From: Fistulifera solaris
Lineage: Eukaryota
Assembly (NCBI GenBank): GCA_030295235.1
Contig: AP026138.1
Location: 744,001-808,000 of the forward strand
Reading direction: 5' to 3'
Length of the DNA stretch: 64,000 bases
A program made the position numbers and the translations under genes. The stretch's first letter is position 1. Every line of letters begins with the position of its first letter. The notes beneath the pieces were generated by a model. The model was not told where the DNA came from. It made no database searches and saw nothing but the letters and a program-made list of their open reading frames with translations. Shown here piece by piece: positions 1 through 64,000 of this stretch.

Positions 1-51
1 TGATAAACTAACCATACAAATATAGCTTTCCAATATTGTCGTTCCCTTTCA

Positions 52-1337
52 TCAATTGATTTTGTTCTTAGTGTTTGATCGCACGTTGCATGTGCTCAAA
101 AGCGCACCCAGCAAATTGACATTGGCCCCGAAGAAGACAACGGACGCGCACCATACAAGCCGATGTACGGCCCATCCCTGCATTTCGAGCAAGTAAGCCG
201 ACAACAACCAGAAGACCACGGAAGTAAGCAAAAGCGCGACTGCTTTGACAACGCGGCGGCTTTGAAAGTCAAAAGAGCACAGTGGCAGCAAGCAAAGATA
301 CCAGGTAAAATACTGAGCGGTGATCACTTTGTTGTGCGCGACAAACAAGAATGTTTGCACAAACAGAGCGAGACTGAGATCCAGCGGTGCTATACCGAGA
401 CTGGTGTAGACGAGCAGAATCAATTGCGGAAGAAGCAATAGGCGTCCCGCCCAAGCCATATTCAAGACTGGGTCACTTCGTGCGAGATAGATCCAGTACC
501 AGTGCATGGAATAGTTATGACGATGATCGACCCGCGAAAAGTGATACAACAGACCTTCTTGCAGCGCACTAGGTCCGTACATCGCCACAGCCAGCATTGT
601 CAGTCCGACAAAGGTAGCGAGAAAAGAAAAAGCGAATATGACTGGCAAGGGTTGCAAGAGTCGCTTTATCCATGTTTTCAACAAATCAAACAACCGCGTG
701 ACTGATGACTGATTTGCTCGTTGGTCGTGAATTGATGTCTCTTCTGTCTTGGCAAACGCACAAATGAAGGATAACGAATATATAATGGGATAGAGCTTGG
801 CATGAACCGCAATTCCGTGACAGATTCCTCCCAGTAAGGCCGCCCAAGTGGATTGGCTGTAGTTGGTCGCAATCCAAACGGTGGTCAATACGGGTAACAA
901 AACAATGAGACTCTCCGCTGAACCTCTCGTGCAGATATTAATGGCCAAAGGATTGTAGAGCCACCAAAAGGCGTCGGTGAGTGACGAAGATTCATCCGCT
1001 TCTCTCCGTTGCTTGCGAAATTGAACAATGAGCCAGCCACAAAGTGTATCCGCGACACAAAACAGATATCGCCCGTAATTCAAATTTGGTAACCATGCGA
1101 GAAGAGCCGCTAAAAGGGCGTATATCGGTAAGTCGCGCGATTAAATGGATTTTGACCCTGTTGTATATAAGCAGCCGCATCCGTAAAGACGTAAAAATCA
1201 ATGTCGGTGTACGCGACACCGGGAATGAAGCGTTCATTGTCGAGAAGCCGCGGAAGAAACCACGCCAAGAACAATCGAAGAATCAGACCTAATAATACGG
1301 CATGTTTTGTAGCGAGAAAGCGTAATCTTGTTATCAT
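52..1337 (-). CDS. PIGM: GPI mannosyltransferase 1 (PIG-M), one apparent homopolymer frameshift near 1112
   Basis: Motifs YTDIDFYVF (DXD), [18 protein letters not shown]-like CTRGSAES, Hx[16 protein letters not shown] and [12 protein letters not shown]. ORFs 1110-1376 and 52-1083 join if the A4 run at ~1112-1115 is A5. Confidence 0.93.
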
Positions 1338-1409
1338 TTTCCTACTTTTCAAAACATTTAATTTGGTTTTGAGCAAATGTGTCGCGAACGCTGCTCAATA
1401 ATAACAACG

Positions 1410-1841
1410 AAGGAACCTAATCCGGGTTCCCCCTCTGTCGATAAATTTCCCTACCAGGGCTACGCGCAATTCGCGTAGACATTCGCAAGAATGCATCTGT
1501 TGTCTTATTCGTGTTTAACGTTCCAATCAATGTCGATTCTTGTACAGGGTCTCTAGGATGCATGTTGAGAAATGTTGCAATAAAGCTTGTCACTGTCGGA
1601 CTCGAATTTAATTGAAATCAAATTCAATCAGTTCTGGTGGCTACCTGCATCGATAAAATTCCTACGGGGCCAACATGAATATATCGTAGATATTTCGAAG
1701 CGTTGTATCTTAGTTCTTTACTATGTTTTGATTTCGAAGCAACTGTGTACATCGTTCCTTTGTGCGAATCATTGATGTTGGCGAAAGGCTTGATGGCATT
1801 GCAGTTTAATTACAGTATACCCAAAAGTGTAATTATCCAAT
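1410..1841. repeat. Degenerate older copies of repeat family A (two ~210-bp units)
   Basis: TCCGGGTTCCCCCTCTGTCGATAAATTTCCCTAC at 1420 and CGATAAAATTCCTACGGGG at 1651 match the head of the 216-bp unit. Confidence 0.75.
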
Positions 1842-4020
1842 ATCCGGGTTGCCCCTCTGTCGCTAAATTTCCCTACGGAGTTCTACGTGCATCCTACGCG
1901 TGGATTTTACAGGCGTCGCATTAATGCTCACTTTGGATGCTTCGTACAAAAGAGCGCTCAATTGTAATTGAATAATGCACATTAGCATTGTTGGAGAGGT
2001 CAGAAATGATGCAACTGCCAAAGCGACTCGAAAACGGATGCATTCACAATTATCCTACGCGTGGATTTTACAGGCGACGCATTAATGCTCACTTTGGATG
2101 CTTTGTACAAAAGAGCGCTCAATTGTAATTGAATAATGCACATTAGCATTGTTGGAGAGTTCAGAAATGATGCAACTGCCAAAACGACTCGAAAACGGAT
2201 GCATTCACAATTACCCATATCCGGGTTGCCCCTCTGTCGCTAAATTTCCCTACGGAGTTCTACGTGGATCCTACGCGTGGACTTTACAGGCGTCGCATTA
2301 ATGCTCGCTTTGGATGCTTTGTACAAAAGAGCGCTCAATTGTAATTGAATAATGCACATTAGCATTGTTGGAGAGTTCAGAAATGATGCAACTGCCAAAG
2401 CGACTCGAAAACGGATGCATTCACAATTACCCATATCCGGGTTGCCCCTCTGTCGCTAAATTTCCCTACGGAGTTCTACGTGGATCCTACGCGTGGACTT
2501 TACAGGCGACGCATTAATGCTCGCTTTGGATGCTTTGTACAAAAGAGCGCTCAATTGTAATTGAATAATGCACGTTAGCATTGTTGGAGAGTTCAGAAAT
2601 GATGCAACTACCAAAACGACTCGAAAACGGATGCATTCACAATTACCCATATCCGGGTTGCCCCTCTGTCGCTAAATTTCCCTACGGAGTTCTACGTGGA
2701 TCCTACGCGTGGACTTTACAGGCGTCGCATTAATGCTCACTTTGGATGCTTCGTACAAAAGAGCGCTCAATTGTAATTGCATAATGCGCATCAGCATTGT
2801 TGGAGAGTTCAGAAATGATGCAACTGCCAAAGCGACTCGAAAACGGATGCATTCACAATTACCCATATCCGGGTTGCCCCTCTGTCGCTAAATTTCCCTA
2901 CGGAGTTCTACGTGGATCCTACGCGTGGACTTTACAGGCGTCGCATTAATGCTCACTTTGGATGCTTCGTACAAAAGAGCGCTCAATTGTAATTGAATAA
3001 TGCGCATCAGCATTGTTGGAGAGTTCAGAAATGATGCAACTACCAAAACGACTCGAAAACGGATGCATTCACAATTACCCATATCCGGGTTGCCCCTCTG
3101 TCGCTAAATTTCCTACGGAGTTCTACGTGGATCCTACGCGTGGACTTTACAGGCGACGCATTAATGCTCGCTTTGGATGCTTTGTACAAAAGAGCGCTCA
3201 ATTGTAATTGAATAATGCACGTTAGCATTGTTGGAGAGTTCAGAAATGATGCAACTACCAAAACGACTCGAAAACGGATGCATTCACAATTACCCATATC
3301 CGGGTTGCCCCTCTGTCGCTAAATTTCCTACGGAGTTCTACGTGGATCCTACGCGTGGACTTTACAGGCGACGCATTAATGCTCGCTTTGGATGCTTTGT
3401 ACAAAAGAGCGCTCAATTGTAATTGAATAATGCACATTAGCATTGTTGGAGAGTTCAGAAATGATGCAACTACCAAAACGACTCGAAAACGGATGCATTC
3501 ACAATTACCCATATCCGGGTTGCCCCTCTGTCGCTAAATTTCCCTACGGAGTTCTACGTGGATCCTACGCGTGGACTTTACAGGCGACGCATTAATGCTC
3601 GCTTTGGATGCTTTGTACAAAAGAGCGCTCAATTGTAATTGAATAATGCACGTTAGCATTGTTGGAGAGTTCAGAAATGATGCAACTACCAAAACGACTC
3701 GAAAACGGATGCATTCACAATTACCCATATCCGGGTTGCCCCTCTGTCGCTAAATTTCCCTACGGAGTTCTACGTGGATCCTACGCGTGGACTTTACAGG
3801 CGACGCATTAATGCTCGCTTTGGATGCTTTGTACAAAAGAGCGCTCAATTGTAATTGAATAATGCACATTAGCATTGTTGGAGAGGTCAGAAATGATGCA
3901 ACTGCCAAAACGACTCGAAAACGGATGCATTCACAATTACCCATATCCGGGTTGCCCCTCTGTCGCTAAATTTCCTACGGAGTTCTACGTGGATTGTACG
4001 CGTGGACATTCCAAGCGTTA
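1842..4020. repeat. Family A tandem array, 216-bp unit, ~10 near-identical copies
   Basis: Unit ATCCGGGTTGCCCCTCTGTCGCTAAATTTCCCTACGG... starts at 1842, 2219, 2435, 2651, 2867, 3083, 3298, 3513, 3729 and 3945. The second copy has a ~55-bp deletion at ~2052. Confidence 0.98.
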
Positions 4021-4397
4021 TTTCTGTTGTTGAATGTTCATGTTTGGCGTTCCAATTGATGTCGATTACAATTAACTTATACGAATAAGCTATCTTGGGG
4101 AAAGTTAGACTAGTGTGCCATTTTATTTATTATAAAAATTGGGACCCAGAATGGGTGAACGGATTAACTTCGAAGGAGGTTACGTGCACTGATTGAATAA
4201 GGTTAGGGATGCTCTATCTTGCTCGCCGTTTCACGCGTTTATCTTCGCGGGCACCGTTTTTCGTGCGAAGAAGAAGAAGAAGAAGCGTTACGTTTCTTAT
4301 AGTCTATGGAGTGAATGATTTATTTGTTGATATATGTTCGTATCTTTGTTTGTCAAAGTACCATTTCTTGATCAACTACAAAAGGAACAAAAGCACC

Positions 4398-6298
4398 ATG
4401 AGTAGTGAGCAGCAACGCACGGTGAGAAACAAAACAGAGGAGAAGCGAAGACCGGACGAGTCCTCGTCGATGGCTTCGACAACGGCACTACCCACCGATC
4501 CTCTAGTCACGGAACTTCCCAATCGAACCAAGACATTCTCTACCGACACGGCGGATGGACTTGAAGCTTTGCACGAATTCGGCGGCGAATCATCCAATTT
4601 GGTGCTCCGCAGTGCGAGTCAACCGACCCCGTCGGTCACGCCGCAACGCAAGGAAGTGTTGTTACTCGAAGCACGGCGCGATCGATTGCAGTGGATTCAA
4701 GAGGCACCTTTGCCTTATCGAAAAGAAAGAAATCAACAGGATCCGTGGGAGAAGAATGACGCGCTTTATTTGCTAAAACAGTGTCATGCGGTTTCACAGG
4801 TGCCGACGGTGATTGCCGCGTTGGAGCAATTGTACAACATTTCGAACGGAGGAGAATCCGTGGTATCGATTGCACAGCGCATTCAAGCATCGTTAAAGGA
4901 AGAGGATCAAGCGTTGGCGCTTCCTTCTGGTTTTGAACTGTTGGCACAAGAATTGGTGGCGAGAGAGGATGACGCGGTCGTCATGGCCTATCACAACTTT
5001 TTAACGCACTTGCAAGATCCGTCGTGTGCCATGCTCGTACAAGGGATACGAAGATTTTGTCGAACTATTCAAGATGCTAAGGATAGTGCGTCGTTGGCGA
5101 AACAATTGACGTTTTTGTGGATACAACATACACTTCCATTCAATCACATATTGCCTGGAAAGGCGAAGATTTAGAACAAAGTCAAGTGCGACGGTCTCTG
5201 GAGTCGTGTATCTATGCGCATTGCTTTCCGCACACAGAATCGATCATGTGGAATGCAGAAGCACAGAAAGCAGACGATCTGTTTCTAACGAAACTGGAGT
5301 CGTTGCAGTTCATTACGCCGAAACATTTGGAAATCGCTTGTTTAGAAGATATGGCCAGTGCTACCTCTCACTTGGCGGATTTCTTGAGAGGGCCGGTCGC
5401 GGCACTCCGAACCATTGACTTGTATTACTCTCCATACGAAAAACTAGACCGTGTTTTGTCTATCTATCGAGGTGTCAACGCCGCTTTGTCGCAAGCTTTG
5501 AATTATCACAAAACCAGTCAAGATGGAAGCGCGCCGCTGAAGTTGCCAAGCGCCGATGATGTCCTGCCGACCATGATCCTTGCCATACTTCAAGCCAAAC
5601 CGAAACGATTGCTTTTCAATTTGACGATCATGGAGGAATGGAGCCTGGCCGAATACATTCGAGGAGAAGCTGGATATGCGTACACAAATTTATACGGAGC
5701 AGTGCAATTTTTAAAAGATATTGATTTAGAGAAAGAACCCAATAGTCTTCACATTGGTTCGGACGAACTCAGAAAGGGTATCGAGTCGTGTCGAGAAGCG
5801 GCGAAGCAGAAACTGGAGGTGAAAGATGCAGTTCCTGTTGTTCCTGTTTCCTCCATTAGTCCACCAGTCCCCCCTCGCCTCACTCCAAATGAGATTCGTA
5901 AAGCTCGACGAAATGGCGAAACGATCGATCTGGAGTGGGCTCTGCAGTTCATTGAACAGCGAAATTCTAATGCCGCTGTCCGCTCCTCGACCGGATCCAA
6001 ATCTCGATCAGCCTTCGACGAAGCGACAGAGGGATTGCCTTCCAACTTCAGTCGCAAGTACTCTTTCTTGACAGCGTGTCCCGATGGTATCAAGGTATCT
6101 GACATTTCCGTGCTCTTGGAAGAGTACCGCGTCCTGGTGCAGACTGTGGAGCGGTTGATTGGTGCAAGAGCGGCGAGTATTAAGGCAGCTAGAAAAGCTA
6201 CTGCAGTGGCCGCAGAGATGGACTTGATCGCTAGGGTGAGGGAAGTGGACCCAACCTTACTTCCAGATGCACAGAAGCAACGCAGCGAATCTTTTTGA
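4398..6298 (+). CDS. VPS9-domain protein (Rab5-family GEF), frameshift near 5112
   Basis: VPS9 signature SPYEKL...SADDVLP...GEAGYAYTNLYGAVQFL. ORFs 4209-5174 and 5117-6298 overlap at a T run. Likely ATG is 4398 (MSSEQ). Confidence 0.85.
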
Positions 6299-6999
6299 GG
6301 CAAAATGTGCTGAAATGTCTCGTTGTGGTATTCGCGAATCTACCAGTAAAGTGAAGTCGTCATTGATCTGAGCGAAGGGCACATCGATTTTACCGGCAGG
6401 TTAGTCACCATTCAATCAAGGCTGTTTATACCTGAACTTCAGACGAGCAAGTCGTTCGTATAAATCGTGAGCAGCGAACTTCGACGATCACAGTCAACGC
6501 GATAGCTATCAGGTTGTCTCAGCTCTTCGCTTACTTCCCAACAATCTGCTACGCATACATAATCTCGCTTAACTCAAACTGGCGTTTATGCTACGACGGT
6601 TATCCCGCGATATTCCATGTGCTGGGTGGCACCACCTCATGCGAAGCGCTTTCGGACTCTACGAGCGTTGGCTTGCGGTACAACTCCGCGCCATGTTTGA
6701 TCGTATCGTTCTTCTTGTTTATGACAGGGAACGATGAACCGATATTCGGCCTGCGAACATACCTGCGACTTCTGCCTTACCCTGGTAACATTTGTTTCAA
6801 GAAGTGCGAAGTTCGAGCACCCTTCTAACAGTTGAGTTCGGATGCACGTTCAGCTCTGTTGAATTCACGATCATTTTTCGCAAACAGAAGGAATAAGAAA
6901 AGATCATATCACGATTAATAAAAATGTCAAACAACACCAGGTGGTGTTGTGAAGACATTGATATCGGCATCGGACCGCAAATCGTAGTTCTGTCATCTA

Positions 7000-7735
7000 T
7001 TCCGTATCAGTATCAAGTATCACCTATCACCATAGTCTGGAGCCTCTTGAGAGTCTAGTGTCTCTAGTCTCTAGTTTATTGCTCCAGGCAAAAATGACTT
7101 TGTTTGTGGGCCCAATGCTGCCGGCTGTCGTCACTCGTCACAAAGTCACAAGCCACAAGCCACAATTATCACAGATCAACAATGACTCTAAATGTGAATT
7201 GCCAATGTTCAGCGTTCAGCGTCCAGCTACAGCTCGCAGCTCAACTCTCACCTCACATTCTTTATAGTAGAGAAGGGTAGGGTTCATGATTAATGATTAC
7301 AGCAAATAATGTGATTAAAGCGCGAATTTCCAAGACGCCCAACGGGATTATTCTTGATCTTGATCATACTTCTTCATGTCTGAACATTAACGCACTTGGT
7401 GAGCAGTGAGCACAATCGCTGATCCAATGATTGAGAAGTGACCAAGTGACTCACCGCTCTCCACAAGTAGTAGGTCTTTAGTCTTTAGTCTCTACTAAGG
7501 ACGTAATTTTATAGTTTATAGTTTATACGTCCTTAGTCTCTACTTGTACCAGGTACTGGTGACTGGTGATTGGCGATCTCCGATCTTTAGCTTTTAGCCT
7601 CTCAGCCTTAGCCCTTGGCCCTTGGCCCTTGTTGCCGGTCATTCGTCATTCACTCCTCACTCTTCACTCCAGACTCCAAACGTCCAAACCTGACTCCGCC
7701 TTTACCTGGTAGGCTCCAGGCTCCAGGCTCACTGG
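7000..7735. repeat. Tract of many different short tandem duplications with ~7-bp period
   Basis: Examples: GTCTCTA x2, AAGCCAC x2, GTTCAGC x2, ATGATTA x2, GTGAGCA x2, GTCTTTA x2, TTTATAG x3, ACTGGTG x2, GCCCTTG x3, GGCTCCA x2. Confidence 0.8.
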
Positions 7736-8150
7736 TAAAATTCAAAATGTCCCTTGTTTTAAAAGAAGTATCTACAGTGTTGCAGCATTGCATTCTTATT
7801 GCATCATTCATAATGTACATATGATTATTCTCAGATCCCGAACTTAACATTTTGCCCTTTGCCCGGACATCAGACCCATCCCACTCGACACTCGACATCC
7901 AACATCTGCACTCTGCACCAAAAGTCGATGATGCTCGCCGCAGTCTGCCGCTTATTACGAAAACAGTAGCGCAGATTGAGATACCAGCAATCGCAGTCGA
8001 CCGGAACTTTAGACATTATAGGGTCGCGCGGTCACAAAACACGATACATTTCCGATCTCGAGCCTCAACGCCCAAAGCACCATCCGACAGGCATAAACGC
8101 TCACAAAACTACTCCACGTTGGGTTATTCTCCAACAAGCAAGTCAAAACG

Positions 8151-8726
8151 ATGGCGAACAGTCCAGAAGTGCTCAGCTCAACCTCATTAATGAGAGTGAT
8201 TGCATGTTGGGAGCAATCCAAGCGCCGAGGAGGATTTGATGAGACAATTGGCATTGACATAATGGTTGCCCTCTTCGAATCGAATCCTCAAGCCAAATCA
8301 CAATTTGGGTTCCGAATTGACAAAGTCATTAATAAGAATAATGGTTTGCAGCGAATGGGAATCCTGATTCATGGTCAGCGCTTCATTCAAACTCTGGATT
8401 GTCTCTTCTCCTTGTTGGGACCGGACGACGATAATTTGGAAGAAGTTTTGAGTGACTTCAACAAGGAAAGCTGCCAGGACGGGATGCCGCTCCACCAATT
8501 TCTGTTACTGCTCGGCATCTTAGCAAAAGTGATGGCGGATACGTTGGGTGGAGATTGGACGGATGAACTACAGTCGTGTTGGATGGAGGTGATAACGCAT
8601 TTGGAAGTCATCGTGACCAACATTGTGGCAAAGTCGGCGGTTCCGAAGACTCCGGCGGCGAAGCCTCCTCTCAAATCTGTTTTACCGACAGCACTTGAAG
8701 CCAACCGAAGGTTCATTGATGTATAA
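8151..8726 (+). CDS. Globin-like protein (single domain)
   Basis: Globin pattern: A-helix W, LFESNP-AK-F (CD1 Phe), E-helix HGQRFIQTLD, LGPD and H-helix WTDELQSCW. Confidence 0.8.
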   Translation: MANSPEVLSSTSLMRVIACWEQSKRRGGFDETIGIDIMVALFESNPQAKSQFGFRIDKVINKNNGLQRMGILIHGQRFIQTLDCLFSLLGPDDDNLEEVLSDFNKESCQDGMPLHQFLLLLGILAKVMADTLGGDWTDELQSCWMEVITHLEVIVTNIVAKSAVPKTPAAKPPLKSVLPTALEANRRFIDV

Positions 8727-8978
8727 GAACGCTTTACTTGAGCTAGGAATATAGTGTTTTACCAGTACTTTGTCTTGGTGCTTTTTCTGTAAATCCGACG
8801 AGACGAGTCACTCATGACTCGTGACTCGTGATTACGATATGGCTGCGCTGAAAGCGGAAATGCGGAATAAATAATGCGAGCTGCGAAAGATATACGCATT
8901 TTTTCGCATTGTTGCTTGAAGGACCTATTCCGAAACGATCGCCATTATTCCGAAAACAAATTGAAGATATATTATCAT

Positions 8979-9789
8979 ATGTTACGTTTAGTTGTTGTTC
9001 TGGTTCTTCTTGAGACGTTGTGCGTCAAGGGGACGGCCTTTGTTACAAACGGCAAATCATCACCCCGTCGTCTTCCGTTCTCCTCAAATCTTCGCATGTC
9101 GGACGTATCTCTCGATCCTGCCGAGACGGCGATCGTCTTTATTGAATATCAAAATGAATTCACAACTCCCGGTGGGAAATTGCACGACGCTGTCAAAGAT
9201 TGCATGGAGAAAACGAATATGCTTTCCAATTCGGCGCGGTTGGCGGTCTCCGCTCGAGCGGCGGGCTGCACCATTATTCATTGCCCCATCAATTTTGAAC
9301 CCGTAAGTGACGAAGTGAATCATTGTTGTGCGCTTTCTTGTAATCTATGATCTCATGACTTCTCAGGGACACAACGAAATTAGTAAAAAACCGTACGGCA
9401 TTTTGGCAGGAGTCAAGGAAGGCGCTGCTTTCACAGCGGGCGAATGGGGCGCCGAAATCTGTGATGCCATGAAGCCTGTACCGGGAGATCTGGTTGTCAA
9501 GGGGAAATCGGGTTTGTGTGGCTTCCAGTCGACTAATTTGGAATTTTTGTTAGGACAGACGGGGGCAAAGAATGTTGTGTTGGGTGGCTTTCTCACCAAT
9601 TGTTGTGTCGAGTCGACAATGCGATCCGCTTACGAAAGAGGCTTTAAAGTGTATACTTTGAAAGATTGTGTCGCCGCTACTTCTATGGAAGCTCAAGAAG
9701 CTACTTTAGCTTACAACTTTGGAATGTTTTCGATTGTGACCACAAGTGATGCTATCGTTGAATCGCTCTCGTCCACCGTGGTAGCTTAA
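8979..9789 (+). CDS. Isochorismatase-family cysteine hydrolase with predicted plastid presequence, intron ~9303-9366
   Basis: IEYQNEF, VKGKSG, GGFLTNCCVESTMRSAYERG. GTAAGT...CAG intron. Hydrophobic N-terminus followed by TA|F. Confidence 0.88.
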
Positions 9790-9896
9790 CCTACAAGCTT
9801 TTGAATATTTAGAAAAATAACCTCCTACTCATCGCTTTAGTAATATAACAACTAGTTTTTCTATGAAGTAATTTATATGCAATTTTCAAAGTGGTT

Positions 9897-11525
9897 TTAT
9901 TCTTCCGCCACGAGATCCCAAGCATCGGGGTGAAAGCCAGCGTACACGGTCACGAGTGCTTCGTTGAATTGAGCTTGATAAGTGAGCAAAGGTAAATCAT
10001 TGGGGGTGTTGATGAAAGGGTTCTCCAATTCAAGTGCAACTTCATGCAATCCCATAAAACATAAAGTAGTGGCAAAATTTAGTAAACAAGACATCCAGAC
10101 TCGTTTCACAAAAGTCGCAAACAAAAGTGGGAACGTTAATAGAATCGCCAAAGAAAAGAATGCGACCATTTGATCGTGAGGAAACGGGAATGGTACGTAA
10201 GCAATTTTTCTGGCGTTGTTGTAACCAACGACGCCGTCGCTGATAAATTGATAAATGCGACTCAGATGCGGAGATGCCACATTGCCTGTGCTACCATTCA
10301 GATATTCGCGACTTACAAACTCTTGCAACCAAAGCGTGCACAAAGACATTTTCGCATACGGCCCCTTCGCCCGGTGCAATAATTCGACTTCCGCATCACT
10401 CACGCCACCCAAAATGGAAAAGGGCCGTGCTGCATTGTACAACGTTCGATAGTCCTCCGAGCGATCTAAGCTAAGAACAAAGTCAATCACTTGACCAAAG
10501 TAGGACCCGCCATTGTATTGTGCACGCATTTCATCGGAGTCGGCGTCGGGGTCTAATTTGGGCCACGGTCTGTGTATTTACAAAAGTACATATGCGTATG
10601 AGCGAAAGACAGAAAAAATTGTCACCAATTGCCTCGCATCAACTTACTTTCCGGGGAAGTACTCCACCAGCGGGATCTCCGCGCAGTCCAAATCATTCCT
10701 CAAGGTCGACATGGCCACGCCAGATAGCAAACTAAACAGATGCGCCAGTTCCTGGAGAAAAAGACTCGGTACCGGCATGTGCGACGCTTTTGCTTCCAAC
10801 AAATGTCGATCCGGTCGGCTTTGTTTGAGGAGCGATGGTCGTGCTTCGTTCTTATTGCTCGTCGGTGCAAACTGTTCTTGAAAGCGAATAGGTACGGGTA
10901 TACGACTGGAGAGTGTACTGGAATCGAGGTTCTGGCTATCAATACGCTTCGGGGTATGTCGAATCGAAATTCGTTTTTCTACTTCGGTCGCCAGTGACTG
11001 CTGTTTGGTCGACGACCACCATTTCCGGGTCTGTTTACGATTTCTCTCTTCCTGTTCCTGCATGATTAGTTCAACCAATTGGGTAGTCTCTAACATGCTT
11101 GGCGTTTGAAAGTGTCGTATCTTTTTCTTTTTCTTGTTGTTGAGATTCTCCAGTCGTATTTGAGCAGCTCTACCAAATGACATTGGTCGAATGTCGTCGT
11201 ATGCGGTCGATTGCAGATGGAAAGAAGCAAGATGAGTCGCAGCATCCAGCCATTTGCTCAGCATGCCGTGTATCGCGCTCGCTCCCTCCCAATATCGCTG
11301 ATACGCATAATTGAGTCGAAAGGTCAATAGCAGCGAAAAGAAGATGACAAAAACAGCAATCGTATCCGCATGTCGCGCAATGGGTGAATCATTTTTGCGA
11401 AACTTGTTGAAGAATCCTGTACAGATAGTACTGAGCAAAGATGGGAGAAAAGCTTTGTAAAGCGCGGAGCCATGTGTGCGCCGCAACAGCATCAATCCGA
11501 ACGTTCCGGATTCGTAGTTGATCAT
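9897..11525 (-). CDS. Bestrophin-like (UPF0187-type) anion channel, paralog 1, intron 10570-10647
   Basis: LLLTFRLNYAYQRYWEG, RKIAYVPFPFPHDQ, GLHEVALELENPF, NDLPL. An in-frame 78-nt GT-AG intron joins ORFs 10644-11603 and 9897-10529. Confidence 0.88.
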
Positions 11526-11834
11526 TTTTATTTCAAGAGCGCGATCTGAGACTTCCGTGAGGTGTATTCCCAGAAATGCTTGTAACAGTGTTTGATAGAG
11601 CAATCACGACGCTCATGTATCAAACTCCCTTTCTAAGTTCGTTAACATCATTGTTCTATTGTCTATTGTTGTGTTTTGACGCAATGCGAAAGCATCGATG
11701 ATGACGTCATGCCACCAGAAATAATGCTTCCGTCCCTTTCTACGGGACTGCAGTTGTAGTTTAGTCGTTAGCGACAAGTCACAAGGTCACCCTACATTCT
11801 ACTCCACAGTAGATAATAATGTAGCTAGACTACG

Positions 11835-12400
11835 AAAGTCGATCACACCAATAATATTCCCGGTTTGCCATCATGGTCATTGAAAGTTCCACCAACAAAA
11901 CTAATTGGTATGCAGTGTTTATAATCGACATCGAATCGAATTTAAAACGTAAATAGAATACGAGATGCAACGCTTCGAATGCTTACGTTAACTCACGTAG
12001 GTCTGGTGGGGAAATTTATCGACAGAGGGGTACCCGGAGTTCGTGTATTTTCGACCTTGTCAATTATCGGCTTTATCTTGCACCAATGTCATCAGAACAC
12101 TCACCAACATCAAAAGAACTTTATGAGTGAAGACAGGCGTCATCAATGGACAATAGAAACGTAGTTTTGATGAAAGCTTCAACGCTTTGAATGTCTACGT
12201 CGTTTCGTGTAGCCACCGTGGGAATTTTATCGATGTAGGTGGTAATCTAATAGTGTCAAATTCGATCACACCGAAAATTGGCCTATTCGCCATGAATGAC
12301 ATTGAAACTTTTACCAAGATATCGGTATCAATCGACTATAATCTACATCAATGCGAACTCCAATCGAAGAACAACGCTTCGAAGGTTTTATTATAATAAT
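11835..12400. repeat. Degenerate family A copies in reverse orientation (~205-bp spacing)
   Basis: GATGCAACGCTTCGAATG...GGGAAATTTATCGACAGAGGGGTACCCGGA at ~11964-12037, a second copy at ~12180-12240 and a partial AACGCTTCGAA at ~12374. Confidence 0.75.
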
Positions 12401-12429
12401 TTCCAGGGCTCGAAAAAATAATGTGCACG

Positions 12430-13218
12430 TTTCAGAACTTCTTGACACGGTGTTGCGGATCAAAACGAAAGGATGTGCGCATTCCAGAAATTCTGGAAAG
12501 TGTGTTTTGGATCATGACGAAAGAAAGTGCAAATTCCAGATATTCTGGAAACGTTATTACTGATCGAACAGAAATTCTGTGGAGGTCCAGAAATTCTGGA
12601 CCAGTTTTTTTAATCCGACCGAAATGCTACGCAAGTTCCAGTACTGCTGGACACGGTGTTGCGGATCCAAACGAAAGAATGTGCGCGTTCCGGAAATTCT
12701 GAAAAGTGTGTTTTGGATCATAACGAAAGAAAGTGCAAATTCCAGATATTCTGGAAACGTAATTTCTGATCGCACAGAAATTCTGTGGAGGTCCAGAAAT
12801 TCTGGACCAGTTTTTTTAATCCGACCGAAATGCTGTGCACGTTCCAGAACTTCTGGACACGGTGTTGCGGATCCAAACGAAAGAAAGTCGCGTTCCGGAA
12901 ATTCTGAAAAGTGTGTTTTGGATCATAACGAAAGAAAGAGCAAATTCCAGATATTCTGGAAACGTAATTTCTGATCGCACAGAAATTCTGTGGAGGTCCA
13001 GAAATTCTGGACCAGTTTTTATAATCCGACCGAAATGCTGTGCACGTTCCAGAACTTCTGGACACGGTGTTGCGGATCCTAATGAAAGAAAGTGCGGGTT
13101 CCAGATATTCTGGAAAGTGTGTTTTGGATCATAACGAAAGAAATTGCAAATTCCAGATATTCTGGAAACGTTTTTTCTGATCCGACAGAAATTCTGTGGA
13201 GGTCCAGAAATTCTGGAC
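12430..13218. repeat. Family B array: 16 palindrome-centred 51-52 bp subunits forming four ~206-bp higher-order units
   Basis: (T/G)TCCAGA(A/T)(A/C)TTCTGGA starts at 12430, 12482, 12534, 12585, 12636, 12688, 12740, 12791, 12842, 12893, 12945, 12996, 13047, 13099, 13151 and 13202. Confidence 0.96.
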
Positions 13219-13335
13219 CAGTTTTTTCGATCCGCGGCACCGACGATCACCAGCTATTACAAAGTACCAGTAGCAGTACATGCTTTATTGTTTCGTATCT
13301 TGTCATGATGAATGAATGAAAATGACTGAAGGTCC

Positions 13336-14778
13336 ATGATCGCTGCCTCTGTTATTGCAAGAAGGACGCCCTTTTGTTTTCTTGTTATCATCCTACTTCG
13401 CATTACGACGATTCGAGGTCTGTCTGTTCCGAACAAGAACATGGCGAGTCGTCGCATGGTCCTCATTTTGTCAGGACCCCACCGCCGTGGGCAAATCGGC
13501 CATTGCGGCTCAAATCTGTCAGCAAATCGGCGGTCTCATTGTTTCGGCAGATTCTGTACAAGCGTATCGGGAAGTACAGATCGGTGCAAACAAACCGACC
13601 CGAGAAGAACGCCTTGAAACGCCGCACCTTCTCGTGGATGTCGTCGATGGAGATATTCCGTATAATGCAGCAGAATGGACAAGAGATGCTCATTTTTGTA
13701 TACAGCAACTTTTACAAAATGAATCTCTTCCCAGAAACGAAAAGAAAGATGGGGTCGATAGTGAAGAAAACGTAGAACAAAAACGACGTAAAGAAATCGA
13801 ACAATCAATACACGATGCGCGTCAATTGAAAAATTTGACGGGCCCCGTAACTCCAGTGGTAGTGGGAGGAACCATGATGTATCTAAAGTGGCTCGTACAT
13901 GGGAGACCTGACGCGATTCCACCCACTTCAGAAGCCATTGCGCAGGCCGTGTCGATACTGGAACCGTACATTGCGACAGGAGATTGGTCCGGTGCTGTCG
14001 AGCATGTACAAAGTAAATATGGCGAACCATTCGCAACACAGGCAGCTAAATTGTCTTTCAACGACTGGTATCGCTTGCGTCGTGTCTTGAAGTGGCGTTC
14101 ACCGAAGGTGATGATGCCGGGCGATCGACTTTTTCGGGTGAACGACAAGGGGGTTTACTGGATCTTTACGAGGACGTACGGTGTTTCTTTTTGTGCCCCA
14201 ACGATCGTTACGCGCATGCGCATCTCATCGACGATCGCTGTGAACAAATGATTCAAAAAGGACTATTGAGTGAAACGGCTGATTTAAACTTGCCAGACAT
14301 GGTTCGCAAAGCGATCGGCTATCGACAAACACTGGATTTCTTGTGCTCCGACGAGCCTTCCTTTGATAACTATCTGACTGAATTCCAGGGAGCGACTCGG
14401 CGATATGCCAAACGACAAATGCAGTGGTTTCGAAAAGACCCAGAGTTCTTTTTTGTCCCGGTTCAACTAGATGACAAGGACCGTATTGAAAAGGCTACGG
14501 AGCAGGTCATGAAACTAATACGAATGTCGCGCTCGGAATACGATCAGATGCTAGCGGCCAAAGAGAAGCTCAATCACCAAACTCGGACCATGAACGAAGA
14601 GCAAGCGAAGACCATGAAAACTTTTCAGACGAAAATTACTCGCTTAATTCCTGGTTCAAACGAACGGCTTCGAGTCATGGAGGAAGCCAGTGCATGTATA
14701 GCCCGCTTTCAAAAGAGCAATCGAAAGGGCACAGAACCTTTGTCTTATAAACGACCCAATGCGGAAATCTCCGAATGA
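13336..14778 (+). CDS. miaA: tRNA dimethylallyltransferase (MiaA/IPT) with N-terminal targeting-like extension, two apparent frameshifts (~13477, ~14090)
   Basis: P-loop SGPTAVGKS, SADSVQAYR, IGANKP, VVGGTMMYL, RLRRVLE, AIGYRQ, ATRRYAKRQMQWFR. Confidence 0.92.
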
Positions 14779-15189
14779 ATGTTCATTGCGTATTTGACCT
14801 GGATTATCTGATTATCGATCCTCACGGAGTACTATGCTTTGCTCGGCGTAGTTAAGATGCTGCTTGCTAGTCAGCATCAAGGATGATGCGATCACAATGG
14901 ACGGCCTAAAAGGATTGATCGCGTTTTTCATTTGTTTCTTTGCGGTTAACGAGAATTTTTTGTGCCTGTAGCCGTTTTCGGCGTCTAACGAGCCCTCCTG
15001 GTGAGGAACCCAATATGTGGGACTTGAAAACGGCAAAAACGTCCCCATTGTGGCACACTGACACAACTTCAGCCTCGCAAACTCACAGCGTTATAAATAG
15101 ATGATCTGCTTTAACCTCCTGTGTCTCTTTGGGTCTGTTACATAGTACGGAGTATTATCTATTGTCTGCTGTTTTCTCGTAGATTCAAT

Positions 15190-15740
15190 TTCCTCCCAAT
15201 TGGATAACGTCCACCGAATTTCTGTACCATCCCCATCACCTAATCCAAAATATCTGGAAGTCTCGCCGAGCTTCTGTACGACCCAATACAACGAGTCAAG
15301 AATATCTGGACCTGTTACAGAATATCTGTGTGACCCAAATACCGATTCCAGAATTTCTGGAATAAGGAAAAATGTTACTCCGGTACTTTGAAACCCAAAC
15401 AAAGATGATTCCAGAATTACTGGAACGTGCACAAAAGCTTTGTGCGACGCCAAGCACCTAATCCAGAATATCTGGAATTCTCAACAGAATGTCTGCAAGA
15501 CCCACAACACCGATTCCAGAATTTCTGGAAAATGCACAAAATCATTATGTGACGGAAAGCCCAATCCTGAAACATCTGAAACGTGCACCGAGAATCTCTG
15601 TGCCATCCCAAGCACCTAATCCGAATATCTGGAAGTCTCGCCGAGCTTCTGTACGACCCAATACACCGAGTCCAGAATATCTGGACCCTTCACAGAATTT
15701 CTGTGTGACCGAAATACCGATTCCAGAATTTCTGGAATAC
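15190..15740. repeat. Family B array, more diverged, opposite orientation to 12430-13218
   Basis: TCCAGAAT(A/T)TCTGGA recurs about every 50-60 bp. The reverse complement of 15660-15740 aligns with the B unit (CACAGAAATTCTGTG.AGG.TCCAGA.ATTCTGGAC). Confidence 0.88.
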
Positions 15741-16057
15741 CTGGTATCGATACTGTTCAAGGGTAGGGGTTGATGCTGAGTGACGTGGTCTGACGTAGCC
15801 GATTTTTTTGTGTATTTCCTCTTGAGTAGGGTCTAGCTAGGGTCTACGAAACGATTTTCAGCATTCTGGCGCGGCTTTATAAAGGTACACGTTAAACGAT
15901 AGTGCCTCCACATGGAGGTGGAGGGAACTTCGAACTTCTGCTTCCATGGAAAAACGACCAGCGTTTTGACGTGAAAACGAGCAACAATAAGATAAAATGC
16001 TCCTCGTCGTCAACAAAGTTGAACGAGAGGCAGAAGAGCTTCACTTTAGTTACAATA

Positions 16058-17742
16058 ATGATTAAATACAAGCATGGGATTTTTGGTTTGCACCTGCTCT
16101 TTCGTTTAAATGGTAAGTGTAAGACACGACGATTCCTCGCAAATTCACTGCACGAAAGCGTTGCTCACACGCCCTCTTATTACAAAACAGGTTCTGCTTT
16201 GTGCAAAGCTGTCACGCCCTCTATTTTGAGCAGTGTTGTTTTCATTCTTCTTTGGCACTTCACCAACGTCAACGATAATGACGCGCAACTATTCTTTCAT
16301 CCGTATCCCATCGGCGCACTCATCGGTTGCTTCACTTTCATGCTCGCCTTTCGAGCCAATTTTAGTTACAATCGATGGTGGGAAGCCATGACGAGTGTTT
16401 ATCAGATGCACAGTAAATGGTGTGATGTGGCTATGGAGCTAGCGGCCTTTCATCTGCAATCGGAACATTACCGGAAACCTCCGGCGTTTGGGGCGCACCC
16501 CGAGCTCACGTGTCTCGTCGAACGAGAGCGAGAACGACGGAATGCTACGACATTAGAAGAATTGGAAAATCAATTAGACGAAATGATTGAAAATAAGCAA
16601 TTATCATCAAGAGGATTTCATACTTTGCTTTCGAAACGAAAAAGCACGAAAGACATGAGTAGGAAGAATGGTACACCGGAAACCAAACGTAACAACAGCA
16701 AAGTCCAGTGAACACAAGTCGGCCAGCCATAAGAAAAATTACGGAATCGATTGGTTGCGTAGTAAATGGATCACAAAGACCAAGGGAGCCGTTTTGAAAA
16801 CAGCCAACAAAAATGTACCGAAAGCCTGGGAGGATGACTCTCCTCCACTTTTCTTACAAGAAGCGGCTCATTTGCTGTCTCTGCTTTCTGCTGTAGCAAT
16901 GAGTACCTTGCGCAACGATCTAGAAGAGGCTGGTTCGCCGCTGATGGTGTTTACCCCGGTGCACCGTTTCCGCACGTTGATCCGGATGAATACGGTGCGG
17001 ATGTACGCAAAGATTGGAATGTATCCCGATATGCCATAGTATCAGCCATGCGATTCATGTTGGGTACCCATCGCAATTCGAAAAGTCGGACTTTGTACAA
17101 TGCCGCTCGTCCGTTTCGTGTGATTGGTGATGTCAGTGATGCCGAAGTAGAAATGTTGCAGGCGGCGCGGGGTCCTCTGGCGAAAGTTGCACTCTGTACC
17201 ATGTGGTTGGAAGAATTTATCTGCCGCGAGTACATGAGTGGCAGCACCGGCAAAGTTTCACCGCCCATTATCAGTCGATTATTTCAATTTATCAGTGATG
17301 GCATGCTCGGGTACAATCATGCTCGCAAAATTGCTTATATTCCGTTCCCCTTTCCCCACGCACAAATCACAAGCTTCTTCGTTCTTGTCGTCATGTGCCT
17401 CATTCCCGTCCTCATGCTGACATATCTCGACAATGAAGCATTTGGATTTGTGTTAAACTTTTGACGGTGCTTTGTTTCTCTGGACTTCACGAAGTTTCGC
17501 GGGAGTTGGAGGCTCCATTCATGAATGCACCCAATGATATTCCGCTCAACAATTTTCAAGCTCAATTCAATGAGTCGTTAATTACGATGTTCTTTGGTTG
17601 TCATCCGGATGCGTACTGGGAGCTCCATGAACAAGAAGAAGAGGCTTTAGATAATGATCAAGAAGCGAAGAATGACAGAGATGCTAATCAGAAGAAGGCG
17701 GATGGAGACTCGGGGCCCATGTCGGCAATTGCTGAACAATAA
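16058..17742 (+). CDS. Bestrophin-like (UPF0187-type) anion channel, paralog 2, intron 16113-16190, ~3 apparent frameshifts
   Basis: MLAFRANFSYNRWWEA, RKIAYIPFPFPHAQ, GLHEVSRELEAPF. Shares LFLQE.AHL.SLLS.VAMSTLRNDL and RTLYNAARPF with paralog 1. Confidence 0.87.
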
Positions 17743-18000
17743 AGAGCCAACGAGGAAATGTACATAGTATTAGGTTTTGTAGATAATTTGATAGGAATTG
17801 TTACAATTCACAATGGCAGTCTATCATGCTGAATGTTCTACCGTGTTGCTCTAGCAATGAGACTGAATCCTTCGCTGTCGATGACGAAAATCAAGCATAG
17901 TATTATGCCATGTGCATCTCGGAATAGAAGCTTGACAGGTTGTAGACCCATTATGAAATACAAATGCTGCCGCAAAGCAAGTTGTTCTTGACTGTGCTCC

Positions 18001-18525
18001 TCAGTGAACCAAAGATCGCAGTTTGTTGCAGGGTTTCCTTCGGAAAAAGTTGAGAAATTTCCGTATTCTCGTGGAGGGTCCAGTGACTGGTGGCTCCTTC
18101 CGTGGCGGAAGCGAACGATGGCTGTTTTGATTCTCGTATTGTCGACGTGCTTCTTCTTCGTCTCTTAAACCCAATATTCGGGCATCATGTGATGATTTTT
18201 TGGAAAATGGAGCATATGCGTCAATTACTGATTTATGTTGCCGTTGGGCATTGAAGACTGCTTCTTTTGACTCGTTCGCTTTGTCTTGGATGGCCTGATG
18301 AAACAGTGATTCCAGCCCTCGAAAGGATTCTTGATCCGGTGCAGGAATAGGTCCTCCCATTTTGACCATACCCACTGCTAATTTATTGCGCATCTCAGTC
18401 CGCATGCAATCTTCGTAGGAATACCATAGTTCTGAAAGATCGTCTTCTTCCAAGATGGCGTCGTTCTTGTGGGAGACAGTATCTTCTTTAAAACTGACTC
18501 TACGTTCTGTGGATTGTTCGCTCAT
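18001..18525 (-). CDS. Hypothetical protein of a diatom-type orphan family
   Basis: 174-aa ATG ORF with RRVSF, LWYSxED and FRGLE motifs that I recall from expanded diatom hypothetical families. Confidence 0.65.
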   Translation of the reverse strand: MSEQSTERRVSFKEDTVSHKNDAILEEDDLSELWYSYEDCMRTEMRNKLAVGMVKMGGPIPAPDQESFRGLESLFHQAIQDKANESKEAVFNAQRQHKSVIDAYAPFSKKSSHDARILGLRDEEEARRQYENQNSHRSLPPRKEPPVTGPSTRIRKFLNFFRRKPCNKLRSLVH

Positions 18526-18984
18526 TGCTGCTAATGATTGAGGTAAGATTAATTAAAGTAGGTTGGATATGTTTTTATAAAAGCGTTTGTAGAATGATGT
18601 CAAGAACTTGATTCGCATTCCTGGGGGGGTGAGAAAGCAAGTGATGCTATTATTCAACGAAGGCGGGTGTCACGATTTTGTGAAACGCAGTTCCCATTTT
18701 GTCGTTTCGAATCTTGGTGAATACCGGAAAACCTAAGTGTGAGTACCGTAGGCGAATGCAAATACGGATCGGAGTAACGGTACGATCGTTTGTGTTCTTG
18801 GTAGGAGAAAAGGTCGAAAACAAAAACACCATCGACGTTCTTGATGATGTTATTGATCTCCAATGATCTTCCATCAGATATTAATGCAATGAATTAAAAC
18901 TCTTACTAGATTCAAGTATAAATGAAAGCATAACAAAGCCATGAGTTGTGGAATTTGACGTGAAGCGCAAGTAATCATCCAATC

Positions 18985-20827
18985 ATGGAGGATCTTTATC
19001 GACAACTGGTGCATCGCAACGCGAGAGAAACGACTCCTTTTATCGCAATTCATGAATCGAATGCCAGTTTACTTCATCAAGTCGATTCGCTACAAGAAAA
19101 GTGGAATCATGCCGAAAGAGAAGTAAATTCATTGCGACAGCAATTGCGTGATAACTCGAATCCAGCGACGGGTAATACCAACGTGGCCGTCGCGGCAGCT
19201 CTGCAAAACGAGAAACGAATCCGTGATAAGTTAGAAAAGCTGCAAGAAGAGTTCAATCAAAAGTTGAAAGTAGATAATGAGCAAAGGCCCTGGCACTGCA
19301 GACCAGTCGCGATTTCGCGGAACTCAAAGATCTGCATGCGGCGCAAGAAAAGACAATTGTTCGTTTCGAAGAAGCCAAGTTGCAGTCCGATCGTCTCATT
19401 AAGCATCTACAGAATGAAGTAGAGAATGCTACATCGAATGCGAAATTGGCGGAACAGCAGTTTGATGGTCTTAAGAAAACGATCCGAAGTCTCCAGGAAG
19501 AAAACGATAAATTGCAGAAAGAAAATAGGGCGTATGAAAGTCGATTTGTTTCCGAAAAGAAAAGATAATTCATGAAATGAATACTCTATCAGAGACCATG
19601 GAAAAGTTTAAAAAAGAAAACGAAATGTTACGTTCTTATCAAACACAAGAGACGAAGCAGAGTTCGTGGAGTCTATTCGGCTTGGGAAAATCGTCGTCCG
19701 AATCGAAAGACGCTGCCAAATCAGCCAATGAGCCACCAAAGACTGATACTCGAAAATGGGGGAATTTTGGTGTTGTGGTGCCGACCACACCCAAGCACAT
19801 TGTGAGCTCGCATCCAGGAAAAGAGGGGACCTGTGTGCGCTATGATACGTACGGAAACGACCTGGTGGCTACCTGTGGAATGGATAGCACTGTCAAAGTT
19901 TGGGACGCCGGTACAGGTGCTCTACGAGCCACGCTTCATGGATCAACGTCTTATCCGATTCTATCGTGTGATGTTTATGATAACTTGGTTGCAGGCGCTA
20001 GTACGGATAAGACCTGCCGTGTTTGGAATGTACGGACACAGCGTATGGTAAGTGGCATTGTGAAAACGTACTGCTTTTTCTTCTTCTTTTTTACTCATTG
20101 AAGGTGTAGCTGCATCATCTGGTAGGTCATCAACACAAAGTGAATTGTGTTCGATTGAATGGTTCGGAGAAATCTGTTATCACCGCATCATCGGACCGAT
20201 CGATCAAGGTGTGGGATATCAATCGAACGACATATCGACAAAGTACAACACTTCGCCACAGCTCGACCACAAACTGCCTCGACATTGCCTCCGATCCCAA
20301 CACGTTATGTTCCGGTCATATGGATGGCGCTGTGCGTGGTTGGGACCTTCGAAGTGGCAGTCGGTGTTTCGATTTTACAGGTAAGTTCGTTGCTGTTCTA
20401 ACTAGCTGACTATAAAATTTGTCCTCTTAGCTTCCTTTGCCATTGAACAGAATTACATGGAGGTGGGGTGACATCAATTCACTTCAATCTCGCAAATAGT
20501 ACAGAAGTGCTCACCAATGGATTGGATTCATGCCTGAAACTCATCGACGTCCGGACCGGGATGCCCCTACAAACGTTTCGCCATAAAGACTTTGTGACAT
20601 CTCAAAGCTGGTCATCGGGCGTTCTTAGTCCAGACGGAAAGTTTGCGGTGGCAGCTTCCAACGAAAGCGGAGCACTCTTCATCTGGTACACCAACGATGG
20701 ATCATTACGAGCCAAACTAGACAATCACCAAAGCGGCGTCTGTGCTATTGATTGGAATCAAGGGGGACCCAGCGGACAGCAAGTTGCAACGATGGATCGA
20801 AAAGGGAGTCTAATTCTGTGGGCTTGA
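18985..20827 (+). CDS. ATG16: Autophagy protein 16 (coiled coil + WD40), introns ~20048-20110 and ~20381-20450, frameshifts ~19280 and ~19560
   Basis: N-terminal QLVHRNARE ATG5-binding-like helix, a long coiled coil and multiple WD repeats (DSTVKVWD, DKTCRVWN, DRSIKVWD, SGHMDGAVRGWD). Confidence 0.85.
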
Positions 20828-20949
20828 TGAATTTCTACGTACAGTATAATTGAATCTCATACAGACTTTTGAAGTCAATCATTGCTACAATGAATCTTTG
20901 AATTTTTTGGTCTACAAGTGACTACTTAGAAAATTAAGAAACCTAGTTT

Positions 20950-21531
20950 TTAGTTAAGACTGACTCCAATAGCCATGCCCATCTCTTTGGTGATTTCCAT
21001 TTCGATTTGGGCTTCCGCTTGCTCGATCGAACCAGCCGCGGCCGATGAAAACTTGGTGCGTGCGGCATCGTACTTTTTCGCGACTTCCGAAGGATCAATA
21101 TCGTCCAATTTTACTGCTTCTGGGCAGATGACATCCTGAAAAATAAAAAAATAGAATGGTTGAGTGAAATGAAATGAAATACAGAAAGTGACAAAACGAG
21201 CGCTTGTGTGCCCACACTAACGTACAGTAGTCGAATCGGGGTGAGTAAGGGCATATCCTCCCGCCACAAAGTACTTTTCCGGATCAGCCGATCCCTCTTC
21301 ATGCAGAATTTTGACAACACCCGGTTTGAGTTGCGAAACATAAGGAACGTGATTTGCCGTAATACCGTATTCACCGCCCATACCCGGAAGAATCACCGAA
21401 TGAACCGACGCTCCCTTGTAAAGTGTCTCTTGGGGGAGGCAAAAATTGAGCTTGACAGCGGTGGCCGCTTCCGTACTCATGCATCGTGTCGCCGAGCGTC
21501 GAAAGAAAGATGAAGCAGTTCGACTCAACAT
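20950..21531 (-). CDS. ATP5F1D: Mitochondrial F1 ATP synthase delta subunit, intron 21136-21225
   Basis: Mitochondrial-type presequence MLSRTASSFFRR, ILPGMGGEYGITANHVP, QLKPGVV, KYFVAGGYA. Exon 2 reads DVICPEAVKLDDIDP. Confidence 0.93.
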
Positions 21532-21943
21532 AATTTTAATTGAATGTTATTTAATGATAATAATATTCAAACAAGCCAATCTGTTTCACATCAACAACAA
21601 GAGCAACAACAACGGGCACAGCGCGACGACGCGACGCGGACGCGCAACGACCAACGACAAAAGCCCGCATCGTCTGTCCTTTGTCTCGTACTGGTAAGTT
21701 GAGCCAACGCACTCTCTCCACGTGCGGACGGTACTTTTTCAGTCACATTCGCAAGGTCTGTGACGTATTCAACGTCACAGCCCAATCTTTTCTTCGCTTT
21801 TCCGCCTACGTAAGGACCAGCTAGAAAATGTACTGCAACGAACGTCCGTCTACCGATCCCAAGTAAGTTTTTCATCGGTCACCCTTTGCAGCGACGCGCC
21901 TCGTTGAATTCATCGCGTGTGTTTCATCATTTACAAAGTAACC
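21532..21943. promoter_or_regulatory. Putative bidirectional promoter shared by ATP synthase delta and beta
   Basis: 412-bp gap between divergent start codons of two subunits of the same complex. Confidence 0.6.
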
Positions 21944-23703
<1,760 letters not shown>

Positions 23704-23989
23704 TCATAGTCCTTTGTTCATCTGACTAGACAACAATATTATGCGGAATCTTAGTCTACTAGATTTTATAATTTGTCAATGATTAACTTATCGAAACATG
23801 GGCAGATGGTAGTAGGTCCAGGTAAACTTCAAATGTATGTGGATCAGAGGCCACTGTAGCAATTACCATCTAGCGTCATCGTTCTGAGGAACAAAGGGCG
23901 GTAACGGAGTCGACATTGCTTTGTTGTGATGTCAAAGGCGACGTTTTGTTTTTGTGAAAGGTATCGCGACTATCGCGACAAATGAAACA

Positions 23990-25077
23990 ATTGTGATTCA
24001 TGACGACTACTGTACAATCCAGTCTTGGCTGGCGTAAACCAACACTCCGTTTCATAGTGGAAATTCAAGGTGTGGGATCCTCGGATTTTCGAGGTGAAAA
24101 TAAAAAAAATTCGTAACAAGTAGTTCAGAATGACCAATGTTGCGACTTTATTTGCCCGTAATTATAATTTTAATCGCAGTTGAATGACAATGGAGGGATG
24201 CGAGAGACGCAAAACGGAACCTTTGTTGTTCGGTTCATGACTACTGTACAATCGAGTCTTGGCTGGCGTAAACCAACATTCCTTTGCATAGTGGAAATTC
24301 AAGGTGTGGGATCCTCGGATTTTCGAGGTGAAAATAAAAAAATTCGTAACAAGTAGTTCAGAATCATCATTGTTGCGACTTTATTTACCCGTAATTATAA
24401 TTTTAATCGCAGTTGAATGACAATGGAGGGATGCGAGAGACGCAAAACGGAACCTTTGTTGTTCGGTTCAAGATTCATGACTACTGTACAATCGAGTCTT
24501 GGCTGGCGTAAACCAACATTCCTTTGCATAGTGAAAATTCAAGGTGTGCAATCCTCGGATTTTCGAGGTGAAAATAAAAGAAATTCTTAACAAGTACTTC
24601 AGAATCATCATTGTTGCGACTTTATTTACCCGTAATTATAATTTTAATCGCAGTTGAATGACAATGGAGGGATGCGAGAGACGCAAAACGGATCCCTTTG
24701 GTTGTTCGGTTCATGACTACTGTACAATCGAGTCTTGGCTGGCGTAAACCAACATTCCTTTGCATAGTGAAAATTCAAGGTGTGCAATCCTCGGATTTTC
24801 GAGGTGAAAATAAAAGAAATTCTTAACAAGTACTTCAGAATCATCATTGTTGCGACTTTATTTACCCGTAATTATAATTTTAATCGCAGTTGAATGACAA
24901 TGGAGAGATGCGAGAGACGCAAAACGGATCCCTTTGGTTGTTCGGTTCATGACTACTGTACAATCGAGTCTTGGCTAGCGTAAGCCAACATCACCCCGCG
25001 TCATAATGAAATTTCAAGAAAATTACAGTAACGGTAGACTACCAGTAAGTTAAGGTTACGAAAAAATGGCTTGAAGG
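23990..25077. repeat. Family C element copy 1: four 236-240 bp units plus a partial unit and a conserved 3' flank
   Basis: TCATGAC unit starts at 23998, 24235, 24475, 24711 and 24947. Right flank ACGAAAAAATGGCTTGAAG at 25058. Confidence 0.96.
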
Positions 25078-25320
25078 AAAAGGCTGCGGTACCAGGTACG
25101 TCTGGCTGTCACATGCGGGGCAATCTCTCACCTCTCACCACGTTTTACTGCCAACAAAAAATAAAAGAATAATTCGTAGATGCACCTTTCCTCTTTCCGT
25201 CATCGTCATTATGTTGCTTCCTTTCCGGTGCTGGTTTCATCGGCTTACTCCGCCCTTTCTTGATCCTTGACGTTGTTGATTGCCATAATTAAGCGACAAG
25301 GGCGACACGAACTTAAAAAT

Positions 25321-26583
25321 ATGGCCTCATCAATAATATCAAATGAGGAAGAAAAGAAAGACGACAAACGGCGGTTTGCGCGAGATTGGCTTTCGAAATT
25401 AATGGAGCGACATGGGCATCGCGATACATGGGTGCTCGCGCCGATGGTGGATCAATCGGATTTACCCTTTCGAAAGTTGGTGCGGAAATACGGCTGCACG
25501 TTGTGTTTCACACCGATGATCCACGCCAAGATGCTGCTGACCCACGCCGTTTATCGACGCAAGTTTTTGATCCGCGATGACCCCACCGATCGCCCTCTCA
25601 TTGCACAACTTTGTGGCAATGATGCAGAGACTTTGATTGCTGCTGCTCGTCTGATAGAGCCTTATTGTGATGCCATCGATTTGAATTGCGGGTGTCCTCA
25701 GATGATTGCTCGACGTGGAAACTACGGGGCTTTTTTGTTGGAATCGCCCGACGCTTTGGTTGAAACAGTCAAACAATTGGTAAAAGGTGTCAATGTTCCT
25801 GTTTGTGTTAAAGTACGGCTCGTGCCGACCTCCGACTCTTTGTGTGAAACACCTCAGACTGATTGGGATGCATCGATTGATCTGTATCGACGCTTGGTTC
25901 GTGAGGCAGGTATCGCCATGTTGACTGTGCATGGAAGGACACGACATCATAAGGGCCCTACGATCGGCAAAGCCGATTGGGATGCAGTTCGTCGTGTGGT
26001 GGAAGAACTGGGCTCCGAAATACCCATTTTATCCAATGGAAGCATAGACAGTTTAGAACAGGCGCTTGAATGTCGACAGGTAACGGGTGTGGACGGAATC
26101 ATGTCGTCGGAGGCCATTTTAGAGTACCCAGCGTTATTTGCAGGAGGAGAAAGAATAAGTCGCGTCCAACTGGCGTACGAGTATTTGAAGTTGGCGAAGG
26201 AATATCCACCAGAACTAGGAGGACAAGGAAGCGGAACCAAGTGTATGAGGGCCCATATTCATCGCTTTCTAGACGGTGATTTTGAAGGAAATAACCATTT
26301 TCGCCAAGCTCTTATTGCTGCAAAAGGTAGGGAGGACCTATGGGATATTGTCGATCAAGTCGCGGCAATTCAGAAAGAAAATGGGCACGATGTTGCGAGT
26401 GAGAAGCTCTCGTGGTACATGAGATATCGGAATGGTCATGCCGATGGCCTGTCCGACAGACACAAGGCCGAACGATTAGGTAGTACCAAATCTCGATCAC
26501 AGGATTCCGACGACGAAGTGGAAGACGTCGAAGGATGTGCACAATGCGTTTTCGACACAAACAACAACGATGGCGACTATTAA
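25321..26583 (+). CDS. DUS1: tRNA-dihydrouridine synthase 1-like
   Basis: LAPMVDQSDLPFR, DRPLIAQLCGND, DLNCGCPQ.IARRGNYGAFL, LTVHGRTR, NGSI, GIMSSEAIL. Confidence 0.93.
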   Translation: MASSIISNEEEKKDDKRRFARDWLSKLMERHGHRDTWVLAPMVDQSDLPFRKLVRKYGCTLCFTPMIHAKMLLTHAVYRRKFLIRDDPTDRPLIAQLCGNDAETLIAAARLIEPYCDAIDLNCGCPQMIARRGNYGAFLLESPDALVETVKQLVKGVNVPVCVKVRLVPTSDSLCETPQTDWDASIDLYRRLVREAGIAMLTVHGRTRHHKGPTIGKADWDAVRRVVEELGSEIPILSNGSIDSLEQALECRQVTGVDGIMSSEAILEYPALFAGGERISRVQLAYEYLKLAKEYPPELGGQGSGTKCMRAHIHRFLDGDFEGNNHFRQALIAAKGREDLWDIVDQVAAIQKENGHDVASEKLSWYMRYRNGHADGLSDRHKAERLGSTKSRSQDSDDEVEDVEGCAQCVFDTNNNDGDY

Positions 26584-26909
26584 TCAAAGACAGTAATTCA
26601 GAGTAGTAGCGAATCTTTAGAGATGAACTAAACATTCCAAAACAATGCAATAATCTATGAAAGCGCTACGAACCTTGGGCTACAACGTTGTCTAATGGCG
26701 AATAAAGATGCGCCATTGTAGCTACATTAACGGATTCCGATAATGAGGAGGACGTCGAGGAGTGGCTTTACTTTTCTGTAGCAAACGATGACGATTAATC
26801 ATTATCGACGAAGCAAGTAGCAACATTTTAAAAATATTAGAAAGGGAACGAAATGTTGTAACAGACAGGTTAAACCAAAGTATAAAATCTATGAACTACA
26901 AGCTTCTTG

Positions 26910-28141
26910 CTATACCGGTAGCAAATCATTGACACACTTTGGTAGTTCCAGGGACTGATTGTGTTTGATTTCCTGCATGAATGGCCGTTTCAAATCACAG
27001 AATTGCCGTTCGCGGTCCAGTCGATGTGGCATTGTGTAACCCATGACGCGATCAAAGTCTTCAAAAATAGGATCGACGGGGAATGGCCATGTGTAAATGG
27101 GGCCGATACCGAAAACCTAAAAAAGAAAGAGAATTTAATTAGTTGGGACGTTCAAAGTCGGGATGAAATAGGAGATGGGCGTATCTAACAACACGTACAT
27201 CAATGAGCTGGATTGGCTCCTCGTCGGATTGATTCATCGTATTCGTAGCTTTCTTTTTCAGCCTATCAATTGTCCCAATCCCCGTCATAATTCCGTAGCA
27301 GACATTCATCAGCATGCTGCTTGTAAATAGAAAAGCGCCGATAGCCAGTAATGTCATTAAACGGACCAAGTGAATAATAATCGGATGGAATGTGCAATCG
27401 TCGTCCGCGCAAAAGAAATAATTCCATCCGAATAAGGAAAGCGCATACGCTGACGAGCTCCATGTGTATATCAGAAAGAGAATAAAATGTTTCAAGTTCG
27501 CTGCTCCGACGCAGTTGTTCATCCACGGGCAGTGATGATCCATGTGACTGATGCAGCGGTTGCAGATGCGGCAGTGGTGACTTCCGGGTGGTTTGAATGT
27601 CTGACACTGCCCACACATGGAGTGCGAATCTCGTAACAAGCGTTGTTTCTCGCACGGAATTGCTTGAACAGGAACAGAACCAGGGTCGGTTAAGCTTGTT
27701 TTGGCGTGCGAAGCCAGCGCGAGAAAGCACAAAATGTTGTATATCATACCCAACACTACGGGTATGCCTTCCGTGACGGTCAATGCGGTGACCGTAAATG
27801 CTGAGTATAACATTAAAACCCAGACCATCGTTGACATAATAGATCCTGCTTGATCGGATGAGTTGCACCAAGTTCCGTTCTTTGAAAAGAATGAGTAAAA
27901 GAGTCAACATCAACACAATGAACCCCGATGAAATTGGACGTACCGTTTCATGTGTGCCGAAAGTGAAGCTCCAGGGCTGCTCATTGTAGCTATCAACGTA
28001 ATATTCGCCTCTCTCTCTAATTCGGGGGTATTCTTGAGGCGGTTTGTTTGAATCATCGTAATTATAATCATACTCCAGCAATTCGTCTTTCACCGAATAG
28101 CAGAACGGGTGATACGGCTGATGACGACTGCGCACCGTCAT
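26910..28141 (-). CDS. DHHC palmitoyltransferase, two introns (~27880-27943 and ~27117-27198)
   Basis: Cys-rich CQTFKPPGSHHCRICNRCISHMDHHCPWMNNCVG, DPG motif and four TM segments. The last exon reads VFGIGPIYTWPFP...LLPV*. Confidence 0.92.
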
Positions 28142-28492
28142 GATAAATCAAAATTGAGAACAACTCGACAACGAATTAATAGCTTCTACAAGCGTCGAAC
28201 TCTTTGAATGATATTGTTGAATATTGACAACATACAATGACAATGAAAAGGCAACACGCAACAACGAGAGGAGCAAGCAACGAGGATCATTGAATTCATT
28301 ATGATGTGACAAAAGGCAACTGTGCGATCCGGCAGAGTGAACCGAATATACATATAAGACGCTGAATATTTCAGATATAATAAGTAGTCGTTGACGCGCG
28401 CCGGCCGCACTTGGGTTCAAAATTTCTGGTTGCAACTGTAACGCTAACCCTTGTGCTCCAAATCAATATAGATTATACAGTAGTCTACTTCT

Positions 28493-28515
28493 CCACGACT
28501 GGAATTCAGTCATGA
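28493..28515 (-). repeat. Solo copy of the C/D/MITE terminal motif
   Basis: The reverse complement reads TCATGACTGAATTCCAGTCGTGG, one mismatch over the first 22 nt to the motif at 62732. Confidence 0.7.
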
Positions 28516-28643
28516 GCGCAGAATTTTAACGTCCTTTCCGTACGTTAATCTTCGCTACAAAGCCAATCTTCTAAACCTACAGTAAAGTCCACGTATATCA
28601 ATACTTTAGTTTTACAAGAAACACTATTCGCAAGGCTTGCACA

Positions 28644-30146
28644 TTAGCTAATATGATGGACGGAACCCTCTGAAGGTACATCGTCCTCTTTCTCGCGATC
28701 ATCCGCACAGTTACCTATTTTCGATTCTATTCTACCTTGCGATACGTCCGAATCATCCTGTTGGCTTTCATCCTTGGTAACAACAGTTTTTGTTGTGTTG
28801 AACGAAACTATCGATTTTGCTTTATCCGACAATTTGCTCGTCAATCGCATTGCTGACGCTTGTAAGAGCTCTTTTCGTTCAGATAAGGTTTCAAAAAACT
28901 GGTTGAGTTTGCTGCTCTTGTTATCCCGCCACCAAATAGTCAGGTCACTTCTGATGTTTTTGCTGTACTTCCACCATCGAGGACCAAATGTACTATATTG
29001 TTGTTTAAAGTCCATAAAAGCCGCATCATACTTTTCTTCCAGTCGATGATCCATATTCAAAACGTTCATACGAAAGGTAACCGTGATGAAAGCGAACCCT
29101 GCAAACATGATCCCTGTTTGTAGCAGCTTTGTTAACATTTGCGTGTTCTTGCCTGCCCCGACGGCTTCCAAGCCGGCAGCTAGTGTCCCTAGCCAGAAAA
29201 TCCATTCGCCGGCGTAGTTGGGATGCGTACAATGACTCCATAGTCCTTCCCGACACCATCGGTAGCGATTTACTGGTGAAGACGCCTTGAAGGCACTCTT
29301 CTGCCAGTCAGCCACAGACTCGAGTGCAAGACCGGTTATCTGAAGAAAGATGCCGATCCAAGAAATAGCACCCCTTGATTGTTGAGTTGATTGTATCGAA
29401 AACCAGCAAGGTGATGCGACACAAAAGTATGCCAATGAATAGAACATCCAACACAGTAACTTAACCATTGTGTCAGGAGATTGCTGGTCATTGACTTGAG
29501 ACAATTTTTTATGTAGCGCTGGCCAGTTTATATATGCACGCCAAAGTAAGAAAGATACCATTCGTAAGGACCAACTCACCACCAAGATGGAGTGGAGAGC
29601 TGTCGTTAAATCAAGAGATTTCGTATTGAAAATCAATGACAATGCAACAGGAATCCCTATCCCTGTGCCATATCCCACGGTGATAAAGTATAAGAAAGTA
29701 TCAAAGCCTACCGATGTCCCCAACATAGTGAGAATATAAATGGACAACAAGGAGAGTCCTGATCGATCGGGTCGAAGCAAAACAGCTAAAGCACCGGAAA
29801 GTACAGAAGGTGCGTACGTGGCGGAGTCTTTGACGAGCTTTTTGCTCGATAAAACAGCCTCCTTGATACGGCCATTCGCCAAGCGGTTAGGTAAAGAGTC
29901 GTAATAACGGTTGAGTGTGTTTCTAGTACGTGATGTACCTAGAAAGGTTGTTGGTGTTTCTTGTCTATCCTCTTCTCGATCTCCACCGCCGGATAAGCGA
30001 ATTGTCATGCTGAGTGTCTCTGATGAAATCATTGACGACGTTTCATGACGTCTTGGATGGGAAGTGGCGTCAGTAGAGGTGCATAGAATTGCCAGCACGC
30101 AGAAGCAAAGTGACTTCAATTTTCTCGATCTCTCGACAAGCCTCAT
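28644..30146 (-). CDS. DUF1295 / steroid 5-alpha-reductase-like membrane protein
   Basis: YFITVGYG, WSLRMVSFL, ESVADWQKSAFK, GLWSHCTHPNYAGEWIFW. Signal-peptide-like N-terminus. Confidence 0.85.
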   Translation of the reverse strand: MRLVERSRKLKSLCFCVLAILCTSTDATSHPRRHETSSMISSETLSMTIRLSGGGDREEDRQETPTTFLGTSRTRNTLNRYYDSLPNRLANGRIKEAVLSSKKLVKDSATYAPSVLSGALAVLLRPDRSGLSLLSIYILTMLGTSVGFDTFLYFITVGYGTGIGIPVALSLIFNTKSLDLTTALHSILVVSWSLRMVSFLLWRAYINWPALHKKLSQVNDQQSPDTMVKLLCWMFYSLAYFCVASPCWFSIQSTQQSRGAISWIGIFLQITGLALESVADWQKSAFKASSPVNRYRWCREGLWSHCTHPNYAGEWIFWLGTLAAGLEAVGAGKNTQMLTKLLQTGIMFAGFAFITVTFRMNVLNMDHRLEEKYDAAFMDFKQQYSTFGPRWWKYSKNIRSDLTIWWRDNKSSKLNQFFETLSERKELLQASAMRLTSKLSDKAKSIVSFNTTKTVVTKDESQQDDSDVSQGRIESKIGNCADDREKEDDVPSEGSVHHIS

Positions 30147-30340
30147 TTGTTAGAAGGTCTTTTTCCTTATTTAGCGAGATAGGAGGGTCGTTTGATACAT
30201 TATTGTGTTATGTCTGTAATCCGATTGAATGAATAACCGTCGACGACTTGTGGCTTTTACGTTTCAAGCGCGTGTGTCGGATGTGAAGGAATGAATAGTC
30301 AAGAATCAAGCAAAGGAAAAATACGGAGTAAAGGACCACG

Positions 30341-31427
30341 ATTGTGTTTCATGACTACTGTACAATCGAGTCTTGGCTGGCGTAAACCAACACTCCGTTT
30401 CATAGTGGAAATTCAAGGTGTCGATCCTCGGATTTTCGACGTGAAAAATAAAAGAAACTCTCAACGAGTAGTTCCGAATCATCATTCTTGTGACTTTTTA
30501 TACCCGTGATTATAATTCTATTCGCAGTTGAATGACAATGGACGGATGCGAGAGGCGCAAAACGGAACCCTTTGTTGTTCGGTTCAAGACTCATGACTAC
30601 TGTACAATCGAGTCTTGGCTGGCGTAAACCGACACTCCGTTTCATAGTGGAAATTCAAGGTGTCGATCCTCGGATTTTCGACGTGAAAAATAAAAGAAAC
30701 TCTCAACGAGTAGTTCCGAGTATCATCATTGTTGCGACTTTTTATACCCGTGATTATAACTCTATTCGCAGTTGAATGACAATGGACGGATGCGAGAGAC
30801 GCAAAACGGAACCCTTTGTTGTTCGGTTCAAGACTCATGACTACTGTACAATCGAGGAGTCTTGGCTGGCGTAAACCGACACTCCGTTTCATAGTGGAAA
30901 TTCAAGGTGTCGATCCTCGGATTTTCGACGTGAAAAATAAAAGAAACTCTCAACGAGTAGTTCCGAATATCATCATTGTTGCGACTTTTTATACCCGTGA
31001 TTATAATTCTATTCGCAGTTGAATGACAATGGACGGATGCGAGAGACGCAAAACGGAACCCTTTGTTGTTCGGTTCAAGATTCATGACTACTATACAATC
31101 GAGGAGTCTTGGCTGGCGTAAACCGACACTCCGTTTCATAGTGGAAATTCAAGGTGTCGATCCTCAGATTTTCGACGTGAAAAATAAAAGAAACTCTCAA
31201 CGAGTAGTTCCGAATATCATCATTTTTGTGACTTTTTATACCCGTGATTATAACTCTATTCGTAGTTGAATTGAATGACAATGGACGGATGCGAGAGACG
31301 CAAAACGGAACCCTTTGTTGTTCGGTTCATGACTCATGACTACTGTACAATCGAGTCTTGGCTGGCGTAAACCAATACTCCGTTTCATAGCGGAAATTCA
31401 TGGATTCACGAAAAAATGGCTAGAAGC
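30341..31427. repeat. Family C element copy 2: four 242-252 bp units plus a partial unit and a conserved 3' flank
   Basis: TCATGAC unit starts at 30349, 30591, 30835, 31082 and 31334. Right flank ACGAAAAAATGGCTAGAAG at 31408. Confidence 0.96.
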
Positions 31428-31564
31428 TAGAGAATGTACTATATACAGTCCTTTTCTCTCGAACAACTTATACTGGTATCTGGTATTGCCTCTAGGTCTA
31501 GAACAAAGGTCCGTGCAATCTACACCTATAAACGTAAAATAAAGTTTTTACGACCTGTTTATCT

Positions 31565-33060
31565 CTACACGACATGGACCCCGGATGGGCTTGATTCAGT
31601 AAGATTTGTGCCTCGATCTCGATTCCGAAGGGATGACATGGAATCGAGACTGGCTTCGCGGCTTTTCGGCTGTCGCAACTCCATTTCCGCTCTTCGAGCC
31701 GAGCGTCGAGATTGCGTGAATTTCTTCCGTTTCATTGTCGATTTCGCCCTTCCGCGACGCAGTGACTTGGCAGTGAGAGCGGAAATGAATATGGCAACAC
31801 CGCCAACATGTTCCGGTGTACACACATTGTTGAAAACAAAGAACGAAATAAAGAGAGTCATTGCCTTTCGCGCTGTGCTAGTGATCGACATGGCCAAAGC
31901 TCCGAAATTCTTCGTGATGGCCGCCGAACATGACGATCCGAAAAATCCCATGGAAGAGAAAGTGACCATGACGAGTACTTTGGCCGGAACCGACCACGAG
32001 CGCTCTTCCAGCGGAGTCCCTGCCATGACTTCGTCGTACGTTCCCGGAGTTGCCAGCCAGACAAGACCTTCGCGCAAATCTCCTTTTAAAGCGGCAGCCA
32101 CCGTAATGGCGACCAAAGCAATCGAATACAAACGGAAAATGAACTGACAGGAATGACGACTCGTGTCAGTTGCAATCGACACAGAAAGGCAATAGCACCA
32201 TAGAAACCAACACTCACCTCATCTTGCCCCACTCCAAAGTTCACCATGATACGTTCACTTAAATTGGAAATGGCTCCGTCGCATATCAGTGACACGGTGA
32301 GCATGACCACCCCAATGTGATGAAAGACGGCGGACGAATTCGAGTCGGCATGCATGAAAATCGCCAAGCCCGCTACCATGGCCATAACAATTGCATAATC
32401 CGCAGGATAATACGTCTTGCGGCTAATGATAACACCAAAGATCATGGTAAAGACGACACGCGAACTTTTCATGAGCGTCTTTGCAGGGTAATTGATGTAT
32501 TGCATTGCTAAATTGGTCATTCCGAGATCGAGTGCTCGCAGTAAACTCAGACCCACATACAGTGGCATGGGTACATCGGGTTTCGAAGCAGCCGTAGGAG
32601 AACGAGTGGTTTGCCAGGCAGAAATCTCTCCATCTTCTGTGGGAGAAGTCGTTCGCGACCGTGATAGTTTCATTTGTCGTTGTTGCTTCCTGTACACAAA
32701 ATTTCGCAACAAATACGCCCATCCCGTATATCCACTAAACTGGGCCATGGCCTGAAATAATCCCAAATTGCGATTGCAAATTTGTACGGCAATGAGTTCT
32801 TGCAAATAACCGTACAACAATGAGAACCCGAAAACTCCGATCGCACAGACAATGAATTGCGTCTGCCGCGGTAGATGCGAAATATCCACACCCAACACCA
32901 GAACAGGCTCCGAAACCAAATCTTCAAAGAATTCTAAATCAGCACCAGTGTTGGTATTGATGGAAGCGAGTGAATCGGGAGCTGACTCGATGTCTAATTT
33001 TCCGGCGGCAATGTCCGCGTCATCGACGCTTCGAGGAATGAGTTGGTGACGATTGCGCAT
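31565..33060 (-). CDS. UAA-family nucleotide-sugar/PAPS transporter (SLC35B3-like), intron ~32146-32217
   Basis: LLYGYLQELI, GMTNLAMQYINYPAKTLMKSSRVV, AAITKNFGAL...TSTARKAMTLFISF. Confidence 0.87.
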
Positions 33061-33599
33061 GAATGTTGTGGATTGCTTGTACTGCGAAAGAAGCTATTTG
33101 ATGATTGATTGCGTTGAGAAGGACAAGCAGTGTTTTGTTTATTATTACGAGAGAGAAAAAGATCCTTACAAGGCAAACAATAAGGCAAGAGGAAAATTGT
33201 GGAAATGGGTCGCAAAATTTGTCCGTCATCTTCGCATCTCTCGTGCACGTTGTTTGTTTGCACCGCTCACCCCAAACGACAGTAGGTGAAACAGTACTAT
33301 CGTTAACGTAGCTACTCCGCACTGCGCTCTAAATACTCCATACATTAAGTGCCGTTCTTTCTGTCCTCTCCGTACTGTACCTGGTACTTTAGCTGATAAT
33401 TATATAGTGGGTGACGTCATCAACGGATCGTTTACTATCCGTTGCAGCTTTATTTACAAGACTTATTTACTCCTCTTGGATCCCTTATGTGCGAAACACG
33501 AGACACGACAAAACATTCACGAACGTCCACCGAAGACGAAGAGGGGGGCAACGATGATGCTGGATATTCTTTGTTGCCCTCATTCGATATTGTACTCGG

Positions 33600-35193
33600 A
33601 TGCTGTTATTAGCAACTCTTCTACTCTGGTTCTTCACAAACAATGCACAGGCACTTCAATATGATTTGGTGATCGTCGGCGGCGGAGCGGCTGGATTGTT
33701 TGCCGCTGGTGCTGCTTCTTCGTTCAACAAAAGATCGCCATTGTGGATCTACGACCCGAATTGGGAGGAGATTGCACCAATGCAGCCTGTGTTCCGAGTA
33801 AAGCGCTGCGTTCGATCGTGCGAACATCCCAGTCGGCGCCCGAGCATGTGCGCTTTGCCGTAGAAGCGGTTCGAGCACGGGAACAACCACAACAAATGCT
33901 CGAAAGCAATCCCAATCTGGACTTGCATTTCGTACATTCGTGTTGTTTTGCAGACAGTCATACCATGGAATTGTCGTTTCGGAATGCAACCAGGTGTTTC
34001 ATTAAAAGCCGTCATTTTCTACTGACGGTCGGAGCGGATCCGGTGATACCTTTTGAGTTTCAAAAGCAAGCGCAACAGGCCGGTCTGCCCCTTTGGACTT
34101 ATCGGAGTATTCTGCGACCGGAAGAAACAGAGTTTTGGGATTGTGTCGAGTCCGGTAGTCTCCGGAGACTCTTGATCGTGGGTGGTGGCCCCACAGCGTG
34201 TGAATTAGGGCAGTCGTTGGGACGTTTGTTGGCCCACAATACCACCTTGGAGCTCGTGGCACCGGCCCTGTTGCCGGACGAAGCTCCATCGCTACAAGAA
34301 GCCGCTCAGAAATTGTTAGAGCGAGCGGGTGTTTCCTGCAAACTAAACGTCAAAATGGACAAAATATGGGAGGATAGGAGCATCCAGCTCAGTGACGGCA
34401 GCTATTTAGCACCCGTCGATGGGATCCTCTTTTGCGTTGGACGGAGTCCTTCACTAAAATCCTTGCATTTACACCGAGCGGGTGTTCAATGGAATGAGAA
34501 CGGAGTCAGAATTCGTCCCTCTACACTACAATCCATTTCTGCTTCACACATTTTTGCTGCCGGCGATTGCGCTGATTTAATGGACAAAGGTCCCGATCCT
34601 CCGCGCATGCGGCATGGACGGGCTTTCATGCCGTGCGGAATATGTATGTGCCGTGGTGGTTGCGTATAGGGAGTTCCTCTCAACATAAAGTGGTTCCTCG
34701 CGTTATCTACACAGATCCGGAAATGGCCCGTGTAGGACTGACACGGAAAGAATGCCAGGAACAATATCCGGACTTTCAATCCGTTCTGGTCAAAGAAGAA
34801 GGAAGCGATCGTGCGGATATGGAGCGACGAGAAAGAGACACGGAGGTCACGTTTCTCGAACTCAGAGCTTCTCGAAGCGGTCGGATCTTGGGAGGCACAG
34901 CGTGTGGACCCGCTGCTGCCGAATTGGCCAACAGCATTGGTGTCGCAATCACCAACAGGCTCTCAGTCAGAGACCTGGCCAAATCGATTCACAGTTATCC
35001 TTCCCATGGATACCTCTTGTATCGTGTTGCACTTTCGATGGCTCTTAGCGACACGAGAGGCTTCTTAGAGTCTTGCGGTCCGGTAGGCAAGATACTTGCA
35101 GGATTGATCGGGGCAATAAGCGTTAGCGTCAGGATGCTTCGTTCCTTCTTCGCAGCTCATGTCGTACGCGGAAGAACGAGAGGTAACGTATAA
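33600..35193 (+). CDS. Class-I pyridine nucleotide-disulfide oxidoreductase (LPD/MerA-like) with signal peptide, frameshifts ~33727 and ~34600
   Basis: YDLVIVGGGAAG, GGDCTNAACVPSK (CxxxxC), VGGGPTACELGQ, IFAAGDC, VIYTDPEMARVG, IHSYPS. Confidence 0.87.
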
Positions 35194-35264
35194 ACTAGGA
35201 TTATAAGAAGTTCAATGCTATCCAATTCTTTCGTTGTATCTGAGGACCTTAGCTCGCCGAGTCG

Positions 35265-35459
35265 TCGTCCAGAAGTTCGGGCCCACAACAACGTGGAACA
35301 CCTGGTCCAGATTTTCTGCCGAATCCAGAATTTCTCGAACCTACAATCAACGCATGTACGAGCTATTACAACACAGAACAAATCCAGATTTTGTTCGAGC
35401 TCAGACTTTCGTTGAAGACGCAAAACTACCGATTCCAGATTTTCTGGAATTCAACAGAA
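35265..35459. repeat. Degenerate family B palindromic subunits
   Basis: TCCAGATTTTCTG at ~35306, TCCAGAATTTCTCGAA at ~35324 and ACCGATTCCAGATTTCTGGAATTCAACAGAAT at ~35428 resemble 15461-15490 and 15715-15737. Confidence 0.6.
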
Positions 35460-36765
35460 TGCAAATGCTTTTCTACATTTCAATGAAAATTCAATTAGGC
35501 TTACGACGCTAAAAAAGAAGGACGAAATTCGTGCAAATGGGCTTTCGTGTAAACCTTAGACTTTAGAATGATGTTCATGACTGAAATGATGCTGTCGTGG
35601 TTCCCGTAAACCAACACTTTGGCCTACAGTACAAAATGCGAGAAGCGAACCGCAAGCATCTAGAATGAGTGAATGCGAACTCTGCATTGCAAATGCTTTT
35701 CTTCATTTTAATGAAAATTGAATGAGGCTTACGACGCTAAAAAGAAGGACGAAATTCGTGCAAATGGGCTTTCGTGTAGACTTTAGAATGATGTTCATGA
35801 CTGAAATGATGCTGTCGTGGTTCCCGTAAACCCACACTTTGACCTACAGTAAAGAATGCGAGAAGCGAACCGCAAGCATCTAGAACGAGTGAATACGAAC
35901 TCTGCATTGCAAATGCTCTTCTACATTTTAATGAAAATTCAATGAGGCTTACGACGCTAAAAAGAAGGACGAAATTCGTGCAAATGGGCTTTCGTGTAGA
36001 CTTTAGAATGATGTTCATGACTGAAATGATGCTGTCGTGGTTCCCGTAAAGCAACACTTTGGCCTACAGTACAAAATGCGAGAAGCGAACCGCAAGCATC
36101 TAGAACGAGTGAATACGAACTCTGCATTGCAAATGCTTTTCTACATTTTAATGAAATTTCAATGAGGCTTACGACGCTAAAAAGAAGGACGAAATTCGTG
36201 CAAATGGGCTTTCGTGTAGACTTTAGAATGATGTTCATGACTGAAATGATGCTGTCGTGGTTCCCGTAAACCAACACTTTGGCCTACAGTACAAAATGCG
36301 AGAAGCGAACCGCAAGCATCTAGAACGAGTGAATACGAACTCTGCATTGCAAATGCTTTTCTACATTTTAATTAAATTTCAATGAGGCTTACGACGCTAA
36401 AAGAAGGACGAAATTCGTGCAAATGGGCTTTCGTGTAGACTTTAGATTGATGTTCATGACTGAAATGATGCTGTCGTGGTTCCCGTAAAGCAACACTTTG
36501 GCCTACAGTACAAAATGCGAGAAGCGAACCGCAAGCATCTAGAATGAGTGAATACGAACTCTGCATTGCAAATGCTTTTCTTCATTTTAATGAAAATTGA
36601 ATGAGGCTTACGACGCTAAAAAGAAGGACGAAATTCGTGCAAATGGGCTTTCGTGTAGACTTTAGAATGATGTTCATGACTGAAATGATGCTGTCGTGGT
36701 TCCCGTAAACCAACACTTTGGCCTACAGTACAAAATGCGAGAAGCGAACCGCAAGCATCTAGAAC
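35460..36765. repeat. Family D tandem array, 220-bp unit, ~6 copies
   Basis: TCATGACTGAAATGATGCTGTCGTGG starts at 35575, 35795, 36015, 36235, 36454 and 36674. Confidence 0.97.
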
Positions 36766-36946
36766 CAGAAATTCTGGATTGGGTGTATTTTGTCCTTTGT
36801 CCGTCACAATGATGTAGTCTAACCTTACCTGGTAGGTACACGCACGGCACCGCCAAGCAACATAACCAACGAGAACAACGTTGCCGATGAATCATTCCCA
36901 ATATTTCACATTCCATCGAACAATCGCAATAAATTCTTTGCATAAT

Positions 36947-38110
36947 ATGAATTCAAGTGACCTAAACAGACGGAAGCGCCCTTCGGAAGAGTTGCACAAC
37001 GAATATGAGGGCTACACGTGGGATAAGGGCAATCCTTCGATCGATCGGGTCGACAGCAGCATCTCTGCGAAAGAGTTCTTTCAACGCTACATATCAAAAC
37101 GCCGTCCCTGTATCCTCATCAATTCATCCAAACCCAAAATAACTGCCCAGTTGATCTGTCAGGTCGCTGGTGATGCTGAAGTGCAAGTCGAAAGAAGAAC
37201 TGACGAAACGAAAACGTACGGACAGAATCGCAGTAAAGAATATCAGGTGAACCTTACGATCGACGCGTTCTGGAAGCATTTACAGGACGAAAAAGCTCGA
37301 GAACTGTACTATCTATCGACGCAAGAATCCGATGAAACTTTTTCGACACCTTGTCGACAGCTTTTGGAAGCGGGGCATATTTCTGCAACACTCGACTGGG
37401 CTGGTTCGCTCCTGTTGCAATCCTGTAATCTCTGGTGGGGTGCCTCCAAAGAGTCCAGCTCCGGCTTGCATCACGACTTTCATGACAACTTCTATCTCGT
37501 GCGGTCGGGTATCAAGCGCTTTCGATTGTTTCCGCCCAATTGCAATGTTTCCGTGTACGGTGAAATCGAAACGATTCATCGAAACGGATTAATATCGTAT
37601 CGGAACAATCCGACAAGAGCGGATGGTGTTCCGATAGCAAAGCGAGCCAAGCTGGATGACGAAAGTTCAGATGAGGAAGATTCCGATGAGGATCAGGCTT
37701 TCATCGGGAAGGGGTTTGATTATGAAAGTGACAACTCAGATGATTTCAAATTGGAAGATAATGAAAATGATGATTATGATGAACTAGTGGGGCATGATGA
37801 TAACGAAGATGGAGACTCTGATGCAAGTACCGATGGAAAGATGAGGGCGGAGATTGGTTCCGAGAATGCCCGACCCGATCACTTTTCTCCATTGCATCCC
37901 GATGAAGTAGCGGATCCTGGTCTCACCGTCGACATTCATCCTGGTGAATGCTTGTATCTACCTTGTGGCTGGTTTCATCATGTAACTTCACTCTGTTCCT
38001 CTGGTGAGTGTCACATGGCGCTCAACTATTGGTACCATCCTCCAGATCGTTTTGAATGCTTGGAAGATCCGTACTCTCACCGTGAAGATTTGAGTTCGGC
38101 GAAAACGTAA
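36947..38110 (+). CDS. JmjC/cupin-8 2-oxoglutarate oxygenase (JMJD5/JMJD7-like)
   Basis: YISKRRPCIL, NLWWG, SGLHHDFHDNFY (HxD), KRFRLFPP, PGECLYLPCGWFHHV, ALNYWY. Confidence 0.88.
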   Translation: MNSSDLNRRKRPSEELHNEYEGYTWDKGNPSIDRVDSSISAKEFFQRYISKRRPCILINSSKPKITAQLICQVAGDAEVQVERRTDETKTYGQNRSKEYQVNLTIDAFWKHLQDEKARELYYLSTQESDETFSTPCRQLLEAGHISATLDWAGSLLLQSCNLWWGASKESSSGLHHDFHDNFYLVRSGIKRFRLFPPNCNVSVYGEIETIHRNGLISYRNNPTRADGVPIAKRAKLDDESSDEEDSDEDQAFIGKGFDYESDNSDDFKLEDNENDDYDELVGHDDNEDGDSDASTDGKMRAEIGSENARPDHFSPLHPDEVADPGLTVDIHPGECLYLPCGWFHHVTSLCSSGECHMALNYWYHPPDRFECLEDPYSHREDLSSAKT

Positions 38111-38645
38111 TGACTTTCATCGGAGCGTTGCTGATTTTAATTTCAGTAAGTTAGACTATTTCGCATGCTGTTTGCATTGTTTAGATTGGAGAAAAAAAGG
38201 AAAACTAGATTGTCGAATCATCATCTAGGAATTAGAAATTCACTTAACTTGTCCGCTTTTTCTTAGGTTCCGAGTTATGCAGCTTTCTTGAGGCATTGGA
38301 GGGAGATAGGTCTATTTTATATCGTTAGAAGTGTAAGAAAGGGGTCATTTTATTCTATTTGCGAATAGTCTTCGAGTCTTGCTTTTGTGGCAATATAGAA
38401 TAAGCTGTACCATTACTGGGGGGAGGCACTATGATGTTGAGAAGATCCGAAAAGCCAAAATGGAGGTGAAAGGACATTTCGACCTCATCGTCGTCCGTTT
38501 AACACCTTTTTATGATTGCAACGCATTATCGAAGTGTTTTATTGCAGTGATCATCTTCCTCTCTTCTTCTTTCTTCATCAGTTCTTCTCTATTCATCTAC
38601 AATAATTTACTCGTTCGATAACTATATGTCACATTCAACTGCACG

Positions 38646-41600
38646 ATGTTTGGGATGAAGTTACTCGGCAGTACGGGAAAACGCACAAAAAGCGGTAGCG
38701 CATCCGTCGGAGGAGAAGTTGTCAAAAAGCAAGAAACGGAGGTGTATATTCGACCCGATGGCAAGAAAGTTCGACGCGTTAAAACGACAATTGTACGGAC
38801 GAAGTCGTCGGATAGCAATTCGGGTGATATCGCGCAAATGCGCAGCAGTTTAGCCAATACACTCGATTCCGGAAATTCCGTCAAACCCAAAGTCAATGCC
38901 TCCGCCACCGTTCACGGATCCACTCCCGCTTCTCGCGGTATCAAAGTAGCGCAATCTTTTACCGAAGGCGAAGTTTATATTCGTGCGGACGGAAAGAAAG
39001 TGAGACGAGTCAAGAAAATTGTTGACCCTAAATCAGTAAACGATCTCATCCCACCGGAAGCCGATAAGAAAGCATCTTTATCGGCTTCCCTTTCCAATAT
39101 GTTGAATTCTCCGGCTTCGCCCAGCGGCACAAAGAAAAGTGGTGCAGCGACGATAGGAGGAGCCCGAGTCCCAGAGGGTGAGATATACATTCGTCCCGAT
39201 GGAAAGAAAGTACGGAGAATTATTAAGAAGGTTGTGCCGGCGGACGAGGCAAACTCTGCCAAAGCATCCTTGACGGCGAAACTAGGAACTCCTACAAAGA
39301 GTGGAGCAGCAACCGTAAGTGGAGTACCGAGACCAGTGGAAGGTGAAATTTATATCAACAAAGATGGCAAAAAGTACGTCGCGTCCCAAAGAAATCGACC
39401 GCTTCTGTCGCGCCTGCCGGAGATAGCTTGGCGGCGAAACTGGGGTCCAGCATCAAAGCCGCTCCTTCCAAATCGGGCAGTGCCAGTGTGGGTGCGGTTC
39501 CGAATCGAAAAATTCCGTCGCGTGCCATTTCCTATTCCGAAGGAGAAGTTTACATCCGCGCGGACGGTAAAAAGGTTCGCCGTGTCAAGAAAAATCCGGC
39601 GTTGGGTGTTCATGCTTTGTCGCTGGCCGAAAAGGACCAAGCATTGTCCAATATGTTGGAAAATCCATCCGCTACTCCCGTCAAGGCGGGTAGTGCGTCG
39701 GTGGCCGGAGGACAAGTCGTGATCAAACAGCAAGTGGGGGAAATTTACATCAACGCCGACGGAAAGAAAGTCCGCCGCGTACGAAAGATTGTGACCAAAC
39801 CAAAGGATGGAGCTGCCACGCTTGCGGGACATATGGATGGAACGGCGAAAGTGGCCGGTCCCAGTGGTGCTGCGACGGTGGCCGGGAAGCCGCAAGAAGG
39901 AGAGATTTACATTCGAGCGGACGGCAAGAAAGTGCGGCGCGTCAAAAGAAGAGTGAACCGAAAACAACGACAAAGACCATTGCTATTGCCAAGCCCAAAG
40001 CGAAGGATGATACTTCATTGTCGTCGAATACCTCGCTGAACAAATTTAGCAAAAAGAAATCATCCGATGGTGCTTCCGTGACATCAACGACGTCGTTGAA
40101 TAAGTTCAAAAGAAGAAATCGTCGGATGGTGCTTCCGTCACATCGAAGACATCCGTCACTAAAGTCAAGAAGAAGAAATCCTCTGACGACGCTTCGGCTG
40201 TTTTGAAACCCAATGTACAAGGGAAAGCCACCAAGGAGGATGACGATGGATTCATTACGTTAACAATTGCGAAGCCCGATTCGAGTTCATCTGCGGAAGT
40301 CACCGGGGCTGCGGAGTCAGTCGATGGATCAATGTTACTTGACAGCTACCTAGGCAAGCTCAAGAAGTCAAAGAAGAAAGCGTCTGGTAGTGCCACAGTG
40401 ACCGGTGCAATCGAGAAAACGACAAAGACATCCAAGAAGAAGGCAGGCGTTCTTGCCGTTGGAGACGATGAATCGGTTGTCGCACCAACAATAGAAGAAC
40501 TCAAGACTGGGAAGAAGGCGAAAGACGACACTGCGCAGGATAAGCCTACAGAAAATGGCAGTGCTCTGGATGGATTTCTTGATAAAAGAGAGTTTCACGG
40601 AAAGGTAAAAGCGGGGCTGCGTCTGTTTCTGGAGACCAAGTTGCTAGTAAAAAGGGCCCCGCGATAGATCTGAGGGAAGAATTCAGAAAGCTAAGAGAGC
40701 TGCGAGAAAAGGCTCAGGCCGCTTCCAAAGCAGCCGAGGCTGTAGAAATGTCCGAGGATGACAAAGGAATAGCTAGCAAGTATGTAAAGATGAAGCAGAT
40801 GGGACTGCCTGACGACGCCTTGAAACATAAAATGGTTCAAGACGGAGTCACTGAAGGTATCATTTGTGGCGTGCTTGGATCAGTGAAAGCAGAGGTATCC
40901 GACATTGGAAGTCGACGCGCGGAAGAATCGGAAGAACCACTATCTAGTCCAGAACATCTAAAGCAGCTTGACAACGCGGAACAAGCTATTGCCTCAAAGT
41001 ACGAGAGAATGAAGAAAATGGGGCTCCCCGTTGATGCACTTCGGCATAAAATGACGCAAGACGACGTTTCTCCGAAGATCATTGCTGCTGTTATGGGTGA
41101 CGAAATCAAAAGGCAAACGATCCGCAGACAGCGCAAGAATCAAATCAATTGGCTACTTTGTCTGAGGACGAAGAGGGAATTGCGGACTATTACCGTGGCA
41201 TGGGACTGTCCGACGACGCCCTTCGCCAAAAAAATGACCCAGGATGAAATAGACTCCAAAATTATTGCCGCGGTCATCGGAGACGAAGCGAAACATGTAG
41301 CAGAATCGTCTACTACTTCGCCGCTCTCTGCAGAAGAGGAAGTGATCACGAACAGCTACAGTAAAGTGCAGCAAATGGGATTGCCTGACGATGCAGTTCG
41401 ACACAAAGTGGCGCAAGATGGCGTCACACCAAAGCTTGTTCCTACTACTATGGGTAAAGAATGCAGTGAACCTACGCCCCTACTCTCAGAAAAGCGCGAT
41501 GAGTCTAAGGACGCTGTTCAGGAACAGTCGTCTCAGGATGAAGTCGACACAGCAGTTGCAGCTGCACCCGCTTTGAGTCTATCAGCAAGCGTTGAAGAGC

Positions 41601-44596
41601 AACCTCAAATTAGCAGCAATCCTCTTTCAACCACTGGTGCAGCCTTATCGAACGATGAAGAAGCCATTGCTGAAACTTACCGTAAGATGAAGAAAATGGG
41701 CCTACCTGAAATTGCAATTCGACACAAAATGGGCCAAGACGGAGTAAATGATAGAGTGATCGCTGCAGTATTTCAAGAATCGATGCCCGAGCCTGCATCT
41801 GTTACTCCCGTCCCTGATTCTAATAAAACCGACGGAACCACACCAACGTCTGATGAGGAAGCAGTCGCTGACAATTATCGCAAAATGACGAAGATGGGTT
41901 TACCAGAAGAAGCCGTCAGACACAAGATGGATCAAGATGGTGTCAGTGACAAAGTTATTGCTTTGGTTTTCGGTGAATCAACTTCTAATCCAGGTGGGCC
42001 AGCGATTGGTCCTGTGTCGACAACATCCAACTCTAGTCTAAGCGAAGAAGAAGAGGCATTAGTCAGCCAGTATGCGAAGATGAAGAAGATGGACATGCCA
42101 GAGGAAGCCATCCGTCATAAAATGATGCAGGACGGCGTTGACTCGAAAATCGTGTCAACCGTCTTCGACGAACAGCCGACCGAGAAGCTAGTAGATACTT
42201 CGAAGCGTTATGCGTTGAGCGTTGATGGGCCAAAGGAAGAACACATTCTAAACGAAACGTTTGAGGTTGCGCTCGACCACGGAGAACGGACGGAGAATGG
42301 TAAAAAGAAGTACGAAACGAAGTTCATGTCATTAGAAGACATCGCACGACTTTCAGGACAGAGCAAAGAAGCTTTAGAGCAGTTAATAAAAGACAAGAGA
42401 AAGAACTCGGAGAAAATCCCCAAGTTTGTTTTGCAGCCTCTTGCAGACGATGAACCGTCGGAAGGTGACATGTTTGAAGTTGAGGTACCCCGTACAAAAC
42501 GAGGTGAAGGAGGGGCCGATTTTACTGCTGCCAATCCAAAGCTGAAAAACGCCGACCCGCAAAAAACTTAGAGAGGTTCAAGATGGTCAGGAAGTTGTGG
42601 GATCTGACTTAGCGAACGCGGCTCGCGCTGTTTCGGCTCTGGGTGAAAAAGATGTGTCTGCGCTACTTGCACAATTGCAACAAGGCGATATGGGTGCATT
42701 ACTGAAGAAAATGCAGAAGTTAGAAAAGCAACTTGCCCAGGCTGGTATTGCAATCGCCGAAGATATCGATTACGACGAAGCCAACAAGAAGGTCGCAGAA
42801 ATAGCCGCCCGCATGGCCGAAATCGGTGGAAGTGACGTCACGCATCCTGATAAAGAAGTCCAAAACCGTCTTAGAGAAGAGTATTTTAAGCTCGAGCAAG
42901 AGATGGAACGCTATAGCACTGCTTTGAAGCTCACTGAGGAGTATCAGGCGGAACAAGAGCGAATGGAACGTCTCTGGGAGGAAGCGAATGATGGACCCAA
43001 CGAAATTGCTCTTCGTAAGATTCGCCGTCACATGCCAGTCAAGATCAGAAACATGAGTGAGGCTGAATTGACGAATACCCCTTCTCCAAATGGAAAGTTT
43101 CTTCCTCAAGCCATGGCTAAGAAGTTTAAGCGCACGAATATCTTGCAGTTGCTCCGTGTAAATCCCGACGACATAGAACGAATGCACCCCGCCTCACTGG
43201 AAGGTATGCGTGTGACAGGACTTACTCTAACAGAGCGGCGAGCAATTTACGCTCATCTCAAACCGTTGGGACCAAAGTGGGAGAAAAACAAAGCGGAAGC
43301 GATGACGAAGAGGAAGCATGAATGGTTTAAGATGCTTAAGTTGAACTTCAAAGAGAATGTTGCGCCATACCAACGGCATGTCGATCAATACGGACCACCC
43401 GAAAACCACGTCGGTTGCCCATTGATAGGAAAACAATGCCCCATCAAAGCAGACAAAGTAATCGATTATGACGGGGATTATGGCTGGACTCCCGAGGCCG
43501 AGTACGAGGTTTCACAAGTGACGAAAGCAGATTCTGACGACCCTGGTGCAAAGGCCATGCAAGAAGCTCGTGAGCTTGCGCGCGAAAAGAAAGCGAACGA
43601 GCGCGCTGATTTGCTCAAGAAGCACTATAAAGGAAAATTATTACAAGTTTCCAAAGCGAGTGGAAGTTGCGAGTCAATGGATGAAACAATGGATAAAATG
43701 GAGTTTGCCATTGGTCGCTGGATTCAATTCATTATTGAAAAGGAAAGGATGAATCCGAAGCGGACAAGAAGAAGGAAGTTGCCAATTTCACCGATACACT
43801 CAACGACATCAAACTGGGTATACTGGACTACTGCAAACGATCGGGTATGCAAACTTCTGGAAAGAAAACTGCCGGCGGTGATGGGCCCGATATCCGAAGT
43901 GCTATCGAATGTGGTCTTGCCGTGGAGGTGTACGAGCATGGTCAAGAGTTCTTCAAGTTTATCAAGAACCGACTAACAGAACTTGATGCCAGAGACGCCC
44001 GTGTGGAAAAAACTATTGAACTGTTAGAGACGATGCTTTCTGAATTGAATGAAAAGAACAAGAGCACACTTGCCAGCCTCGGTGTACCATGCCCGGACAA
44101 GTCCAGGAAACTCAAGAAAGCTGCGGAGATTCGAAAAGAGATTGAAGAGAAGATGCAGCCCAGCGAAGAAACACCCGCAGAGGAAGATTCACCAAGTCCC
44201 AGAGGCCCACATGGTGGCGGGGGCCGAGGTGGTTTACTCGGAGAAATAGCTGGCCGAGGAGGTCGCGGTGGCTTTTTGGACTCTATCAAGGGTGGCCGCG
44301 GAAGAGGCGGCGGACGTGGTGATCTTCTTGCAGGCATTGCTGGACGGGGAAGAGGCGGCCGTGGTGCCGGGGGCGATGGGGGCGGCCGAGGAGGCCTCCT
44401 TGCTGCTATTCAAGGCCGAGGTGCAGGTGATGCTGGAGGCAGAGGAGGTCTTCTTGCTGCCATTCAAGGCCGAGGTGCTGGCGATACCGGAGGCCGAGGT
44501 GGTCTTCTTGCTGCAATTCAAGGTCGAGGTGCCCCAGATGCCGGCGGCCGAGGTGGTCTTCTTGCTGCCATTCAGGCTCGCGGAGGCGGAGGTTAA
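38646..44596 (+). CDS. Large (~2000 aa) modular repeat protein, probably cytoskeleton-associated, reconstructed across several frameshifts
   Basis: Consecutive overlapping + strand ORFs (38646-39722, 39428-40039, 40018-40206, 40203-40667, 40748-42571, 42597-43976, 43847-44596), with breaks mostly at A runs. Contains 7x GE(V/I)YIxxDGKKVRRV, 7x YxKMxKMGLPxxAxxHKMxQDGV and C-terminal GRGGLLAAIQ repeats. Confidence 0.75.
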
Positions 44597-45007
44597 AGTG
44601 GACGATATTATTGGTATTTATCGCTTCAATAACAATGCCACACATCAACATGGGCTTCGAAATTCATTTGGCTCTTTCCTTGCGTCGTCACGGGCAACCC
44701 TGCCCAACCGTAGAAGAGGAGGCATCATCTTTTCACATCGAAACACATTGACCTTTCATGAACAAAAGGCAAAATAATTTTACATACAAGTACTTGCTCC
44801 GTAACTGATATAAGAGAAGAGAACTTACTTATCAAATCAAAATAGATAAACTAAGGATATCAGATCTATTTTTAGTTAATCGGCTCAATGGATAAAAACC
44901 AGCTTCATGGCACTTTCATATTCTGCTTCTTGAACAAGGACTAAATTAGAGAAGACTGTGTGAAAGGAAACAAATTAAATTCAGAAGTATATTAACAAGG
45001 AAAGAGC

Positions 45008-46089
45008 TTAAGAGACAAGGGCATCGGAAGCAGCAGACAGGTTGATTTGGGCTCGTGACAACTTTGTTCGCAAGTAGTAGACGTATCCGGCAAGCAGAAC
45101 GGACAAAGTGGTGAAGAGACCGATTGCCACGGCAGCCGCCTTACTCTTGCCCCTGCTCGACGTTCGAATCACACCGTCGTTACGAATAACTTTTACACCT
45201 TCAATGTAGTTGCAGGAAGATTCGTTGGGATAATCGATGTTCATGCGGGTCTCGCATTTTCCAGAAACTTGATAAACGTTCGGGCACACTTCTCTGCTTT
45301 GCGCGTAACCATTGTCGTTCGTTTGCGAGCAAGCTAAGCATTTTGTGCTAACAAGGGAGCTGGAAGAATACGGAAGCGCATATCCCATCGCATTGTAGAA
45401 CATATCTGGACCGTTTTGAGAGAATGTAGTGCACGTGTCATCAGTGAAAACTCCCAATCGAATTTCGCCGCCTTGATCGGCGCAATAGGGCCCGATGTAA
45501 TACACAGTCTGGTCGTAGTTATTGTTGAACTGGAATTGTTGGCACTGTGTGTATTGTTGTGCCTGAAACCCCTGGTTCTGGCCGTACTGTTGACAATCGT
45601 ACTCGCTGAAAGCCTGATAACAGCCCGTCCAGCAGTCCTCCGAATTTCCGTTTCCACATTGGTTGTTGCACATTTCCTGGGCGTAGCCGCACTTCTCGTC
45701 TCTTTCCTGAGCAATCGTTTGCATGTAAGATTGCAAGAATGTACTCATATCGACAATATAATCACCGTACTTGGAACGACAACCGACCGACTTTTCGTTG
45801 CTGCAATCATCCGTAGGGCACAATCGGAAGCGAGCCAGTCGCTTGGTCATGACTCGAACGTTGCTGCCTGCATCAGCATTGGCGTTCCATTGTTGAATGT
45901 GATGACATCCTTGGAATTTGATAGAATACTGATTCAGGAAATTGAAACTGTTATCTTGCTGTTGTAACTCACGGTCTGCGCCGGCGGCCGCCAGCAACTC
46001 ACGACCCTGCGCCGAATTTGCCGAGATACCGGCAGCGATGCTGCTACCGATAGAGATGGCGACAGTCAAAAGGGAATTGATAGAATCAT
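45008..46089 (-). CDS. Sin1: Silicanin-1 family type-I membrane protein (silica deposition vesicle membrane), frameshift at 46068-46071
   Basis: Signal peptide MILSIPF(L)TVAISIG, RXL pro-motifs (GREL, DRELQ), an N/Q-rich Cys-rich lumenal domain (SIKFQGCHHIQQW, RLARFRLCP, YGDYIVDM, YYIGPYCA), one TM helix and a short tail YYLRTKLSRAQINLS. Confidence 0.85.
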
Positions 46090-46594
46090 TCTTCGTTTGT
46101 TCTTGTTCGAATGCTTTGAACGAACCTTTATTGTCGAGGAAGATGCGCGCGATGTTTGTGTTTTTTAGTGTGCGGCGATTATCAATCGACGTTTTGATGA
46201 GCGATTTCTCTTAAGTCCAAAACCACATCTCTCATTGCTACCTACGGGCATGTAGATTCGAAACACGTGATGTATAGAAGGCAATGAAATGAATTACCCT
46301 AAATAAAGCGTGCCGATTATGTCGCATCACCACCAGACAAAGTGATTTCTCGACTATCGCGTAAAGAGAAGAACACTTTTTGGCTTGTACCTGTATAACC
46401 TTATGAATTTTCGAAATACGACTCAGTTGATTATCAGTCCCGGAAAGTTTCCATTGACGTTCGATGAGGCCAAAGAGCGAAAATAAACTTCTAAGTTTCA
46501 TGTCGTTAATTCTAACGATTAAGGTGCTTTTGATTCCGTCAGATTTCATCGAAGTAGACTAACAAGAGCGTAATATGTATTCATTACTCAGAGT

Positions 46595-49500
46595 TTAGTC
46601 TTCTCCATTTTTTGCTTTACTACCAAGTGCAAGTATGTTTTTGAAAGCAAATTCAGATCCGCCTTGCTGTTGTTCTTGGGATCGTGCGCCTCCTCCGGCA
46701 GCTTTTGCAATACGAACGACATCAACTGGGTTGGGATCCAACTTGTGTCTGTAGATAGAAGAGCTAAGCTTTTCCCATCTTCCAAACCATTCGTACAGAA
46801 CTTTGACAAGAGCTTTCCACGCAACAGGCAACAGACCACCCTCTTCCGATAAGTGCTTCTCCATTCTGCCAAACATAGAACTAATCTTTTCTTTGAGAAT
46901 GTCGCGATTCGCTTCTTTCGTAAGCAAACGCACAAACTGATTCTTGGGAATATTTTTAGCAACTTCACTGTCTCCAACATTCTTCCGTAATTTCGATACC
47001 CTGGAAAGAGATCGTGTAGAGCAGTGAACTCGCGTTTGATCATCCAACCCAAATACGCATCTGTGCTATCTTTGCATATGGTATTTGCCTTCGCAATTTG
47101 CTTCGCAAATAGCTCTTCCATGATTGATCCGCGTTCTTTCATTGCCTGCGTGAAATAATATGTATTTTCCATCAACATAACGTTCGCGCCATACTGTTTG
47201 TCAGTTGATTCTCTGTTTGCGCATTCTCGCAAACTGTCCAGCAAAGCAGATGCCATCTTTTGCATGTAATAGTTGATGACTTTAATTCCAGACAGATCTG
47301 GATTAAAATCTGCAGGACGCCCTTCTCTGTAGCAATGCATCACATGGTCCAAGAAGCATGGAAAACGCATGAAACTTGGAAAGACACCAACTCGCTTTGC
47401 TGCAATCGGTACTCCGTCGTTTGAACGGATCCATTCGATCTGTTTTTCTACCCAATTGACCCACTGTTTATCCGCAGTCTTTCGAAGATCGAGAATTGTT
47501 GCACGAACGTAAGCAAGCGACAGCGAATGATCACCGCCTTTCTTTTCTCGGTCGATGTAATTGTCCATGATCTCGTTCAAATAGATAGACGAAATCAAAC
47601 AAAGCATAGGATCGGTTCTCGGTATCTGATCAGGTGGTAGATTGCCCTCCAACTCCGGAGATTGGATGCCGCACGTTCGACTGATGTAATATCTGAAATG
47701 CTGAGAGGCTTTGTCCACCGCAAGCTTCGAGTTTTCAAAATTGCGTTTCTTCTCGCGCCCGTCTTGATCCTTCGAACTGTTTCCGAAAAGAGCCGACGTG
47801 AAATAGGCTTCACGCGCAATGACTGGTAGAAGTTCTGTCAACGCTGCTTTAATGTCATTGGCATTCACACCTTGATACTTTGCAGGTTCACCGGGTGAGG
47901 GTGGGGAATAGTCCTTTATGTCTTTACCGATTCGGGTAAGATACGCCAAATTTTTGCCCGGGAGAGCTTGAAAGTAACCCTTCATGCGCTTTTTTCATCA
48001 GAATGCCTTCAGCTACCATTTCGGCATACGATTCTCTCAACGCCGGCAGCATTTCAGGACTGAGAGCCGCAAGCACTTCGATTAGTTTTAGATAGCCCAA
48101 TAAAGCAGACTGAAACTTCCTCTGGGTATCGCGAATCTTTCGAGCAATCTGAAAGTTAAGGGGAAAAGTTAGATCTGCTTCAAAACAAAACAACGTTTAT
48201 CTCTGCAGATACTTACGATAACGTGTGTATCATTCTTCGATACCTTTCCATTATCACTTCCAGCAACAACTTCTGTTTTGAACTGTTCCATGACCGTTAC
48301 AATAATCTGCGCCAGCTGCCTGCAAAATGTCATCGACAAGGTTGTTAATCCCTTCGCACGTTGGCTCACAGGTCGTAAGTGCATTCCACCAGTTTTACGG
48401 GGGTACTCAATGGCCTCTTGGAGTGCTTTGCCTGCTTCGTAAATTTGCTCAACGCCGTGTTCGCTCTCCTCGACATCCACCATCCCGTCCTCATCGTATA
48501 CGAGATGCTGGGCCGGATTCTTTAGAACCTCTTCCAACTCTTCATGAATATCTAATCCTATCAGCAAGTGTCTGATTTCCGAGCCAAGCATCTCATAAGA
48601 CTTCCACTGTTGTTCCAGTTGGCGGTTCTCCTCTTCAATGTCCGCACAATCATCAGTCAATGGTTTAATTGCTGCCGCTCGATCTTGAAGCCACTCCTCC
48701 ATCTGCAACAATTCTGTATCGAGCGACTCCAGCATTTTGAAGAGCGACGCTAGGGCGAGTGCATCAACGCTGTCTCTCGTGTCTTCTTCGGGCTGTCCAC
48801 TCATGAATGCCAATTTGTGGCTTCGACCCGCTGCTTTCTCGTCTTCCCAAGCAATCAAACGACGGCAAGTTTCTGCTTCTAGATCGCGCATGCGGCTTTG
48901 CAACATAAAACTCAATTGCTCGGCAATACTCCAAACCGCGGCTTGGTCTGTATCAAGGTCGATCGAGTTCAAGATTTCCTCAGCATCTTTGCGTTCCTCT
49001 TCCGACTGAAATAGCGTGATGCGAGTCGCAAAGTTGCCCATCATCAAGTCATAGGCCATGTTATCAACTTCTTCCAAATCGACCTTCTCTTCGCTATTCA
49101 ACTCAATTTTCTGCTGATGGTGCGCCCCTGGTTCAATTCCCAGCATAGCCCGATGCCTTTCCAACAAAACAGGAAGGACTTCTGACTTTCGTAAGAACCC
49201 ATTCACCGTTGCCACATACTGTAGTTCGGCTCTATCCAAGTTGCGTACGTTCAGTGGCGGAAGAAAGGTCCGTTCCATACCAGCCGGAAGATGTTGCGCA
49301 TTGTGTTCTACCACCGAGACACATAACATCGCATGAATCTGCAGTAACGACCAAATAAAGCGTTCTTTATCCATAGAGCCTTCCGCTTCTTGGTATTCAT
49401 TTTTGGCATCGGCGTGATCAAAGTCAATACGCAACGTATCGCCGTTGCGAAACGCTAATTGCACCACGGTCGAATGCAAATCTTGGACCGTAGTCAACTG

Positions 49501-50760
49501 ATCCAGTCGTATCAACTTGCGGATATCGGGTGCAGTCCCGCTATGATGAAGCGTCATGAATACCAAGACGGGGAACGACGAAATCTCCTCTTCAGCTGGA
49601 GCCGCCGCAACAGTGGGGATGCCTGATTCGTCCCCCGGTGCACTCTCCTCTCGGGTGGAACTATTCATCTTCGAGTCGGAGCTTGCTAACTGCGCAGACT
49701 TGCTGTCATGCATCGAATCTGAAACCGACAGATCTTCCGTTCCGTGGCCTTCTGGAGCAAACATGGCATCGTAATCATCACGCTCGGACACGTCTTCCAC
49801 TTCCCGTGTGGCTTTCTTGTTTTCTTTTGCGTAGAGCGGAGCTACCAAGGGCTTGTTGGTGGACCTTGCCACCAACACATATCGCAACTTATTGCGTCCT
49901 TTTCCAGTCGTCCCTCCGTACAAGCCCAGCGAACGTTTGTGCGACTTGAAGTTTCCGGGATACTGTAGGGCGGACATGGCAACCGCTTCCGTCCCCTGAC
50001 TTTCAAAGGACTCACAGCGGAAACACATGAGCGTTTCCTGCTGCATTGTTTCGGGATACCCTTCCATGACGGTGCCTCCAATCGAGTATCGATCGACTTT
50101 TAAGGGAGGAACGACCACCCGCGCGGCGAAATTGGCCACGTGCGTCAAGTTCTTGGGATCGGTGATTCGTTCCACGGTGGCCCCGAATTGAGCGTTCAAG
50201 TTACTATTTGCCGTTGCGGAAACGCGATTGAACAAAAAGTTCCGATTCGGATCTTCTTCTTCCATCCCTCCCACATCAATCCTCGACAAGATGCGATTGA
50301 GACGATTCGTCCCGGCTGATTTTTCAATGTGACGTGTCTTACTATTCGAGGGAGCATTCATCTGCATAGCATCATCCCCATTCTCAGAATCGTCATCCTC
50401 ATGATGCATTCTGGTATTTCTATTTTCTAATTGCGTGGATTCATCATCGTTTTGATTCTCGGAATCGTCTTCTCCATCCTTGCCGTAGACACGGTAAACC
50501 GGACGTGCGACATTATCTAAATCAACTTGGTGACGCACCGCACGTTCTCTCGTCTTTTTCTCTCGATTACTCTTGGCTTTGTCGTCGTCTTCTTCCTCCT
50601 CATCGTCATCGCGATCACGTCGACGCAGCCTTAATTTGGCCGGAAAATTGACCTTGAGATCAAAGCCGCCCGATTCTTTTTGTGCTCCTCCTTCTTCATC
50701 GTTATCATCGTTCCCGCGACCCTCTTGGCTCTTGCGGAAAATACCTCGAACGCCTTTCAT
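46595..50760 (-). CDS. SEC3: Exocyst complex component Sec3 (EXOC1), intron ~48150-48215, frameshifts ~47990 and ~47003
   Basis: PH-like segment (RKLIRLDQL...FIWSLLQI), coiled coil LESLDTELLQMEEWL...IEEENRQLEQQ, C-terminal VMLMENTYYF and RMEKHLSEEGGLLPVAW. Confidence 0.8.
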
Positions 50761-51183
50761 TGCATATAATTGTGAAAGAAATGAGTGATCGGAAGGTAAC
50801 CTAATAACAATGGGTAGAAACTCTCATTTGCATACATGCAGCATCTGCGGAGCAGTCGGTTGAATTATTGCGAGGTGCAGTGCAGACAGCACGCAGCGCG
50901 TTGCGATCTTCCACCTTCCACCGTAAGAAAAGCTATTTGGGTACCGCTTTTATTTTCAACGGAATTGCTTAACCTGTATGTATTAAGTAAAGTCTGTAAA
51001 ACTGTCGTAGTGGCTCTGGATTGGATTCGTATTCCCCCCATAATAAAAAAAAGCGTGCGTTTTCGCAGCACGAAAGAACATCGATCCACTTTCACTATTA
51101 CAACGAACCAGAACAAAAAGTTATTCTCACATCTTATCTTCGCCCAACACAATTATCGATTAACGAAAAGAATTATCATTCGT

Positions 51184-52480
51184 ATGCCGACATTCGAAGC
51201 CGCCAGTCCAGCAGGAGAGTCAACGACCGAGTTTCTTTTGTACTCGGAAGAAGGAGGAGGAGGGTTCGGAACCTCCACTTCCACCGCGGAAGAAGAGGCC
51301 TTCTCATCGCCTGTTGTGTATCGCGAAGATATCAGCAATAGTCAGAGAGAACAGTTGTTGTATGATGAAACAAATGGTTCCGTCAATCGCGTACGACTCA
51401 CGAGTTCCGGGGAAGAATTACACAGCCTTCGTCGCACGTTGCGAAGATCGTTTTCCCAACGACGACCGTCCCATTTGAACGGATTGAACTATCTGAATGT
51501 AGTGACATATGCAGCACATTTGTTTGTTTCCTACGGTATTGGGATTTGGGGATTGAATCATATTTTGGAGACACGATGGGAAATTATCATGAAATACGAA
51601 ACACTCGTCACGCCCGCGCACTGGGCGTATTACTTGTGGGCTCCCATTGTCATTATGGAAGGATTCTTTTCGTTGGCGCAGCTGCTTCCACATTATCGAG
51701 CGAGAAGTCTCATTCAAGGTACGCTTGAAAAGTGTCGGATGTGCCGCACTTGACACCGAAATGTCTTTAACATTCAGACATACAGATGGCACATCCTTTT
51801 ACTTCTTTTACACTTTTGTGATTCAGACCGCTTGGACGTTCTTCTTTTCATTTCAACTTTTCATCTTGTCATTCATTTCCGTCGTCGGTGCACTACTGTC
51901 ACTCCTCTCTTTATTGGCGTCGCAGCACAAGTCTCTACTTTCCGAACGGCGACGAAACTTGGTCGAATACACGCTCTTCCGTTGTCCTTTTTATTTGCAT
52001 ACTGGGTGGATGGCATTGATGACGCTCGATCACATGTGTCTGTTGGTGCGGCGATACGCACCGGAACACGTAGGGATGCAAGTGGCGGCGGATATTCTGG
52101 CACTGGCATTCATGTTCGCCGTTGCCATTGTTCCCTTGACACTGTCAACTCCCGTCTGCTGGCCACAACAAGATTTTATCATCCCACTTGTTGTTATATG
52201 GTACGTCGAGGGAACATTCGTTGCTTTCCAGTTTTCAAAATTTGCGAAACCTCACGCGATTGGTTGTGTATTTGTTTCTAGGTCTTATATTGGCATTGCT
52301 TGGCATTTAGAAGAGCCCAGCGAGACCATGATCGATATATACGGTGAGGTTATTATTCACGCAGTCAAGTATGGATCGTATTTCTTGGCAGCTGCGTCTA
52401 GTTGCTGCCTTGTGCCGTGCGTTGTTGTTTGGCTAGCCCGTGAATTCTGTACGATTCGAATAGTTGAACTCGATGACTGA
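51184..52480 (+). CDS. Multi-pass membrane protein, TspO/tryptophan-rich-sensory-like, introns ~51719-51786 and ~52201-52281
   Basis: KYETLVTPAHWAYYLWAPI, PFYLHTGW and multiple hydrophobic helices. Confidence 0.65.
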
Positions 52481-52609
52481 AGGAATGGGCACTGAGAGCC
52501 GGTGCTACATGCTGAACGACACGAAATAATGACGATGCTAATAATCCAACGATCAACAAAGACAAGGCGCAATAATCTACTGTTAATTTTTATCTGAGTG
52601 AAATAGCAT

Positions 52610-54011
52610 TCACAACTCCACTTTTCGATGTGGATAGAGATCGCCCAGTTCCAAGCACCGTGATAATTCAAACTCGTCGGCCTGCTTTATCTTTCTTGCC
52701 TTATCTTCTTCTGACACCATTTTTAGAGTGTTTGCATTGACTTGCAATCGCTTTTTGTAGTTTCTTTGCTTTGTGCACTCTTCAATCAGATACTGCTCGT
52801 AGGCCACTTCGACCATTTGTTCCACTCGTCGTAATTGATAATTGTTCTGAGCGTACGTTCGGGCAAAATTGGTAGTAACATAAAAAGGAATGTCGCGAAC
52901 TTTTGTCGTTTGCGTCTTCATCAAATTCACAAATGGAGGTTTGCGCTAGAGACAAGTTGTCAGGAACGGTAAACATTTAGGCCAACTAACGAGAAGAAGT
53001 CAGCGTACTACTTACCACCAGATTAAAATGCTGACCTTCTCCGGGCATCCTGCCTGACATAGAGGCGCCAGAAGATCCATCTGATCGAAAGAAAGTTGAA
53101 AACAGTATCAAGAGCAGCGGCATGAATTGGAAAAGTGCCGAGAGGAAAGGAGCTTGTCGCTCTTCTCTTTCCTGTGGACGGGCTTGACGCCTTGCACCAG
53201 CATTACGAAAAGGCATGCCTCCTGGACCAAAACCACTCGTGTAAACATGGAAACCGGGCCCTCCACGATGCATGCCAGGCATTCCTCCACCGAAAAACAT
53301 GTTAAATATTTCTTCCGGCGAAACCTCTTGTCCTCTATGATGCATGTTCATACCACCGCCCCTCGCAGCTCCACGATTGTCAGGGTCCTCGTCACCGTAC
53401 CGGTCGTAAATTGTTCGCTTTTGCGGATCCGACAAGGTTGCATACGCCAAGCCTACCGCTTTGAAAGCTTCATCTGCATTGGGTGCCGAATTTTTGTCGG
53501 GGTGAACTTTAAGTGAAAGCTTGCGATAGGCTTTCTTAATTTCGGCTTCACTACACCCCTGGCTCAACTTCAAAACACGATAGTGAGCACCACGCCCTCC
53601 TTCTTTTGATCGCAGCACTTCCTCCACAATTTTGACCTGTTCTTCACTATACGCTCTCCCATTCGCCCCGTTCAAATTTTGCTCCGAGGTATTTCGAGAA
53701 GGTCGGGAATCTGTGCTACTCGAATGCTGTGAAGCTCCGGTATTACCCGTCGTTGATGACGAACTATTATTTGCTGATGAAGCCATTTGCATCTTTGCGC
53801 TTGAAAGTAAAGCATCCACACCCGGAAGAGGATAGAGCTGCAAACTCTTTTGTAAAATTTGATAGCCCGCGGAAAGTCCCCTTGCTTGAGTGCTGCTGCA
53901 CCCATATCGCGACAGCGTTCCGCTTGTTCTTTATTAACCTAAATATACACGAGCCATCAGCCACAGAACAGTAAATGTTTAAAGTCAATCTAAAAATTAA
54001 CTTACCTCCAT
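52610..54011 (-). CDS. DNAJB12/14-like ER J-protein (J domain + DUF1977), 6-nt first exon, introns ~53938-54005 and ~52945-53015
   Basis: Spliced start MEVNKEQAERC, J domain EIKKAYRKLSLKVHPDKN...YDRYG, SPEEIFNMFFG, a TM segment and C-terminal PFYV...VEQMVE...C. Confidence 0.88.
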
Positions 54012-54602
54012 GGCTCAGCAAAAATACGAGAGAAAGAGTGAAGCAACTTGTAGGAAAATTCGGCGTTCCAGTGCGACGCAACTTTTGCAATCGATCAGTT
54101 TCTTACACCCGATAAGAACTTTACTCACAATGCATAAACGCAATGCTAAGTAAAGAACCGATTGAAGGGAATTAAAGGAGGCTGCACGAACGGGGAAGAA
54201 AGTTTTTATCCCATCGCGGCGGATCGAGAGGAAAAAATTTTTCTCGTCCCCTGTCCCTGTCCCCTCGTCATCCTTCATCTGGCGAACGACAGACGAGGGT
54301 AGCCTAACTCATTCAAAATCCGACTACATGTTACATTTATAGTCGAATCCCGTACTTAGATCACATATTCCATTTTACCATAAATATAGAACATCGTAAT
54401 TGGGCGCGCTCAAATAAAGAGTAGTCTCGTCCTTCATTGTGTCTACAGCAATGTAGGTGGAATTAATTTGAACGAAAGCACGAAACAAAATCGTTCGCCA
54501 AAATGGCGATCGCGGCACTTTTCTCACCATTTTCCTTTCTTCCTTGGCACGAGACAACTTGATTGCGAATATAATTCATAGCAAGAAGAAAACAAGTGAA
54601 GC

Positions 54603-56081
54603 ATGATGAACTCAAACATTAACAATAGCCATACGCGAAGTTTCGATGACGATTGGCAGAGCTTTTCCGAGAATGCCTTTTCCGCCGGCCAGGAAAACGT
54701 AGGCCCGTCTTTGCCGGTGTCGTCGCCAACGAAAGCATCTTCTTCGGGTGGGATGGATTGTTCTTTTACTCTTCCGTCTCCGTCTAGAAGTCGCGCATTT
54801 GGTGACGTGATGCAGCCAAATTGTATTGTTGATATCGCATCGATGAAATCAGTGAATTCTTGCGACGTATCGTTGGCTTCAGCTATCCAGAGTGACATGG
54901 TGTCAACGGCAGCGGCTTCGGATTGTGGGACTGAGACATCATCTGTTGCTCACTTACGAGGATGGCTCAATGGATTTGGTAAACAACATCAAGAACACTA
55001 TTCAAGAACAGCATGTGTAGGCAAGCCTCCGGCAAATGTTCCTTTACAGAAACCCATTCGACCCAAAGTACAACCATCGGCAGAGAAAGCTCCCACTCCA
55101 CTCCCGTACACGGCCGCATCAAAACTGGCCAAGAGAATAGAACCAAAATCGGATTCAGCCCTCAAAACTCGCACAACAACTGTTTGCTATAACAAGCCGA
55201 TTATTCCCAAGGAAGACGTACAGGCAACCGATGAAGGATATGCGTCGGTGGCCCAACTGTCCGCCTGGTTAGCGAATGATCCGACCAAAACCAAAAAGGC
55301 CCGTCCCATTCGTCGAGGTGCAAACGTCATTGCCAAGTCCAAACAGTTTGATAAGGAGCTCGAGCATGTTGTTTTCGAAGAGAAGGTCGTACCCCGAGCA
55401 AATGTAGCCAACCGAAAAGTATGGCTAGAGAACCGCACGAGTATGAGTTCAGAAAAGACGGAAGGGACTGCTGCTGCTGGTTTCGCTGTTATAAAACCAT
55501 CCAATAAGAAGCCGCAAGAGACTGCACAAGATACCGAAGCTGATGATTCTGTAATGCTAATGAGTGTATCCGAGAAGAAGAAATGGCTCTCACATGCCTT
55601 CGACAAGCAGAAATCTTCGATTCCGGTCAAGAAGAGCCTAAAACGAGACAAACAGGAGGCTACATTGAGCAGCGCCAAGAAAATGTGGCGAGCTAGTGAC
55701 AATCCCCCGGAACAAACATACGAGTCTTCGTTTTCGACGTCCGTTTCTTCGGAAGCAGCTGATGTAAGCGCTATTTTCCGAAACTCATCGGCCGAATCTT
55801 GCACCCCCCAAGAGGAGGAGCCCCCAGTAGATTTCCATGCTGCCCGTCGACTACTTGTTGAACGTTCCAAAGCGAATGGCAATGATGTAGAAGTCGTTTC
55901 GAAAGTTCAGGTACGAACCGCAAAGTTTGAAAAGCTCGAGAAAGAGTCTCGAAGAGTGTCGGGTGCGCACACTCTGCTTAAATCATCGTGGGAGGAAGCC
56001 GAGGGTGGACGGCGAAGCAGCTACGTGAAAAAGTACGTTCCGGATATCTGCCCGAAGAAGTCGTTTGACCAGCTTCCGTAG
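54603..56081 (+). CDS. Hypothetical low-complexity protein with short internal repeats
   Basis: 492-aa uninterrupted ORF, S/K/A rich, with recurring SVxxxxxWL motifs. Confidence 0.75.
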   Translation: MMNSNINNSHTRSFDDDWQSFSENAFSAGQENVGPSLPVSSPTKASSSGGMDCSFTLPSPSRSRAFGDVMQPNCIVDIASMKSVNSCDVSLASAIQSDMVSTAAASDCGTETSSVAHLRGWLNGFGKQHQEHYSRTACVGKPPANVPLQKPIRPKVQPSAEKAPTPLPYTAASKLAKRIEPKSDSALKTRTTTVCYNKPIIPKEDVQATDEGYASVAQLSAWLANDPTKTKKARPIRRGANVIAKSKQFDKELEHVVFEEKVVPRANVANRKVWLENRTSMSSEKTEGTAAAGFAVIKPSNKKPQETAQDTEADDSVMLMSVSEKKKWLSHAFDKQKSSIPVKKSLKRDKQEATLSSAKKMWRASDNPPEQTYESSFSTSVSSEAADVSAIFRNSSAESCTPQEEEPPVDFHAARRLLVERSKANGNDVEVVSKVQVRTAKFEKLEKESRRVSGAHTLLKSSWEEAEGGRRSSYVKKYVPDICPKKSFDQLP

Positions 56082-56250
56082 ACGAACATGACAGACAAAG
56101 GAACCCCGCCACTTCATGTATATTGCAACCCACCACAGAACTTACTCATAAGAAATCAGCTTCGCGGGAAAATGTCTTGATGTCAGACGAAAAAATTAGT
56201 TTTTAATTTGAAAGATTGTTATTTCTTTACGTTTGAGCTCTCTTTATACC

Positions 56251-57431
56251 TCATGAACTAGCATTTTCCGAAGTATGCTTGTCGTTCTTAGTCCTATAAA
56301 CTGCATATTCCCAATCCTGCCACTCGTTTGGCAATACAGCACGGCAATTCCCTATATTTGGGAACAAAGCCTGCCTATTCTTTTGCATCAATACAAGAAG
56401 CTCTGCTAAAAGGGGACCGACGACATCGCGAGTGGTCTCTATACTATGCCGTTCGATCTGCAAAAGAACCGGCAAGCGCACGTACAACCGCAATAAATAT
56501 TCACACCCAAAGTAGTCGATCCACTTGGCGTCGTCCGGTACCGTCTTTTGAATTCCTCGAATTGCGGACGTTCTTCGGGATACAAAAGCAAGGCAGGGAG
56601 CGCCTTCTGAAACAGAAGCTCCAATTGATCACAAAAAGTTTGTATGTCTTCTGCGCTAGGCAAAGAGGGGGCAGCATTTTCCGAGGACTCGGCCTGTTTC
56701 GCAAGATACTTCAACTTTCGTTTTCGAAAATGAGCTAGTACTTTGCGCACGGGTACTGGAGCTGGTAAGCAATGCACCATGCGGGCAGGCTTGGAGTACT
56801 TCATGGGAGAATCACGCCTATCTTTACAGTCCCAACCACATCGAGTGATCTTTTCGTACTCATCGACCAGTACAGTTTTCAAAGTGAACGGCAACTCACA
56901 ATAGTCCGAGTATAAGTATTGCAGATCAACACTTCTCGTACACGATGCATTAGAAAGTCTTCGCCTTGCAGTGGAAGGCTGTTCACTACTCGATTTTCGT
57001 TTCTTATTTGTCTTTTCTGCCGAAGACACCTTCTCTTCATTGTGCTGTGATTGTTGCTGCTGATACTTGCGCCTGTTTTCCGGAGTATCCGGTTGTAGCC
57101 AATCGCACGAAACCCACCGATCCCATCGAGCATTCCAACCTTGATAATGTACGAGAAATTCCCATTCGTCCGGAGAAAGAGTCCGAACCTTTCGTATGAT
57201 GGCCTCGTAGAAAGCCCCTTTCTCCGCTTTGTCGGCAGCGTACACGCGCTGATCGATTTGAAACGGTGGCGTTGATTTACGAACGGGAGAGAAAGCTTCC
57301 TCCATCTGGTCATTGTTATTCTCTGCAATGCTCATTTCGTCTTCTTTGACATCGTCAAGTTCCATGGGGGCGCCATTCGTTAGACCCAAAGACGTAAATG
57401 TAGTTTCGGAGACAGAGGAAGACGCTCGCAT
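56251..57431 (-). CDS. MRG15/Eaf3-like chromo-barrel + MRG domain protein, frameshift ~56530
   Basis: YEAIIRK...EFLVHYQGWNARWDRWV (Tudor-knot), LPFTLKTVLVDEYEKI, LLYPEERPQF, LLRLYVRLP. Confidence 0.87.
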
Positions 57432-57869
57432 TGCTGAGTAGCTAAAAAATTCTTTACTTCAAATGATCACGGCAAGGGCTCCGCACGACAGTTTAAAACA
57501 ACGAAACGAGATATTTTCTTTTCCAATTTATACTCAAAGCGAAAGAAAAATGAAACAATACGATTACAGGAGCGATTGTTGCATGGAAATAATACTGCAG
57601 CACGATCGTGTCGAGAACAAAAATAATGTATAGGTCGCAGGTCGCGCAGTCGCATACTAAGCGGAGCCACGGCCAGACCCCCAACACTACTTACTCCGCT
57701 CCAGCTCCACACTCCACAATCCACAGTTCCCCCAAAAGATGATTGTCGATGATGCCTGTAGGGCGGAAAAAGTTTACCGGTGTGATGATTACCCGATGCA
57801 AAGGACAGTCCCTCTTTGACAATCAAGGCCTTCATTTTCGTGCAATCGACTGCAATACAAAAAAAGTAT

Positions 57870-58525
57870 GAAAAAATGCAACGCTTCGAATGTCTACGTA
57901 GTTTTCACGTGTTGCTCTTGCAGGAAATTTATCGACAGAGGGGAGACCCGGATTTTTCCTAATTTCGATCACACCATTATTCGCGTCTTTTGGACAACAA
58001 TGTCAGAAATACTTTGCCCAACATCGCTTATGACACCCATGAAACAATAATCGGAAGTGATTTGATAGTGAAACATGAAACAGTAGAAAGATACGACGCT
58101 TCCAGTGTCTACGCGAGTTTTACGTAGCCGCCGTAGGAAATTTATCTCTGTAGGGGTACCCGGATACTGTGATTTTCGCCATCATCCAATTCTTGGATCT
58201 ACAATGCACAGATGTCAACGTTTCCTTGTCCACCGTATTCGCTTCGTATCAGGGAGCAATAATCGGCTTCGATTTGAAAACAAAACGTTGACGGAACGAA
58301 TGATGCAACGCTTCGAATTTCTACGTAGTTTTCACGTGTAGCTCTCGTAGGGAAATTTATCGACAGAGGGGAGTCCCGGATTTTTTCCTAATTTTTTCCT
58401 AATTTTGATCACACCACTATTCGCTTCTTTTGGACAACAATGTCAGAAATACTTTGCCCAGCATCGCTTATGTGACCTATGAACAATAATAGACTTTGAT
58501 TTGATAGTGAAACATGAAACATTAG
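57870..58525. repeat. Degenerate family A copies (three ~215-bp units, reverse orientation, A-B-A pattern)
   Basis: ...GGAAATTTATC(G/T)(A/C)(C/T)(A/G)(G/T)AGGGG...CCCGGA cores at ~57877, ~58090 and ~58303. The spacer at 57961-58085 recurs at 58401-58524. Confidence 0.85.
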
Positions 58526-58764
58526 AGGTCGCACCGTCGCAGCTTGCGACAAAAAGCAGAGGAATGGCCAGACGCCCCAATCGACACCTCACACAGAATT
58601 TCCATTCGTCTCAAAATAATGCTGTATCGATTTTCTGTTTTTAAAAAAAGCATCGAGTCGTCTCTGTCGACTAGACTAAGGTCACCAGGAATTACTCTTC
58701 ATTTAACATATTTTTAAAGCAAGGCGAATATCTACGAATCAATGTTTTGGAGGATCGGTTAGAG

Positions 58765-58813
58765 CGAACTATCTTCGTAATAGATTAACGAACTATCTTC
58801 GTAATAGATTAAC
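58765..58813. repeat. Perfect 24-bp direct tandem duplication
   Basis: CGAACTATCTTCGTAATAGATTAA x2. Confidence 0.9.
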
Positions 58814-59011
58814 AACATACACACCCTTTCTCTTTATCTATGCACGCTTTCATTGTAAGCTACGTGCGGGATATCAAGCACTATAGTTAGAAGGAACCTA
58901 ATTATCCTCATGGCCGGAATGAATACACACAAACTATAATTTAAACGTCTTTTTCGTAAGCTGAGCGAGGATGTAAGAGCGCTTTAAGCGTGTCCAAACT
59001 CGCTAAAAAGT

Positions 59012-59434
59012 TCAGCAGAGTCCCATAGTCGAAGAATCATCAGAGACTTCCGTCAGGACGGCATCTGGATGATAGTCTTTGTTATCGTCTTCGTCAGAAA
59101 CAACCTCGTCGTCATCCGCAGACTTCTTCTCGCTCTGCTTAGGCTTGGCCGCCTGCTTTGCACGACGGGACCGACGTATTTCCACAACGAATTGGAAGAC
59201 AACCGGAAGTCGTGCTTCTTTCATGCGCGCCAATTTCGTTTTTAGCTTTGCTCGCAACGCTTCCATGGGATCGTACATCCAACAAGCATCATGGCCGTCG
59301 TCCTGCTTCGAAACGGGTTCGTTGCGAGAACGAGATCCGCGGGCCGTACCGGGAGACGAATTGTCGTATTTATCATTCATCACCGTGATGGATTGAGACG
59401 ATAATGAAGAAGAAGAGAAAGCAGCGTGCGTCAT
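59012..59434 (-). CDS. Hypothetical protein
   Basis: 140-aa ATG ORF with no recognisable domain. Confidence 0.4.
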   Translation of the reverse strand: MTHAAFSSSSLSSQSITVMNDKYDNSSPGTARGSRSRNEPVSKQDDGHDACWMYDPMEALRAKLKTKLARMKEARLPVVFQFVVEIRRSRRAKQAAKPKQSEKKSADDDEVVSDEDDNKDYHPDAVLTEVSDDSSTMGLC

Positions 59435-59860
59435 GGCGATTGATCAAAAGATCTGGTCGAAGGATTTGTGCAAAGATCTGCGAATGAATTGTGTCGAAGC
59501 GATCCATGCCGTCTCTCCTTCAACGCGAGAAAGAGCATGTCGGAACTGGTATTGTTTTACGAGAATATCACGAAAAAGGGGTGAAGCTGTGACTTTATTC
59601 TTAGCAACGAGTGCAGAAAGTGTCTTGGCAACTGTGTTTGTTCTTTCGGCATTTTCGGCGTTCCGCACTAGCGAGTGAATCACGAGTGTCGTCGTCGATT
59701 TTGCGAAGTCGTCTCCGTAACTGGTCCATAAACAAACCTGTTCTCCCTGAAATGACTCTAATTGATATAAAAAAGTGCAAAAAGTAAGCAACTAGACTAG
59801 CTCCATTGCAACACTCTCAACGGGCCTGAAAAGAAAAAAAGCAAAACGATTGTACCCGAT

Positions 59861-59951
59861 TTTCCTAGACGGGACTTGAACCCGCAAACCTTCTGATTGG
59901 CTCATACTATCGGAGTAGAAGTCAGACGCGCTGCCATTGCGCCACTAGGAA
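59861..59951 (-). tRNA. tRNA-Arg(UCU) with 18-nt intron (59898-59915)
   Basis: Acceptor TTCCTAG/CTAGGAA, D arm GCGC-AATGGCA-GCGC, anticodon arm TCTGA-CT-TCT-A[intron]A-TCAGA, T arm GCGGG-TTCAAGT-CCCGT. T-rich runs lie downstream on the minus strand. Confidence 0.93.
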
Positions 59952-60112
59952 AGCAATCGACCTTCGGAAGAAATTTAAATAAACAAAGAGATGCTAAAAT
60001 AGAGTCGTACCGTGCCCTCATTTTTTGCTTGCGAAAAAGCGGAAAACGTCGATGACAAAAGATTTCGCCGATACATAAATATAAAAACAATGTCACTTCC
60101 AAATCATGCAAC

Positions 60113-61387
60113 ATGAACACCTTATTCATAGCCTTATGCTATTTCCAGTACTTCTCGTTTGTCACTGCCTTAGCGCCACAGTTTCACACCGCAGACAGAG
60201 AACACTCTCGACGAACGTTCTTTCATGACAGTGCCTTTCGTTTGCTGGTTGGAGCTTCCTCCGCTACATCTCCATTGCCAGCCGTCGCTCAAGAGAATGA
60301 ACTGCCATTGTCGCTACGAGATTTTACGAAACTGGCTCCTTTGGGTTCTTCGCAGACGTCGTCTGTAGAAAACAAAACACGGAACTTGTCGTTGCCAGAG
60401 ATTGCGAAGCGACTTGAGAACGATTTGAGCAATGGGTCTACGGGTCAAGGTGGATATATCATCAGCGGCGATATCAGCGCAGGCCTGTTTCGAGAGGACT
60501 GCATTTTCGTGGACCCAACAAACCGAGTCAAAAGTCTCAATCAATATCAGAATGCTCTCCGTATCTTGTTTGATCCGAAACGATCGACTGTTTCCATCCT
60601 AGACCCATTCACAGTCGACGAAGAGACACGTACTATTCGGGGCCGCTACCGGAGTCGGGGATTTTTGCAATTGCCTTGGAACCCGTATGTATCGTCATAC
60701 GAAGCAACGATCACTTACAAAATTGATCCAGACGGATTGGTGGAAGAACAATGCCAGACATGGTCGAAATCGGCCACGCGCGCGCTTCAGGAGACCTTTA
60801 CTCCCAGTGTATTTCCCGACACACCCACGAGCACTTTAGACAAACCTGCGAATGAACCACAACTGGTGACACAACTGTTCGAGGCGGTGAATGGACGGCG
60901 TTTGGATGATTTCAGTGCCGAGGAACGTTTAGAGATTGACGCCTTGATTCATCAAATTGCACAAGAAAAGTATTCCGTCGATGATTCTGAAAAGCTTCTG
61001 GTAGGCACTTGGCGATTATCGTATTTTCAACCCGGACCCGGTGGTGCTGGTATCGATCGACGCATTCCATTTCCCGACTTTTCGTTCAATCAAAATTTTC
61101 AAACTTTTACCATTGATCATCGTATCATCAATCGCGGCGAACTTTTGGGACCATGGCTTGATGTACGAGTTTTTGGTAACTGGGAAGCAACAACCGGTGG
61201 TAATTCTTTGCAGCGATACAAGGCAGAGATCCATAGTGGTCAATTTTGTCGAGGGCCTAACTTTTGCGCACCGTTACCTATCACGGGTGAGGGCTTGTTT
61301 GATAGTGTGTATCTAGGCGATCGACTACGAATAGGACGAAATATCAATGGCGGAGGTGCTGTGGTAGTTCAAGTTCGATTATCATAA
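60113..61387 (+). CDS. DUF2358 (NTF2-like) + PAP/fibrillin-like fusion, predicted plastid/thylakoid-targeted
   Basis: Signal peptide, then SRRTFF twin-arginine and AVA. FREDCIFVDPT...LQLPWNP (DUF2358-like). LVGTWRLSY...FDSVYLGDRLRIGR (fibrillin-like). Confidence 0.75.
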   Translation: MNTLFIALCYFQYFSFVTALAPQFHTADREHSRRTFFHDSAFRLLVGASSATSPLPAVAQENELPLSLRDFTKLAPLGSSQTSSVENKTRNLSLPEIAKRLENDLSNGSTGQGGYIISGDISAGLFREDCIFVDPTNRVKSLNQYQNALRILFDPKRSTVSILDPFTVDEETRTIRGRYRSRGFLQLPWNPYVSSYEATITYKIDPDGLVEEQCQTWSKSATRALQETFTPSVFPDTPTSTLDKPANEPQLVTQLFEAVNGRRLDDFSAEERLEIDALIHQIAQEKYSVDDSEKLLVGTWRLSYFQPGPGGAGIDRRIPFPDFSFNQNFQTFTIDHRIINRGELLGPWLDVRVFGNWEATTGGNSLQRYKAEIHSGQFCRGPNFCAPLPITGEGLFDSVYLGDRLRIGRNINGGGAVVVQVRLS

Positions 61388-61449
61388 TTTAATTAGGTAA
61401 ATGCATCAACGTTTACGCGAATCAAACGAATCAAACCAACAAACTCTAT

Positions 61450-62353
61450 TTAAAGCCCCTGCTGGCGTCGCGTTTCCATCCAACGTATGTGATCGATACG
61501 AACATCCCCACCGAGTTCCACCGGAACACAACTTTTGTCAATACCGTATTTGCGCAAGGACTTTAACACATCGGCATTGCTACCCGTATGAAAGGCCACA
61601 CGCTTCTTGACACGCTCCGACATGCACAACTTGAGAAGAGGCAAGACGAGAGCCGCAAACGCCGGTGGTTTGCAGACATGGTAAGCCGACAATCGGACGG
61701 GAATCGCTCCTTGCATACAGGGCAGCATGATTTTTGGACAACTTTCGATCAAACTGCGAAAAGGAGGCACGCGACGGATCCCCAATCACAATGACTCCGT
61801 ACTTTTGCGAATTCTCGTTTTCCAAAGCGGCGTGCACGACATACCACGAGGCTCGTGTGAGACTCAAGCGCGTATACTTCGATCGATCTTGCGTCGATGG
61901 GTCACTGAAGAGAATGGAACGACCTTTCGGATCGGTGACTCCCACCAGCAGGCGCAAATAACCAATTTGCAGCGCCGTGCCATCTTCCGACAAGGCTTGG
62001 TCCAATGTCAATGGCTCAAAGGCTTTTTCGTCACCAAAGATCTCGACTCGTTTCTTCCAGTAATTGAGATAACGGGTGACGGCATCGGTGACTCGAAAGA
62101 CTTCCGATCGCAAGAACATGAGTTCAAATTGGGCTGTCAACAATTCGGGACATTTTTCCTTGGCCATGAGATACTCCTGATTCGAGGGAGTCTTCTGAAC
62201 CGTTCGTTCTGCCAATTCTTCGGCAAACTGTGCCAACGTTTTCTGAATGAGATCAGGCGTTTCTTTCGGATGCACTTGACCGTAATGATCCGGTTCGTCA
62301 TCGCTGTCGGAAGAAATGGTGCAAGTAGAAGAAAGAGATAGTAATTTGACCAT
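61450..62353 (-). CDS. CRAL-TRIO (Sec14-like) lipid-binding protein, frameshift ~61730
   Basis: MFLRSEVF...YWKKRVEIFG, DPKGRSILF, SQKYGVIVI, GAIPVRLSAYH, VPVELGG. Confidence 0.85.
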
Positions 62354-62731
62354 GATGGAAGGTGGACAGTTTGTTTTCGTGATGAAGTTGTGGTTGTGAT
62401 GGCAATATCAATTAAAAAGGGTCATGTGTCGTGTGTTTTGAGCTTTGTGCCGACGACCGAGATTTTTCTCGCCCAACATAAACATTTGTGATGCTGATGC
62501 GTGGCTGCGTGGCGCATTGATGCGATGATGAGAAAGTAGAAAGTGTGAACCAAACGGACATTTTGCTCAACGCATTCTTTGGCCTTTCGAGAACTTTATG
62601 AACCTAGACTATCGCCGCTTGCTATAATTGTTTTGAAAACACTTCAGTCATTATCGGCATTCGTCATTCTCGTCCATGCAGGATTTTGGATTTTTCTCCC
62701 TCCAGGTGGACTATAGTGTCGAAGTGTTAAT

Positions 62732-63011
62732 TCATGACTGAAATCCAGTCGTGAAAAAAGTAACGTACACATTGTGCGAGAGTAAACTTTTACCAAACAT
62801 CCTTCGATGAAAATTATCGACCTTCGACGCAAGCATAAACTTCTTCCGTCCAATCTATTGCTCAGTTGATTGCCTTCAAATCATCGAAACTTTGCCTTCA
62901 GGTTCATCTAAAATAAGAAAGATCAGAGAATTGTCCCTTTTCGTTTCGCCTCTTTTTGCACTATTGTCGAAAGTGTTGTCCGTTTTTACCAAGACTGGAT
63001 TTCAGTCATGA
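62732..63011. mobile_element. 280-bp MITE-like element with perfect 19-bp terminal inverted repeats
   Basis: TCATGACTGAAATCCAGTC at 62732-62750 and its exact reverse complement at 62993-63011. The interior is AT-rich and non-coding. Confidence 0.7.
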
Positions 63012-63061
63012 GCATCTCTCGGTTCGAATAAAAGCGCGCTTTTCACCAACGGACAATTCGC

Positions 63062-63115
63062 ACGCGCGTCGTCCTGCCCGCCAAACTTCCCGCCACAGTG
63101 GATTGCGCGCGCCAA
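63062..63115. promoter_or_regulatory. Cluster of E2F-like sites upstream of PCNA
   Basis: CCCGCCAAA (reverse complement TTTGGCGGG) at 63077, TTCCCGCC at 63087, GCGCGCCAA at 63107 and ACGCGCGT at 63062. Confidence 0.55.
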
Positions 63116-63324
63116 GTTGAATGGTTACGTAGATCCGCGTAGAAAGTACTACCAGCATTGCCGCTGTAGGCAATCTTGCCGCCACAACAACATAAACTCT
63201 CGTCCGCCTCGTCGTCTCTCCTCATTTTCCGTTCCTCGTGTGTGTTGCTAAAGAAGCATTCGACGATCTCTCTCCCGTCAACCACATCTAATTATTGTCT
63301 TTTACACTAACTCCTACCAGCAAG

Positions 63325-64000
63325 ATGTTTGAAGCTCGCCTCGCTAACGGAAATATCTTCAAAATGATTGTGGAATCGATCCGCGAACTCATCGTCGATG
63401 TCAATATTGACTGCTCGACGGAAGAGCTGGCGATTCAATGCATGGACTCGGCTCACGTTGCTTTGGTCTCTATGAGCTTGTCACAGAGTGCCTTTGATCA
63501 CTTTCGATGCGATAGATCTCTTTCGCTCGGCTTGAACTTGCCGAATGTCTCCAAGATCTTCAAGATGATGGGTCGTGATGATACGATGGTCCTCAAGGCG
63601 GAAGATAGTGCCGACAAGCTCATGCTCATGTTTGAGAATGATAAATCGGGAACTATTGCGGATTTCGGTGCGTCTAGATTGAGTTGATTGTAGTATTTTT
63701 ACTCTGTTTGTCTTGTTTACTCACTTCCTCTTTCTACAACAGAACTCAAACTCATGGCCATTGAAGCCGAACAACTCGGTGTCCCCGATACGCCCTACAA
63801 ATGCAGCATTTCCATGCCGTCGTCGGAATTCCAGCGCATTGTACGTGATCTACAAGTCATGGGTGATACGTGCAAGATCTCGTGCACCAAGGAAGGTTTG
63901 AAATTCTCCGCCACGGGTCAAATTGGTACGGGCAATATCTTGATGCGTCAAAATGTCGCTTCCGAGAAAGAAGAAGACCACGTCACGATTGATATGGAAG
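63325..64000 (+). CDS. PCNA: Proliferating cell nuclear antigen, intron ~63668-63741, runs off window end
   Basis: MFEARL, QCMDSAHVALV, FDHFRCDR, ADF|ELKLM, MPSSEFQRIVRDL. Confidence 0.96.

Follow-up and report, generated by a model that had tools for sequence, protein, structure and literature searches.

Non-autonomous rolling-circle elements of the HINE/DINE-1 type, related to Helentrons, have been described with boxes that flank a block of central repeats, a last palindrome 38-60 bases from the end and a TT target (excerpts of PMC4067079), and the Helitron2 elements FoHeli1/2 of Fusarium with a TCA start, hairpins at both ends and a TNAT target (excerpts of PMC5148889). On the satellite side, the Helitron-associated satellites of the Pacific oyster are scattered over the genome, some as short arrays and others as lone monomers, and are bordered by element ends on two sides, on one or on none (excerpts of PMC8268682), and the Box 1 satellites of Meloidogyne retain a 17-bp, CENP-B-box-like motif that marks the monomer junctions of bodies diverged almost beyond recognition (excerpts of PMC3694981).

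Traits of each of these systems recur in a repeat family traced from a 64,000-nucleotide stretch of the genome of the diatom Fistulifera solaris (assembly GCA_030295235.1, contig AP026138.1, positions 744,001 to 808,000), referred to as the window. A first-pass annotation had recognised here a TCATGA-anchored terminal motif, M, in four versions, namely in two satellites (C and D), at the right end of a 280-bp element and at a solo site; all four are found at their places, but the solo copy spans 28460-28515 rather than 23 bp. The features of the window are as follows.

23886..23997, plus strand: C-element leader fragment, common to other C loci
23998..25015, plus strand: C1 array, 4 monomers of 236-240 bp and a terminal motif
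25053..25076 (limits approximate), plus strand: C-element tail fragment, common to C2 and other C loci
28460..28515, minus strand: solo motif M with eroded box, also present at the homoeologous site
30349..31400, plus strand: C2 array, 4 monomers of 242-252 bp and a terminal motif
31401..31423, plus strand: C-element tail fragment, common to other C loci
35460..36765, plus strand: D array, 5.9 monomers of 219-220 bp
62595..62754, minus strand: weak eroded unit (15.9 bits)
62732..62790, plus strand: left motif M of an inverted pair; likeness to the homoeologue begins at its TCATGA
62954..63011, minus strand: right motif M of the inverted pair, ~310 bp upstream of a PCNA gene

The C1 array, whose units are 93-99.6% alike, lies between a gene of the ATP synthase alpha/beta family and a Dus gene; the C2 units, with an extra 7-mer at each internal junction, are 91% alike to those of C1, and homogeneity within the arrays amounts to 96% for C1 and 97.5% for C2. 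The D array begins and ends inside a monomer, neither end at the motif, with pieces of another palindromic repeat on its flanks. At its homoeologous site the solo motif is preceded by one further unit of ~229 bp, and the weak unit at 62595..62754 reads the opposite way out of the same hairpin as the left motif of the inverted pair.

The motif is a conserved head of ~55 bp composed of an imperfect hairpin and an ACACTT..ATAGT box, with a 15-bp imperfect palindrome starting at base 5. That it is genuinely shared, as had been proposed, is borne out by alignment of the first 62 bases in a frame picked after the motif had been seen: 0 of 2000 dinucleotide shuffles reached the C-D score, and equally none reached the scores of C with the right end of the inverted pair, of D with its right and left end, or of the comparisons left-right, left-solo and right-solo. 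C-solo and D-solo were reached by 2/2000 and 1/2000 shuffles, and the likeness of C to the left end is not significant (136/2000). The motif is far commoner than the first-pass annotation could see. A 22-base pattern has 513 exact matches genome-wide (control pattern 0), and in unselected stretches outside the window a profile of M matched 30 times over 200 kb and 29 times over 266 kb, against one weak match in two control sequences; extrapolated from this 0.9% of the genome, the total would be roughly 6,000 copies. In an old and abundant intergenic repeat of ~220 bases, M is the part that has been conserved best. T-G predominates at pairs 1:23 and 4:20 of the hairpin (40/65 and 31/65 distinct hairpins); such pairs form on one strand only, a weak pointer as the copies are related. 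That the box is a further palindrome was considered and abandoned, since the perfect 8-mer ranks only fourth among its forms (17 copies). Two pattern scans of viral contigs gave 0 matches each, and five metagenome matches, with the hairpin only, no box and in one case a position inside a bacterial-type open reading frame, were taken as chance.

As judged from sequence comparison, M heads one old family of non-coding monomers of 200-250 bp, in which it is kept across subfamilies whose bodies have diverged to the limit of detection and whose hairpin loops differ in length. The counts of hairpin pairs and box forms given above, and those of neighbours, profile scores, C rows, inverted pairs, E copies, 7-mers and flanks given here and below, stem from loci picked by the motif or by C/D similarity, which over-represent C/D and motif-selected subfamilies. 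Among such loci, 156 of 165 neighbouring same-strand copies are 200-259 bp apart. The earlier view of C and D as unrelated beyond ~60 bp, different cargo on a shared end, is not supported. D goes back to the same monomer as the rest of the family, and so, on weaker evidence, does C: the alignment of D to a profile built without either extends to about 190 positions, that of C to about 100. Against this profile of other monomers D bodies reach a median of 7.8 bits (99th percentile of shuffled sequence 1.0), and C bodies, weakly and mostly through the first ~35 bases, a median of 2.45 (shuffled 99th percentile 0.8, maximum 4.5); compared pairwise beyond the motif, C and D are marginally alike (29/2000 shuffles). 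The part of the annotation that saw head-to-tail arrays of a dispersed, non-coding and apparently mobile family with a sharp TCATGA edge has, on the other hand, gained support.

The position of M relative to genes bears on whether it might be a host control element, that is, a promoter, origin or chromatin site under selection at each locus. In 530 kb with rough gene models no scored match lies inside a coding block, many copies occupy the same place in both homoeologues, one pair of them upstream of PCNA, and orthologous copies preserve the hairpin a little more than the sequence beside it (86-87% against 78-82% of aligned bases). We nevertheless consider such a role very improbable. M lies at varying distances from genes and in either orientation (in gaps between tandem genes, 16 same and 11 opposite), and is present in 4/65 convergent gaps of the rough gene models; a small excess of conservation is expected when copies are selected by the motif; and within the window no copy of M fits the 17-base core of a published centromere/ARS motif (1 match, 0.52 expected). 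Moreover, whole arrays are absent from the homoeologue: the sites matching C1, C2 and D have no array, and five C or D arrays occur in 264 kb of one subgenome and none in the matching 266 kb. Subfamilies keep M and orthologous copies lose it nearly as quickly as their flanks, so the constraint looks element-level. A sequencing run (X1), only presumed to be RNA, covered genes and gaps alike, and among the matches listed for four sequencing runs no contig skipped an array.

The inverted pair at 62732-63011 had been taken as a MITE-like element with M as terminal inverted repeat and TCATGA as its tip or as a duplicated target site. Its 19-bp perfect inverted ends and an excess of convergent over divergent pairs in a genome sample (6 against 3) agree with this; yet of the 47 matches to the 280-bp piece, obtained by scoring 40 of 81 candidates, just one, the homoeologous site, extends across the interior, so that the element is a single locus, present in both homoeologues and, as far as testable, without insertion polymorphism, a finding that the first-pass annotation had itself named as refuting its view. 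The flanks of the pair show no target duplication, the six convergent pairs are of unequal length (89-309 bp), none with more than 2 duplicated bases, and the 9 inverted neighbours stand against 165 direct ones, all of which makes a MITE extremely unlikely.

At the edges of first copies, after removal of unit-derived flanks, a pyrimidine stands directly before the motif in 64/71 cases (T 34, C 30, A 5, G 2), and an extra 7-mer precedes 60/251 copies. Subfamily E has 13 copies that share one CAGA..TCTG hairpin as 3' end, followed by unrelated T-rich DNA (T in 65/144 bases of 12 tails); 7/13 begin at the first base of M, this 5' end having been placed by loss of similarity rather than by empty sites. 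The tails of C and D differ from that of E and are ragged. An exact start of all arrays at TCATGA was dropped as an idea, only about 6/18 C rows (one row a duplicate) beginning at or near the hexamer and the remaining C rows and most D arrays being ragged at both ends. Around the E copies starting at M no target duplication was seen, and as the homoeologous gaps, patchworks of other repeats, offered no clean empty site, boundaries and target are putative.

Such edges might be produced by a tyrosine recombinase that moves ~220-bp circles through a 6-7-bp crossover, TCATGA[C], at the palindrome edge, the monomers being miniature non-autonomous Cryptons. Terminal direct repeats of 4-6 bp and the occurrence of Cryptons in a diatom (excerpts of PMC3212892) accord with this, and the 7-mer duplication is compatible with staggered cutting. 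We hold it, however, to be decidedly improbable: C arrays run on beyond the last hexamer, through another complete motif and into a tail that several loci have in common; E copies begin at TCATGA and end in an unrelated hairpin, with no direct repeats at both termini; the loop length varies by subfamily, unlike a fixed recombinase spacer; and a search for Phage_integrase (PF00589), too insensitive to carry much weight, gave 0 genome matches. The likeness to CryptonS in short terminal direct repeats and presence in a diatom is offset, according to the same excerpts, by the TATGG termini of most CryptonS, and M is tied to no enzyme of this kind.

If the other strand is taken as the sense strand, the monomer could be a retroposon of the SINE type: a LINE reverse transcriptase would recognise its 3' stem-loop and its short 7-mer tail, and the ragged ends would be 5' truncations. 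The contrast between a ragged edge and a sharp one that carries varying numbers of 7-mers would suit this, and reverse transcriptase genes exist in the genome (26 RVT_1 loci). Within 1.5 kb, flanks too short to reach all 3' ends, M occurs at only 1/26 of these loci and lies upstream of the match there; the E copies that start at M show no target duplication; and at the Rfam gathering threshold the window yielded a single, unrelated tRNA match and none for the repeats. A retroposon origin is accordingly very doubtful.

A further alternative arises from a TTAA-flanked TIR element, unrelated to the C monomers, that is joined to C arrays. The leader in front of C1 is without its left end, with which the leader opens elsewhere. 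Lone left TIR ends account for 7 of 14 pattern matches, and behind each of the 7 comes a C array in the same orientation; the flanks in front of them are unrelated and mostly A/T-rich. The monomer might be a passive satellite with a conserved protein-binding or recombination box, carried in TIR (DDE) transposons, for example Kolobok-like ones, and amplified via unequal exchange or circle re-insertion. Besides the seven of seven left ends, for which a cut-and-paste vehicle with its precise left end would also account, the local homogeneity of the arrays, many of them ragged at both ends, speaks for this, as does the precedent of conserved boxes at junctions of divergent satellites (excerpts of PMC3694981). 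Against it, no right TIR lies within 0.6-1.2 kb downstream of 21 C arrays; the two complete copies read, of ~850 bp, with TTAA on both sides and 5'-RR termini, contain neither an array nor a visible transposase; such a TIR is missing from the majority of C loci and from those of D and E that were read; and the pyrimidine rule and the 7-mer duplications at the motif edge are left unexplained. We regard passive cargo as unlikely; it would make the family a useful repeat annotation and little beyond. TTAA and the 5'-RR termini recall Kolobok (excerpts of PMC9587614), a likeness that concerns only the TIR element whose end is joined to C arrays; a TA duplication fits the flanks equally well, and the C arrays carry the left end only. 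A copia element splitting a C leader was rejected as partner, being a later insertion.

The reading that we tentatively prefer, at a confidence a little short of even, is that the family consists of non-autonomous rolling-circle elements of the HUH type, HINE/Helitron2-like, with M as cis-acting head. A nuclease supplied in trans would recognise the imperfect hairpin and the box and nick at the TCATGA edge; copying would pass through one or more monomers and halt at a terminal hairpin or by chance, and the product, possibly via circular intermediates, would be inserted without target duplication. Head-to-tail arrays might arise when M is used again in every monomer, through self-insertion and through local duplication at a later stage, and read-through might take along adjacent sequence, for example the end of the TIR element found next to C arrays; once inserted, copies would decay. 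The first-pass annotation was right in that no autonomous partner is visible in the window. Genome-wide, Helitron_like_N (PF14214), PIF1 (PF05970) and DUF6570 (PF20209) gave 0 matches in an exon-wise, insensitive search, as did Replitron_HUH (PF21859) in a search without positive control; three of these four had no responding control, and host Pif1 was also missed. With the partner enzyme not found in five family searches, membership in HINE/Helitron2 stays proposed. An unlikely extension would make M a self-contained ~55-bp origin and each 200-250-bp monomer a mobile rolling-circle unit of an undescribed, non-RepHel diatom nuclease, able to carry other transposon ends; other palindromic families of ~210 bp in this genome may be parallel cases. 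Should the rolling-circle reading hold, a compact diatom genome with no detectable Helitron harbours thousands of HINE-like repeats, a major source of the intergenic differences that set its two subgenomes apart, and the motif is a concrete substrate for an enzyme search and for tests of how short satellites spread.

In comparison with described systems, the family resembles HINE/DINE-1 Helentrons (excerpts of PMC4067079) in a 15-bp palindrome set 4 bases in from its 5' start, as in the subTIRs of mite HINEs and within the 2-4 bases that characterise the subterminal, often palindromic inverted repeat of HINE/Helitron2, in a short palindrome near the 3' end, a T-rich 3' flank and internal tandem repeats, and in being non-coding with no target duplication seen. 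It differs in that the box lies inside every monomer, the last palindrome of E is about 70-75 bases from the terminal hairpin end, the TT target is not observed (T at -1 in 34/71) and the genome yielded no Helentron. With FoHeli1/2 (excerpts of PMC5148889) it has in common the TCA start, a hairpin at either end, the 5' one directly at the start, and repeated 5' termini and self-insertion; TNAT, however, precedes the motif in only 12/71 flanks, the repeated 5' piece is 7 bases or a whole monomer, and no RepHel was found. Helitron1 was set aside: the TC start fits, but the preceding A occurs in only 5/71 and the E tail is without a CTRR end. Replitrons share short terminal direct repeats and, in Replitron-1, a fuzzy right end, but were undetected in diatoms as far as excerpts of PMC10288648 report, and the search here gave 0 matches. 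The oyster satellites come close in their scattered arrays, single monomers and variable element ends, but have boxes outside the central repeats and an established Helitron link, and Meloidogyne Box 1 equally marks junctions of diverged bodies, whereas M is ~55 bp long, forms a hairpin and is dispersed between genes. New here are the fixed 3' hairpin end in one subfamily and the C arrays behind all 7 lone left TIR ends.

The four versions of the motif (in the C units, the D units, the solo copy and the ends of the 280-bp piece) were located where the first-pass annotation had placed them. Their alignment over the first 62 bases stood against 2000 dinucleotide shuffles in nine of ten pairs (at most 2/2000) and failed for C versus the left end of the 280-bp piece (136/2000). 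In this motif M, the TCATGA-edged head of a non-coding monomer, an imperfect hairpin (TCATGACTG and CAGTCGTG around a short loop) is separated by a variable 12-bp spacer from an ACACTT..ATAGT box. In the genome searched (51.7 Mb, 62 contigs; the window is G000:C23:744001-808000), a strict 22-base M pattern had 513 exact matches and its reversed control none, while an M profile matched 30 times on C23 beyond the window (200 kb) and 29 times on contig C24 (266 kb), with one weak match on reversed and shuffled controls; extrapolation gives roughly 6,000 copies. The scored matches all lie outside coding blocks. Three dispersed consensus motifs for centromere/ARS are described in a preprint (bioRxiv 10.1101/2021.11.10.468027), and a core of one of the three matched no M copy in the window; M as a host element is among the weaker readings.

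Genes are compact in the window, among them PCNA, Dus, a cupin gene and one of the ATP synthase alpha/beta family. Contig C24 is collinear with the window at about 84-92% identity across long blocks and therefore usable as its homoeologue. A tRNA gene at 59861-59951 (minus strand; Rfam RF00005, 54.9 bits) has 91 bases against a 71-position model and is therefore possibly intron-bearing. Frame changes are frequent, as in the long, A-rich, repetitive coding region split over several frames at 38622-44596, and may be assembly indels.

In a census sample enriched for C and D (131 non-redundant clusters, 296 M copies), 58 clusters were solo and 73 held 2-8 M copies, neighbouring copies being spaced 200-259 bp apart in 156/165 cases. 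Monomer bodies group into the subfamilies C (60 units), D (25) and a third, E (30), plus many singletons. Direct C-D body comparison gave mean scores at the shuffled level. For D bodies, a body profile from 52 E and singleton units, with C and D left out, gave a median of 7.8 bits, against 1.0 for the 99th percentile and 5.3 for the maximum of shuffled sequence; for C bodies the median was 2.45 bits, against 0.8 and 4.5. In the full-unit version of this profile, alignments ran over positions 1-152 to 1-193 for the window's D units and over some 100-127 positions for its C units; the reversed window gave no match. Because a profile without C or D scores and aligns both, D is, on sequence likeness, a diverged version of one common monomer with the head best kept, and so, less firmly, is C; the earlier proposal that the two carry different cargo is not upheld.

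The same holds for the suggestion that the 280-bp piece is MITE-like. Its interior was covered in only one of 47 matches, the C24 homoeologue (77%; 40 of 81 candidates scored), where likeness begins at the left TCATGA. Six convergent M pairs elsewhere, one being the homoeologue, span 89-309 bp with at most two duplicated bases, and three pairs are divergent. The piece is two old M copies face to face and no MITE family, and a MITE reading of M is likewise one of the weaker ones.

M has a sharp left edge: of 71 first copies (99 minus 28 with unit-derived flanks), 64 have a pyrimidine directly before it. In 60 of 251 copies M is preceded by a repeat of its own first 7 bases, the second commonest adjacent 7-mer duplication across the 530 kb. 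Short runs of the 7-mer also occur without M, at window 8812-8830 and the homoeologous site (L032), and may be scars of the process behind the stutter. Thirteen E copies have a common short 3' hairpin end, about 22 bases past the last box and further in some, beyond which the DNA is unrelated and T-rich; seven of them start at base 1 of M. Against a simple picture of the ends count the C rows, of which only about 6/18 start at or near TCATGA, the others being ragged at both ends, and the window D array, equally ragged at both. In another locus (L093), a small insertion with inverted repeats interrupts a C unit after the last C motif; its arm is matched by window 28518-28540, just outside the solo M.

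C arrays are preceded by a leader. At several loci this opens with the left terminus of another, TIR-bearing element. When complete, this non-coding element is about 850 bp long, has TIRs of about 30 bp and TTAA on both sides, contains no array and has Kolobok-like termini. By pattern, there are three complete pairs, two of which were read in sequence. The elements concerned are:

L124:394-1264, TIR element
G000 C5:804341-805156, TIR element
G000 C13:905804-906663, TIR element
G000 C17:538981-539841, TIR element
G000:C23:662656-669451 (approximate; L171-L172), broken copia-type LTR retrotransposon in a C leader

The copia-type element carries the same 89 bp at either end and is absent from the homoeologue. 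In the main rival explanation, judged less likely than the rolling-circle reading, the satellite would be passive, would keep a conserved box and would travel with TIR elements. Of 14 TIR pattern matches, six form the three pairs, one is a right end by itself with no M in its vicinity, and seven are lone left ends. All seven have a C array after them on the same strand, four directly, one at a further locus, one across the copia insertion and one 1.7 kb away. For 21 C arrays, 0.6-1.2 kb of downstream sequence contained no right TIR, and the C1 array of the window keeps a piece of the leader, the TIR being absent.

Many M copies lie at the same place in both homoeologues, and the family is therefore older than their split. 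In such pairs, selected by flank alignment, hairpin identity is 86-87% and flank identity 78-82% (two overlapping sets of 16 and 18 rows), an excess about as expected from selecting on the motif. The C1, C2 and D arrays have no counterpart in the homoeologue; among the C matches listed (150 of 186), all lie on 15 contigs that do not include C24. In a wetland metagenome (X2), C arrays reach depths of 590-1650, most other non-array bins lying at 0.5-33, and both C1 and D have contigs crossing their right ends; the arrays are therefore not assembly artefacts. No empty allele was seen in X2.

Two further tandem families occur in the window:

1831-4007, ~216-bp tandem family
1419-1466, 11994-12050, 57897-57964 and 58335-58384, short copies of the ~216-bp family
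12422-13234, 15207-15736 and around 35300-35459 and 36766-36780, third family, ~206-bp period

In the first, a short core is conserved and lies dispersed on either strand, a layout of the same kind as that of M, and this core also occurs beside M arrays in other loci (L104, L117-L121, L202). The ~206-bp family is built on a short palindrome, and pieces of it adjoin the D array on both sides.

Tentatively, and with somewhat less than even confidence, the M family may be regarded as a HINE/Helitron2-like non-autonomous rolling-circle family, because of the E terminal anatomy, the hairpin with G-T pairs on one strand, the sharp edge with 7-mer stutters, the tandem layout, one-sided capture and the fact that no target duplication was seen. 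Which enzyme nicks, where it does so and in which direction copying runs are what we infer. Crypton and retroposon readings are weaker. Searches for a partner enzyme (Helitron_like_N, Phage_integrase, PIF1, Replitron_HUH, DUF6570) were of low sensitivity and gave no hit in this genome. A TT target as in HINE/Helitron2 was looked for and not found, and the family is therefore not filed as a member. Papers used for comparison are PMC4067079, PMC5148889, PMC11417382, PMC10288648, PMC3212892, PMC9587614, PMC8268682 and PMC3694981. The M family is real and abundant and of a broadly known kind, and no description of it was found in the titles and abstracts searched.
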